Origin: Ophelia neglecta
Taxonomy: Eukaryota
Assembly: GCA_965285935.1 (NCBI GenBank)
Contig: OZ260663.1
Coordinates: 60,574,001-60,638,000 of the forward strand
DNA: 64,000 nt
Direction of reading: 5' to 3'
Translations under genes and position numbers: made by a program
The notes under the pieces: model-generated
Told to the model about the DNA's origin: nothing
Database searches by the model: none
The model's input: only the letters and a program-made list of their open reading frames with translations
Part shown: positions 1 to 64,000 of the stretch, in pieces
How the letters are laid out: every line of letters begins with the position of its first letter
How positions within the stretch are numbered: the first letter of the stretch is position 1

Positions 1-1602
1 AAAATAAATCACAGCATGACCCGTTCACCACGGGGACCCAGGTCACCATGTTTCTGATCATGGACATTGTATACCAAATAGTATGCCAAATCTGACAAGA
101 ATTGACATTACGTGAGAGATAGTGTTCAAGGCTCCAGGGTTATTCATAATAAAGTGCGACAGCGTACTGTCTCACTTAGTATAAACGTTTAAATAGATTT
201 TGTTGGAATAATTATAAACCAGACAGTTGGCCAATGTGACCAAAATCCTAGACTGTGCTGCAGACACTGTCTGCTCCGCCCCTAGGTGGTCATTCGCTGG
301 ACACTCGTCTGGCAATAAATGGACTGATATACAGGCCTAGTGATTTGATGTACAAAATTAATTATGCAGTGAACCTGTGTCCACAAGTAAGGCTAGGTAT
401 GCTTGATATGGTCTTGCTTCAAACAAGCGGGGCCCTGGCCATGAATTTAATTAACACAAATCACCTGATAGATTTACCTGCATGCACTAGGTTAGCTAGC
501 CCTCACTTGGTTTGCCTCATGGCCCAATATCCATAGGCTATACAGTTGAAATTTATGACAGCAATATGAAGAATACTGGTCTCTCAGATTTAGTGTTGAG
601 CCAATTTTGTAGCAACATTGAAAACAATTTGTTTGACGAAGAAACTTCATTAGAATTAAGTCAACTCCCGGTGGAGGAATTGTGCTATACATATTCACAG
701 GTATGCAGTCAGGCAGTCACAGATTGTGCCAGACAGTGACTAGACAACCGTCTGCTAAAATATTATCAATAATCTTCTAGAACATTATTGATAATGTTGT
801 AGTACACAGTTGCCTTCCACCTTCCCCAAAAGAATCTTGACTTGTGACAATAGAAACGTATACTAAATGGCACTTAGTCACTTGGGAAGGCAGTCAACAT
901 CCAAGTCTTGCAACACTAATGTTATACTATATGGGCAGACATGAAATGTTGATTACACAAGTCAATGGCCTCCTTTACTAAACTATCAGCTTTATTAGTG
1001 GAACAGAAAAAAATGTATTTCTAGCCTTCAATTCTCGGTATCTTCTTGAAATGTGAATAAAAGCACATTATTAGATAATATGATTTCCTTACCTTTTGTA
1101 CCACTATATCAGTCCCAGCTCTTCCAGGTTAACATTGCACACGCAGCACTTCCAGGCATACCTGTGTTACAAGGAACATTGACTATCCTATATATTGGCT
1201 TTTTGGGGTTAAACGACACATAAGCACCATGTTGGCCATTAGGACCTTTAATTTGGGTATATTTCATGCTAGTATTAGAATTGTGTTTGTTTATAATAAC
1301 ATTTATAAATGGTATCAGTAATTTGTTATAGAGGCTATTGTTTAAAAACATTCTAAGTGAATGCTCAATTCAAAAATATTTGTAGAGGTTCATAACGAGT
1401 AAGTTGGTCATTTTATAGATAAACAGGGTTTTTGAAACCCTCAACTTTTAATGATCACTATTCTTTGCACAGTTGTTGGCAGCTTCGTTGCCTTTGATGC
1501 CTACATGGTTTGGCACATATAGAAGGACAATGTTTTTACCTTGGTTGAGGATTTTGTATAGTCTTTAGCCTGGAGAAAAATACCAAAGGGTTTGATGACA
1601 AG

Positions 1603-1790
1603 AAGGATAGAGGCAGTTGAGATGACCAGAAGGATGGAAGCAGTTGAGATGACCAGATGGATAGAGGCAGTTGAGATGACCAGAAAGATAGAGGCAGTTG
1701 ATATGACCAGAAGGATGGAGGCAGTTGAGATGACCAGAAGGATAGAGGCAGTTGAGATGACCAGAATGGTAGAGGCAGTTGAGCGGAGCA
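1603..1790. repeat. 27-bp tandem repeat, ~7 copies
   Basis: Unit GAGGCAGTTGAGATGACCAGAAGGATA is repeated head to tail. It explains the spurious periodic ORFs (EAVEMTRRI / VISTASILL). Confidence 0.95.
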
Positions 1791-2291
1791 ACCATTTTCT
1801 GTAATCAATACATTTCTACCAATGAAGACATAAAATTGTACACCGTTGCATCAGGATCAAAAGGTTTCGGTGGATATATGCAAGGACAGTGGTTCGCACA
1901 AGCCTGGCCCGATTCAATTCAGATGCAAGTTACCAGCGACGAAGACCTGTCTATAGCATTTGAGGAACTTTACCCAATAGTAGTGGTGACCATGATATGG
2001 GGGCACAGATGGAGAGGGTTCATGTGCAACAATATGGCCACAGTGGCTATCTTGCATAAAGGAAGTTCTAAAGATTCACATATTGTGCCTCTCATGCGGC
2101 GTTTAACTATGTGTGCTGCGATCAACGAGTATGTTGTTATGTCCCAACATGTTCCAGGCAAGAGGAATCTAATCGCTGACTCCTTATCTCGTTTACAGAT
2201 GGCACAATTCAGGCAGTTAACTCCAGAGGCCAGGCCTATCCTATGCCAAGTACCTCCCCCATCAGCTGTTCTATGGCACTCAAGCCCGTGA
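1790..2291 (+). mobile_element. DIRS/Ngaro-type retrotransposon RNase H remnant
   Basis: Motifs LYT(D>V)ASG..GFGG...GQWF...W, SIAFEELYPIVV...WG, C(D>N)NMATV...KG.SK and HVPGKRNLIADSLSR. Catalytic Asp residues are degraded. Confidence 0.85.
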
Positions 2292-2960
2292 TCCAAGACC
2301 TATGGGAAGCAGCCATCGCACCAAGTACTAGGCAAGCCTATACGACCGGACTCAACATGTTTCTCCAATTCCTGTTGATGACAGCTACAATAGCCAGCGT
2401 CGTATATGCAGACCTTCAGATATCAGAAGATATGTTGATATACTTTGTGGCCCATTGTTATAGCAACAATTTATCTCACGCTACTATCAAACTGTATCTG
2501 TGTGGCGTAAGATTCATGTGTCTAAAAAACAACCTATCACACCCCACCAACTTGCATCAGATGCACACGTTGCTAGGAGGCGACAAACGTGCTCGCGGCA
2601 AGGCTAAGCAGTAATGTTATCCAATCACATTCAGCATCCTCAAGGATGTGTGTGCATATCTAAGCAGAATAAACAATCCTTCGGCAAACTTATGTTGGAA
2701 ACAGCATGTACTGCGGCCTTCTTCGAATTTCTCAGATGTGGCGAATTTACCGTGAATAAACCATTTGACCACTATAACAACCTGTGTGTTAGGGACTTGG
2801 TTATAGCGGACAATTATGTGATGTTAAACCTAAGGAGATCCAAGACCGACCCGTTCAGGGAAGGGGTATCTATCAAACTGTTCCAGACTGACATGTTCAT
2901 ATGCCCTTATGCAACAGGTAGCAAATACATGTCAGAGAGACTGAGGCAGACATCATCTCC
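2288..2960 (+). mobile_element. DIRS/Ngaro-type tyrosine recombinase remnant (frameshifted, truncated)
   Basis: Motifs APSTRQAY, TIKLYLCGVRF, AFFEFLRCGEFT and LRRSKTDPFREG...CP. It lies directly after the RNase H, as in YR retrotransposons. Confidence 0.88.
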
Positions 2961-3058
2961 AGGGGCCGGTTTCTGGAAGAGGTCCTAAGACCAGGATTAG
3001 GATTAAAATGCTTAATCGGTCTTAACTTGCTAGTCCGGGTTTCTGGAAGTGGTCTTAA

Positions 3059-4719
3059 CCCTTCTCCTGCGCGTTGCGTAATATTCTGTGCTAATGACGT
3101 CATGTCTGTTGTCGGGTCCCCGAACATTCTGTGCCGCACGTGCTTGAATGTGCAGCGAGTCACATAATTTTATGCGCGACCATGCTGTACAGATCAAAGG
3201 TGTTGTTGTTGCTCTTATGCTAATGTTCGAAGGTTGGGACAGCCAACCAATCACGGGTGGGTTCATGTCCTTTCACCCAAAAAAGTAGTAGTGTGATTGG
3301 TTCGAATTTCTGTGTTAATGTATGCAAAAATATACGTCAAAACCTGGGGGCGCTCGGTACTACAGACTGCACAGTAATGTACTGGTCCAGTTTATCGCAA
3401 TATACATAAAAATATTCTGCCGACGGCTTTATTCTATACCAAAAACCATGTGATATTACACACAACAGATTTAACTTGTAAAAAAAATATGTTTCTTGAT
3501 CATAAAATGACTTTCAAAAAACCTTCGAATATCCCATCGGTGCCCCCCATCAGCTGTTCAAGCCTGTTGGCGTAAACATCACAGATCGCAAACGAACTTC
3601 ACATTACTTCATTTTTTATCAACACAAACATCGCTTGTAGCACATTCTGTGGTCTAAGTATAATATTAATACTTTATAAATATATACATAAATATCGCGG
3701 AGATTGTCGGTTTTTTTTAAGTATTTTGCAGCGCACCTGTTCATGGCTATGTCATCGCGATGGCAACGACCTTGCCAGTATCCAAAATGGCGGAGTCTGG
3801 TGGTATTTTAGCAAATGTCGCACCGGAAAATCGTGATTTTTTCACCGAGTATTTCCTCGGGCCGGATAGCGACGAAGAGTTTGAAGGCTTTGAGCCTACC
3901 GACAATAATGAAATAGAAGAGATTTCCCGAGTAGCTCCTGAAAACAGAGAATTCTTCAGAGAACATTTCCTCAGTGACAGCGATGAAGAGTTCGACGGGT
4001 TCGAGCCCACAGATCTCCCTGCAACTTCGGACTGGAGAGATGGCAACAATTTTTCTCCCACGATGCACACATTTACCGGCGAGCCGGGACTTAAAGCAGC
4101 AATCCCAGAGTTACCACGGCAACCATACTGGACCTAAACATATATTACTTTCATCACTTTATTCCCACGGTCATATCCCTACATATGCATATATGGATCA
4201 ATGGTGTACGGAGCCTGTATAACAAAAAAAAAAAATGGTTTAATTTACTTCGTTATTACATAACAAACCTCCCTTGATGGTTGCATGTGACACTCCTAAT
4301 CAAACTTCTGTTTGCTTATGTTACCATGGCAACACCATATGTAGACACCAGAAAAATATTTTATTATATGGTGGTAAATTTTATTACTCCCTTTTTAACA
4401 TAAATATGCTAAAACAGCCAATTGGTCTGTAAAAAATGCCTTTTTATCAATATTTTACATATTTGCCTGGTTACCATGGCAACCATGCTGGAGCTACAGG
4501 TATATTACTTGCATCAATATGTTCCCATGGTCATATTGCATAATCTGCATATAGGGTCTAAAGGTGTATGGAGCTTTTAACTACCATAAACTGAGTGATA
4601 ATTACAGGTGTGCTATTTCAGACTTTTTTTGCAAAACAATTCAGCACAGCAGGTATACTAGGCTAAAACAATGCAGTGGTACAGTGTGTTAATGTGTAAA
4701 CAAAGCAGCAGGAGAAGGG
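3059..4719 (+). mobile_element. Internally deleted piggyBac element
   Basis: TTAA TSDs at 3055-3058 and 4720-4723, with 12-bp TIRs CCCTTCTCCTGC/GCAGGAGAAGGG. Internal ORF 3760-4137 resembles the acidic N-terminus of piggyBac transposases (W...F.GEPG) and carries a duplicated ~30-aa segment. Confidence 0.85.
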
Positions 4720-5058
4720 TTAAGACCAAATTTGTCCACGAGGACAAGGTATGTTGACTTATTGCAATGTGTTAAGTACACGTCTGCATTGATTTTGCGT
4801 GAAACGGCGTAGAAATACATACATGACTTTTTAAAGCAACTTGTTTGTGTGTCCTAACCAATCATAATGGCTTCCCACGTGTATATTTGCATATTGTTAC
4901 TATGACATCAAAATTAGCCTACCAATGTCAACACAGTAGTAATTTATGCCGTTGACTTAAATTTTGCCGATAGTACACAACACAGCTGAATGCCTTATAA
5001 TTCTCAATACTTCAAATAGTTTACGTACTTTATTGACTATGTTTTTATCTTATTGCAG

Positions 5059-5880
5059 ATTGTTGAGTTTCACCGGTTTGTAATTAAACTACGGGAGAAG
5101 CACCAGTACCCCTTGTCCCATATCTATAATATGGACGAAACTCCCATGAGGTTTGACAGCCCCCACGCCCGTACGCTGGATACAGTTGGTACTAAGACTG
5201 TCCCCATTCGTACCAACGGGGAAGAGAAGAAGGGGTTCACCGTCGTCCTCGCCATGGCAGCAGACGGCAGCAAGGTCAGTCCCCGAGTGATTTTCAAGGG
5301 GAAGCGTGCCCTCGGCGACTCCTGCAGGCAGCCGGGTGCCACAGCCACTGTCCAGGCCAAGGGGTGGATGGACGAGCCCGGCTGTCTGGAGTGGATACGG
5401 GTCACTTTCCCCCTCGGAGCCCCTCGCAAGCTGCTAATGTGGGACTCTTTCGCCGCACATCTCACGGACGCTGTGAAGGCGGAGCTACGACACAGGAACG
5501 TTGACACTGCCGTCATCCCCGGTGGTCTCACCTCCCTCCTGCAGCTCTTGGATGTTTCCGTGAACAAGCCGTTCAAGGATCAGATAAGGGCTGCATGGTC
5601 GGAGTGGATGATAACCAGGGAGCACACCACAACAGCCGGAGGGCGTCAACGCTGCCCAGAGAAGGATGTAGCCATTCGCTGGGTGAGGGAGGCCTGGGCC
5701 GCTATTCCACCAGCCATGGTAAGCAATGCCTTCCTAAAGACAGGCATTGCCAATGCTTTGGATGGCACACAAGACGACGCCATCTACGATGACGAGTGGG
5801 ACATATCCGATGTAGAGGATTTTGATGTAGAGGCCATGTTTGGTAGCGACAGTGAGGAGGAGGACTTTTGGGGTTTTTAG
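5059..5880 (+). mobile_element. pogo-family (DDE_1) transposase terminal exon
   Basis: Motifs NMDETP, KGWMD, LLMWDSFAAH, IPGGLTSLLQ.LDVSVNKPFK and an acidic tail. It is preceded by a pyrimidine-rich acceptor (ttattgcag). The HTH exons are absent. Confidence 0.92.
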
Positions 5881-6989
5881 TAAACTTGTGTTAGGCCAAG
5901 AATCAAACATGGTTGAGATAGAGACTCCCTTCCCCGAACCCCCTTCCCCTGTGTAGTGATACGGTCACAGTATAGCTTATTGACTGGTTTTGAGCCTGCT
6001 GGATTGATGTAAATATTTGTAAATATGTTTTAAGTTGTTTGGTTTAGATTTTAGTAGATTCGTATTTTGTTCGATTGATGTTAATATTTGTAAATATGTT
6101 TAAGTTGTTTGGTTTAGTAGATTCGTATTTTGTTTTTGTTTTTGGGTTGATTTGTAATAAAACTTGAACTTGGTATCCGTGTCTAGTCTTCCTTATCAGT
6201 ACTAGTAGTATAAATAGAATGAGTTCTGCTCAGTGTTAACTTGCCTTTCATATAGATGGCATCACCAGATAGTGCTGAAAAATACTAGTACTTCCTGTTG
6301 TGTTTAAAGCCATGCAAACGAAGTAATGATTATGCTAGTGAATATATTTGTTCGTTTAAAAGGAATTGCCATTCAAAAACCAAATACTGGTAAATATGTT
6401 ATCTCACAATTAACCTGTCATTTATTAGAAATCAGATTATATCGACAATCATCATATTTGGTTAAACGCCTATTTTCGCCCATTGAAGTTCTGCATGAAT
6501 TCTGCCCACCCATCGAGTTTTCGTGAAGTAGTACTACTACCACTATAAGCCAAGGCTAGTCTGCTCAGACAAGAGTAGATGTTGAATTAATTTGTTCAAT
6601 TAAAACCTGGCCTATATAAATAAGCATCAATATATTAATAAAAAGTGTGCCTATTCATTTCCAGTGTGTATTGAAGCCTCACTGTCAGGGAAAGTGACAC
6701 CTCCTTCATGCAAAACGAGGTTCATCGAAGGCTGCACCTCCTACAGACTATCAATCGAGTACACTAGGGCTCTGAATATCACAAGAGAACAATCAAATGG
6801 CATGCTGCTCAGTCATCCCGGGGCGAAACTGAAGCTGAGAAAACTTTGTTTTCTCTAAAGAGAGACATTTACGACAAAATTGAAATTTTGACAAATTTCA
6901 CTTGGTGTGAATAATAGACACGTCATTCTCACAGGGCAAGTGACTTCCTACGACCAATCAGCGTACCTTCTCCCACTGCCTAGCTTAAA

Positions 6990-8606
6990 CCCAATAAACA
7001 ATGATAAACTGGGCCAATACTGGGATAATCCCGTACCACTGGCCCAATACAACGATAAGTGGCCCGGTACTGGCCCGTTTCTTGTATTCTGTACACTACG
7101 TGAGCCTACTTTCTGTGCGACCAGGTACTAAATGTCACTATCTGGCCAGTACTGGCCCATTTCGTGCATCCTTTATCCATCGCATGTACATATGTCGGGA
7201 ATATGTCAACTGGGCCAGTATCGGCCCTTTACATCTGCCAAAAATCGAAAGGTGGTACAATTTTTATTATAGGAAATTGATTTGAGTATATCCCAAAAAA
7301 ACGCCTCCATTTTAAACAAATTGTTTTTGACAGTAATCATTTCGTTTGGTTGATATCTCGCAAATGATAGCTGACGTACAGTCAGTGCGGAGCTGCTTTT
7401 CTGCGAGATTGCCCTAGCCTCGTGAAAGTTACGGAAATTTGCTCATCGCTGTCTCATCAAAGCAAATCTAGTCAGGTAGAAATGTAAGTTCGGCCCAGTT
7501 TCGGCCAAATGCATGTAAGAACAGTGAAATCTTAAGTTATTTCTGCCTTGACGTAGTGTGTTTTCAATGTATATGTGTTGACAAAACCGGTGATTTTACC
7601 AAATTGTTGTGCCATTGAGCGATAATAGGGGCATAGGCAGTGTGGCGGGAATTGTGTTTTTGGCGGGCTAGAAAGCAGCAATAACTGCAAGGATGCCACA
7701 GAGACCGACATTCACAAAGCAATAATGATCTGGCTGAGGAATGCAGCAGACCGCCATAGTGGCCGGAAGAACAGGGAGGCACGGCAGGCCCGTAGAGAAG
7801 ATAGAGATACTGATGTGCCAGCCGCATCCCCATGATGCCCTGATATATCTCAGTTTTGTTAATTTATAATATCTTCATGTACTTTTAACATTTGGACATC
7901 ATATGGACAAGAGAACTGTGATGTGTGTGGATAGGCAGCTGTGGGGGACACAAACAAAGTGGATAGTTATAAACTGAGTAGACTATAGTCTATAATTATG
8001 TGATATATCCTTGACAGTTCTGTGGACAATGTTTCCAGGTATTATATATGTGTAAGGTCATGTAACTTGGACAAGACCTGTTGTTAGCCCAGAGCAGGCC
8101 CAGCATGTCAATTTTCTTTTATTAAGAAGTTAATTTTCTCCATCCATTTTAGCTGAATTGATGGATTAGAAATCACTGAGGGCAATAGGACCCGTACAGG
8201 AGATGTTTCGCCATTTTTCGTTATGTGGTTTTTTAATAAATTATTTTCGCATGTACAGATTGTTTTCCATTTATTTTAAAGGTCATATATACACTAAAGT
8301 ATAGGGCCATAAACATTAAAGGAACTGGCCCTGAATGGGGCCGATACAGTTAAATAACAATGGCTCAAAATTGGTTCAGTATTGGACCAATACTGGGCCA
8401 GTTTCTCAACTTATTGTTAAATAGCAATGGCTCAAAATCGGTTCAGTACTGGACCAATACTGGGCCAGTTTCTCAACTTGGTACTGGGCCAGTTGTATAC
8501 TGCTGTGCAAGAATTGAATGGGCCAATACTGGCTGTCGGTATTGGGCCAGTAAAGCATGCTTTATTGGGTCCAATACTGGGCCAGTACCTCCATGTAAAT
8601 AGCGGG
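6990..8606 (+). mobile_element. Non-autonomous EnSpm/CACTA-like element with subterminal ACTGGCCCAGT repeats and DUF4806-like remnant
   Basis: CCC...GGG-type ends and many inverted (T)ACTGG(G)CCC/CCAGTA motifs clustered at 7000-7230 and 8320-8590. The + frame near 7680-7780 reads DATETDIHKAIMIWLRNAADRHSGRK, like the C-terminus of DUF4806/BEN-type accessory proteins. No clean TSD. Confidence 0.55.
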
Positions 8607-8768
8607 CGACACGGTTAAGCTTACGTCATGGCCGACAGATGGCGTCACCGGCCAACTGTCGTTCATGTTTACAAATTGTGGGACCAAAGTGGGATCAGCT
8701 GATTGTGATACACACGTGTCAAAAGGCAGCGGGCATCATGGCGGAAAATACGGCGACAGATAGAGAAA

Positions 8769-10090
8769 ATGAAAGTGCCACAGCTCAAAACATATCTGAA
8801 GAACCGAAATATACCATCTTCCGGATTAGCGAAGAAAGATTTGAAAAATCTAGCCGAAAATGTACATGTACTAAACCTGCCGCAACTAGAGGAAGATGAC
8901 ATCCATCAACAAGCTATCGACTTCCGCACGGCAGAAGATGGCCGTAAGCTACCAAACCCCAGTCTGGTTAAAACATCCAGCAATCTTGCCAATCTGCCTA
9001 TGGTGGAACAGGCCGATGTTTTTTCTTATCTTTTGGCATATTGTGGATGGGATGCCAACAGGCTGAAAGCATTCCGATGTGATGGTGGGTACCAGCTCTT
9101 CCGCGAAAGTCATGTGGATGGAGTGTCAATGGGTGTCATACACGAGGATGAGCATGGGGCTGTCCTAGAAGCGCCAGTGTCGGTTTTGAAAGCTGCATGT
9201 ATGCCTGAGACAAGCCAAAAAAGTGCCCCGTATAATGTCACCATATTACTGGACAACAAAGGACCCGTTATCAAGGCTAGATGCACCTGCCCAGTGTGAG
9301 TATCACTTTTCAAGTTGTAAAAATATCCCATATTATCATAAATTACACTAAAACATTTATTTAAAACATGCCTGAGAATATCTGCCTACATGTAAACATA
9401 TAGTGTAAAAATCTAGATACCCCACTGATTTTCTACTATTCAGGGTTTGGGCGAGTAAAGGACTCATGTGCTCGAGTACGAGTAATGGCTAATCACACGA
9501 GTACTAGTACAAGAAATCCTGGATGTACGTTACATATTAATCAGGGGGGGGGGGGGGGGGCTGCAGAGGTGATGTGGAAGGTATATTTAGAAAACCCAGT
9601 TTAAATGACTATTGTGGAATATATTATACTAAACTGTAGCATTAAAAATATATTTAAGCTTAAGTACCAATTGAGTGCAAATACATGTACTCACCCCAAC
9701 CCTGCTACTATTTTATAAAAAGGGATATTTGAACATGTCTAATATGATTTCTATTTGAGTTGAGGAAATGTGTTGATCTTTAGCCCTTCCAGGCTGGCTG
9801 TCTTATAATGTATTTCATTTTGTTCCAGTGGTAATGGTACCTGTAAACATGTCATTGCTACTCTGTTTTCTGTGGTGGAATTCAACAGCCGCCGCAAAGA
9901 TGATAGCACCATTGCTCCAACTGATGTGCCATGTGTGTGGAACAAACCGAGGAAGGAGTCCATCCCGAAGAGAGCACGACAGATCGATTTTCGCCGTAAA
10001 GATGCCAAAAGCTGTAGATTAGATCCTGATAGGCCAGACTTCACTCAATGTACCTCTGGTGGGGTCAATCTGGCCAAAGAATGGGTTGAA
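8769..10090 (+). mobile_element. SAP + SWIM zinc-finger ORF of an ISL2EU/Harbinger-like (YqaJ-encoding) transposon, intron-containing
   Basis: SAP-like start MKVPQLKTYLKNRNI..SG..KKDL. Exon 1 ends ARCTCP|gtgagt and resumes at ~9828 with GNGTCKHVIATLF...PTDVPCVWNKPR (CxC...CKH SWIM motif). Confidence 0.75.
9441..9704. mobile_element. hAT-type MITE in the intron of the SWIM ORF
   Basis: TIRs CAGGGTTTGGGCGAGTA / TACTCACCCCAACCCTG with a perfect 8-bp TSD CTACTATT (9433-9440, 9705-9712). Confidence 0.85.
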
Positions 10091-10356
10091 CTGAGGTCAG
10101 GCAGGGGTAGCCTCCTTTTACTCCTTGTTCGCTGAACCAGCAAGACACGTTTTCTATCGCTCTGTTTACCCGACTTGCTAACGTTAGAGAGGATATTACG
10201 GGTCAGCGAACACGGTGACTGCTACAGTGAGTTAAGTTCCATTCTTTACATTGTTGGTAATCAGTCAGCCTTTAGCCCTGCCAGTTCACTCAATCCCGAC
10301 TAATTTCACCGCCCGTTGAACTTTGGCCTATTGACCACTGTCCTGTTTGGTACACA

Positions 10357-11480
10357 ATGGCCGCCGCCTCGACCAGCGGCAAGCCCCACATGGTTTTGCT
10401 CGGGCATAGTTTTGTGCATCGCCTGCATACATACCTGTCTCAACATGGTATGGAGGACCTGGGTCTGCTAAACATCTGCAACATGCATTACTTTGGTTTC
10501 AGAGGTGTTCACATCCCTGCCTTCTCGTACAAAATGAGTCTGGTTTTGCGTATGGCAAGTCCAGCCCTCGTGCTGTTGGATATATTATAATTATGTGTTA
10601 AGTTTTGTTACCTCTGAGACGGTGTTTGCTCCTCTGATCTGACACCTGTAATCTATTGTTAGATAGACTCCATGTCTGGGTTAAGTGTGGTTATCTCAGA
10701 GACATTGATTGCACCTCACAGCCTCCAAGATGGACAATAACAATTGACACCTGGTGGATATACATTTGGCATGCCAGAGGTTGTACTGACACCTGTAAAT
10801 CTATAGTGTAGCTAGACTTCATGTCTGGGGGGTGTTATCTGCCAATTGCACTCTCGGCTCGGCCTAGGGCTTATAAGCCAGGACAGTTCTGGGCCTGGTA
10901 GTCACTGCTCTCACAGTAATAGTACTGTGACCATGTTACCCAAATCCCTCCCCTCCCCTATCTAGCGGCATATGTATTACTTATCATCAATATATATTCC
11001 TTTCTTTTAGTTATTGTAATTTTTATGCATTGTTATTGTATAATTGTGACATTTAGTTACTCGGTATCTACTGGGCCATGAGTATATCTCATCTCCAACT
11101 TGCAAAAATAAAGGTAGTCTAGTTTTTGCCACCTCCCGTTTCATCAAGTCTTTTAGAGATAACGGCACGAACGATTTGTCCCTACCGCGCTTGCTTTGAT
11201 TCGTATTAACGGTGTACAAGCTGTTATATTGTTTATGATCATGCCCCGGTCACCTATTTGCATTTATCCAACTAGGCCAGACTTTAACGAACAAGCGGCC
11301 AAGTACAACCGGGAATTGGAAAGGCTTGTTGGAAATTGTAGCGCCCACGTAGGCTTCCATAAACACAAAGGCATGCTACTGGACTGGCAGTCATGCTTGG
11401 ACGCCGACAGCGTGCATTTAAGCAGGGATGCGCCCGATAGTGAGTCCAAATCGGGCAGGGAAAAGTACTTTTTTAGTGTC
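10357..11480 (+). mobile_element. SGNH-hydrolase ORF of a DIRS/Ngaro-like retroelement, split by an insertion
   Basis: LLGHSFVHRL (GDS-like block I) before the insertion, then LLEI.GTNDL (block III) and D.VHL (block V) after it. Confidence 0.75.
10574..11146 (+). mobile_element. Probable solo LTR inserted in the SGNH ORF
   Basis: TG...CA ends (TGTTG...CATCA), TTATAA at ~10871 and AATAAA at ~11107. It interrupts the hydrolase frame between PALV and LLEI.GTNDL. No clear TSD. Confidence 0.55.
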
Positions 11481-11481
11481 C

Positions 11482-11880
11482 AAACTGGTGTAGTTCCCTT
11501 GGTACAATTGGTACCTAAACTATCGGGATGTCGTTGTGTGGCCCCCCGGGGAAACTGTTGTGTAGTTCCCTTGGTACCGTTGGTACCTAAACCATCGGGA
11601 TGTCGTTGTGTGGCTCCCCAGGGAAACTGTTGTGTAGTTCCCTTGGTACCGTTGGTACCTAAACTATCGGGATGTCGTTGTGTGGCTCCCCAGGGAAACT
11701 GTTGTGTAGTTCCCTTGGTACCGTTGGTACCTAAACTATCGGGATGTCGTTGTGTGGCTCCCCAGGGAAACTGTTGTGTAGTTCCCTTGGTACCGTTGGT
11801 ACCTAAACTATCGGGATGTCGTTGTGTGGCTCCCCAGGGAAACTGTTGTGTAGTTCCCTTGGTACCGTTGGTACCTAAAC
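11482..11880. repeat. 72-bp tandem repeat, ~5.5 copies
   Basis: Unit AACTGTTGTGTAGTTCCCTTGGTACCGTTGGTACCTAAACTATCGGGATGTCGTTGTGTGGCTCCCCAGGGA, with near-identical copies. Confidence 0.97.
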
Positions 11881-11897
11881 ATTTATTTTAATTTCAG

Positions 11898-12670
11898 ATG
11901 TCTGAAGGAACTCGAGTAGCCAAAAGGAGGAGGGCTTCGACCCAACCGAGCGGCAAGAAATCCAAAACTGTCCAACCGGACCCACCGATCACATTCCGGA
12001 TGGCGCCTATATAGGTTGTCCAGCCGCCAGAAGACCCCACCGATGTTCAACCAGGAGTTGCCCAACAAGAGGTCACGGACCACCACACAACAAACAACCT
12101 ATTCCAGCAGATGATGCTGCAAATGACATCACTGACACAAGCCGTGGCACAACTGTCCGGCCGAACAACAGCCTAAGCCACCAGGATGGCCTCACCAACC
12201 CAGTGGCTCAGTCCCAGGAGCCATTTGCCATCGCGACTGAAAACAGGGACGCCAGACAACCGGATATACGCTCATCTGCAGTTACACCTGCCTTGCCTCC
12301 CTGCATCCAAGCAAACCAGACCGCAGCACAAGCGTCTGCCTCTTCATCCCAACACTGGAGTGGCCCAACGCAAGCAGGTGACCCCTCTTCCATTATCCTA
12401 GGGGTTGGAATACCTCTTAGTTTTAAGCTTAAAATTTGGCAATGTGCCTATATTGATTTTTCAGAAATTGTTGCCTTCAAAAACAATACTGTGTTATCCA
12501 TGTCCAGCAGTACTGTAGAGCCACGGGGTGGGGTGTCTGATCCCCATGTCAGAACCGATGGCAGACCTCTGTCAATTTACGAATGGCGAACTGCCTTTAG
12601 AATATTCCAAACTATTCACGTCGACCGCCACCCAAGTGATGCTCTGAACCTGGTACACTACTAAAACGAG
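11898..12670 (+). mobile_element. DIRS-type gag-like ORF remnant A
   Basis: Motifs LKIWQCAYIDFSE and LSIYEWRTAFRIFQTIHVDRHPSDALNLVHY, with internal stops. Confidence 0.7.
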
Positions 12671-12812
12671 ATAGAAAAGTTCGGGTTGCTAGAATCTGGA
12701 TTAAAAAATCGGATTAAATCTCTGAATTAAGTATAAGTTAATCTTGTGGATTAAGTGGGTTGCTGGAAAGGTAGGATCTGGGTAAGGAGCCGGAGGCATT
12801 TGATTAAACCAG

Positions 12813-13400
12813 TTGCCTACATGGACTATGGCCCAAGCTGTACAGACCGCAGAGGGTTCTAGGTTTGTGATAATGAACCCAAGCCAAGTTAATCAACAGC
12901 AACTGCCTTGGGCATTAGCTCTGGAACAGGAGTTGGGAAATGTGAAAGCCCTTGCCCAGAAAAACGTGAATGCTGTGCAGAACCTCGCCGACTCGGTGGA
13001 CACCGACTCAGAAATTGAGTGGAAGAAAAAGGGTAACCGATAAAAGTATGAGACCAACCTAAAAGTAGTGAAGGCCAGGCGGCTTTCAACAAAGGAGACT
13101 CCGTTGCAGCCTGTAGACACCTTGAATCAGGTATGGAAAATATGCACCATAGGCAGAAAATGATAAGGTTTGCTGATTCATCTGATGAAGGTTGGAGAGC
13201 TGTCGACGCCTATGAGAGGCTGACTATTGCTGAAAATGAGGACATGGACAAAAAGCTCAGGAAGGCCCGTAAGGATGCTTGTCAGGAGCTGGATGCCCAG
13301 AAGGAAAGTGTCAAGAAAATACGCAAATTCTCTGGGAATAGTTACGGGGGACCGTACAGGCGCCAGTTCAGAAACATTGCAAACTTCAAAAATCATGGCT
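12813..13400 (+). mobile_element. DIRS-type gag-like ORF remnant B (different family)
   Basis: Motifs WKKKGN and RQKMIRFADSSDEGWRAVDAYE...IAENEDMDKKLRKA. Confidence 0.75.
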
Positions 13401-13423
13401 ATGTGTTACGTATTATTTCCTAG

Positions 13424-13625
13424 GCCAAATGTTCTGCACTAATGGCAGCAGGTGTGATCTGGTGGTGTACACTTTGAATGACATGAAAATCATTCCAGTC
13501 CTAAGAGATGATGACTTTATTGCCGTTACGGTATCTCAGCTCGAGGAGTTCTTTAAAGAATATTTTCCTGGTGCTTTGCTGTCTGCCAAGTTTTACAAAA
13601 AATATGTCCTAACCTTTGATAAGCT
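13424..13625 (+). mobile_element. YqaJ/lambda-exonuclease C-terminal exon (likely the same element as the SWIM ORF at 8769)
   Basis: Acceptor tttcctag, then GQMFCTNGSRCDLVVYT...V.RDDDFI...L..FF, the typical C-terminus of transposon YqaJ domains. Confidence 0.7.
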
Positions 13626-14029
13626 TGGGTTTTTTTCATTGATTGCCAACAATTTCCATTTAATAAATGTGCATCTGTTGTGCATGAAGATTACAGTATT
13701 AACAGGTTGAATTGAAAGTGCAGGGCACTTGATTTATATTGCTGCAATACCTTGTTACCCTTTGCACCCACCAGAATTACCAACAGTTAAGATGGTGACA
13801 CACTGAACAAAAAAACATATACCTTTTTTAATCAGAATATTAGTTGGTTATTGATAAACATAATTTCATAAACACCAACTTGATTCCCCACATGTATATT
13901 GTCTCTCATTCAATGAGGAGGGCAATTGTAGAAGATAGGGATATCAATCTAACTTCCTTGCTGTGACCTGGGTATGAATTTGATACAGACAAGACAGATT
14001 ATCATGTTAAAGTACATTCACCATCAAAT

Positions 14030-14330
14030 AAGTCAGATGATACAAGGCTCTATGACAAAATTGACATTATCTGAATTTTTGCCTGCCTTTACTAAATATA
14101 AAAGAATAATGTGTGAAGCCTATCCACAAAGGCAAAAGGAGCTAGACATGTACGAAGGAATTGTAATAAACATTTACAATAGCCACGGTATGATGGACGC
14201 GTATGAATGTGCTAAATGTACAGAAGTACTACATCAAAAAAATGTCAAGGTGGATTGGTCTGTGATGGACACAAGACTTTATGGCCTAGTCACAAGGCAA
14301 AACCTGTTCAAAAAGAATGTCAGAATGCAT
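14030..14330 (+). mobile_element. DIRS-type gag-like ORF remnant C
   Basis: Motifs LTLSEFLPAFTKYKRIMCEAYPQRQKELDMYE and KVDWSVMDTRLY. Confidence 0.7.
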
Positions 14331-14369
14331 TTTTGATAAAAACTAAGTTAACATACACCCAAAGATGCT

Positions 14370-15010
14370 TTATTTCAAGAAAAAATGATATTCTTGTGAA
14401 GCATTCAGTAATTGGAATAACTGATGATAATGCAAGGGATGCTGCAGGGGTAAAAGCATTTGAGGATGAAGCTATTAATATACTAGCCAAGTCCAGAGAG
14501 CATGTGACCACAATCAGTAAGTGGACGGATGGATGCACTTAGATTATCAAGAGAAGTATGCATTCTTAGATATCAATTTAAGAATAATGAAATTACAAGA
14601 AACTATCTTGAAACATCCCATGGTTAATCTGTCTGCGATGGACTGGGATGAGTAGTTAAAAATTGTGAAGTAAAAAAGAAGTAATTGGGAACACCACAAA
14701 GATTTGTTTGACCTCTGTGAGAGATAAATGAGCCATGGGGATAAAGTAACATATACAGATGGACATACAACACATATATCCCGGCGAGGCTTTGTGTTTG
14801 TTAACAAATGTGATGTCAATCATACTCCCAGAAAAGTGAAGGACATTGTCTGGAACAAGGAAATTGCAATGTGTAAGGAGCACTGTTCAGAAAATGAGAC
14901 TCAAAGTAAGAAAACCATCCTGCTACTGTGATAACTGTACTTGAACTGGAAATTGTCGTAACAGCGAGTATGTTTCTCCAATGAGGTTTGTCAGTTTAGA
15001 GGCACTAAAA
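14370..15010 (+). mobile_element. Degenerate DDD transposase, Sola2-like
   Basis: Reading across stops and frameshifts gives ITDD..RDAAGV..F, WTDGC, RNYLETSHG*SVCDGLG*VVK and a C-terminal CYCDNC. Assignment to Sola2 is from memory of the SHGK.CDG motif. Confidence 0.6.
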
Positions 15011-15847
15011 CACAATGTATCATTTTATTTCAATGTTGTCCCTTACCTTATGATATATCTACTCAATCAACAAGAATCAATTTATCAAGTGTTCACATCA
15101 CTGGTGTCATTTATATCATTAGCTTTAACACAGCTTTACCAAAAAAAACTTAATATTCTCTGTAAGTGTGCGGAGAACAAGAACTGTACAATATACTTAC
15201 TCTTAATCTACTTGAACAACGATAAAACGGGAAATCATTGGGATAAGGAATTTTCAGTTCGCTCGAAGATAATCGTGTGGATTTGGCTATGTCTTCTACG
15301 TTAGACGAGATATTTGTGTAGGCATCCCCTTCATTTCAGGGAGATGACTTTGCGTGGAATATGCAAATTGCATAAATCTGTCTCGATGACCCCCTATGAT
15401 ATGGACAATCCCTCAAACTGAACAGTGGCTCAATGACAAGAAGAACTAGCAAATGTAAGCATTACAGGTTCAGCCACACTTCCCAAAGCCATTTTAAAAC
15501 AACTATTCTTGGATAACGTGGGTGTCGCTTAAAGTTGAACCACTAGTAAAACCTGCAGTGCTACAGTCACCGCTGTTTCTAACGCAGAGTCGGACTTAAA
15601 GCCCAGAGATGTTCAAAATGCACCAAGCGGTTCAAATAATTCTGTGGGAGGCCTTATAGCGGATTCAGCAACTAATTTAAGCAGAGAAGGGACCAGACTA
15701 TTTTTTGAGAGTCATCCATGAATGAAAGCTTATGCAAATAAGTTTACTAAAGCTACTGCATGTACCATCAGGCCAATATCATCATACTGGTATGCCCCAT
15801 ACAGCAGTTTGAACAATTCTTAACTGTTTTTTTCTTTTTTCTTTAGC

Positions 15848-16080
15848 CTGCGCTGCCGATGGGAGCATAGCGACCCCTTATGTCAATTTCAAGGGAAAGA
15901 GGAAGCTAGGGGAAACCTGCCCATTCAAGGAGTCACCGCCAAAGTTCAGCCAAAGGGATGGATGGACGAATCTGGCTGCCTTGAGTGGGTAAGAAGCACC
16001 TGTCCTCGTGACACAGCCCATGCAAGCTTCTCGTCTGGGACTCGTTTTCTGCCCATGTCACCAGCGCAGTGAAGTCAGAG
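15848..16080 (+). mobile_element. pogo DDE_1 transposase fragment (copy 1, empty LINE site)
   Basis: Acceptor tctttag, then CAADGS..PYVNFKGKR...QPKGWMDESGCLEW..KLLVWDSFSAH. Confidence 0.85.
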
Positions 16081-16881
16081 TGAGAGATAAATGAGCCATG
16101 TGGATAAAGTAACATATACAGATGGACATACAACACATATATCCCGGCGAGACTTCGGGTTTGTTAACAAATGTGATGTCAATCATACTCCCAGAAAAGT
16201 GAAGGGCTTTGTCTGGAACAAGAAAATTGCAATGTGTAAGGAGCACTGTTCAGAAATGAGACTCAAAGTAAGAAAACCATCCTGCTACTGTGATAACTGT
16301 ACTTGAACTGGAAATTGTCGTAACAGTGAGTGTGTTTCTCCAATGAGGTTTGTCAGTTTAGAGGCACTAAAACACAATGTATCATTTTATTTCAATGTTG
16401 TCCCTTATGATATATCTACTAAATCAACAAGATTCAATTTATCAAGTGTTCACATCACTTGTGTCATTTATATCATTAGCTTTAACACAGCTTTACCAAA
16501 AAAAACCTTAATATTCTCTGTAAGTGTGCAGAGAACAAGTACTGTACAATATACTCACTCTTATTCTACTTGAACAACGACAAAACGGGAAATCATTGGG
16601 ATAAGGAATTTTAAGTGCGCTCGAAGATAATCGTGTGGGTTTGGCTTTGTCTTCTACGTTAGATGAGATATTTGTGTAGGCATTACCTTTATTTCAGGGA
16701 GATGGCTTTGCGTGGAATATGCAAATCGCATAAATCTGTCTCGAGGACCACCTATGATATGGACAATCCCTCAAACTGAACAGTGGCTCAATGACAAGAA
16801 GAAGTAGCAAATGTAGGCATTACGGTTTCAGCCACACTTCCCAAAGCCATTTTAAAACAACGATTTTTTCGATATCGTGGG

Positions 16882-17958
16882 TGTAACGTACCTCCTATTT
16901 TTTTTTTTTTTATAGTAGATTAGGCATTAGGCAATAGATTGTAGGACTAGCCTTTTTGTATAGGAACATTGCCCAACTATGACCCCTTAGGAACCCTAAT
17001 ACCGCCAAAGATGTAAGTAGAAGTTACAAGTTATATATGTGTCAAGATGTAGGGTTTGTGCTCAAGGTCAACTTTCATATCACTCTATTATATTTTATGT
17101 CAAATTTCTTGTATTTAAATCCATGTTGTAGAAGGCCACTGTAATACACTGGTCATAGCAAGAGGTCATGTATGCATGTAGCAGCCCACTTCAATGTACA
17201 TGCATTCGCTCAGTTGAGCTATGTTTAGAGTAGCCACTGGCCTCCCTGAACCTTATGCAGAGTGAGATGCGGGTCAGAAGGTCATAAAGTTTGTCGTGGG
17301 TGGTAGACGGCACACCAGTGGGGACAATTCTTAGCTTAATCTAATGTAGAACCAAGCATAGGCCTATACGTTCTGTCAGTAAAGTTTATAAAGTACCATG
17401 TAAATGGATAAAGTTTATGTATATGTATATGTATTCTATAGCTAAACTTTTAACATGCCAGACAGGCTTAATTTATTTGTATTGCTTGGTCTGTATATCT
17501 GTGCAGTATGTAAGCACGTATATTATCTAGCTGTCACTCAATATCTTCTGTGTTAAGGCCATTTTATCTCTCACTACAAACATACGTCTCTGGATATTTC
17601 ATAACCCTTCTGTTTGTGCCTATATGGTTTATTATTATGTGTTATTCTAGCTTTTTCACTATTATAAGGAGTGCCTGTTTTTGCTAGTGCCTATGGAAAT
17701 GTATAGTATGGGTTTTTCGCTCTTTGCAGTTGTAACCGTCAAGCGTCAAGCCTATATCCCACCATTTTCAATTACAAAAATTTATAACATTTACCATTCA
17801 AATAACACACCATTCAATTGCATCCACATTCCATAATGTCTATATCATAATAAATTTTTACAAAAGTAAGACGCGTATACATTCTTTGGCAAGTTTAACC
17901 TCTTTTTGTATCACACCTAAAAATACTCCTCTAACGACAGCACGGGCTGTGCGTTATA
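16882..17958 (+). mobile_element. Probable solo LTR (Gypsy-like termini)
   Basis: Starts TGTAACGTAC and ends GTGCGTTATA (8/10 inverted match), with AATAAA near the 3' end. Absent from the paralogous copy 1. TSD imperfect. Confidence 0.6.
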
Positions 17959-18576
17959 TGGACAGTGGATCAATTACGAGAAGAACTAGCAAATGTAGGA
18001 ATTACGGTTTCAGCCACCCTAAGCCATTTTAAAACAACTCATTGCTCAATGACAAGAAGAACTAGCAAATGTAAGCATTACAGGTTCAGCCACACTTCCC
18101 AAAGCCATTTTAAAACAACTATTCTTGGATAACGTGGGTGTTGCTAAAAGTCGAACCACACGTAAAACCCCCAGTGCTACAATCACTGCTGTTTCCAAGG
18201 CAGAGTCAGACCTAACAGCCAGAGATGTTCAAAATGCACCAAGCTTTCAAATAATTCTGTGGGAGGCCTTATAGCTGATTCAGCAACTAATTTAAGCAGA
18301 GAAGGGACCAGACTACTGAGAGTCATCCATAAATGAAAGCATAAATGCAAATAAGATACTAAAGCTACTGCATGTACCATCAGGCCAATATCAACATACT
18401 GGTATGCCCCATACAGCAGTTTGAACAATTCTTAACTGTTTTTTTTTCTTTTTCTTTAGCCTGCGCTGCCGATGGGAGCATAGCGACCCCTTATGTCAAT
18501 TTCAAGAGAAAGAGGAAGCTAGGGGAAACCTGCCGCATTCAAGGAGTCATCGCCAAAGTTCAGCCAAAGGGATGGA

Positions 18577-21372
18577 TTTTTTTTTTTTTTTTTTTTTTTT
18601 TTACATTCATTAAGCATATATACAAGTATGACGATTTCAATCAACTTCACTGTCTATTTGAAACATTTGTTCCAAATTGGTAAAATGTCTTTAAATTAGC
18701 AAGTTTTGAAAGTAACATATTCCAATACCTTAGTTTGCACATTGTTTCATCAAGGCTAAATGATTTTGTCTGCATGGGACTATCATTATTTTTACACCAG
18801 TTTACATAGATACTATACAAAATTATGCTTATTAGTACATTCCTAAATTTAGAATGGATGTTTTTACATGTGAATCCTAATACAAGATGTTTCCATTGTA
18901 TGTTACAATTAATGCGTTCACCTATAAACTGCCAAATGCTTTGCACAAATTTACAAGAGTAATATATGTGCATTACATCTTCCATCTCACCACATATCAA
19001 GCATGTATCATTTTCTATAATTTTCCACTTTTTCAGCACACTTCTGCTGATTAATAATTTATGAATTAGTTTGTAATTAAGTTCAGATAATTTTGCATCA
19101 GGCATAGAATGGACTTTCCACATATAGATTTCACCCCATTCTTTACATTCAATTTTAATCTGAAATACTTTCTCCCAATACTTTTCAACATAGGACCTTT
19201 CGAAGTGTTTACTTTTAAGAACCTGGTAGTACATACGTGACTTAATGACACTTATACTGTTCAAATCTGTATATAATTTATCAATATAAATATAACATTT
19301 TGGAATGCAATTTCTCATGTACCTACATTTGTAAAGGTGGATACCATGATACTTCACAATGTTTTTAGTAACTTTCCTAATCTGTATGTATTCGCTTAGC
19401 CAGTTTACTTTACTCTGTAATATATTGAAACAATGATTTTCTTGCAAAAGAGTTCCATCGTTATTAAACAAATCCTTGACATACAAAATTCCAGACTTTA
19501 TCCAATTTTTAAATAGTAGGCATTTTCCATTTATATTGAGCAATGAGTTACACCACAGTGGTTGGTTAAGAACATCATACGTATTCATGTTTTGCAAATC
19601 ATTACGAACATGCTTACATTGAAAAAAAGAGCACATAGCTTGTATATAAAAAGTTGGCAGGCATAGAATAGTATCTACTTCTTTTCTGTCAGTAAAGTAG
19701 CATTTTAATAAGTATTCAAAATTTAAACCATGTTTATGTAAACAGTGGTTAACAATGTTAAGTAATGACGAGTTTTTCAGTATATGACCAACCCATACAG
19801 CCTGCTGTGCTTTAATTTTACTAAACAGATCAACCATATTGAGGCCTCCATCTTTATAGTCACCTATCATGGTGTTTCGCTTAATACGGTCTTTTTTGTT
19901 CCAAATATAATTATATATAACTCTTTGTACTTTTACAATGTATTCAGTAGGCATCTCAAGAATGCTGCTGACATATACAATTTGAGAAATTGCAAAAGTT
20001 TTTACAATGTAGATTTTGCCTCTCAGTGATAATTTTCTGGATTTCCAGACATTGAGAGACATTTCTAATTTCTTAATTTTGTTCATCCAGTTCATAGCAT
20101 TGCATTCTATCCGGTCATGACCAATATAGATACCCAAACATCTTATTGCACCATTTGTAAACTTAATACCATTAAATACATTGGGAAAATCTCTATATTT
20201 GCCAAGCCATATACCTTCACACTTTTCCAGGTTCAATTTTAAGCCAGAAACTGAACAGAAAGATTCAATAACATTAAAAGCATTTACAATTGAGTCCAAA
20301 TCTAGCAAAGCTAGGGTAGAGTCATCTGCATACATGGACACTTTAATCTCTTCATTGCAGAATTTAAAACCACAAATGTTAGAATTATTTCGTATATTAA
20401 TTGCCATAATTTCAAGTGATATTATGAATAACAGAGCTGAGATTGGACATCCCTGTCTTATACCTCGCGAAGTTTCAAAGGAGCATGACAACCACCCATT
20501 ATTCTTTATCAGCATTGTCGGACTATTATATAATATTTTCATCCAGGTAATGAAATATTCACCAAAACCAAATTTATGCAATACCCTAAACATAAAATTC
20601 CAATGTAATCTGTCAAAGGCCTTTTCAAAGTCAAGACATACCAGAGCTCCCTGCCCGTCTGTATTATTACAGTAATCAAATATATCTTGAATTATTCTTG
20701 CATTAATTCCAATGTATCTCCCTTTAATGTACCCACTCTGATTATTATGTATTATGTTGTAAATAACCTTTTGCAATCTTCTAGAAAGAACAAAAGCAAT
20801 AATTTTATAGTCATAATTAGTCAATGATATTGGCCGGTAGTTTTTCAATAAATCCCTTGGTCCTTTCTTATGAAGTAATGCCAATACTGCATGTCTCATA
20901 GATGGAGACATGATACCCGCTTCAAAAGTTTCTGCTACCATGTCAAAAAAAGAATTCTTCAATACATGCCAGAAGGCCTTGTAAAATTCTGGTGTGAGGC
21001 CATCAAGCCCTGGTGATTTACCGTCTTTCATACTTATAACAGCTTGATACAATTCATCTCCAGTTATTACACCTTCGATCATACTCATGTCATTGGCACT
21101 CAATTTTGGAGTTGGTACATTTTGCAAATAATTATCAATGTCATCAGTAGATATAGTTTCACTCTCGTACAAATTTCTATAAAATGTGACACATTCTTTA
21201 AGAATACTACTATTATCTTCGGCTGAATAATTTTCATATGTTATTTTACGAATCACATTGTTTGTTTGTCTGGACTTCTCTAAACCACAAAAATATTTGG
21301 TGGACTTTTCTCCTTTTTCACTCCAATTTACTTTCGATCGAATTATAGTACCACTTGTTACTTCATCTTCTT
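18577..21372 (-). mobile_element. 5'-truncated L1/Tx1-clade LINE with intact RT-zf ORF2 portion
   Basis: Motifs GEKSTKYF, KSPGLDGL, NYRPISL, DFEKAFDR, GIRQGCPIS, YADD and C-terminal CxxC..H...C. Stop at 18647, poly(A) = T run 18577-18602, 12-bp TSD CAAAGGGATGGA (18565-18576, 21373-21384). No endonuclease domain. Confidence 0.96.
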
Positions 21373-21920
21373 CAAAGGGATGGATGGACGAATCTGAGTG
21401 GGTAAGAAGCATCTGTCCCCATGACAGCCCATGCAAGCTTCTCGTCTGGGACTCGTTTTCAGCCCATGTCACCAGCGCAGCGAAGTCAGAGTTAGCCAGA
21501 CGCAACGTTGATGTGGCCATCATCGCAGGCGGACCAACCTCCCTTCTACAGCCCCTCGACGTAGCTTTTAACAAGCCGGTCAAGGACAGCGAGCGTGGTG
21601 CCTGGAACCAGTGGACTAGTGAGGGCGAGCATACCTTCACCCCGGCTGGCCACCAGCGTGCCCCCTCCAAGGAGATGGTCCTTCGCTGGCTGAAGGATGC
21701 ATGGACCACCCTGCCCTCTAGCACCATCTAGAAGGCATTCCGGAAAACCGGGATATCCAACGCCTTGGACGGCACCCAGGATGACTCACTCTGGGAAGAG
21801 TCAGACCACGAGTCAGACAACGAGTCAGATACAGAACTTGACATCTCAGATACGTCAAATTTCTATGTAGAGGCTATGTTCGGTGCTTCTGACCCTGAAG
21901 ATGAGGATCCGAGTCCTGAG
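21373..21920 (+). mobile_element. pogo DDE_1 transposase remnant (copy 2, downstream of the LINE; upstream part 18460-18576)
   Basis: Motifs KGWMD, LLVWDSFSAH, TSLLQPLDVAFNKP, FRKTGI.NALDGTQDD and an acidic tail, with a stop at ~21729. Confidence 0.9.
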
Positions 21921-22149
21921 TTTAGACTTTGCAGCCATGAACTCTCATGCTATATGCATTGGTAGACGTAGAACTTTTGTGTTCTGTATAGATAGTAAGC
22001 ATGTAAATATGCGTGTAAATATGTTGTACTTTAAAAAATGAAATGTCATTGGGATTTTAGTTTTTGGTTTCTCTAAGTCTAAAAATGCGTGACCGTGGTG
22101 GTGGGTTTTATATGGAAAGAGAGAACTAAGAGAAATATCAATGACAGCG

Positions 22150-23003
22150 CCTTACGAAGTGGACTAGCAACAACAAAGCTTGGATGACAAGTGAAGTATT
22201 CAGAGACTGGTTAAAGGCTTTTAACACCAAAATGAGAGCCCAGAACAGGCATGCCTTGATGATGCTGGAAACGCCCCTTCCCACCCACAAGATGTCAAGC
22301 TCATCAATGTGAAGATAGCCTTCTTTCCTGCCAACACTACCTCCATACTACAACCTTTGGATCAGGGAGTGATCCATACCTTTAGGGCTATCTACAGAAA
22401 GAATCTCCTGCAGCATGTACTAACTCTGCTGGACTCCCAAGATGCCCCATGCCCTATCTCAGATCCATCTCACTGCTGGATGCCTGCTATTGGACCCATT
22501 GTGCCATCAGGTAAATTCAACCAGAGACAGTTATGAAGTGTTTCGCCCTCTGTGGGTTCATTACAGATCTCGAGGAAGTCACTGACCACAACCCTTGCCC
22601 TCAGGACGCCCTGCTGGACCTAAACACTGTAGCCTATACCCCAAGCAACTTCTATATCAAAGACTACATGGCCATAGACGAATACGCCCCAGCAAACGAG
22701 GAGCTGGCAACAGGACGGGGTGAGCAGCTTGTAACGGACCTAATCACAGAGCGGCAGGAAGTGGAGGCTACCCATAAAGAGGAGGGTGAAGAAGACGATG
22801 AGCCATTCATTACCTGTGTCATCACCTCAGTGGGTCAGGTTCTGTATCTAGCAAAAGAGCTGCAGTTGTTTGCTACAATGCAGGCTGACACCAATCTGGC
22901 AGATTGCATGTCAGAGTCAATTGAACTTCTGACTTAGATGTACATCCCTGGCAAGATATCAACAAAGCAGCCCACTATCCATTCCTTTTTCGCCAAGAAA
23001 TGA
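22150..23003 (+). mobile_element. Tigger-type DDE_1 transposase remnant
   Basis: Motifs NNKAWMTSEVFRDWL, FFPANTTSILQPLDQGVI and terminal KQPTIHSFF, with frameshifts. Confidence 0.85.
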
Positions 23004-23384
23004 TATGATAAAACTACTTTGTGTGACAAAAAGTTATAGAACATTGTGCTACATCATTTGAGCAAGCAAATGACAGGACACTTTGTGTGGCATAATGTGG
23101 TAAATGGTTAATGTATGTGATAGGACACTCGTTCTGTGTGATGTGAGTTTTTATTACTTATATTTATTTATTGCAAGTAAATATTTGTATCTATTCATTT
23201 TTATGTAAGAATAAAACATTAAATTTAAGTATGGTCATTGGTGTCTCAATCACATAATAATCATGCTAAAAGCCAGAGTCAGAGAACTCACAGATCATGA
23301 AACTTTGAATAGTGTGGAAACATGGCAACGAAATCTTATTTTTGCGCCTTCCTTGCATAAACCTTTTTTCAGGCTTGCAATTGA

Positions 23385-24060
23385 TATGGGTAATCCATGT
23401 AACCCCAACAAGAACCCAATGGCAGAAAGAGCCATTCAGGAGCTTTATTCTGAACTCTCAAAAATGGACCCCATGTGTGGCCCAGTCACTTCTGCCCAGC
23501 TGGCCATTGCAACTTGCAGCCAAAAGATCCGGGGCAGAGGCCTGTCCGCAAGAGAAATATACAGACCCAGCGAGACCAATTTACCACAGAACAATTGCCA
23601 GTCCAGTATCAGTCACTCATTAAGAAACAGCATGAAACTCGCCTGGATAATCACAGTGCCAAGGCCCAAGCCAAGGGTTCTGGGCCAAGGGTACTGGGCC
23701 AAGGGCCCCACCCATTCTCCATGTTGGAGATATTGTCTACCCCTGGAACGACCGAAACAAAATCAATGGCCACGACCGATACCTTGTCACTGATGTCACA
23801 GATGGTTGGTGTCACATTCAGAAATTCATGGGTTCACAGCTCTGAGCCCAATCATACAAGGTCCTACTGAGCGAGTACTTCAAAGTATATGTTTAAACCA
23901 AAGTATTCTCATATGAAGATATGCCACACACTCCGATCTTCCCTCCGACTGAGGAAGATAATGACGACGACAAGTCCAGAGACTCAGAGGATCCTGGTCC
24001 AAGACGCTAATGACGTTCCCGTCATACGCCAAGACACGTCAATGACTATGAACGATTTTA
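23385..24060 (+). mobile_element. Gypsy-like LTR retrotransposon integrase/C-terminal remnant
   Basis: Motifs NPNKNPMAERAIQEL, IRGRGLSARE, QRDQFT.EQLP, VGDIVY and RKFMGSQL, spread over shifted frames. Confidence 0.65.
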
Positions 24061-24797
24061 GATTGAACATTAAATAAGATAATTTACAAATTAAAATTTT
24101 TGCCAGCTATTTTAAGACATTGGCTTTCATAAAAGAAGGAAAGAAAGGAATATTACGCCATGCAGTAGTATTCAATTGAGTATAATGAATTTGCATTACA
24201 ACTCACCAGGGGTCGTATGGCCTTATTGTGAGCGATAATAGAGTCCCAGTATTACATCAAGATTGACCTGGTGTTATTTATGTGAGATCAATAGACAGCC
24301 AAAGGTTGTTAGTGGTCAGTAAAATCAACAGGTGATAGTTGTCGGGGAGGACTGCTCTATGCCAAGTTTCTCATTTGTATTTAAAATTATCCATTCAAGT
24401 GATTCGGTAAAAAAACATTTGAATAAGCCATGACACTGAGAGTGTGCCTCAAAAACAATAGAACCAACCACTCCTTGATAAAAATCATTTGCGCTATCAA
24501 GGAGGGGTTCTACTGCATTATACCACATCATGAACGTCTGGAAATAAAGTACAATGTTTGCACTATTCTTATGAACAATACAAAAGTTAAAACACTCTAA
24601 TCTATAAAGAAATGATAAAAAGTTAAGAAATGACTGTCATGAACAGGCAAAACACTTGTTTAACATGCTAAAAAATCATGCACTTATTGCCTAATAATCC
24701 TTGCCTTTTTCAGATTTCATTAATCTTTTCAATGGTTATATATCTGTTCCAGAGATCACTTTCCCCATATAAAATTCCCCTTGAAGGAAAAGGCGTG

Positions 24798-27700
24798 TTA
24801 TGAAGTCGATGAGGATGGGACAGGTTTCACTTCTTTCTTGTACATGCTTACAAACGTTTTAACATCTAAAGCATTGTCAAGGACTTTTCTACATATATCT
24901 TCTTGATGTTTGAGGGTAAATACTAGGGTCCTCATGGATCTCCGGTAACTGTGGCTTATCAGACGCTTGTGACTGCTGAATGCCTCCCTCTCTATGTTTT
25001 CTGGTAGAGTGTGGCGTTCCTAAAGGAATGCTATTTTATTATCATGAAATGGAATGTGTTGTTTATTCTATTAAGAAATTAAAATCTCAAAAACAGCTAT
25101 TGAAAAGCATACTTTTTTTTATACTAAAATCAATTCATTAAAATAAAAGAGCCTATAAATGTAGATTATTATCAAAATACACTTACTGGTACACCAAGAG
25201 CGTTAGCCAGATGCTTGCGGCCAGCCTTTCGCATTGTCTCCGTCTTCCTGTCACATTTCACTTCTATCATTGGCTTGTCTCTTTTTTCCTCAAAATATTT
25301 CGACCATGAGGTCACAATGTTCTTAGCAAGTTCGGAAACCTCAGCATTTTCATGTTTGCTAACTTTCTTGACAGCATGACCTACACATGTCCATCAGGGG
25401 GTAGGAATAGAGCATATATATATCATATACTGACCAGTACGCTTTTTTTAAAAATGCAATCCGACTTTTTTGTAACATAGACAGGTCAAGAATAAAATTT
25501 CAAATGTAACAAATTTTATTTTAAGATATAAATTGTTAAGAAAAAATATCCAGCAAACTTTTGAAGAAGTAGTATTTTGAAACAAAAGACACACATCTAT
25601 AATTATAACTACCGGTATGTACTAGTATGTACATATATTGGCCAATGTGATGTTCTAGTTTGAAATATATATTGGCTAATGATGTCCAGCTTGAGGAGAT
25701 AAGTAGAGCAAGAAATGTATAAGAGGAGAGAACACTGGGGCCAAATGAATAAAAAGGTACAGCCGACATTCTGTGTGGAGGTAAAAACTTCTTAATGCTT
25801 CTGTCCCATTCACTGCAATGTAAATAAGGACGAAGTCACAAGACGTCATAATCCCCTGAAGAGTTCCCTACACTTTTTGTTCATTTGGCCCTGGTGTAGA
25901 GAGGAGAAAGATGCTGCTGGTAACCAATTGTTTTACCTATTTTTGTTGATTTCATTACCTCCCTGGATGGTATTTTTTTCTTTAATTCGTGCAAGGCAGT
26001 CAAAAGATTTTCAGAAGTCTGATTTTCCAGTCTTAAAACTGATTTAATTCTCAATATATCTTCTACAACTACAACTCCCTACAATGAAAAGAAAAAAAAC
26101 ACCTGAGTGTAATTTCAAATGTTCACACGCTCATGAGTTAATGTAATCACTAATCACTCCATGACTCAATTTAAAACCGATTATTAAATGCCTGGAGGCT
26201 ATATAGTTAAATAAGAACAAGAAAAAGTTTTTTCAACAAAATACCTTGCGTTGGAATTAATTTTCTAGTCCAATTATTGATAAATCAATTTAAAACCGGG
26301 GGTAAGAATCAGACCTGGGGTCAAAGGCAAATGTATTTAAAATTTTGAAAACTATTTGCATTTGAGAATCAACAAAGTGAACTATTTGCATTTCATTTAA
26401 ACACATGTGCAATATATTTGAAAAAATAAATACATTCAAATAGTTTTCAAATACTGTGTAGCACTTCATTCGACTCTTTGCAATTTGTTGTGTGTGTGTA
26501 GAAGGGCTTGATTGGTTTTACTAAGTCTACAGACACTTGCTATATGTGTGAGCACATTTGTGGGAATTGGTGACCGTTTGTCTGGGCATGCATACTTTGC
26601 AGTCTGCATTTGTTGATAAGACTACAATGTATCATAATTATGGAGCAAAGATGTAGCTGTTTAAATATGTGTCCAGGTGTTACTTCTAAGATGAAATGTA
26701 TGATCAAAAGAGTTGTACCAGTTAAGTCCAGCATTCCCCAATACTACCTGAAAACAGATGTACCCCCCCCCCCCTCCCCAACACACACATACACACACAG
26801 CTGAATCTTATTTTCTACACTGTCAGATATAGCGCGAGATGTATTCGTAATATACTAATTCTAATTCTACATTCATATTTATGAAATGTGTAAAGAAACC
26901 ATGCATATATCATAATTTTTAAAATAATCTCAAACCAGTAGGCACCCGCTCGAGTTTGCATCCGCGCGAGTTGACTGGACCCCACGGGTGGGGGGGGGGG
27001 GGTACTCACTTATTGGAGGAGGTAGGTATGACCCCCCTTTTTTCAGGTCATAGAATTTTGATACCCTTTGCATGCAACATAGAATTTCGACCCCCTGTTT
27101 TCGCTCAACCGAGAATTAAGCCCCTCATTTTTAATATAGATTTTTAGAATAAATAATACATTATAAGAGAGAAGTGTTTTGACTTCTTTTCCATAAAGTT
27201 TTGACCCCTGGTTTTTTTGAAACAGAATTTTGATCCATATTTTTTGAAAAAAATAGATATTTGACCACTGTTTTTCAGAAAAACAGAATTTAGACCCCCA
27301 TTTTTACAACAGACATATATTTTGACCCTCCATTTTGAACTTTCCGGGGAGCCTACCTACCCTCATTGGGCCCGAGAACCCCCCCCCCCCCGGGGACTGG
27401 ACACCCGCGTGAAAATGTGGTATTATATGGGGCAGCTCCAAAAACCAACTCGTAGCTTACAAGCCCGCCGACATCAGCGTTATACTCCAAGAGAGGTTTG
27501 CTGATTACACCTCAATTAAGACAATCGCTGCATGTTGGACTAGTGTCTCCGTGGTCCAGTGGTAGCGTGCTGGACCTCCGACCTCCAAGGTCTGAGTTCG
27601 AACCCAGCTTGAGAGGGCTGTTTGCAACCTAACCTTGTGTCGGGGGAGTGATTCATCAGACCTTCGCCTCATCTTTCCAAGAGACTCCCTGTCCCGATAT

Positions 27701-27957
27701 GACCTCTCCAGTGTTGAAAGGGACGTTAAAACCCATACATTTAACATTTTAGCATGTTGGACTAGCCTGAAAGCTGAAAACTGGAAACGGGAGCGCGAGC
27801 GGCGTGGGTAGCGCATGAAAAGCAAAGGATGCGGTTGATTCTCAAAGTTAACTACCTGCAGCGATTCAATGGTCGCTTGTCTATACCGTGGCTTAGATTT
27901 GTTATCCGTGTTGTCAGGCATGGACTCCCTGGGTGTTTTTATCACAAACTTGTCCAT
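24798..27957 (-). CDS. TCEANC2: Transcription elongation factor A N-terminal and central domain-containing protein 2; exons 27957-27856, 26078-25937, 25380-25187, 25019-24798
   Basis: Spliced protein MDKFVIKTPR...YRQATIESLQGVVVVEDILRIK...KKIPSREVMKSTKIGHAVKK...IEVKCDRKTE.MR...PENIEREAF...YRRSMRTLVFTLKH. All introns are GT-AG and phase-consistent. Confidence 0.95.
26981..27394. mobile_element. MITE with G/C-tract TIRs in TCEANC2 intron 1
   Basis: Ends CCCACGGG(G)nTACTC and GAGAA(C)nGGG, 8-bp TSD GACTGGAC on both sides, internal TTTTGACCCC repeats. Confidence 0.8.
27544..27751 (+). mobile_element. tRNA-derived SINE, full length
   Basis: A box TGGTCCAGTGG, B box GTTCGAACC, 3' GGGACGTTAAA plus an ACATTT tail, and a 14-bp TSD GCATGTTGGACTAG (27530-27543, 27752-27765). 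Confidence 0.9.
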
Positions 27958-28872
27958 TCTTTTTGCTAAAAGCAGACTATCGCGACTTTTGAAGTTTGTT
28001 CCCTACCGTTCTGGTGGATTTAAGTGAGCCTGGGCCTGATTGCTGAAATAAGGTCTCGGGTTATGAAATGACTCCCAGGCTGAACTCAGTGAGTAGTATG
28101 AATATTCAGTGACAATGCTAAGTTCTCCTTTTGTTTCCATCATCTTTAAAATACGAAAAATTGATGATAAGGTGATTGTGCATATTTGGATTATAACCAC
28201 AGGATAAACATTTTTCTACGGGATCTCTGGTTTATTTTTGTGCAGTAAACCACAGACGAACCTCGGGACAATGGCTAGTTTTGCAGAGGAGTACCTCCAA
28301 AATTCTATTCATGCAACAATTTCTGTCCGTTCTAAGCAGCGAAACATAAACAACATTCCGGGGGTTGCTTGGTCGGGCTTTGATCATGGTAAGATTATCA
28401 GCAGACTCATTAAGACGATGAAATGAACTGACCATGAACTCAGTTTATTGTAAATTCATCTCCTAGATTTGCAATTTCATTTTTAAAAATTGATCATATT
28501 AGTTCGTGACCATGTATATATCTGATATATTCACGAGATACAGTTGTACTATTGTTCTAGTATGGGGGGGAGGGGGGGGGGGGGTCCGTTCCCGAATCAC
28601 AGGTTTGAAAATTGACATTTTCCTTGACATTTCCCAGTTGCCAGTGAAATATATTGAAATTTCCCAGGGAATAACTTTGTTCCCGGTTCCCGGAGGATAA
28701 ACTATAAAAATCCTGATTCACAAAAATAGAAACACAGTTGTGTGCATTATCAGAATGTCATGGGAAAAACCTTTATGGATTAAAAACGATCTATTAAACC
28801 ATTCTATAATATAAGAACCAAACTTGATAAAGAGGTTATTTCGACAAAATTAATAGTTTTTAGAGGTTATTT

Positions 28873-29240
28873 CCGGGGGGGCGGGGGGGCACTCAATGTG
28901 TGAGCATGAGAATCAAAAGCCCCCCAAAGCAAGGAGTTTCAGCCCAATAAATGCACCCAAAGCAAGAAATAATTTTGAAAAGCACCCCAAAGCAAGGAGT
29001 ATATAGTGAAACTTGGTCCAAAGTTCACTTATGAGATCACAACTATTGACAGTGAATATAAGGCTATACATTACAGCTAGAACTCGATAGTTACCATATG
29101 AAATGCTACTAATTTTGGAGGTCTGCAGAAAACTTGCAAGATTCCAACAACCCCCTAAAACGCAGCGCGGACCGCGTTTTGTAACAAAAAACATACCCCT
29201 ATCCGCATTTTTTTTTACGCGCACTGAGTGGCCCCCCCGG
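28873..29240. mobile_element. MITE-like element with G/C-tract TIRs
   Basis: Ends CCGGGGGGG..GCACTCA and TGAGTGGCCCCCCCGG, with internal CCCCAAAGCAAG repeats. TSD not clean. Confidence 0.6.
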
Positions 29241-29428
29241 GGTTTCACCAGACCCCTTATAATGTGTATAATGTTAGACTATATAATCAGCTGATAACAT
29301 ATTCATTGAACATTCTGCATATATATTTCTAATATATTTTCCTTTTACTCCTTTAACAGTCTACATAAAAACCACTAGGAGAAACCCAGAAAGCTCATTT
29401 ATAATAGTCATCTACAAATCAGGGGACA

Positions 29429-31170
29429 ATGGGGGCAAAAATCAGCTTTACCCAGCTTGAAAAATATGATGGAAAGAAATATATGGCCAAGTGGCCACTG
29501 GTAAAATTTCCTGAAACAAGGAAGAGGGCACCTGGACAAGTCAACATTACATTCAAAGTTCTGCCAAATGGTCAGTTTTTATTTACAAAGAATTAATATA
29601 TATAAAATGCATGTTCCTATGTCAAAGTGTTTTCCAGAGGTTTCCATACCCACCAGTTTATCGTATTAAGGCCACTATTCTTGAAGCCAACATTGTCTTC
29701 TAACAGTGCTGTCAGAAATTAAATATTTGGCTAAATGGTGTTGCAAGAATCAGATCTAAAAAAAGAATTATTTTTCTTTTCAGGCGTGAAAATTCCCACA
29801 CAGGAAATTAACATCTGTACTGGTGGCCAGATGTTAGATTTGTTCCACATGCAGACAATAAGCTGTTGTTTAGTATTGGAACCTTCCGTAAAAGACCAGG
29901 AACTGGACGGCCGCCTGTTTCAGGATACAGAAATATTCATGGATTAATATATGGTCTCAGCATCAATGAAAACAGCCTTAGTCAGTATTACCCCAGCTAA
30001 ATTATATACACTGTTTTTAAGCTGAGTGCGTCTGACTGAGTTGTTTGAAATAATTTCTGGTTCAGAAATGTAGCAATATACTTAAGAATGTCACCAAGCT
30101 GATGTCTCTATGGGCTGACATACATGTATTTGTAATTTACCATATAGAGTCTACATGAAGTAGTATTTTATTTTTCAGATTGTCAGGTGTACAAGGGCAC
30201 TAGGACTTCCTCGAGCCCAAATCTTTCTGCACACCCAAACGGAGTGGATGCTTCATTTGCAGGATGTGGCGCTATTCACCTAATGGATCTCCGAAACCAG
30301 GATATGATTACAAAAAACAAAGATTTGCGCAACAACAATTTCCGTTGTACTGACTGCTCTCCTAATGGTATTTATGTGGCAGCTGTGGCAAAGTGTTCTA
30401 AATTTGTTGAGGTGCATGTGATGATGATTGAAAACTACTTTTTCATGAAGCAGGATGCGGTAGAACTACATCATGTCTGCCCAGGTTTCTATGCAGAAAG
30501 GAACCAATTGGATTATTTTGAATGTAAGTTCTCTCCCGACAGTGGTTACATAGCAGTTGCGTCCTCCCATGGACATCTTGTGGTACTAAAGAGAAGTTTC
30601 CTAAAAGAACACTGCAACATTATTCCGGGAATGTTTGATGTTAACGATGTAAAAATTGTAAATGAGAGATCATTTGATTTTGACCAACGTTACCAACATA
30701 AATATGTAGCATTTGCCAGCATGAACAATGAGGTATTTGTATGCAATGTTGATGAACAGACTGAGGTACATAGGAAATTTGAGGATTTAATAGGAAGCAT
30801 CCAAAATGTGAAATACGGTCCGAGAAGTAGTGGATTAGCCATTGCAACCTCCTCTTCTGTGATATATATTTGTGATCCTGACACTTTGGACACTCTGTAC
30901 GAGCTAAACGGTGCTCAGCAAGGTAACGTTGCCATGAATCCCACTAATGGTAAATATCCAAGCATAGTGAGGATGGCATTTTCCACTGTAGGGGGAAATA
31001 TGGCTGTAACATCAACAGATGGCTACTGCCGAATATGGCAACTTGAGCCAGAGTTGAATCTACAAGAAATATGCAGAATAGCAATTCTGCAGTACTGTGC
31101 TGTTAGCGACATTTCAAAGCTCCCTTTACCACCGAAACTTTTATTTAACCTATTTGATTGGCCAGTTTGA
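29429..31170 (+). CDS. WD40-repeat SOCS-box protein; exons 29429-29570, 29783-29980 (needs a 1-nt frameshift near 29810), 30179-31170
   Basis: WD40-like strands (CSPNGIYVAA, FSPDSGYIAVASSHG, FSTVGGNMAVTSTDGYCRIW) and C-terminal SOCS box LQEICRIAI...ISKLPLPPKL. Upstream exons are inferred from GT-AG sites and phases. The N-terminus is MGAKIS. Confidence 0.8.
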
Positions 31171-34100
31171 CACTGTGGTATTTTAAGAAATGGTTGACAA
31201 TATTTTGTTTTATACCAGTCGAGTTCTCTCATATAAACATAAACATATATGTAGGCACTCTTGGGGGGGGGGGGTGAATTCCATTTCTAAATGGTACTGT
31301 TTTTATGAAATATATTTACATTTTGTCTTTACATTATTTTAAAATAGATATTTGTTATTATCAGGTAAGTGAACAGGTTTGAAGAAAAGGCACCATGTTA
31401 TTTTATATACATGTTTTTATATTATTTCATCAAATGAAATCAAAGAAAATTTATTGTAATTTAAAGTAATTGTAAATAAATTTGCATTTGTTAAAGTATT
31501 GGTATTTAAGTTTATGTATTTATTGATTGCTCATTGGAGAAATACAATTGATAGCCAAAATTTTTTTGTTTGTACATGTATATTGAATTTATTCTTTATA
31601 ACAATAAATATTTCATTTATAAAATTGGCTTAGTCTTGTTGAGTTAGAATGAAACTGTCAGACTTGGAACATAGTGTTCCCAATTAAATTTAATGGAATG
31701 ACATATATTTACATGTATATAGCTAGGTAAACTTGTTTGTATTGATTGATAAAACAATTTGCTGAAGGCCAATCTGTTACACCTGCATCAAATGAATAAA
31801 TTGTTCAGTCATTTACCAGTAGTTAAAAATATAAATGTATTACTTGAATTTAATAAAAAAAAAAAATCTCCTTTTTTCTATATTCAATGCATTGGCCTGA
31901 AACATATCTTGAAATGGTCAGGCTACTGCTGCAGTATTTTTACAAAATTACTGTTGAACACCTGCGTTCAAAACTGACAGTAAGAAAAATGAGTGATTGG
32001 ACAAGCCTTCTTAATATGTGAGAGGGTATATTTTCAGAGGACCCGTGTATGACTGACTGGACCCTCTTATTACAATGTATACATGTAATAACAATTACTT
32101 ATTTAAAGGTGATTTTATTGAAAATTTATCAACAAAGGTACATGGTCATAGTTAACTGTACTTATTTATGCAATAAATACTATGGTAAGCCTTCTGGATA
32201 TGTTTACACATTTAATAAGTCTACTCAATAATTTACCAAAAAACAGTTCTATAAACTACAATTTCTAGTACGACAGCAGTTCCCATCAGGTTTTCACACA
32301 AGAAACTTCTTGTTGTCGAAGTGTACTCTTCAAAGTTTTATTTTTAAATGCAGGTCAACCACTGTGAAGAAATTATTGCTAGCGTCCATTACATATAGCA
32401 TCCCTTTTGGAGTATAATTTACTAATGCAGGACTTATTCTATGGCATTACATTCTATTAAAGTATTCTGGCAATTCCCATTGTACAGATTCAAAACTAAC
32501 TTTTTAAATTTGCAAATTAAACCAAATGTTTCAACTCTTCCATATTTACCTAGTAATTTCATTCAATTTTTTTGTCAAATGGAGCACCAATGACTGGCCT
32601 GAGCCATAGTTATCAATAATCAGGTCATGCAGATTAAGATATGAACAGATCACGGTGGTATGAACAGAAGTCAGGAATCAAGACCATATAGACTATGTCT
32701 AGGCGAATTTGGTATTCATTCCCCAATTGATTCATATTCCAAAATTGTTTGTTTAAATAAATCCAGACATACCCTATAAGAGAATTAATAAGCAAGTAAA
32801 GGTATTAAGTTTCTCTGTTGACTGTTCTGGTATTTCATGTAGCTGTAATAGGGCAAAATAACTCATAGAACGAAAATTGACAGCTTTGTCACATGATCCT
32901 TTTGTGCCAGGATATTTTATCAAGGATGACAAGACGCTGTCGAAATCAATTTGTTGGCATTTTCACAAGGAACTAAAACAGGAGTAATTGAAATCAAGAC
33001 AACTTCCTGCTTAAAAGAAAGTCCTGGATAATGGAAATTCCATTTCAGGTAATATCAACCAGGCGTTCAGAAACGCAAGCCTCCCAACAAAGTAAAAGGG
33101 ATAGTAAACATGTCTGTCGAATAATCACTCCTGGAAAAGTCAAGGCTAGTATGGGTCCCAGAGAATAAAAGCACTGGAAATCGCCTAAAATGATCAGAAA
33201 GCAAAAATTAAAATATTGCAAATTTTGCCACAAAAACTAAGTCCTAGACCCCCCAAAATATTATATTTGCTGAAAATACTGGAAATTGCATGACTAGCGG
33301 AAAAACGCAAAAAAATGTTGTATTTTTCGCCGAGTTTTTTGCTAGTTATATTCAGCTTTAGAAAGCTATAACAGATCCCCACTACTCACAGCAATTGATC
33401 CAACGTTACCCTGACCGCCCACCTATTATTGATGTGTCCTGACCATCCCTCCATGATAGGTTTCAATGGAACAGCCCTCACATGAATCATCAATAACCAT
33501 TTTTCTTCTGTTATAGGGCAATATTTAAGTTATAGAAGCTTCCCAGGCTTACATTCATAACAATCAACCATTTTAATTGGATTATACATCAGAGTACAAA
33601 CTAACAAACCACATAGCTAATTGCAGTTAATAAATGTGATGATAGGTGACCCTGGGATGAGAAATGTTGGCTTGGACTTCAGGAACATGCTTGCCTGAGC
33701 CATAATTACAGTATGTAGTTTTAAATCACTGACATATGATCCTAAAGGTTGTACCCAGGGTTCCTGGCGGGTCACTTTGATTAAGGTTTTACCTGTTGTC
33801 TGCTTACCATTGTGCAATATTGAATTGAAACACACTAAAACTAAATAAATCACCGCCTGACCCATTTATCACACTGACCCAGGTCACCACATTTCAGATC
33901 ATATAACCCTGGTCATGGCAATGCACACTCAACAGACTTGGGGCACCAAACTTTTCGTGGAACAGCAAACACTCAATTTTTGCTCCATGTTATTTTAGTG
34001 CCAAATGAATGGCACCATTATTAATGGTGCATTCAATATTTTACCCCACTTCTTATTCACAAATCCTTATCATTGTGAAACTCTGAAAAGTTCTGAAAGT

Positions 34101-35565
34101 TTTGAAAGTTTCATATTTACATTTGTTCACAATGTATTGACTGTCTACTGAATAATTCACTATAGCTAGACAATAAAATATCAGTTGGAGTACACCAAGT
34201 TTTCTTCAAATTATTAATGTTAATCCCAATGGTAGGTGGGTAATGACATGTTCACATTTATACCATCATTTTATATCACTGTAATTTGCCTTTTAACTTG
34301 TATATAGTCTTGACCAATTGCTTTTGTTCGTAAGGTTAAGGAAATATATTACTCTAAGTTACACACAACATTTTAACAGTGATAGATAAATTAATGTTCA
34401 CTGTACATCATAGATGGATATAAAAATGTTAAAATGGATGTAGACTCTATGTATGGAGTCATACTTTGAATAATGATGAATTTGGATTTTTGGGGTTAAT
34501 GCAACATACAATATATTGATGAGGATGGCAGTACTTGTACAACAGACATAAGACTCTATTTCTACTTGTTATTGGTTAGAGGCACACAATCTTTAGTTTG
34601 TTAAAAATATGGAGTAAATTAAAGATTACTCATATATCAAAAAAAAAAAATTCTTTTCTTACTTTGCCATGTTAGTCTCCTATATGAAAGAAAAATTAAG
34701 ACAAATAAAATAGGTGGTCACCAGTCTTTCTTGGAAGGGAGGATGTTTTCAATGTGGCAAATAGTATGAAATAGGAACCCCCCTGGTACTGTACATGTGA
34801 GAGATAAAGAGATAAAATTAAATAATCACTTTTCACCATAATTTATCGTAGTGTTTTAAAACCCAAGTAAATAAGATGATTATGCCTTCAAAGTTTCTGA
34901 ATTTTCATAATAATGAAAAACATGATGATTTTGAAATATTAGTTGTCTTCTTCCTTAAACATACAATCATAATCTATAAACATTGAATAGTACAAGTCAG
35001 GAAGTATTAAATGAGTATCATGCCCAAAGATTGTAATAAAAGAACCCATATGTTGTATTTTGGACACCCTCTTTTATTATTAATGCCACAAGAATACACA
35101 TGACTCTCTATCTCGTAGTACTAGTACTAGTACTTCCTTGAAATTTGCAAAACCTGATTGTCCTTTTCAAATTTGGACATGCCTGATTGGATTTGCCTAG
35201 CACAAAGGTTGGATTTCCCATTGCTACCAATGGCCAGAAGTGGTGTCTGCTATGAGTGTGTTTTATATGTAGTCAAACTAATATGGTCAATAAGCTGAAG
35301 AAACCCCAAATCTGCCAGAAAGTTGAACAATGGGTTAGCTACATATATAACTGATGTGTGGAAAATACAATATTACAGTAAAACTAAAGAATGTGTGCCA
35401 TTAATATATTTTGAAGTACAAGATGACATAATGACAAATGGTTATATTGGTTTTAAATTAATATATTAAACTCTTTATATGAATTACATTGACAAGTTGC
35501 TGTTAAGAACAAGAACACAACGTAGGCCTCGGAACAGGTCCTCTTTATTTAACTTCAATGAGCCG

Positions 35566-38500
35566 CTAAGACCGCCTGTATTTCTTCTTCTCATCCTGTT
35601 TCACTTTGAAGAGCATCAAATCCATAGCCGAGATGGCATCCTCACTGCTGTCATGGCCTCCAACTAAAAGTAAACATTTAGAATTCAATGGCCAAAAAAT
35701 GAATACAGAATACAACATAGTCTGTTGGACAAATCTACCATCTGAAATATGGCAAAAAATTTTGCTGCCCTTAAAGTGTTTAATAAAGAGAACTTTTTAG
35801 CTAACACAATTTAGTCTTAATGTCACAATGACATAAATAAAGACAAAATTGTCTCTGTGTGTCACAGCATTGTCAAGATAAAAACATTGGTTTTTAACCC
35901 AATTTTTCCCAATTTGACCTTGAAAATGTAATTCAAGGTAAAATCAGGACAAACAATCAGAATCACATGACACCCTTTCTTATGGTACATCCTAATACCA
36001 ATTCAGGGTCTAACTGCCAAAGAATTGGAATTGGAATTGCAGTATACACTTTTCCATACCCATATTAATTTAAGGTCTAACTGGTTTATTAAAGAAGTTA
36101 TAGTGCATATGAAAAGCATCATTTTTAAAACTATGGTAAATACATATCTTTTGACAGCTACCAAACGTAAATCAGGTCATATCCAATTACTGGTGCTTCT
36201 TTAACCCTGTCAATGTCAATGCCATACCTATATCACTTTTTGTTGTAGTGCTGTCAGCATTTTGCTACTTGACTTGTTGTAAAAAAAAATGTCCCAGGCC
36301 CAAGCATATCAATAACAAAATGGATTTTATGTGCCTAGTTACAGCCTAAACAAAAGTATCCGGTGCTACAGGAGCATGCCTTGAAGCCCAACTAATATCC
36401 TCCCATGTGTTATTTGAAAAAATGGGAATTTATAACATTTGTTGTCAAAAGTAAGATATCAAGCAGATAATTGCCCTTGGTGCCAATTTAAGGAAATAAC
36501 TACATTCTGCACAAATGAAGCTTGAAGACCTGCTTCCTTTTTTGAAAGTTTGCTGATGGAATGTGAACAATCACATTTTATCATTTTATCACCAAAATAA
36601 GTGTTATATTTGAAATGTAAGGCGACTATAAAAATGCCTACCATCATCTTGTATGATTCTCTGCAGGTATTCGGCTGTGAGCGTTTTAAGGCCTCGTTTG
36701 TACGGTGGGCCCAGTCTGTGTGGAAACACCACAGATGTGTCCACTACCTTCCTGTGCATCAACTGTAATGGAATTACCTGATGATGAGCATGACTAATAA
36801 ACAGTTGTATTATAATATTGATTAAACATTTTGTTAGCATAAACATGTATATCATGTATATAAAATGCTGACCCTGCAGTATTTTCAATGTCCCTTAATT
36901 CTCAGTTTCTATAAATATTGCTTATTCAATTGGAACAAATGGAAAGTACATCAATATATTATATACGACAAATCAGCAAACTAATCAAGCCAAACCAAAT
37001 TTACTGCGGTAGAATGGAAAAATTGTGAAGTTTAGGATCATTTTACCAACCTTCAAAGCGATAAAGTCACTTTCCAAGCTGTGTCCAATGAGGATGGTGT
37101 TTTCAGAGAAGAGATTGAGTAGCATGGCCTGTACATCTTTCAATGTGGTGCTCACTGCCTCCAAGTCTCCTTCTTTTATCCCACTAAACCTACAGCAGGA
37201 AGGGTAGAAATAAATAATATGTAATCCCACTACACCTACTGCAGGAAGGGTAGAAATAAATAATATGTAATCTCACTACACCTACAGCAGGAAGGGTAGA
37301 AATAAATAATATGTAATCTCACTACACCTACAGCAGGAAGGGTAGAAATAAATAATATGTAATCCCACTACACCTACAGCAGGAAGGGTAGAAATAAATA
37401 ATATGTAATCCCACTACACCTACAGCAGGAAGGGTAGAAATAAATAATATGTAATCCCACTTCACCTACAGCAGGAAGGATAGAAATAAATAATATGTAA
37501 TCCCACTACACCTACTGCAGGAAGGGTAGAAATAAATAATATGTAATCCCACTAAACCTACAGCAGGAAGGATAGAAATAAATAATATGTAATCCCACTA
37601 CACCTACAGCAGGAAGGGTAGAAATAAATAATATGTAATCCCACTAAACCTACAGCAGGAAGGGTATATGTAATCCCACTACACCTACTGCAGGAAGGGT
37701 AGAAATAAATAATATGTAATCCCACTAAACCTACAGCAGGAAGGATAGAAATAAATAATATGTAATCCCACTACACCTACAGCAGGAAGGGTAGAAATAA
37801 ATAATATGTAATCCCACTAAACCTACAGCAGGAAGGATAGAAATAAATAATATGTAATCCCACTAAACCTACAGCAGGAAGGGTAGAAATAAATAATATG
37901 TAATCCCACTTCACCTACAGCAGGAAGGATAGAAATAAATAATATGTAATCCCACTAAACCTACAGCAGGAAGGATAGAAATAAATAATATGTAATCCCA
38001 CTAAACCTACAGCAGGAAGGGTAGAAATAAATAATATGTAATCCCACTTCACCTACAGCAGGAAGGATAGAAATAAATAATATGTAATCCCACTACACCT
38101 ACTGCAGGAAGGGTAGAAATAAATGAAACTGCAACTCAGATATGGTATAGCGGAAACACAAAATGTACAACAGCGAATCAGTTAACAAGTGAAAATGATG
38201 AAGTTTGCCCTTTGTTCAATTTTTTGTACTAGAAAACCATATTTTACTGGGGATCTTGTTGAATAATCAATGTGACACTTTTCTCTTCACTCACATATCT
38301 AATACAGGTTTCAAATACTTAACAAATAAAACTGATTAAAACTTAAAATATAACATTGACATACCTAGTATTGCAATCTATTACACGTTGACTTGGTTTC
38401 ACTAGTTGATCAAGAACGGTGTCTTTCTTATGGTCAATGACAGTAACTCGGGCCAGCTGCTGGCCAGCCATGGTGTATACCTAAAGTAGGTGAATGTGAA

Positions 38501-41500
38501 AAAAACAGGATATCACAAGGAAAAACACAGGACTGTGTAAACTAGCTTCTACTTGTAATTATCATTTATCCACCACCGACAGCCTTGATGTGATTACCAG
38601 TAAAGGCAGACATACATAACTTAAAGTTTTACCCAATTCACCTATTTCTAGAAATTAAATACATACACTGTAAATGATCTAAGATAGAAAATGCAGTTCT
38701 GATAAAAGACACAGCCTCAGTTAGAGAAAAAGGTTGCGCCGAAGGTATTATCTTCATCTTTATAATCAAAAAGTCTTATAAAGTAACTTTGTTATTCCAA
38801 TACAATACTTCCAACTTTATAATAAAAGTTCATTATTTTCTAAACCTGAAATATAAAAAAAAGTGAGTCTTCTATTAGAACAAATACGGTAGATGCATTA
38901 TGATAAATAACTGACCATTTCACAGTCAAGGGCATATATACCCCAGTTGCCATCTGTCGGAGGGTCTTTTGGTTTTGTTTCAACATAGCCATAGAGATCA
39001 TTGTATTTGTTCCCTTCATGGGTGTGGTACTAAAAAGACATAAAAAGAATCAGATATATAATAAACAAAGCAGTTCTAAGTTCCCATTAATGAGTAAGTA
39101 TCAGTTAATACACTACAGACAGGGCTGTTAGTCAGGACTGCGAGTAGTGTATACTTGTACATGGACATGTTTAATATATTAGAGGCATGTTGCTGTGAAG
39201 CGGCTGGTTGCCATAGTGTAGCTCACATCTGATTCAGTGGTTTGTTGTTTTCAAGCAAGGATCAATGTCACTTGAAAATGTATTTACGCATTATATGATG
39301 CTTCTTCCAAACCACAATGTTGCCCAATATATTTTTTAAGTGTGCAAATGCAAAAAATATTTATGTTAACTAGAGACTGGTCATAATCACAGCTAACTTT
39401 TTTTTTGTTCATTCCAAATATAAGTAAACTCAGTTTCATTGCTGAAGCAATAATTTACACGCATAATAATTCAACTGATTTGTTTAATCAAACCAACAAA
39501 TAATTAATGCAATAAATACAAAATACCATATAATTATGCAATTACCTTTGCTATTTGGCAGCCTTTTGTTCCCATGTCTCCTTGACAACACGTGTAACGG
39601 TTTTCTAATGCACCAGCAACTGTAATATAAATTAATTCATACAATAAATATTTAAATTCTAAGTACTTTTAGCATAAAAATTCAGTGTACATTTATTTTT
39701 GTGACTTAACCTTTTGTACAAACTGCATGTCACAACTACATCCAAGGTCTCAATAAGATGTGCTGCATATGGTTTTTATATCCAATGCATTTCAAAACAC
39801 AAGCTGATGAAATATATGTACACAACACCATTTTGGTAATTTACCTTTGACAAATTTATGTCACCCAAATCACAGTCTCTCAGGTCTCACCAGGATTCAC
39901 ACAAAACAACGTCTACATTTACCTGATTCTTTTATAACATTTAACTGTCTTGAAAATGAAGCTGGACTACATAGTTAGTATCAATTTATTTTGTTTACCA
40001 TCATTTATTAATACCTGTCAATGATGGCAGGGCAGCTTTAAATCTGTTTGTGGATCGTGTTACGAGTTTATTTGTCAAATGTTTTGTACTTAAAGTAGTG
40101 ATAGTTGCTTCCTCGCTCTCAAGTAGTTTACCAGACAATATTCCCCAGCATTATTACTCCAAGAGTACATAATGATTTCTGAGGTCAAAGTGGTTGTTTT
40201 ATGTACCGTAGAGAAGTTAAGGTTGTGTTAGTGGAGGAAGAGGACAAAGCACATTATATAGTTAAATCCCCCCTTTTTTAAGAAAAAAGCTACAATTAAA
40301 TTGACTTTCATTGGCAAAACACAGATTTGTTAAGAACTGGAGGTCCCCAAATGCCGACGAAAATGCAACCCAAAATAAAAAAATTCCGAAATACACAACA
40401 ATAGGAACAATAAGATTTCAAAGGTGTCTTTATTCAAATAGTTATTTTTATAAATAACATGCTAATTAAATAATATTCACCACACATAAACACTAGTTCT
40501 CATTACATTTATTTTTAGTTTACACACTCTGAAAAAGTTTCACAAAATATATTATAACCAAATCTGGGAACATTTATTTATATTTACCAACAGTCCCATT
40601 GTGCTCTATCACCTCTGTCTTAGAATGTTGCTCTACCCCTCCAACTATTTTAACTTCCAACAGGCCTGCAAGATGGTGACAGTCACTCACCCAATAATCT
40701 ATTATTTAGCATCAGCTCAGGATGCTAATAAAACTATGTACTTATATACTTGTACTGTTAAAATATTTTGTCTACAATAAATACATACCAGCTAGGGTTC
40801 GTGCTTATGCTGTCCCAGTATATTTTTTACATATAAATATTGATTGGGTTGCTAAATAAAATAATTTGCAGCTGAATATACTGGAGGGCAACATTTTCAC
40901 AAAATTAAATTGATTCACCCCATTAAAAAAAGCTAGAACGAACACTTCATACTAATATCTGAAGTATTTCATGAGAGCCTTGGCTAGTCCATCATGGCGA
41001 CAGCATTTCAAATCTTCCCTCAGCAATTTACTCAAACCAGGGAGACCCTTGCTTCTGGCAATTTCCTTCAGGTCTTCATACTTGTACCCTGCTCCTGCTA
41101 TAGCACAGGCAATTGCTGAACTACGAACAATGTTGCTATCTACTAGGAGTTGAATAGATGGAAAGCAATCTAGGATATTTTCTGTCCACTTCAAGATGTA
41201 ATCAACAAAATCAGCATTCACAACCCAGCTGTGTCTGCACAAATCTTCTTTTTTCAATTGTGGCATACCTAGGATATCAAGTAATGCCTTGGCATCACTG
41301 ATGCCTTCATGATGTTCATGGGTTCTGGGTCCCCTCGGACATAGTTGGCCGACCAACTCGGGCAGGGCATACGATCTCAGTCCAGGATAAACTTGATACA
41401 TTATGGGCAAGGAATCAGCCATACCAATTACAGCATCACAGAAATCCACATCTAAACCACACTTCTTTAAGGACTTGATCAAAATTGGACAGTCAAATAT

Positions 41501-44500
41501 CTTGCCATTGTGAGCAACAAGCAATGGTTTCAAAGGACAATCTTTGAGCCAATCTATGAACTTCAGGAGACCTTCTTTAAGCTCACAAGTGTCCAACTCT
41601 TCTCCATTCCTCAGCAGCTTTTCCCCAGCAACTTTTATGCCAGTTGCTTTCTCGGCAGATGCCGTCATCTGACAGGTAGGATGGATAAAACAGTTAAAAC
41701 TTTCTTCTGTTCCATCGCTCCGCTTGTAAATGGCCCCTATCTGCACTATTTTGGGGTTAGTGGCTGCAACAAGGGTAAAAACATGGAAATGATGATGCAA
41801 TATTAAGAAATATTAATCATGAAGATCATAACAGTGCACTTGTATTTTTTCCATTATTTTCTAGCAACGAAGTCTGAATGCAGAGGGAGAGGGACGGGAA
41901 AACGCCAGAAATCAAGGGAGTGGGTCCTCAATAAATGACTTCTGAATTTAAGGGCCTTATTCACCCATAGAATTAAAAAATCAGGGGTGATTTTACCACT
42001 CAATTTACCAAATAAAGGTTTAGTGGTCAGATTAGGCAATATGGCCTCACTTTATGCCTGTTTCTAAGTGAAAATTGTACATATCCAGGTGACTGAATTT
42101 ACACAGGCCAAGGGTAAAAAGTATTCAATACAGCAAGGGATTTAATTGAATTAATTATGGTTACATGTTATTCATAATACCCCTAGACTGTCGGAAATTA
42201 AAGTGAGGGCAGAAATTGAAATAAAAACTTGATTTCTTACGCATTAAGCCAGTTCCTTCTAGATCTAAGGCTACAACCGTGAAAGAGTCCGTCGTAGGCA
42301 CCGGCAGGTAGTTTGGTTGATTACTGCAAGCCATTATGTGGTTGACGAAAATATCTCAGATAGAATTAATATCAAACCATTACCCAGGAGAGACCTTCAT
42401 AAATAGCAGATGTTTGAAATGACTCTATTAGACTTCTAGAAATGCTTGCAACAGCAAAGGGAACTTTTTACCCTGGTAACTTGCTGATTGGTTGCGAGGT
42501 CTTTCACCAGAGGCAATTGAATAAACATTGAAAAGCGTCACTGCTTGATTTGCCAGAAAGTGAAATTCATGGAAATATTCATAATGTCAAGGGATGATTT
42601 TTTTTCACTCCCATACATGGAGACAATAAGATCTTTCTTACTTGCTTGAACACAAATATTCTGGAGTGTAACCAATATAACATTTAGCTATAAAATTTCC
42701 TTATATTTAATAGTGTGCTAATATATTCCATACAAACAATAATGCCCCAACTACACTTGTTGAGTATAGAACTGTGGTAACTGGAAAGTAGGAATATGTA
42801 TACTCTATAATACAAGTACATTTAATGATTACACTTGTAAAAAGGACTATTTGTGATCATGAATCTTATGAGCTCTGAAATAAAATCTCCAAACAGAAAG
42901 CTGATTATACCGGCTTATCACTGCATGCTTAGGGGCTTTCTGCCACATTGGTTTTTAAACTTTATTGCTAATTTGTTAATCATAAATGGTTATTTAACAA
43001 TGATAAAATCATATTGCAAAGTTAAAACACATATAATTATACCAGGGGCCTGTGCTAAATGGTCTAGATTGTTTTTGTACATTCTAATGTGCATAATTAT
43101 GTGCTAGATGAATTTAACACCATTGTAAATGGAGATATTGTGCTCTAAATGCTTTTTAATTAAGTATTCAAACTGCAATGTTCATATAGGTATATATATA
43201 TAGCAGGCCCAAGGCGACATTTGCTCTTGATTGACATGAAGAGTCGATTTTTTTCATTTGCATTTAATGTGTAGTGTACAGTCTGAAGAAATCATGCAGA
43301 GCTGTACTTTGCTTTTTATGCCCAAGTTTGTAAGGAGGAATTGTATGAGAGTAAACACTGTGATCAACAAAGGGTGCAAGGTATATGAAACCAACTACCG
43401 GGGTATAAAACTAGTAAAACAGGAAAGCATGGTGAAAGCTGTGTACAAAATTTATTGAACAGTAAATGTTGAACATTCATAGACTTACATCAAACACTAA
43501 GGAAAATAGCATTACAGAAAAACAGCAAGTATATATGTATTCACAATAGTCTAGACCTTCGATATACTCATGTAGTTGATAAGGAAACACAATAGAAATA
43601 CAACACAGGTTGAGACAGTCCATGGGTGGTGTACTATTGTCACAATTCAAAGTTCAATGAGACTTGTACAAGCAGCCAGAGAAATGTGATGACTACGAGG
43701 TATAGAATGTCAAATTTTTATTATTGCTTTGAAATTAGCATGATATTGATTATATCTCTTTCGAGAATTTCACAATACAAACTGGAATGTTCATTTATAT
43801 TATATTCTTCTAGTCAAATGCATTTGATATTTGGTGTGAAAGCACTGTAAGCTATTATTGGAAAAGCACTATATAAATGTTTTAAAACAAATAAAATAAA
43901 TAAGTTTAAAAACTGGTATTGATGCCAAGGGCTACTTTTTAGTTAATACAAACTTTTTAATACCGGTAGTAGGAATATCACAATCAATTTTTTGGGACAG
44001 AAAAAAACATGGAAAATTGCTTTAATTCTGAGACCATTGGTAAGTATGAGGCAAGCGATATTTCAAAGAAAAGCAAAGTCATAGGAAAAAATAGCGAATC
44101 ATTTTTATATTCACTTGAAGTATCTCACAAGGGCTCTAGCAAGTCCATCATTACGGCAACATTTCAAATCAACCATCAGCAGTTTTCTGATCCCTGAGAG
44201 ACCCCTGTTTAGAGTTAAATTCTTTAGGTCCTCAAATTTGTACCCCGCTCCTGATATTGCTGCAGATATAGCTGAACTTCGGATGATGTTGATCGTACAG
44301 AGGAGTTGGATTGATGGGTAGCATTGTCGAATATTGTCAGTCCATTTCATGATGTAGTCCACAAAGCTGGAGGAGACCTGCCAGCTATGACTACATAGAG
44401 CCTCTTTATTGGCTTTAGGTGCTTGTAACAAACCCAATAAGGTTTTAGCATCACTCAAGCCCTCATGCATGTCACGTGCAATCCATTCTGTCGAAATCAT

Positions 44501-47500
44501 TGGTCGTAGATCCGAGGCTATATCATCAAGACAATATGACTCGTGGCCTGGATAAATATCTCTCACCATGGTAAGGGAATCGGCCATACCAGTGATGGCC
44601 TGACAAAATTCAGTATCTAGTCCATGAATCTTGATGGACCTGATCAAAACAGGACAGTCATACATCGTACAATTGTGTGCCACAAGCAATGGTTTCAATG
44701 GGCAATCCTTTAGCCACTTGACGAATTTCTCGAGGCCTTCTTTAGGCGTACAGGTATCCAGTTCTTTTCCGTTACGAAGCAACTTGTCAGCAGTCACCTT
44801 GAACCCTGTGACTCTCTCAGCCTGTGCTGACATCTTACAGGGAGGATGAATGTAGCAACTAAAACTTGTCTCTGTCTGATCATTTTGCTTGTAGACAGCA
44901 GCAATCTGTATGATCTCTGGGTTGGTTGCTGCAAGAAAACATATTTTTGTTATTCATCCTGAAATATACCTATCAAATGTGGGAAAATTGGTTAATGTAT
45001 GAATGCTGGGACTAATACATTGTACAGCAGTGATATGTTCCTGGCATGCTAAAATAAACATCCTAAGTTGTTAAGTAGTACAGAAAGGTTATCATATCTT
45101 ATTACCTAGGATATCATATCATACTTTTTTTATAAACAACAATATTAAAGTTGATCTAACTCACCTAGCAAGCCTGTTCCTTCCAGATCAAAGGCTACCA
45201 CTGTAAACGCATTTGACATGGGCACCTTTTCTAAGTTTGGTAAACAGAGGGGAGACATATCGCGGGTTTTATAGCAAGTTCTATCAACAGACTGATTTGA
45301 ACTGAACCTTACCAATCCTACATCAACTAGGGAATGTCACGGACAGACAAGGACAATTGTGTGTACACCACTTCAACAAACAAACATCTGATTCAATTAT
45401 TGATCAATCCCAGAAAAGGCAAGTAATTATACTATCAACATTATAGTAGGCCTATAAACCAGGAGCAAAACTGAATCAAAGATTTATGAAAATTTTACAT
45501 GCTTTAGTTATTGTTCTATACATAATAATCAAACATAGCCTATACACTTTCTGGGAAACCAGAACCAAAACTGAATCAAAGCTTTTTGGAAATTTTATAT
45601 GCTATAGTTATTGTACTATCCATAATGTTTCAACTAGGCCTCTACTCTTTCTGGGAAACCAGAACCAAAACTTCAACCAAGTTTTTGGAAATTTGCCAGC
45701 CTATAAATAATGTGCATTAGATTTTCTTGAAATTGATAAGAACTCAACATTTGGCAAGGCAATCCTTGAAATTCATTGAGAATGAAAAACAGGTACTTCA
45801 AATTGTTCATGGGATTTTTTGGGGACTGGTTTTTTTTAGGATGGAAAAATAAACTGCTGTATTGTTTATTTTCTGCAAAATCAAAATAGGAAAGTAATCC
45901 TTTTTTGATTTTTGATTCTTATTATCTTGACATTGAATGTAAATTTGCTTTCTGGTTTCACTTTCCTAAAAAATAAAGCTCATGATGCTTCTACAATTAA
46001 TATTTTTACTCACTTCTGCGTTTCCATGACTTTCCCCAGTGGTAGTTACATTCTTCTTGCTTGACATATTTACCCTTGTGTGTTATACTGAACATGCCAC
46101 CACAACGACAACATGTCTTTTGAAGAGCTGCAATTATATCAAGTATAGTTTTCAATATGAGGGTAGACACTTATGAAAGCCTTCAATGAATCAATGAATC
46201 CATTATTTCTTAATTTCTTTTTTTTTCTTATTTCACATACACCTTACTCTAGTTTCAAAATAATTAACAAAAACCACAAGTAAAAAGCAAAACAAAACAC
46301 TATAGTGTAACATAATAATTCTATAAATATTAAATTTTAGTTAATTGTTATTTTGTGTCTTTCAACACAATGATATTAAGGGATCCTGCTAGTGACACAA
46401 TGAAGAGAACCCCAGCCAATGTTGCACAATATTAAAAAAATTATACTTCAATGAATTCAATGAGGAAAATTCTTGTGGTACAATATAAACTACTAAGTAG
46501 TGTGAAAATGATTAGGAACACATACGAAGAGCCATATAAATACATACGATCTTTGGGTTCTGGCTTGGCATAGTCAGGTTTTTTTAGAGTGACACTGCCT
46601 GGATTAAGTGGGTCTGGAACTGGGAAGCCATTCTGCACTAGCTGATCAGCTGTCAACACGTAAGTGCTCAGACTCTGGTATAAACCAGCACCTGGCAAAA
46701 ACATTGTCCATTAGAGTAAAGGTATTGTACATATGACAGCACTAATTGGAATGGCACATCCCTATGTTCAGAGGCCTAGAATAAATGTTATGGGCCTCAT
46801 TTGGGTAGCCTTAACTGCTAAGTGTAAACAAGGATATATTAATATTAAATAATCACAATGATATTTATCAAGGTAATACCTTTTTTGTGAGTTTAAGGTG
46901 AATGCCCTATTGATGTGTGACCCTACTTACCACTCAAGTTGTAGCAAGAATAATTTCATATAAAGCTATGACCACACATGCAATAACTGTGTTCCCCACA
47001 CTACAATTATGTTAAGAGGACACTCTTGCCTTGCAAATATCAACATATTTTATTAGTTACACAGTTCTGTACTTACTGGTCAATGGGGCAGCTGATTTGG
47101 TGCCTGTCCCACATCTATGGAGAGTGAAGCTGGTGGAGGCTGCCTTGGCCCCTCCCAGCAGGGCTTCATGGGAGAAGGTACGGGGGTTATGAGGAGTTGC
47201 TCCCTTGGGCTGGTTCTGAGATCCCTCCAGTCTCAGCTTATGTACAGCATTGATAGCTAAGTTGAGGTAGATTTTCTTGGAAATACTGCGACTGTAAACT
47301 GACTTTTCTTCACAAACAGCCTAATGAAATTAAAAGAAATACATATAGAAAGAAATCGGCAGGGGTAAACTAACTTTATGTAGGTAAAGAATTAAACATA
47401 AATATGAACAAATAAAATGAAAGGGTCATTTAACACTTATTTTCATAACAAAATCTGCACAAATTAAGCGATTGGAAATCATCTATTAGCATACAAATGA

Positions 47501-50500
47501 AGTTTTTTCAGTATTTTAATATTCACATGAAAACTTACTCTCTCAAATGCATCTTGATCCAAAGTGTAAATTTTGAGACATTCATCAATGAAATTGTTGA
47601 GATATCTCTGTCTTATGTTAGTTGGCACTTTTCCACTGTTATCTGCCTCTACAATAGGTCTTCTTAGGGCATTCTGAAAACGTATATATGTGACCTGATG
47701 ATTCAATACCAAAATATACCAATAAGTTCTATTTGTTTCTTAATTTTATAGGGATGTCTTTTAAGATGGCTTCCCTAGTAACTTTTCTATAATAACATGA
47801 TTGTTTTACACAGTCATACCCATTGGTTACATACCTTTTGTGGCAAATGAGCAAATCGTTTTCCAGAGGCAGTACTACAGGCAGTTCTTCCATTACTTGT
47901 ACTAGCACCGGATATTAATAGAGAACTAGATTTTTTCTTCAGCAGTCCTGCCCCTAATTTCTTCAGAGCTTGTCCAGACTGTGTGTGGGCCTTACGGGTG
48001 ACCTGGGAAGCTTCTGCTTTCTGAATAGTAAAATGAACATTTAATATAATCTAAACAATAACTCTTACCTATATGTTTGTCAATAGCAATATTCAAATTG
48101 AGGTTTAAGCTAGTTTATCTGCTGCAAGAGGAAAACGAAAAAAAATCACAATTAAACTCAAACATACTTTGCTATAATGATTTAACAGGGACATTGGAGA
48201 CTTATTCCCATCCTCCTGAAATCAACATAAAAAGGGCTTAAGGGACAGTGCACAACAGAAAAAACAGAAACTGACTTTTTTTTTTCTTTTGAACAGCATT
48301 TGTCACATATTATAAGGGTACTATGAATCTGAAAAGTTTGCCACAATAAAGTGGAAGATTTTAGGAGTATCTTGAAATTTCTTAGAAAAAATTCATAGAA
48401 TAACTTACAAGTTGAAATGTTTCCTAAACACAGTATAACATAAGGATGTACGTTGTTTGATATAAAGCAAATTTTTAAAAATGTTCCTAAACAACATTTT
48501 CATACTACAATATCTAGGGTACCGTATTCTTTGTTATATGCTCTCCAGTCTTAATTAGCACCCATGCTCTTTATATTTTGACCCATTTCAAAGAGTTTTG
48601 CAGTTTTAAGCTTAAAACGGTCACACAAATATTTACGCCCCCTGGGCTCTTATCACAGAGAATATGGTATACCTAATTAATATTAACTGACAAATGATCC
48701 TGTACCAGTAAAAATGTTCATGTGGGTTTAAACCTTATCGAATTTTGCAAAAAAAGCACTCAGTCATTAAATCAAAACTCCTGAAATAAAAACTCCACAA
48801 ACTGTCAATTTTTTTTCAAATGCTAATTTAAACCTGCGGGAACATTTTAACCATTACAGTAAACACTGTATGTGATATACTGACTGAGGAGGAGTTTGAG
48901 AGAGCTGGTTGTTCCTTGGCCTTATTTATGGATTCCCATCTGTCTCTCATATCCTTCTGTATGTCACTGAATCTATTCATCATCACTTGGGCAGGGGTGG
49001 GACGAGGCTTTGGTCTATTGATATTTGATGTCTTAATTAGCTGCAATGATACCAAGCATTCAAATACAATCAAAATGTTATATTTTATATAGATGTACAT
49101 TGTATATACAAAAAAAACAATATACAAACAACAAAATCTGGACTTAACAAATGTAGGCCTACAAATTTTGAAATATTACTAAAAACCTCAGGCCTCAGAA
49201 CACATTTTTGGTATCTGTTTTTTTAATAATACCAGATAGTCATAATAAATAATACCCAAAAAGAGTTGATTTTATTGTCAGTCCATTTTTTTACGCATTT
49301 ATATCAAATTGCTGAACACTGAATCATTAGTTTTAAATACAAGCTACCGAGGCCTTGACACTCCAGTTTACTGTAAATATAATAACCAGACAAGACATAG
49401 ACACCATAGAGAAACTCACAGACTGATGATCAGGGTTGTGGGCCACACGTTTATGGACACTTGCTAATGAGGTGCCTTCTCCTTCGGTTAGCACATTGGA
49501 TTTCTGTAAAACACATATTTGATTCCCTTTTTACAAACTGAATTATTTTTCATATACTGTACTATTAAATTATCAAACCATTGCTGTTCCAAAAAGGTGA
49601 TACATATCACACATGAAGGAAATGGCTGGAAATTTTCAAAAAACATGTTCACAACGGTATTTGGACTCCTGTGTTTCGGATACGTCAATAGTAGTAATAT
49701 AAATAAATAAAGCTACAAATAATTCTTAAAGGAACGGTTCTGGCCATATATTAATGTACCTATTCAACTAAAATGGATAGATTACAAAAGTGCATCCCAA
49801 ACAGTGCCTGACAGATTTGATAGAATATAGCCATTTGTAAAGTAAATATATTAAAACATTTCATATTTATTGGTATTACTGATTCATATTAAATATATGT
49901 AGTTAATTAAGGTAAAACTACATTTTTACCAAAACAAATACCTCTTTTTTGTCTAGAGCATAATGTTTCTCCTCTTCATCTGTAAAGTAGTCTAGACATT
50001 CATCAAATGTGCCATCCTGTCCTGGCAGTCCATGGCTAGCCTCCACTTCACTAAACAGCTCTACCCCATCACTCAAACTTAGCTTTGCCTAGCCACATTA
50101 ATAAAATAAACACATACATATAAGCATTGTTGGAATATTTTTAATTTTTAATTAGTAAATTACACTTTAATAGTTATTTCTTCTAGCAAACAGGCAATTA
50201 CTATATAAACAAACCTTAACTGGTACTCTTATGATGGGACACAGGCAGAAAATAATCTGGATGTCACTTTGCTTTTAACAATGTTAAAGATGCAGTACAT
50301 TTGGTTCAAAGTACATGACACTCATTATATTTGAGAGGTATATTTTATACTCTAGAGATCACTGAAGGTCTCTATTGCATTCCTAAATTGATGGAGACTG
50401 CACTGTCAGTAAAAACAATGTGTCATGTTTCTTTTGGTAAGTAATGCAGATCTGAAGCTTATATCTGCCAAAATAGAAGTCAGTAAATTAATCATTGGCT

Positions 50501-53500
50501 ATGAAGTTATGAACATAAAAGGGGTCTCAAGATATAGGGCAAGGATCCCAGTGTTTCCCTAACTCTAAGAAGGGGTTTCTTTTTTAATTTGAGGGAGAGG
50601 GCAAGGTTTCATTTTTATTTCTCAAAATAGGAATCCTGTTTTTTTTAAAAATCAAAGGTACTCTTTATTGGTGGCTTTTTATTGCTGTTATCTTTATTTT
50701 TTTTTGGGGGGGGGGGGAGGAGAGAGTTTACCCTCCTTGAAATAAGATGCAACCAACACCAATAGCCATGGACTTTTTGTCTATGCAATATCACCAATCA
50801 TATGAACATAAATGTAACATATTGAGACTCTTCTGAAAAACACCCACCTCTTGCAAAAACTCCTCCTCCTCAAATGTGCTTGAGGCTACTGAGATGACAT
50901 CATCACTGTCTACTTCCTCCATCTTGACACCAGTCTTAGTGGCAGATCCTGATGCTGGCATTGTAACTACCTTACAACCTTCATCATCACTCTCATCTCC
51001 AAACAAATCAACATGGCTTAAATTCCGCACATATGGTGTCTTTTGACTGGTAGCCTTCGTATTCAGACTTGCAGTTTGTGACGAGTCCTTGGTTGATTTT
51101 GAATGAGAGTTGTGCTTTGATGAGAGGTGTTTTTCTTTGCTCTTTGAGTGCTTGTGACTAGTAACATGATTTGATCTAGACGAGTGGCGGTCATGGGAGG
51201 AGCTTTTGTCTTTGCCAGGTGTCTTCGAGTCAGATGAGTGTCTCCTGCTCGAGGAAGAGCTATGTTTGCTTGACTTGGAGCTGTGATGATGTGTGTGCTT
51301 TGAATGGTGGCTGTCTTTGTCTTTAGAGTGTTTATGATGAGAAGAATTCCTTCTTGAGTCTTTGGAATGACTTTTGTCCCTGTCTTTATCACTTTTGCTA
51401 GATTTATGTCTAGAGTGTCCTGTGGATTTATTTTCTTTTTCACTGTCTTTTCCATGGTCTTTAGAATGTCTTTCATTTTTCACTTTGGAATCCACTTCAC
51501 CATTCTTGTTTTCTTCTTTGGGCACATTTTGACTGTTCTCAGACCGTTCTTCTTCTGAACTGATAATAACTAAATCATCATCAGGATTGCTCTCAGCTAT
51601 TACAGCATTTTTGGGGGGGATTTCACTAAATTTGCTTTCCACAGCTGAGGTACATGTCGATTTTTCATCATTTGTTGCTCTGTCATTCTTTTTGGCCAGA
51701 ACTGATTCAAAAGCAGTATTGTGGGATTTTCCACCATCAATAACTGGCTCTTTGGCTAAAGTTACAGTATTTTCAGCTTCTGCTATAGCGTTTGACAGTT
51801 TATGTTCACTGTCTGACTTTGTAGCCTGATCCACTGGCTGTGTGAGATCCTCTTCACTGTCACTGAAAGTAGCCTCAATAGGATTGTTATCTACAGGTAT
51901 AATATCCTCAGTCTTCTGTTTCTTTGAACTGGTCTGCTCCTGCTCCTCAGGGTGATGTCTTTTGAATGTAGCTTCTGAGGTGAGTAGTGTTATTCTTTCT
52001 GCATGCTCTGTCACCCAATCTGGATCAGGTCTTGTAGAATAATTTGACTTGGGGTCATATTCTAGGTCTGTTTCACGCTCTTTGGCTGAGTGTTTGTGAT
52101 TTACAGAACCAGGATTTTTTTTCTTCAGTACTGTAATAGGTGTAGGTTTGTACTGTGGTGGTGCACTTGGCTTTGCAGTAGGTTTATACTTTGGCGCAGC
52201 AGGTAACGTACATCTTGTGATTTCAGCGGGCTTGGAAATAGGAGTAGGACAATATGTGGCATTTTGTCTGTTGAGTTTTGTCTCAGGCAGGGAAACCACT
52301 GGAGAGTAGCCAAGGTGAGCTTTGTCCCTGTCTATGTCTATTTGCACCTGCTTGATGGCATCGCCCACCATGTTAAGGAGGGATGACTTTCTGGAGCCAG
52401 ACGGCCTAGAGATAGTAACGGGGAGTCCACGATGCCCAGGAACCTCGGATGGTAAAGTGACATTCCGAGATAGAACCGACTCTGGGGAGAAAAAGAGGTA
52501 CAGGGAATCACTTGAGGATTTCAGGAATAAATTCAGGTTATCATATCTATATTTAAATTGTTTTAACCATAAATCATCAAGCAACACATTTTCAGCTTTG
52601 CTTGAGAAAGCTACTGGAACACTTTTTTGCCATACATTTTTAAATTCATTGTATTGCAAGCTATAGACTACCCATTAGCCCTTTAAACATGAAATACCTA
52701 TACAGATTCTGCAAGCCCTTCTTATACAAATTAATATTTTGGGAAAAAGTTAATAAATGAAAGTGACAGGATTATTTGTGTCAGTATTGTTGTTCATAAA
52801 TATGGACCAGTGACTTAAAATGGTCTTCCCTGCAGCTCACACAGACACTTCTATGGCTTATATTGGTACTTTTAATCTATGTTGAAGGATAAATCATATT
52901 TTTCCTAAATGTGTATACACATTATTGAGCCTAAGGGGGTTGACTATTGTCCAGTCATATGCTTCTCATTGTTCATGTTTACTAGCTGTACTACAACTAT
53001 CAAAATAGCTACTCTAATAAATCTCTGACCACCAAAGTGTGGCGGAGTGGTTAGAGTGTCCGCCTCGCAAGTGGTAGACCGGGGTTCGAATCCATATTGC
53101 GTCAAACCCAAGAGGTAAAAGTAGGTACTGATGGCTCCCCTGCCAGGCGCTCGCTTATCGGGGGTGATATCAGCACTGGTCAACCATGGTGTCACTATAA
53201 TGTGACTGGGTGGGGTTACCTGTCTTGTGTCTATGGTAGGTACTCCCTTGAGGCAGCACTCTAAAGAGGGCAATGAAAAAAAACCAAACCCCTTTAAATC
53301 TCTGAATCAGCCATTAAGGTCTTTTTATCAGTATAAGAAATACATTTCCTATAAAGCAAGTATTTTCTCAGACTGTCTTCCGTTTTACCCCATTTTGGTG
53401 CAGCTGAAGTGCAGAAACGCCTTTCAGTTAAACATGATTAATGATGAGATAGTGGGTGGTAAGTAATTTTGTCACCTTATAGGTAAGCCGCCTTCAAGCT

Positions 53501-55886
53501 CATTATTTACAACAATAATATGGTACATGGATAGATGTATATATTTTATGAGCCAATATTTTGTCAATCATAGTAATCCATAATTATGCATGGTGATAAA
53601 GTTGTTCAATTAAAAGGCAAGCAAATGTCACTGGTAATTCATAGGTTAGCATATAAAGAGAAATCTCAAAGCCTTAACCAATATATTATCTATGAATTAT
53701 GTAATCTAGATACCACGTGGATCAAGACTTGATAGGTGGACAACTCAATATGCAACATTGCAATAGTCATAAATATTTGTCTAGTGCACTATTGCCTTCA
53801 ATAAAAATGAAACACACTGCATTGTTGCAAGTGTGATTTACATGTAGGAACTTTGTCAATTTTTAAAGTATCAAATTATTACACCATGAGAACGAATGTG
53901 CCATTTTTCCTCCTACCTCCAGGATGTATTGATGGTATATATATCACAAGCATATTGGCATATTGTGACCATTGACTGTTAAATTAAGGCAACAGATGGG
54001 GACCAGATTTCAGGTGACATCAGAATGTTTGGGCCTAAGAAAGGGAGAAGCAAACATTTTTTAAGACTGGTGTTTAGGTGTATGTATGTACATGTATAAG
54101 TTTGTGTGTGCAGGAGGGGGAGGATGGGTCACTGATACTCAATTAATTAGTATTCCCTAATACCTTGCAGGTCATATATTTTGTAAATGTTCACAAGCAA
54201 GCAACCAACAGTGAGTGATAGGTGGCATGTAAATGTTCAAATTAGTGTTGTGACCTACATTTATTCAAGAAGTTAACTCACTGCTATTGGTGAGATATCT
54301 CTTTACAGAAAACTCAGCAGTGCATAAGTTAAGGGCAAACTTACCCATATTATTGTCAAATCTACAGATCAATTCAAATTATTTAAAGGGTTCCCTTAAA
54401 GTAAATGCATGGATTTAAGTATCCCTGTATTCAAGCAGTGGCAAGACATGTAGGTGAGGGACTTAATGGTTCTTTTTCTATTGCTTAGATGCTTAAAAAC
54501 AGATGGCAACATATCTGCCTGCTTAATCCAGAACTTTGCAAAGGATTAACCTCCTCCTGCCAGAAAAAAATTAGTTCAGTATCTAAACCTATTTGCTTTT
54601 CTTTTTAAAGAAACTAAGGACTAATAGTCATGTTCCAAATGTTATGACTGCTTTGCTGTCTGAATAAATTCCCCTTTCCCAGCATTCAAAAGTTTTTGGT
54701 CAACATGTGACTACACTTGTTTAGTTTGGTTGTTCCAGGTCTTTGCCCACTGATTAGGGGACAATAATCTTCAGATAGGTTTTTCAGTTTGCCATTATTT
54801 CTGACCAGTAATGCAGCCCATTTCACTAGTTCCAAATGTCATTTTTACTGGTCAGATTTTCTGGAACACTGCATTAACGAATCAGTGTTCCCTGTAAAAC
54901 ATCTAGAAAACACATACACCCAGTTTGTTTGACCTGGTAGACATTTCTGACCAGTGAACTGGACTTTTTGAGCATGGAAATTTTGCAAATCTCATTTTCC
55001 CTATTGACAGTAGGAAATTTTGCTGCCCAGTAAGCATAAAGTGATGATCTGTATCACCATACACAGCTACAACACAATTTTGATGAACTCTCAATAATCA
55101 AGTTGCATGCTCTCCACTGCCCTCCACCCCCACCCCCTTTCTGCAATTACTCCATACATGTAGGAGTCCAATGGAGTATCACCACAGATAGAGATCAATT
55201 AAAGAGTTCATCCCCAGACCATTCTTCAACTCGGGCATGGTGCTCAGCCAATCCCAAATGCATGTGACCATCACTTCATTGTACAGTACTGGGTGAAGTT
55301 GCTGTCAAGATGCTTTCTTTTCTAAGTTTAAAAAAGTCAAATTAGAATCGCTCTGTAAGCTTTAAACTCAACCAAAATCAAGTACGTTTTCATCCGTCAT
55401 GTTTGCTGTATCACTAAGAATCAGAATCCCAAAACATTCCCCATTTAAGTCAGATAGTTAATTGACATTGGAGCAGTGAAAATGCTGATTAAGCATGTAA
55501 CCAGTGCTGAACCTATGGTGTTTCCCGGAGTGAAGTAGTCACAAATCAGCAGATATGAAGTAAGCTCGACTGCAACAATACCTGTCCTATGACAACCAAA
55601 ACCAATCTAACTTGCAGTGGCAATATTTTGCAATTCATTATTATTTTCCATTCCACAATCAATAAATATTCACTAAATATGGTTTTTAATGCTTAAGCAG
55701 TTGTCTGTCTTTTAATATCTATATAAGAGATAAATATGCACCTGGCATAGAGCCTTTAGCCTTTTGGCTTTCAACACTGACACCAGTGGGTTTGACATGA
55801 CGAAAATGACAGTGCGGCCTATCACACAGTCCACTCGCAAAATAGGGACACGTTGCCCCTCGAAAATAGCCAGACGACCTGAACAT
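35566..55886 (-). CDS. REXO1: RNA exonuclease 1 homolog (Elongin A-binding protein 1); 16 exons: 55886-55742, 52481-50848, 50088-49942, 49503-49420, 49040-48885, 48020-47835, 47673-47539, 47320-47077, 46691-46548, 46127-46014, 39619-39546, 39029-38916, 38480-38365, 37189-37051, 36762-36642, 35663-35566
   Basis: N-terminal [27 protein letters not shown]; EYDPKSNYS; [17 protein letters not shown]; CCRCG...EECNYHWG; DEDDh core [33 protein letters not shown]. Introns are phase-consistent GT-AG. Confidence 0.96.
37178..38123. repeat. 46-bp minisatellite, ~20 copies, spanning the REXO1 intron 13/exon 14 junction
   Basis: Unit CCTACAGCAGGAAGGGTAGAAATAAATAATATGTAATCCCACTA(C/A)A. One copy near 37665 has an internal deletion. 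Confidence 0.97.
40952..42334 (-). CDS. DEDDh 3'-5' exonuclease, PML C-terminal/Plex9-like, copy B (~301 aa); exons 42334-42241, 41763-40952; nested in REXO1 intron 10
   Basis: Exon 1 [31 protein letters not shown]|gtaag supplies ExoI. Exon 2 has [15 protein letters not shown] (ExoII), DSL, HEGISD (ExoIII) and the helical tail [11 protein letters not shown]...G..GL..LL. Confidence 0.88.
44111..45258 (-). CDS. DEDDh 3'-5' exonuclease, PML C-terminal/Plex9-like, copy A (~303 aa); exons 45258-45165, 44928-44111; nested in REXO1 intron 10
   Basis: Exon 1 [31 protein letters not shown]|gtgagt. Exon 2 has [24 protein letters not shown] and [11 protein letters not shown]. It has the same 94-nt first coding exon and phase-1 intron as copy B. 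Confidence 0.88.
53030..53285 (+). mobile_element. tRNA-derived SINE with conserved central core (Meta-SINE-like)
   Basis: A box TGGCGGAGTGG, B box GGTTCGAATCC, core CCTGCCAGGCGCTC...TATAATGTGACTGGGTGGGG...GGCAGCACT, and an A-rich tail. Confidence 0.85.
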
Positions 55887-56260
55887 TATTTCAATAGCCC
55901 ATTTTGCATACTCAGACAGGTCTTAAACACAAATAAAGTGATTGATTTTGGCTTAGAAAGTTGACGATTCTCCTTAGTTTCTCTGGTATTCTCCTGCACA
56001 TCTACATTTTCAGATTATCACAGCTCCGCACTTAAGTCTAGACCGGGCCAAAATATTATTTCAAAAAAGATTGTCTCAATTAAAAAAGGGAGAACTTACT
56101 TAAGGAACTAATGATTAAGTACGTCATCAAAAATGATATGTGCTTAAATGTAAGAGTTATTTATTTCTCAAAGGGTAAGTTTTATTTTATTTTGAAGTAT
56201 TTGGTATCCCACAATGCAGCTCGCTGGGTTGCAGAATAGAGAATGGCGGACGTAGTTCAA
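55887..56260. promoter_or_regulatory. Probable bidirectional promoter with ZNF143/Staf-like and YY1-like motifs
   Basis: It lies just upstream of the REXO1 ATG. TCCCACAATGCA occurs at ~56207-56218, AATGGCGG at ~56242 and a CRE-like TACGTCA at ~56120. Confidence 0.5.
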
Positions 56261-57349
56261 AAAGAAAACAACTACATGTGGTTTTAGTGGATCTTTATCA
56301 CATTTTAACATTTCTATGTTATCTTTTGAGGAGCAACAGTGCACCTTCTTTTATCAGAGGATTGGAGCAGGCGCTTTAAGGCATGCGTTACTGCCGCATG
56401 TAGAAGGTGAGGACCAGATAAACACCCTATCCAAATTTATTCGCTTCAGAAGATAGCTGAATGTTTCATCACGCAGATCAAGACCTACGTCAGATGTATA
56501 GATGTGTGGGTGGGGACAGGATAAATTTCTTTGTTTTAAACGACATAGCCTTACTTAATATTGTTTGTGGTGAGATTGCTAGAAAATAATGAGATTAATA
56601 AAACACTTGAAACCCTGCTTACTATTAGTATTATAGCTATCATAACATAATAGATTTGTGAAAATGATAAGTCCTCAATACATCAGTTTTTCAGCATACT
56701 ACTATCGCATTAACAGTTTACTACTATTGGGTACAAAATGGCACTAATTTTGAACGTGTGGCCATTGATTATAAGGTTCTAGCCAGTGGCAGATAAAGAA
56801 TTATATTCCTCTTTGGGGCCAATTGGTGTGAATCTGCTAGGCAAACACTCCCTCCAAGGGGGGGGGGGGGGGACTAAAGGGGACTAGCATTGGAACCCAT
56901 GCCCCCAAGATAAATCCCCCACTGCTAGCACATGTAAATTTGAAATATTCAATGGGGGAACAGCCCTCTCATTAATAGCCTGATCCGCAGAAACCATTCG
57001 GTCGGTATTAGTGTGCTTGGGTCTTGGGAATTTTTCAGGAATTCTTTTCACGAGTTTACTACTAGTATTAAGTTAGGAAATGTTTTTCTATGCCTCCTGT
57101 TACACATTTTTATAAAAATGTATTACATGTACAGTGCCTAAATTGACAGGGATGAAGTGCCTATGCCTGCCCATTCACTGATTAACTTTTCGGTTAAATC
57201 TGAAAATATTAATTGTCATGGCAATGGATATAAAATGTGACATGCCTTTTAAATGCAGTCTGACTACTTTAATATGTCAGTTAGGCCTTCTAAATTACTA
57301 TGGCGAGGGTACGGAAAAGTGTGTGCTGCAATTCCAATAGTGTTGTCAA

Positions 57350-57960
57350 GTATGACCTTGACCTACATTTCCAAGGTCAAAATGATAAAATCATGATTGT
57401 ATCCTTTATATTAGCAAAGCCTAGAAGTACAGTAGGCACCAATAGGAAACAACTTTATGCATTTTATTGAGCTCACCTATCTGACCTTGGTGTTCAATTC
57501 TTAAGGTCAGATTACTAAATTGATTTATTCAGCATTTATTGTAGCAGTTGGAGTCTAAAAGTATTTGGGAACCTATATGATGTCATTTTTTCCAGTGGTC
57601 CAATTTGATGTTCATTTTCAAGGTCAAATTACCAAAATGATAAATACAACCTGTGTTTTATCAGTTAAGAGCCTAGAGGCACATCAGGAACCGTAAAAAA
57701 CCACACTTTTTGCATATTATTGAGTTCTCAGATTTTATCATTACAAGGTCAAATTACAAAAAACGATGATTACTGCCTTTATTTTAGCAGTTAGAGCCTA
57801 GAAGTATGTTGGGAACCTATGGGAAACCATATTTCCGCTTTTTATTAGATTCTGCACTTTGATCTTGGTGTTCATTTTCAAGGTCATATTACAAGTATGA
57901 TGATTCTGCTTTCATCTTAGCAGCAATGTTCAGCCTAGCATTTCATTGAGAACCTATATA
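57350..57960. repeat. Degenerate ~125-bp tandem repeat containing CAAGGTCAAAT
   Basis: AAGGTCA(A/G/T)AT recurs at ~57372, 57503, 57619, 57744 and 57879, with shared GAGCCTAGA and GGAACC sub-motifs. Confidence 0.65.
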
Positions 57961-59910
57961 AAACCACATTCATTTGCTTCTTATAGAATTTCAGAATTTA
58001 TATATGTAGTTATATTTTCTTCCACAAGAGTGGTCTGTGTGGCAGTCATGTTTACTGTCCCTTTCAATTGGTGGGGGGCATACTTTTCTATCCAGCTTAT
58101 TTGTGTTTCATATTTGCACTGTATCTAGTCCTTATATGTAAAATATACTCGTTTTGGCAAGCTGACCAATCCATGCAATCGAATGTGGTTTTTTGTATTA
58201 TTTGCACACATCACCTATTCATGGGGTTTGTACAGTTGTAGCTGTTTAGTGATATGTAAAAAGTATAGTTTTGATGTTGCTCTAAAAAAAAGGCTAAAGT
58301 TATGTGTTTAGTCAACAATAAGAAGGGCAGGGGCTGTTTCAGCCTCCCCAACACTGTGTATTGCTGAAAATAAGATCATCTGTACCTCATGACATTAAAG
58401 CTACAGCTGAGGGTATAATTTCCCTCATTCACTAATAATCTAATAAAATAAAGGGCCTGATTTTGTCCTTCTTTTGTCTCAATCCCACTGGGTTCAGCTG
58501 TGAAATTTTGTCCGTTTGGCCGCAACACGTGACTCAACTGTCAACTGATGAACATAAGATTTAAAGTATTTAAATCTATGACAACTTGACAAGTGATGTT
58601 ACGGAAAGTGTTTGCTGTGAGTGGCATATTTTATCAAGTCTGTGCCGTGTTGCCTCATTAACATAGACAGTGACTGTTTTTAGCCTTGCTATTCAGATAT
58701 GTTCCTGTTTCTGGTTTTTTTATCCTTTGCCAGTTGTCAAGCACACGAAATGGGAAAAATTTTAGGATGCTGCCAGAAATTGTATTAAGTCAGGTTGTAC
58801 CCCAGTAGTTCATGCCAAGGATTACTAAAAGTCTTGTAAAACTTGCATTCTGCAGCTGGACAACTAATAAAAACAGTTGTAATGTGCGACTACCGGGTAT
58901 AATGAAATCTGTCAATTATGTACAGAAGTAGTATTACGAATCACTGTGTAACAGAGTTACTATTATAGCTGCTTCTCTTTTTTTAAGGGTAGATTAAAGA
59001 GAAATTCAGAAATTTGGCTGATTAGGCCTAGTTATTTCCCCGGATGGAGGTATCAAGAATTTTATGTTTTCGCCTCATCCCTTATCATCTGCCACTACCC
59101 ACAGATGCTTGTGCTAATGCGATAACTCAAAAAAAAATGCAAAGTTGAATTTTCTTATTTGCCACACAGACTGACCCCTAATAGGGGAAGTACTGATTTG
59201 ATTTTTCATGTCCCTGAGATTCCAAATTTTGACATCAGGGGAGTTTTATTGTAGAAATTCGATGTCATTAGCCATATCTGTGAAACTGTTTGATGAAATC
59301 ATGTCAAACCAAAACGGAGTAAAGTGTTAGATCCTGGAGATTTGAATTATTATGCATGGTGGACGTTGAATTTCCAAATTCTACTACTTTAAGGAGCTTT
59401 TAGTAAAAAAAATATTAACATTTTCCTTATGTCGGTTAAATTTTGGTTCATATTGATACAAATTAAATCTTAATGAATCCCTGTGATCTCAAAGATTCAT
59501 TTTGTGATGCACGAATACCCCTGAGGTTCCAAATTATTGACATTAGGGGCAGTTGTATTGTCAAAAATTGACGTTTCTTGCAATATCTCAAACTGTTTGA
59601 TGGAATCATTTTAAGTCAAAGCCAAATGAAGTGTTTGGTTTGTATTGTCATGCTTGAAGTAGCAAATTCTGCCTACAGAGGGAGCTTTTTGGTAAATCTC
59701 TCAGAGTACATACCTTTGCAAATACATACGCCTCATTTCTTTTGCTTTGCGCTATGGCCTGGAAATGGTAACATATGGCTGCCTGCCAAACTGTGAATGA
59801 CTGCCACCGCCCACAAAGACTTTTACATATACCACAAACTTGACTTGGATTATGATAGCTTATTTAGGGCAATATCCTTGCCACTTGATAAGTCTATATT
59901 TTTTTTCAGA

Positions 59911-61462
59911 ATGGCGACTGATTTATCAAACAAGGAAATTGAGGATGGGATAAAGAAAATCCTCTTTAGCAAGGATAACAATGACTTCAAGTGTGACCCT
60001 AACAATAGGGGTAAAACAGGTAAATCCACTGAAAACCAGGTGATAAGCTCAGACGTGGCCGAATCCACTACCGCCTCTCCTAGAAAACAGAAACGTAACA
60101 GGGATAGACCACGGAATAAATATGAAAAAGGGCAAGGTGGGAAGAGCTTGTCAGAGGAAAAAAGGCTAGATGAGCAGAAAGTATCTCAGGGTAAATCAGC
60201 ATCTGCTCAGGACAGAGTAGAGAGTCATCAAAGAAAAGATGGCACACCATCAATGGAAAACAAGCCCACACAGAAAGGAATGAGCCAGATGGACGCAAAT
60301 GGGGAGCTGACTGACAGGCCAGCATGTTCAGATAGTAAAAGGAAGAGAAACAGAGGCAAAAAGAAAAAGAGAGCTTGTGAAGGAAATGAGGTCAAAGCTA
60401 GTGTAGATGGCAGTGTCAGGCCTAAAGCCTCCCCCTCTCCAAAACCTGTGTGTGTAGAGAAAAGTAAAAAAATCAGCAAGGTGGAAGAAGCTTACAAACA
60501 AAACCTAGCCGGATTAGGTGGGTATAATTTTCTAAAGCTGTTATTCAATTAACCCTTAGTAAGTTTAACAATATCTTCTATGAATGCTAGACAGGTCAAA
60601 TTGAAATCTAAACATTTAGCCTGATTGGCTAAAACTAAAATTTTTGGAAGTGCTGCCAAATAAACTTTATATTACCCATTATCTCAATTTATAATTGAAA
60701 GTGCACTTTCATACTGTACTTCCAACTATTTGATGACCTTGGCTTGAAGTGCAAGTTTGCAAAACATTGACAATTTGATTGGGCCAAAAATTGTTGCTGT
60801 TTAATCCTAGGGAAGAAAAAATCCTTTGACAGGAACTCTAACTCTCTTAGTTTAAAATCTAAATTCACAATCTTCACTCCCCAGATATGCCAGGTGCTTG
60901 TCTACAAAGACCATGCTTACCTGTGGCTTCTCTTAATTAAGCACATTTAGTCGAGGCTTTGTCTGTGGCACTAATGTGAAGTATCAGCTAGGTACATGGA
61001 AAAAATAAAATGGAAGACCTTGGCACGAGCTAGACGTGCTGAAGGCCATGTTAACATTTGGTGTATAAACCAAAAGATGGCTGGAAATGACACAGGAATC
61101 ATGATTCTGTCACCAAAAAGGTTGTTTGTATATCATAAAAGATGATTCATTTTGTATTCTGATTGTAGACAGTGGCTTGCGAGGAGCCCTAATGACTTTG
61201 GCAATTAGGGCTTTGTGTTGTGATTCAGCCAAATCCAGTTTTCCTTAATAAAAAGGTAGAGGATTTAAATGACAGATAGACCATGTGAAAATGTTGTGTG
61301 TATAGGTGGATGTAGACACTTTGTTTTGAAGAGGAATAATTGAACTGCAATTATGTTTCAAAACTATATTTTCCAGCAAGTAAGACTCCACAGCTCCACC
61401 AGGAATCTAACCAGTCTGCAGCTGAAAACTTGGAAAAGGAGTATATTTACCCACTTAAGAAG
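59911..61462 (+). CDS. 5' coding exons (59911-60517, 61377-61462) of a gene continuing beyond the window; probably terminal uridylyltransferase TUT4/TUT7-like
   Basis: Acceptor ttttcag, then ATG and a long basic low-complexity exon, phase-1 spliced to ASKTPQLHQESNQSAAENLEKEYIYPLKK|gt. This resembles the QAEERLERDHIFRLEK segment before the TUT4 C2H2 finger. No catalytic domain lies in the window. Confidence 0.5.
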
Positions 61463-61645
61463 GTTTGTTGTGTATGACTCTATTTAATGATATTCAAGGT
61501 AGTAAGCCTAGTTTTGCTTCTTGTATGAGTACTTACCTAGTGCACTTTCTTACATGAATGTCTTCATAAAGTATTCATGTAAATTTGATAACGCTGATAT
61601 CAAAAGCTTTATTCTCATCTGCCTTTGATAGGTTATCCTCTTTAA

Positions 61646-63444
61646 GGGTATACCGAACCCCTACTGGATGTTAAATTTCATAATTGGGTGATTTTTGAAA
61701 ATGTACTGTTTTAGATAGAGCTTAATCTGCTCTATCCATTGGTGTTTTTTTTTTCATTCTTAGCATTTTATATTTTACTCAAAAAAGGATTTTTATTCAT
61801 GCCCATCAGCTAATTGTTTGTTTACAAACAAGACATGTTATGGTATTGTTAGCCACGTGACCATAGTGATCAGCCATGCATGACAAAGCATTAGCAATGG
61901 CAATTAGGCTCCTCCCCACTCTCACTGGATCACTGATAGTTGTGATAAACTGAATAATATGACCGGTGGGATACCTGTACATAATATGTTAGTGTGCCCA
62001 AGAAATCATTAATAGAACTCATGTAAAATGGCTCCAAGGAAGAGGCTGTGTCCAAATTTTCATATGACAATAAACTTGTCAATAATAGTATATAATAGGT
62101 CTACAGAATGTATAGCAAGCTTTGACATAGAGCCCGATGAAAACGACGACAAATACAGATAATTGCACTTCATGTACATGTAGTCTACGTGCTTTATTAT
62201 AGAGCGTGTGTGAGAAGGCAAGTACATGTATGTGAGCGATAAAACGTGAAACAAACGTTCCTAACTTACTACATGTATATTTATCGCCGAGAATTTCACT
62301 GTGTCAAATTCATCAGAGGCTAATCCATTCCTACAGGCACAGACCAGAGTTTATCCCACAATTGGCCGCAATCTAATTACAAATGATTGAAAAGGGTCTC
62401 TTTTTCCGTCCCATTCTTTAGGGATATCCCATCATCCGCAGTTATTTTGTATATGAAGTACACGGTATTTGCAATAATCAATCGATGTCTGAAGTCACAT
62501 ATTATTCTTTCGCTAATTAAATTCCAACTGACGATGCATGATTTATATTTGACAAAGTCGCTTAACTTATATAAACAGATGATCTGTCTGATACCACTAA
62601 TCTCCCCTACTTGGCTCCGCCCATAAGGGCTGACGCGACGGCATCACAGCCAATTAAAATGTGTCCGTGTGGCTCACCACGTGGAACTGAACGAGTGACA
62701 TTTCAACCGACTAAAACTCACCGACTAAACTCTCAAAATTACGCTTATGATTGGAAGAAAGAAAATGACAGTTTGTGGGATTGTAGGGGACTAAACTGCC
62801 CTAGTGGCTAGTGAAAAGGTGAGAATGCATTAAGCCAAATCCAGGCGTCCAAGTGAGAAATACAGTGTTCCGGCGCCTTCTTTGTTGATTAGCCGCGAAG
62901 ATGAGTTGGTGTAAATTGCAAGCTAATCATCATTTTCAAACAACGCTGGCCTCGTCAAACTTTAACCGATTTAAAATCCGCAAACGGTAACTTGTCAACA
63001 AAAGTTAGATCTAGTAAACGGTCATTCAGATTTTTTATAAGATTTTCCATCAATTAGTAATCAATCGCCAAAGTTGAAATAGCCATTAATGAGTACTATA
63101 TTAGATGACTAGTTACAAAGCCTATTTAAATCACTGGTTAGGAGAGGAATTTGGAAAATCTGAATGACCGTTTACTAGTTTACACTCTTAGGAACACATT
63201 GGGACAACTGTCACACTTGTAAATAATCTCAGTGGTTCATGGCAACCTTTGAAAAAATTACCTATATTTTCTGACAAAAAGTGCTACAAAGTCATAATTT
63301 TCAATTTTTTTTCAGGAATTTCCACTCATAGGTCTTTTGGTACCTAGTGGGCACTATATATTATGAAAAATGTGTTGTATATATTGTAATCGTCGACAAA
63401 AATCAATTATAACACTTTACATCAACTAGGGGTTCGGTATACCC
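61646..63444. mobile_element. Non-autonomous Kolobok-like DNA transposon
   Basis: TTAA TSDs (61642-61645, 63445-63448) and TIRs GGGTATACCGAACCCCTA.T.GATG. The purine-purine start with a TTAA target fits Kolobok. No coding capacity. Confidence 0.85.
63011..63178. repeat. Short inverted-repeat (MITE-like) insert within the Kolobok-like element
   Basis: CTAGTAAACGGTCATTCAGATTTT and AAAATCTGAATGACCGTTTACTAG form a perfect 24-bp IR around a ~120-bp spacer. Confidence 0.8.
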
Positions 63445-64000
63445 TTAAAACTTTTGTTGACACGAATTTACAAGTCAGTCTTGCAACTAAAAATGAACCA
63501 GACCTAACATTGTTAGGTGAAAATAATATTATTGCGTTGTATAAAGAAAAGATAGGCCTTAGTCACTAGACCGTTGATAAAGGATAATCCTGCCGCAGGC
63601 TAAAATGCATGTCATCAAACTTAAAACTAAGAATCCTGTAATAGACAGACCTAGATAATTATATGTTCACTACAAGCTCATGTAATAGGATTTCATGGTA
63701 ATAAGGAAAGTGTCATTTTGTCAGCCAACGGGATTGGCAGACAAACTCAAGTCTGATACCTGAAAAGGAAATCATAAAAAAAGTTGCCGGCAGCAAATAT
63801 ACAAATAACTTAAGAAGTAGATCAGGGTTTATGTTGGCAGATCTGTAAAGCAAGTAAATACAAAACTGAACAGCTTATTGAAGAAAAAAAACTTAGAATT
63901 GGAGCATCTGAAGCCACAAAAATTGAAGAAGAAAAATTCACACATTTTTGTCATTTGGGTGTTTGTTTTTAGCTGTTTTAAGCACATTTGTTTTTCGTTT

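What the first reader, a model, noticed from the sequence alone, without database searches (positions are those of the whole stretch)
1790..24060. Strand-biased transposon graveyard: candidate uni-strand (flamenco-like) piRNA cluster
Seen: about 12 independent coding remnants from unrelated superfamilies all read on the + strand. They are DIRS RH/YR, piggyBac, pogo x2, DUF4806-like, SWIM/YqaJ, SGNH+gag A, gag B, gag C, Sola2-like, Tigger and Gypsy integrase. Both putative solo LTRs also appear + oriented. Only the youngest insertion, the LINE, is on the - strand. For 12 of 13 independent fragments the two-sided binomial P is about 0.003. Most pieces are short, abutting and lack their own termini. 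Established: uni-strand piRNA clusters accumulate TE fragments antisense to the precursor. Inference: a minus-strand precursor crosses this field, entering from the TCEANC2 side, and makes antisense piRNAs.
Basis: partly seen in the sequence, partly recalled or inferred. Interest (0 to 1): 0.8.

Follow-up and report, generated by a model that had tools for sequence, protein, structure and literature searches.

The report
Same-strand transposon pile-up beside TCEANC2
A 22-kb gap between two convergent genes is packed with broken transposons from many families, and 14 of the 15 that can be oriented point the same way; this is the layout of a one-strand piRNA source locus, but no RNA data could be reached, so chance remains at least as likely.

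Summary
Window 1790-24060 is a nearly gap-free mosaic of at least 20 repeat pieces. Of the 15 that can be oriented, 14 read on + and only a very young LINE reads on - (two-sided binomial about 0.001). Minus-strand ORFs gave no family hits apart from the LINE, and a minus-frame control found no diverged homologues.

Most superfamily names were confirmed or supported. 'DUF4806-like' was not found. 'Sola2' and 'Gypsy' are unverified as names, but both pieces are real coding remnants.

The field is intergenic. It lies between a KY-like gene (+, ending about 4.6 kb left of the window) and a complete TCEANC2-like gene (-, coding part ends at 24801). No whole composite copy turned up elsewhere, and the pieces differ widely in age (71-100% identity to their nearest copies).

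The layout fits a read-through uni-strand cluster, with the transposons antisense to TCEANC2 and starting under 1 kb past its stop codon. Against that, poly(A) hexamers are not depleted on the minus strand. My odds are about 0.45 for neutral pile-up with chance co-orientation, about 0.33 for a piRNA cluster, and the rest for other causes.

Nothing similar was noted elsewhere in this genome by the scan.

The parts
106..870 (.). High-copy MITE-like repeat (90-97% identical copies, internal inverted segments). It lies left of the field and cannot be oriented.
1594..1783 (.). 27-bp minisatellite, 7 copies
1800..2962 (+). DIRS-like retroelement fragment: an RNase-H-like ORF followed by the N-terminal SAM-like domain of a tyrosine recombinase. 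About 91% identical to at least 5 copies.
   Evidence: Pfam Phage_int_SAM_1 E=4.7e-5; copies
2955..3058 (.). About 100-bp high-copy repeat (96-100% identical copies), split by the piggyBac insertion
3055..4725 (+). Complete 1.67-kb non-autonomous piggyBac with TTAA duplication and inverted ends; 4 other copies in the genome (DNA identity 97-99%). Its + direction rests only on a 138-aa N-terminal-like ORF.
   Evidence: no outside homologue
4736..6047 (+). pogo-type transposase fragment no. 1 (DDE_1). 97% identical to one copy that shares the junction with the next repeat, and 77% to the rest of the family.
   Evidence: Pfam DDE_1 E=1e-23
6073..6527 (.). High-copy short repeat (97-99% identical copies), not oriented
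6989..8600 (.). 1.4-kb non-coding repeat unit with fixed ends in all copies. In this copy it carries a 207-bp insert at 7686-7892. Not oriented.
8598..10104 (+). SAP-SWIM part of a SAP-SWIM-YqaJ element (96-99% identical copies). It is cut about 455 bp short of the shared unit, which in other copies runs on into a Viral_alk_exo/YqaJ domain.
   Evidence: Pfam SAP; L020 SAP then YqaJ
10108..12682 (+). It contains a 72-bp in-frame minisatellite at 11488-11880. A paralogue lies at C2:27975219-27977717.
   Evidence: no Pfam or outside homologue
10579..11164 (+). Solo terminal repeat of a tyrosine-recombinase retroelement, nested in the unit above
   Evidence: paired same-sense repeats 2.7-4.5 kb apart at three loci; Phage_int_SAM_1 and Phage_integrase ORFs just upstream on the same strand in L024
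12764..13405 (+). 'gag B': fragment of a multi-copy transposon ORF
   Evidence: over 50 diverged homologues in frames of 236-1041 aa; minus-frame control negative
13422..13813 (+). C-terminal tail of a second, diverged YqaJ-type element
   Evidence: 11 homologues in frames up to 517 aa; not the same insertion as 8598-10104
13868..14293 (+). 'gag C': fragment of the first ORF of a retroelement (87% DNA identity to at least 6 copies)
   Evidence: in L035 a 493-aa open frame holding this domain is followed by an RVT_1 ORF
14300..14540 (+).
   Evidence: homologues at 36-40% identity inside 760-1076-aa frames
14717..18650 (+). 5' region of another retroelement family joined to a truncated pogo no. 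2. The whole is locally duplicated in tandem (units at 14717-16084, 16080-16868 and 18044-18650). It carries an unoriented 1.05-kb repeat at 16911-17958.
18650..21374 (-). Very young LINE inserted into pogo no. 2, with an open 1026-aa ORF and a poly(A) tail at its low-coordinate end. It is 99-100% identical to many copies.
   Evidence: Pfam RVT_1 and zf-RVT
21375..22078 (+). pogo no. 2, 3' part (DDE_1), 85-89% identical to copies
22134..23189 (+). Old Tigger-type fragment (74-80% identical to copies)
   Evidence: Pfam DDE_1; an intact copy in L029 has CENP-B_N, HTH_Tnp_Tc5 and DDE_1 on the same strand
23215..23836 (+). Old Pol / integrase-region remnant of an LTR-type retroelement (superfamily not verified)
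   Evidence: 129 homologues in frames up to 1696 aa; Atlas lead to rve-type clusters
24801..27957 (-). TCEANC2-like gene with its complete coding part in four exons (about 27957-27856, 26078-25929, 25384-25193 and 25019-24801, then a stop). Its 3' end faces the field.

Best explanation
Shown: this is an intergenic transposon accumulation zone, 22 kb long, almost entirely made of transposon sequence. It was built over a long time by at least 15 separate insertions, with nesting, truncation and one local tandem duplication. It lies between the 3' ends of two convergent host genes.

Inferred: the cause of the co-orientation. The co-orientation itself (14:1) is real. I judge it slightly more likely to be an unselected coincidence, picked out because a reader was looking for patterns, than the mark of a function. 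On this reading the locus does nothing beyond tolerating insertions.
For: - The pieces are independent. Each has its own set of genomic copies, its own end points, and its own identity level, from 71% to 100%.
- Nesting is visible: piggyBac inside a small repeat, the LINE inside pogo no. 2, and a solo terminal repeat inside the 10108-12682 unit.
- The field is bounded. The intergenic DNA to its left is mostly unique, and to its right lies the TCEANC2 3' end.
- A 14/15 split has P about 0.001. This scan has read 154 windows of this genome. With roughly one or two transposon-dense fields per window (my estimate), a few tenths of a chance case are expected in what was read, and a few in the whole 762-Mb genome.
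- Even flamenco is only 79% antisense in D. melanogaster and 50% in D. simulans (PMC10495008). Strongly oriented clusters are therefore themselves rare.
- Minus-strand AATAAA is not depleted, at 23 against 12 on the plus strand. This does not suggest selection for a long minus-strand transcript.
Against: - P about 0.001 is small.
- The bias holds across unrelated classes with different integration chemistries: tyrosine-recombinase and LTR-type retroelements, piggyBac, pogo/Tigger and SWIM-YqaJ elements.
- It holds across a wide range of ages.
- A piece oriented only afterwards from other copies, the solo terminal repeat, also came out +.
- The single exception is the youngest insertion, which selection has had the least time to act on.
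Confidence: 0.45

Rival explanations
1. Read-through uni-strand piRNA cluster. Transcription of TCEANC2 on the minus strand fails to stop, runs leftward through the field, and yields a precursor that is antisense to nearly every transposon piece. PIWI-pathway processing then makes antisense piRNAs. Insertions in the useful orientation are kept, as in the trap model.
For: - 14 of 15 orientable pieces are antisense to the TCEANC2 direction.
- At least 14 different families are present, almost none twice, truncated and abutting.
- The field starts 965 bp after the TCEANC2 stop, with no canonical poly(A) hexamer for 1352 nt.
- It is intergenic, as most mosquito core clusters are. Those are uni-strand and fed by read-through from the upstream gene (bioRxiv 10.1101/2022.08.22.504762).
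- Several pieces are 87-99% identical to copies with long open frames, so antisense small RNAs from them could find targets.
Against: - There is no RNA evidence of any kind.
- Because the flanking genes are convergent, either orientation would have supplied an upstream-gene story.
- The minus strand carries 23 AATAAA in 22 kb, more than the plus strand.
- At 22 kb the field is at the small end for such clusters.
- The oldest pieces (71-80% identical to copies) would give poor guides.
- The youngest insertion is in the 'wrong' sense.
Confidence: 0.33
2. The field lies in some other minus-strand transcription unit, such as a long 3'UTR isoform, a downstream-of-gene transcript or an unannotated non-coding RNA. 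Sense-oriented insertions bring poly(A) or splice signals and are purged, as in ordinary introns, with no piRNA role.
For: The positional facts are the same as for the piRNA reading. Antisense bias of transposons inside transcription units is established knowledge.
Against: - The coding part of TCEANC2 ends before the field.
- From my own knowledge, intronic bias is modest, and weakest for DNA transposons, which make up several of the co-oriented pieces.
- Minus-strand AATAAA is not depleted.
Confidence: 0.1
3. One large composite element, or a single capture event (Helitron-like or template-switch patchwork), brought the pieces in together, so their orientation is one event rather than fifteen.
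For: The pieces abut with gaps of 0-50 bp, and many lack their own ends.
Against: - Only two local junctions recur elsewhere, at C9:33100673 and C2:27975219. The other pieces match different loci with their own ends.
- Identity to the nearest copies ranges from 71% to 100%.
- piggyBac has its own TTAA duplication.
- The LINE and the solo terminal repeat are plainly nested later.
Confidence: 0.04
4. Ascertainment artefact: a reader of the + strand simply saw + ORFs more easily.
Against: Tests applied to both strands keep the bias.
Confidence: 0.03

Closest known systems
flamenco-type uni-strand piRNA clusters of Drosophila
   Same: A dense, diverse set of truncated and nested transposon pieces with a strong common orientation. 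The bias here (93%) is at least as strong as in D. melanogaster flamenco (79% antisense, PMC10495008).
   Different: - flamenco is hundreds of kb, has its own promoter, and is dominated by Ty3/mdg4 LTR elements.
- This field is 22 kb, has no identified promoter, and is about half DNA transposons.
- No small RNAs or transcript have been shown here.
Read-through core piRNA clusters of mosquitoes (bioRxiv 10.1101/2022.08.22.504762)
   Same: It is intergenic, it starts directly downstream of a conventional gene on the same strand, it would be uni-strand, and its size is in the kb to tens-of-kb range.
   Different: - Those clusters were defined by small RNAs, chromatin marks and knock-down of the upstream gene. 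None of that is available here.
- Their oriented cargo is mainly endogenous viral elements.
Ordinary transposon-rich intergenic 'graveyards' and nested-insertion zones
   Same: Nested insertions, truncations, a local tandem duplication, mixed ages, and no host coding sequence.
   Different: Such zones normally show mixed orientation. Here 14 of 15 pieces agree.
Antisense transposon bias inside introns
   Same: Transposons are antisense to a neighbouring minus-strand gene.
   Different: The field lies outside the coding part of that gene, and the bias is far stronger than the usual intronic bias.

Membership tests
Uni-strand (flamenco-type) piRNA cluster | Abundant 24-32-nt, 1U-biased small RNAs mapping to one strand only | not testable with these tools
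Uni-strand (flamenco-type) piRNA cluster | A long single-stranded Pol II precursor crossing the locus | not testable with these tools
   No RNA data. Minus-strand AATAAA is not depleted, at 23 against 12 on the plus strand.
Uni-strand (flamenco-type) piRNA cluster | Transposon fragments predominantly in one orientation, antisense to the precursor | tested here: met
   14 (+) to 1 (-), P about 0.001. The direction of transcription itself is unknown.
Uni-strand (flamenco-type) piRNA cluster | Many different families present as truncated or nested pieces | tested here: met
   At least 14 families in 22 kb, with nesting and truncation.
Read-through piRNA cluster (mosquito type) | The cluster begins within a few kb downstream of an expressed gene on the same strand | tested here: inconclusive
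   The position is met: the field edge at 23836 is 965 bp past the TCEANC2 stop, with no canonical hexamer for 1352 nt. Expression and read-through are untested, and the convergent gene layout would fit either orientation.
Intronic antisense-biased transposon field | The field lies inside an intron of a minus-strand gene | tested here: not met
   The four TCEANC2 coding exons and the stop codon all lie at 24801-27957. The left neighbour is a + strand KY-like gene.
Single composite mobile element | The same junctions recur in other genomic copies | tested here: not met
   Only two local junctions recur. All other pieces have separate copy sets.

The most novel reading that the evidence does not exclude
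A flamenco-like, read-through-fed uni-strand piRNA trap sits directly downstream of TCEANC2 in a non-model, probably invertebrate animal. It would hold antisense pieces of DNA transposons as well as retroelements. That would show that orientation-selected piRNA traps are not a peculiarity of flies and mosquitoes.
Probability: 0.33. Interest if true: 0.55.

Novelty: new member of a known kind. Interest (0 to 1): 0.35.

Why it matters
If small RNAs confirm it, this would be a compact and fully sequenced uni-strand piRNA trap outside the insect models. Its upstream driver gene would be known, and its insertions could be dated over a long period. That makes it useful for testing how orientation selection acts on DNA transposons as well as retroelements.

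If small RNAs do not confirm it, the locus is a calibration case. A 14:1 orientation run can arise without function, so orientation alone should not be used to call piRNA clusters from sequence.

Tried and rejected
This left one lead unfollowed: C1:20.69-20.90 Mb holds same-sense copies of three of the families found here.
- The look-up of encoding contigs found no record for the 240-aa exonuclease ORF. I did not pursue the species identity further.
- The search for homologous proteins found nothing for 'gag A' or for the piggyBac N-terminal ORF.
- Pfam gave nothing for several + ORFs and no DUF4806 hit.
- Rfam gave no hit in the window.
- I tried to orient the 16911-17958 repeat from RT ORFs next to one copy, then dropped it, because a second copy does not share those ORFs.
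- The 6989-8600 unit has no ORF in any copy.
- CpG observed/expected tracks insertion age only.
- Rejected readings: the intron-of-TCEANC2 reading, the single composite element, and the plus-strand reading artefact.
Full report
**Where the window lies.** The window is G000:C5:60574001-60638000, in a 762-Mb assembly. Notes from other windows of this genome describe it as an invertebrate. I did not establish the species.

**Check of the observation.**
- Stop-to-stop ORFs of at least 100 aa in 1790-24060 number 23 on + and 8 on -. The rest of the window shows 4 against 13.
- The minus-strand ORFs are the LINE, two ORFs made by tandem repeats, and frames antisense to plus-strand coding pieces.
- Pfam on 20 minus-strand ORFs gave only the LINE, with RVT_1 and zf-RVT.
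- Pfam on plus-strand ORFs gave a tyrosine-recombinase SAM-like domain at 2180-2611, DDE_1 at 5020-5877, 21231-21728 and 22225-22533, and SAP at 8709-9296.

**Pieces without Pfam hits.** I searched the six-frame translation of the animal's own genome for these.
- The plus frames of 'gag B', the YqaJ tail, 'gag C', the 'Sola2-like' piece and the integrase-like piece each find many diverged homologues. Those homologues sit inside long open frames, up to 1041, 517, 575, 1076 and 1696 aa.
- A minus-frame ORF of similar length (12892-13209) finds only its one near-identical paralogous locus. The method therefore separates coding from non-coding frames.
- Better-preserved copies confirmed directions:
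  - In L020 the SAP ORF is followed on the same strand by a Viral_alk_exo/YqaJ domain.
  - L029 carries an intact Tigger-type transposase with CENP-B_N, HTH_Tnp_Tc5 and DDE_1.
  - In L035 the 'gag C' ORF is followed by an RT ORF.

**Map of the field.** Searches of the same genome with the field's DNA in pieces of 1.6-3.2 kb gave the piece boundaries, copy numbers and identities. Local BLAST and junction reading refined them. The field is a nearly gap-free mosaic; the 'parts' list gives all coordinates. Points worth noting:
- 3055-4725 is a complete non-autonomous piggyBac with TTAA on both sides and matching inverted ends. It is inserted into a small high-copy repeat.
- 10579-11164 is a solo terminal repeat of a tyrosine-recombinase retroelement. 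Paired same-sense repeats flank an internal part at three other loci, and the recombinase ORFs in L024 lie upstream on the same strand. It is nested in the low-copy unit 10108-12682.
- 14717-18650 contains a local tandem duplication, so the pogo piece at about 15.8 kb duplicates pogo no. 2 and does not count separately.
- The LINE at 18650-21374 is inserted into pogo no. 2 and is 99-100% identical to many copies.
- Identities to nearest copies run from 71% (integrase-like piece) and 74-80% (Tigger), through 85-92%, to 96-99% (piggyBac, SAP-SWIM). The field therefore grew over a long period.

**Tally.** Fourteen independent orientable pieces lie on + and one on -, which gives a two-sided binomial P of about 0.001. 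Without the piggyBac, whose direction rests on one 138-aa ORF with no outside homologue, the count is 13 to 1 and P is about 0.002. About 15.2 kb of the field is plus-oriented, 2.7 kb is minus-oriented, and 4.4 kb is unoriented.
- 'DUF4806-like' was not found.
- 'gag A' is supported only by ORF length and two or three copies.
- The labels 'Sola2' and 'Gypsy' are unverified.

**Context.**
- To the right lies a complete TCEANC2-like gene on the minus strand. Med26 is split over two exons, TFIIS_M is in the last exon, and the stop codon lies just below 24801.
- To the left I fetched 80 kb. A KY-like gene on the plus strand, with three Ig-like_KY hits, has exons from about -12850 to -4650.
- The intergenic DNA from -4600 to 0 is mostly unique, apart from one old repeat.
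- The field is thus a discrete block in the 29-kb gap between two convergent genes, abutting the TCEANC2 3' end. It is not an intron of TCEANC2.
- The field as a whole was not found repeated elsewhere. Only two local junctions recur.

Indirect points in favour:
- The strength of the bias and its spread across transposon classes and ages.
- The diversity of families in the field.
- The start of the field 965 bp after the TCEANC2 stop, with no AATAAA or ATTAAA on the minus strand for 1352 nt.
- A published precedent of intergenic uni-strand clusters fed by read-through from an upstream gene in four mosquito species (bioRxiv 10.1101/2022.08.22.504762).

Indirect points against or neutral:
- With convergent neighbours, either orientation would have offered an upstream gene.
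- The minus strand of the field carries 23 AATAAA against 12 on the plus strand.
- The field is small for such a cluster.
- The oldest pieces are too diverged to guide well.

**Weighing.**
- flamenco is 79% antisense in D. melanogaster, and less in D. simulans (PMC10495008). At 79%, the chance of seeing at least 14 of 15 in one sense is about 0.15, against 0.001 under a fair coin. That is a likelihood ratio of about 150.
- The prior is the fraction of transposon-dense fields that lie in strongly oriented uni-strand clusters. It is unknown for this animal. I take 0.1-0.5%, which gives roughly 13-40% for the piRNA reading.
- I settle on about 0.33 for the piRNA cluster, about 0.45 for chance in a neutral accumulation zone, about 0.10 for another minus-strand transcription unit, and small shares for a composite element or a residual annotation artefact.

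**Novelty and interest.** If real, this is a new member of a known kind: uni-strand, read-through-type piRNA clusters. A specialist would not be surprised, but would find a compact, datable example with many DNA transposons useful. Without RNA evidence it remains a well-documented candidate.

Noticed in passing
window 18650-21374: A LINE family that looks currently active. This copy has an open 1026-aa ORF (RVT_1 plus zf-RVT). More than 20 genomic copies are 98-100% identical, share the 3' end, and have staggered 5' truncations.
   Followed up: partly
window 3055-4725: A textbook non-autonomous piggyBac with TTAA duplication and matching inverted ends. Only 5 copies were found in the genome, and no autonomous partner was detectable with its N-terminal ORF.
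   Followed up: partly
window 11488-11880 and C2:27976537-27977717 (L023): A 72-bp (24-codon) in-frame minisatellite, 5.5 copies at 98% identity, inside the long ORF of a low-copy element. It is also present in the paralogous copy.
   Followed up: no
window 14717-18650: A local tandem duplication with a unit of about 1.36 kb. It copies the junction between a retroelement 5' region and a truncated pogo, so the duplication is younger than that junction and older than the LINE insertion.
   Followed up: partly
G000:C1:20.69-20.90 Mb (L029 and hits): Copies of three families from this field occur there, all in the same relative sense: Tigger-type, SAP-SWIM-YqaJ and the 1.05-kb repeat. This may be another co-oriented transposon region.
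   Followed up: no
window 23449-24801, minus strand: There is no AATAAA or ATTAAA for 1352 nt after the TCEANC2-like stop codon. Only variant hexamers such as AATAAG occur.
   Followed up: partly
L010/L011, window coordinates -12850 to -4650: A KY (kyphoscoliosis-peptidase)-like gene on the + strand with three Ig-like_KY hits. It is followed by four related exon-sized ORFs that carry one repeated module.
   Followed up: partly
window 30148-31167 (+): A 340-aa exon encoding WD40 repeats plus a SOCS box (WSB-like gene). It lies on the strand opposite to TCEANC2, and its upstream exons were not mapped.
   Followed up: no
window 50794-52674 (-): An open 627-aa frame with no Pfam family at E<=0.01.
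   Followed up: no
window and 80 kb to its left: CpG observed/expected is very low overall (median 0.31, host genes 0.14-0.3). It is 0.45-0.8 in the younger transposon pieces, so it tracks insertion age. This points to heavy germline methylation of this genome.
   Followed up: no

Follow-up and report, generated by a model that had tools for sequence, protein, structure and literature searches.

TREX1 and TREX2 are 3′-5′ DNA exonucleases of the DEDDh fold, limiting LINE-1 and cytosolic DNA. The C-terminal exonuclease-like domain of PML and the fish Plex9 proteins have been described so far only in jawed vertebrates, and the origin of this PML/Plex9 domain is not addressed in the literature that we searched. 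Plex9 proteins are PML-like exon 9 proteins, and their vertebrate genes are syntenic with the pml locus (PMC10123124). Plex9.1 and the related fish entries named exodeoxyribonuclease III (9MRC/9MRD, 9L8B, 9L85) are small stand-alone proteins with an intact DEDDh site. In PML-1, the C-terminal domain (PXL; PML_C, PF25244) follows an RBCC/TRIM part and consists of an exonuclease (EXO) domain and a SAM-like domain, an arrangement shared only by Exuperantia (Exu); human PXL has lost three of its four DEDD residues and is no nuclease (PMC13659232). Exu of Drosophila (PDB 5L80) is likewise a pseudo-nuclease, an RNA-localisation factor which dimerises and whose SAM-like part forms its own family, SAM_Exu. 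In Kolobok transposons, the KolobokP lineage encodes a His-Me finger nuclease and the KolobokD lineage a DEDDh nuclease (Kojima and Bao 2022, PMC9587614), the latter with the EXO and PML_C layout and found in molluscs, arthropods, and cnidarians.

The window, that is, the whole 64-kb stretch of DNA analysed here, holds two two-exon genes of this kind, copy A and copy B, within one intron of a REXO1-like gene and on its strand. The host intron (39620-46013, minus strand) was placed from reading frames, with GT at 46013-46012 and AG at 39621-39620. The upstream REXO1 exon (46014-46127, minus strand) encodes a Cys-rich segment (...CCRCGG...) and ends in phase 1 at 46014; its 5′ boundary at 46127 was set from the AG at 46129-46128. 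The ...RYTCCQGD... segment is encoded by the downstream exon (39546-39619, minus strand), which starts at 39619. The host gene is REXO1-like: Pfam EloA-BP1 (PF15870) matches its exon ORFs 47479-47712 and 46441-46704 (E 5.7e-15 and 1.8e-8), and its C-terminal DEDDh domain has the DCEM and GHSLESD motifs, which we read in the ALDCEM exon (39029-38916, minus strand) and in the ORF 36985-37230. Both motifs differ from the DLEGTG of the nested genes, which, as the first-pass annotation of this DNA had argued, are not REXO1 retrocopies. The simplest account of why A and B are nested in another DEDDh gene is chance in the site of insertion. The nesting is a curiosity and would matter only if REXO1 and the nested genes disturbed each other's transcription or splicing.

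Exon 1 of copy B (45165-45258, minus strand, 94 nt) opens with the ATG at 45258, encodes ExoI as FDLEGTGL, and ends in phase 1 at the donor GTGAGT (45164). Its exon 2 (44111-44928, minus strand, including the stop at 44113-44111) has 271 in-frame codons (44926-44114), which encode the remainder of EXO together with the SAM-like tail. Copy A has an exon 1 of the same 94 nt (42241-42334, minus strand; ATG at 42334) with ExoI DLEGTG, a phase-1 end, and the donor GTAAGA at 42240. The 269 in-frame codons (41761-40955) of its exon 2 (40952-41763, minus strand, including the stop at 40954-40952) provide the ExoII Asp (D90), ExoIII as H151-x4-D156, the connector helix, and the SAM-like tail. Both acceptors are preceded by pyrimidine tracts, both introns are in phase 1, and the splice sites conform to the consensus. 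The N-termini of P0004 and P0179, two relatives without introns, align with the exon-1 peptides, and the LPxLL motif is part of this alignment. Each copy is predicted to encode a stand-alone protein of about 300 amino acids, and the exon-2 products are 59% identical to each other. The first-pass annotation had described two intact tandem DEDDh exonuclease genes of the same exon structure in this intron, with ExoI in the first exons and with complete D-E-D-H-D residues; our reading agrees with it on all of these points and on every coordinate.

The next paralog found in the 762-Mb genome is only 34% identical, and A and B therefore represent a single locus. The DNA of the host intron is unique in the genome except for one dispersed repeat of about 150 bp (40794-40946), of which the genome has at least 39 further copies at 70-81% identity. 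It begins 6 bp past the copy A stop and is probably part of the 3′ UTR region of this gene. Between the upstream REXO1 exon and the copy B ATG, 200-450 bp upstream of the latter, lies a tandem repeat of about 2.6 copies of a 100-bp unit (45456-45713), which the genome search did not find elsewhere.

How close are the two proteins to the described nucleases? Exon 2 of each copy taken alone matches Pfam RNase_T (PF00929), copy A with 40.0 bits (E 7.4e-10) and copy B with 37.2 bits (E 5.4e-9); with a cut-off of 24 bits, the DEDDh match is not due to chance. In exon 1, both copies show the D-x-E of ExoI as DLE; the ExoII D and the ExoIII H-x4-D are conserved, and D90, H151, and D156 of copy A exon 2 fall on invariant or near-invariant columns of the family alignment. 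A single-sequence search of the PDB gave four exodeoxyribonuclease III entries with E values from 7.5e-22 to 1e-12, namely 9l8b (7.5e-22), Plex9.1 (9mrd/9mrc, about 1e-13), and 9l85. Beyond these, the PolC exonuclease domain (2p1j) was far weaker (E 0.001), and TREX1 came up in profile searches only (E about 1e-8). Among 1.84 billion proteins, the best match was again a fish "exodeoxyribonuclease III" (P0003, 34% identity); the fish Plex9-type proteins as a group are only 24-36% identical to A and B. The AlphaFold2 model of the copy A exon-2 product, from which the first beta-strand, a product of exon 1, is absent, has a pLDDT of 95.3. In fold searches with this model, zebrafish Plex9.1 comes first (Z 23.4, rmsd 1.2 Å over 167 residues), followed by Exu with Z 20 and TREX1 with Z about 18. 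Sequence and structure both place A and B nearer to the Plex9/PML-type nucleases, with TREX, ERI1, and DnaQ more distant, which upholds the relationship proposed in the first-pass annotation. TREX1 and TREX2 share the fold but lack the SAM-like tail and stand outside the family.

The tail itself is poorly recognised by the Pfam PML_C model: the copy A exon-2 protein scores 19.9 bits, below the cut-off of 27.1, and that of copy B gives no match. However, profile-profile comparison with PML_C-positive tails by hhalign gave a probability of 97.1% (E 4.8e-11). An unbiased fold search with the tail returned as top matches the SAM-like domain of Exu and true SAM domains (Z 5-5.8); Exu gave the best structural match when the tail was taken alone (Z 5.8, rmsd 1.9 Å). 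The tail is therefore SAM-like and probably homologous to PML_C, a domain found in 106 of the 112 full-length family members, although the sub-lineage of A and B lacks GKxRVT, a basic segment that typical tails contain. Accordingly, the two proteins have the EXO plus SAM layout of PML-1 and Exu (the latter only about 19% identical) with the active site intact and without the RBCC/TRIM part. The earlier description of a helical tail typical of PML and Plex9 stands for its probable homology to PML_C but not for Plex9: the structures of Plex9.1 are EXO-only, as are the fish matches P0003 and P0007, and the fish proteins examined are EXO-only or tandem EXO, without the tail that A and B possess.

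Most family members, both in this genome and in public data, are Kolobok-type accessory nucleases borne by transposons and often fused to the transposase. The other paralogs in this genome belong to young multicopy elements of 5.4-6.5 kb, 98-99% identical between chromosomes, which carry Mutator-like (PF20700) transposase ORFs and end in ...CC|TTAA. Public homologs are PF20700 + RNase_T + PML_C fusions, and the transposon-linked members are numerous across several phyla. The elements of this genome fit KolobokD, and it is this lineage, not KolobokP as the first-pass annotation had named it, that encodes the DEDDh nuclease (PMC9587614). A phase-1 intron 2-3 codons after DLE(T/G)TG is common to A, B, and five transposon-borne paralogs of the genome. 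In contrast to these relatives, A and B lack the hallmarks of a transposon. A tblastn search with nine transposase queries found no transposase remnant in the 64-kb window at E < 0.4, and no inverted repeats were detected in 39620-46013, where the characteristic Kolobok ends (terminal inverted repeats, 5′-RR...YY-3′, TTAA duplication) were also not found; the earlier observation of neither transposase nor terminal inverted repeats nearby is thus borne out. Multiple dispersed copies are likewise absent, since A and B have only each other as close copies; it is the other paralogs, 34% identical at best, that occur in many copies inside transposons. The motifs differ too, being DLEGTG and HEG(I/L)SD in A and B versus DLETTG and AHNAxxD in the KolobokD type.

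In the family tree, A and B group together with support 100/99, and with the pair P0004/P0179 from one other organism (L042) with support 100/98. This second pair is also in tandem on the same strand, has dN/dS of about 0.2, and is 35% identical to A and B. The same ENA sample holds a 64%-identical ortholog of the WD40-SOCS gene neighbouring A and B, from which we take the L042 organism to be related. It is the only further organism with this sub-lineage in about 15 billion proteins, which makes for a thin record of conservation. The tree is unrooted, its root placement being a midpoint drawing only, and the A/B + L042 clade branches near this midpoint, as does the fish Plex9 pair, both outside the large transposase-linked radiation, where KolobokD lies in a separate clade from A and B. 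The two groups are separate, no particular relation between them being supported by the tree, and the genomic context of A and B is REXO1 and not a pml-like locus, so that orthology with vertebrate plex9/pml is not borne out. A and B appear to form their own old sub-lineage of a family to which fish Plex9, the KolobokD accessory nuclease, and the PML-1 C-terminal domain also belong. Between the copies, dN/dS is 0.15-0.20 with a saturated dS of 1.4-2.0, and identity is 46% at third codon positions versus 72-79% at positions 1 and 2. The selection suggested by the first-pass annotation is therefore supported between the copies, as purifying selection. Part of the low ratio could derive from an earlier transposon phase, but only if A and B are separate insertions and not a local duplication.

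Taken together, these data favour, with a probability of about 0.6, a tandem pair of host-resident, transposon-free genes for catalytically intact EXO + SAM-like proteins, derived from Kolobok and kept by selection. If A and B were instead the inert remains of an ancient, non-autonomous KolobokD-type insertion, or of two of them, open by luck and of no host function, the transposon-borne nature of nearly the whole family, the common intron position and phase, and the dispersed repeat abutting copy A would find a ready explanation. We consider this improbable: the adjacency of the copies, their common strand, the same 94-nt exon 1, and the 100/99 clade point to duplication in place, and across the long divergence since then both frames and all four splice sites have stayed intact at the low dN/dS given above. 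Nor are transposase, terminal inverted repeats, or sister copies left, and the related organism keeps a similar selected pair. A somewhat better case, though still a doubtful one, can be made for the reverse history with an unchanged function, in which A and B descend from a never-mobile ancestral animal EXO + SAM host gene from which Kolobok and, separately, PML/Plex9 took their nuclease. The branching of the A/B + L042 clade and of the fish Plex9 pair outside the transposase-linked radiation of the unrooted tree would suit it, and Exu is an example of a non-mobile EXO-SAM host protein. However, wider orthologs would be expected of an old host gene, and the sub-lineage is present in only two organisms against the numerous transposon-linked members in several phyla; the root position, moreover, is that of the midpoint drawing.

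Two further readings concern the products and have much less in their favour. As the first-pass annotation had pointed out, phase 1 is common to the end of the REXO1 exon and the starts of the two nested exons 2, and REXO1 shares its strand with A and B, so that in-frame chimeric splicing (46014>44928 or 46014>41763) would be allowed and the second exons might mainly be alternative 3′ terminal exons of REXO1 instead of independent genes. Such fusions would join the N-terminal part of REXO1 to a nuclease without ExoI, short of two catalytic residues. Both exons 1, on the other hand, keep their ATG, N-terminal motif, and ExoI, conserved between the copies and with the intronless relatives, which would be unexpected if exon 1 were unused, and we regard this reading as very improbable. 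We give even less credence to Exu/PXL-like proteins without exonuclease activity: the EXO-SAM layout is common to all three, but Exu and PXL have lost DEDD residues (PMC13659232), while in A and B every one is retained, and these positions rank with the family's most conserved columns.

The host-resident pair would thus probably represent domesticated, host-maintained genes for predicted active 3′-5′ exonucleases. By homology with Plex9.1 and TREX1, they would likely act on DNA from its free 3′ ends, by two-metal hydrolysis; the similarity to these two enzymes is also what suggests DNA and not RNA as the substrate. The SAM-like domain, attached via the long connector helix, would aid nucleic-acid binding or self-association. 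The likely origin is a nuclease gene of the Kolobok type, which would have shed its transposase and ends, undergone duplication at its site in the REXO1 intron, and been retained by purifying selection, with trimming of transposon, viral, or stray DNA as a plausible role.

In an invertebrate-type genome, this locus presents an EXO-SAM protein of the PML/Plex9 family, catalytically intact as judged by its residues, in the form of a gene pair that is under selection and free of transposon parts. More tentatively, A and B together with the L042 pair may be an independent invertebrate domestication of a Kolobok EXO-SAM nuclease into a defence DNase, parallel to vertebrate PML exon-9/Plex9, with the PML-1 C-terminal domain itself possibly coming from a Kolobok-type gene. 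If this is true, the invertebrate event would help to account for how the vertebrate PML exon-9/Plex9 nucleases arose. As a case of domestication of a transposon nuclease, the locus is concrete and open to test, and it also provides a candidate for the source of the PML/Plex9 domain.

The host of the two nested exonuclease genes is a REXO1-like gene on the minus strand of an animal genome of 762 Mb. Two of its exon ORFs (47479-47712 and 46441-46704, minus strand) match EloA-BP1 (PF15870) in Pfam, and reading of the sequence placed an ALDCEM motif in the exon at 39029-38916 and a GHSLESD motif within the ORF 36985-37230, both also on the minus strand. The last base of the exon upstream of the host intron is 46014 (phase 1), followed by the donor GTGAGT, and the downstream exon starts at 39619 and is preceded by AG, so the intron bounds of 39620-46013 proposed in the first-pass annotation are correct. 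Rfam and tRNA scans of 39000-47000 gave no match, and the polyA and TATA hexamers present are uninformative, the DNA being AT-rich. The intron DNA is unique in the genome except for one dispersed repeat of about 150 bp at 40794-40946, starting 6 bp past the stop codon of copy A. This repeat has at least 39 other copies, 70-81% identical, looks SINE- or MITE-like, and matched no tRNA or Rfam family. Between the REXO1 exon and the ATG of copy B, a 100-bp unit is repeated in tandem about 2.6 times (45456-45713, copies 75-88% identical); this array could be promoter-proximal to copy B. Elsewhere in the window we noted, judging by eye, a 1026-aa ORF resembling a LINE reverse transcriptase (18647-21727, minus), a 275-aa DDE transposase-like ORF (5053-5880, plus) and other transposon-like ORFs at 1779-2988.

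Both nested genes lie on the minus strand and have two exons. Copy B consists of exon 1 at 45258-45165 (94 nt, ATG start) and exon 2 at 44928-44114 (271 codons, stop 44113-44111), copy A of exon 1 at 42334-42241 (94 nt, ATG start) and exon 2 at 41763-40955 (269 codons, stop 40954-40952). In each copy, exon 1 encodes (L/F)DLEGTGL and ends in phase 1 at a good donor, and the acceptor is preceded by a pyrimidine tract. Intronless relatives align at their N-termini with the exon-1 peptides, an LPxLL motif near the start included, and this alignment lends support to the assigned start codons and splicing. Reading of the exons, donors, acceptors and open frames confirmed two intact genes nested on the same strand. 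Their origin as REXO1 retrocopies was rejected: they contain introns and are members of another family. Searches and folds were done with the exons unjoined, exon 2 alone and exon 1 separately; the structure models comprise exon 2 only and so do not include the first beta-strand, which bears ExoI.

Exon 2 of both copies passed the Pfam threshold for RNase_T. In family alignments, exon 2 of copy A has the ExoII aspartate D90 and the ExoIII pair H151-x4-D156 in conserved columns, and together with the DLE of exon 1 these residues make the DEDDh set complete in A and B. A single-sequence search of PDB returned four entries named "exodeoxyribonuclease III", 9l8b (7.5e-22), 9l85, 9mrd and 9mrc, the last being zebrafish Plex9.1 (PMC13659232), while the PolC exonuclease domain 2p1j was far weaker (E 0.001). 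TREX1 and Exuperantia (Exu) were found in PDB by profile search only. The AlphaFold2 model of copy A exon 2 (pLDDT 95.3) matched Plex9.1 with Z 23.4 and rmsd 1.2 A, Exu with Z 20 and TREX1/2 with Z of about 18. The earlier assignment to the Plex9/PML-type family is upheld by both the PDB sequence search and the Plex9.1 fold match.

The C-terminal tail of copy A (residues 183-269) is modelled as four helices, a long connector and then three shorter ones, and gave a sub-threshold Pfam match to PML_C (PF25244). Folded alone, it reached pLDDT 96.1. In an unbiased comparison with 48,161 PDB representatives Exu's SAM-like domain ranked first (Z 5.8, rmsd 1.9 A) and a series of true SAM domains came next, with Z values of 5.0-5.7; these are modest, but the list is consistent. 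Foldseek with the isolated tail gave no significant match. Profile-profile comparison related A/B-type tails to PML_C-positive tails at 97.1% (E 4.8e-11). Because the tail matches both SAM folds and PML_C-positive profiles, the predicted architecture of the A and B proteins is an exonuclease domain followed by a SAM-like domain. Among the structural homologues in PMC13659232 this arrangement is given only for the C-terminal part of PML-1 (PXL) and Exu, and the helical tail had been wrongly attributed to Plex9. A and B share the arrangement with PML-1 PXL and Exu but differ from them by an intact active site.

How do these genes relate to the rest of the family? HMMER against 1.84 billion representatives detected 1208 relatives, all at 36% identity or less, with a fish "exodeoxyribonuclease III" from Cottoperca gobio as the best match; molluscs make up most of the nearest family clusters. 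PML_C was matched by 106 of the 112 full-length members. Pfam identified a Mutator-like transposase (PF20700), RNase_T and PML_C fused in a single polypeptide in six of ten long matches scanned (P0006, P0044, P0054, P0056, P0083 and P0086), and by virtue of such fusions PML_C is common in transposon proteins. Our literature search found no paper tying PML/Plex9 to Kolobok nucleases. Another family protein, P0098 (848 aa), is Ku70/Ku80-like (Ku_N, Ku, Ku_C) with the exonuclease domain at its C-terminus, an unusual case of an end-binding protein joined to a 3'-5' exonuclease.

The rest of the Ophelia neglecta genome holds 32 further paralog matches, 23-34% identical and falling into near-identical groups. 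The paralogs fetched reside in young multicopy DNA transposons, 5.4-6.5 kb long, whose copies share 98-99% identity from one chromosome to another (pairs L031:565-6599 and L032:568-6607, L037:3241-8602 and L038:1444-6796, L033/L034, and L035/L036). In these elements PF20700 transposase ORFs lie upstream, and a two-exon nuclease with exonuclease and PML_C domains lies downstream on the same strand. The ends read ...CC followed directly by TTAA, only the 3' ends being clearly defined. Kolobok elements are marked by TTAA duplication and 5'-RR...YY-3' termini, and KolobokD encodes a DEDDh nuclease (Kojima and Bao, PMC9587614); the paralog elements fit the KolobokD lineage. KolobokP, which the first-pass annotation had named as the nuclease source, was the wrong lineage, since its nuclease is of the His-Me finger type (PMC9587614). 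A phase-1 intron 2-3 codons past DLE(T/G)TG is common to A, B and the transposon copies, which makes them related at the DNA level and not by retrocopying.

Several observations set A and B apart from the transposon copies. Each is the only close relative of the other in the 762-Mb genome. As had been claimed, neither a transposase nor terminal inverted repeats are nearby: tblastn with nine transposase queries found no transposase remnant across the window, and no inverted repeats occur within the host intron (39620-46013). In unrooted maximum-likelihood trees A and B are joined with support 100/99, and their clade with P0004 and P0179, two proteins from the ENA sample ERZ25069296, has support 100/98 and stands outside the transposase-linked radiation. 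The stand-alone status of A and B is upheld. Selection on them, suspected from their open frames, is borne out by a dN/dS of 0.15-0.20 at dS 1.4-2.0, the tail being the most constrained part (0.10). Since the two sister genes lie side by side and are built identically, they most likely diverged after a local duplication, in which case the constraint was exerted in the host genome.

P0004 and P0179 lie in tandem on the same strand of one contig (L042), are intronless and 55% identical, and have a dN/dS of 0.18-0.24. The organism is a related one, since the same sample holds the 64%-identical ortholog of a single-exon WD40 and SOCS-box ORF next to REXO1 in the window (30187-31170, plus, 327 aa), the only database relative of this ORF at E<=1e-20. 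No REXO1 exon was found within 7 kb downstream of the tandem pair, whose contig begins 115 bp upstream of it, nor does REXO1 occur on contig L043 (ctg22846) less than 10 kb from its WD40-SOCS ortholog. On the latter contig the gene calls deviate by about 129 bp from the true WD40 ORF, and under table 11 stops interrupt several of them. A first word search gave only two matches, and one with the sub-lineage profile only the L042 pair and proteins of about 220 aa. The latter (P0001 and relatives) comprise the exonuclease domain without the SAM-like tail, and the NGEEL...LKEGL...WLK stretch recurs in them and in copy A. Only three of them, a minority, carry a source name, and all three come from copepods: Eurytemora carolleeae (P0193), Acartia fossae transcripts and a second eukprot transcriptome. 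In the tree this group stands weakly beside the A/B clade (support 60).

By analogy with Plex9.1 and TREX1 (PMC10123124), A and B may resemble these nucleases in substrate and biological role. A function in defence is conjecture, as is chimeric splicing of REXO1 with the second exons of A and B. The two genes add a new sub-lineage, free of transposons, to a known nuclease family, and their locus offers a clean case for testing the domestication of Kolobok nucleases and where the PML/Plex9 domain originated.
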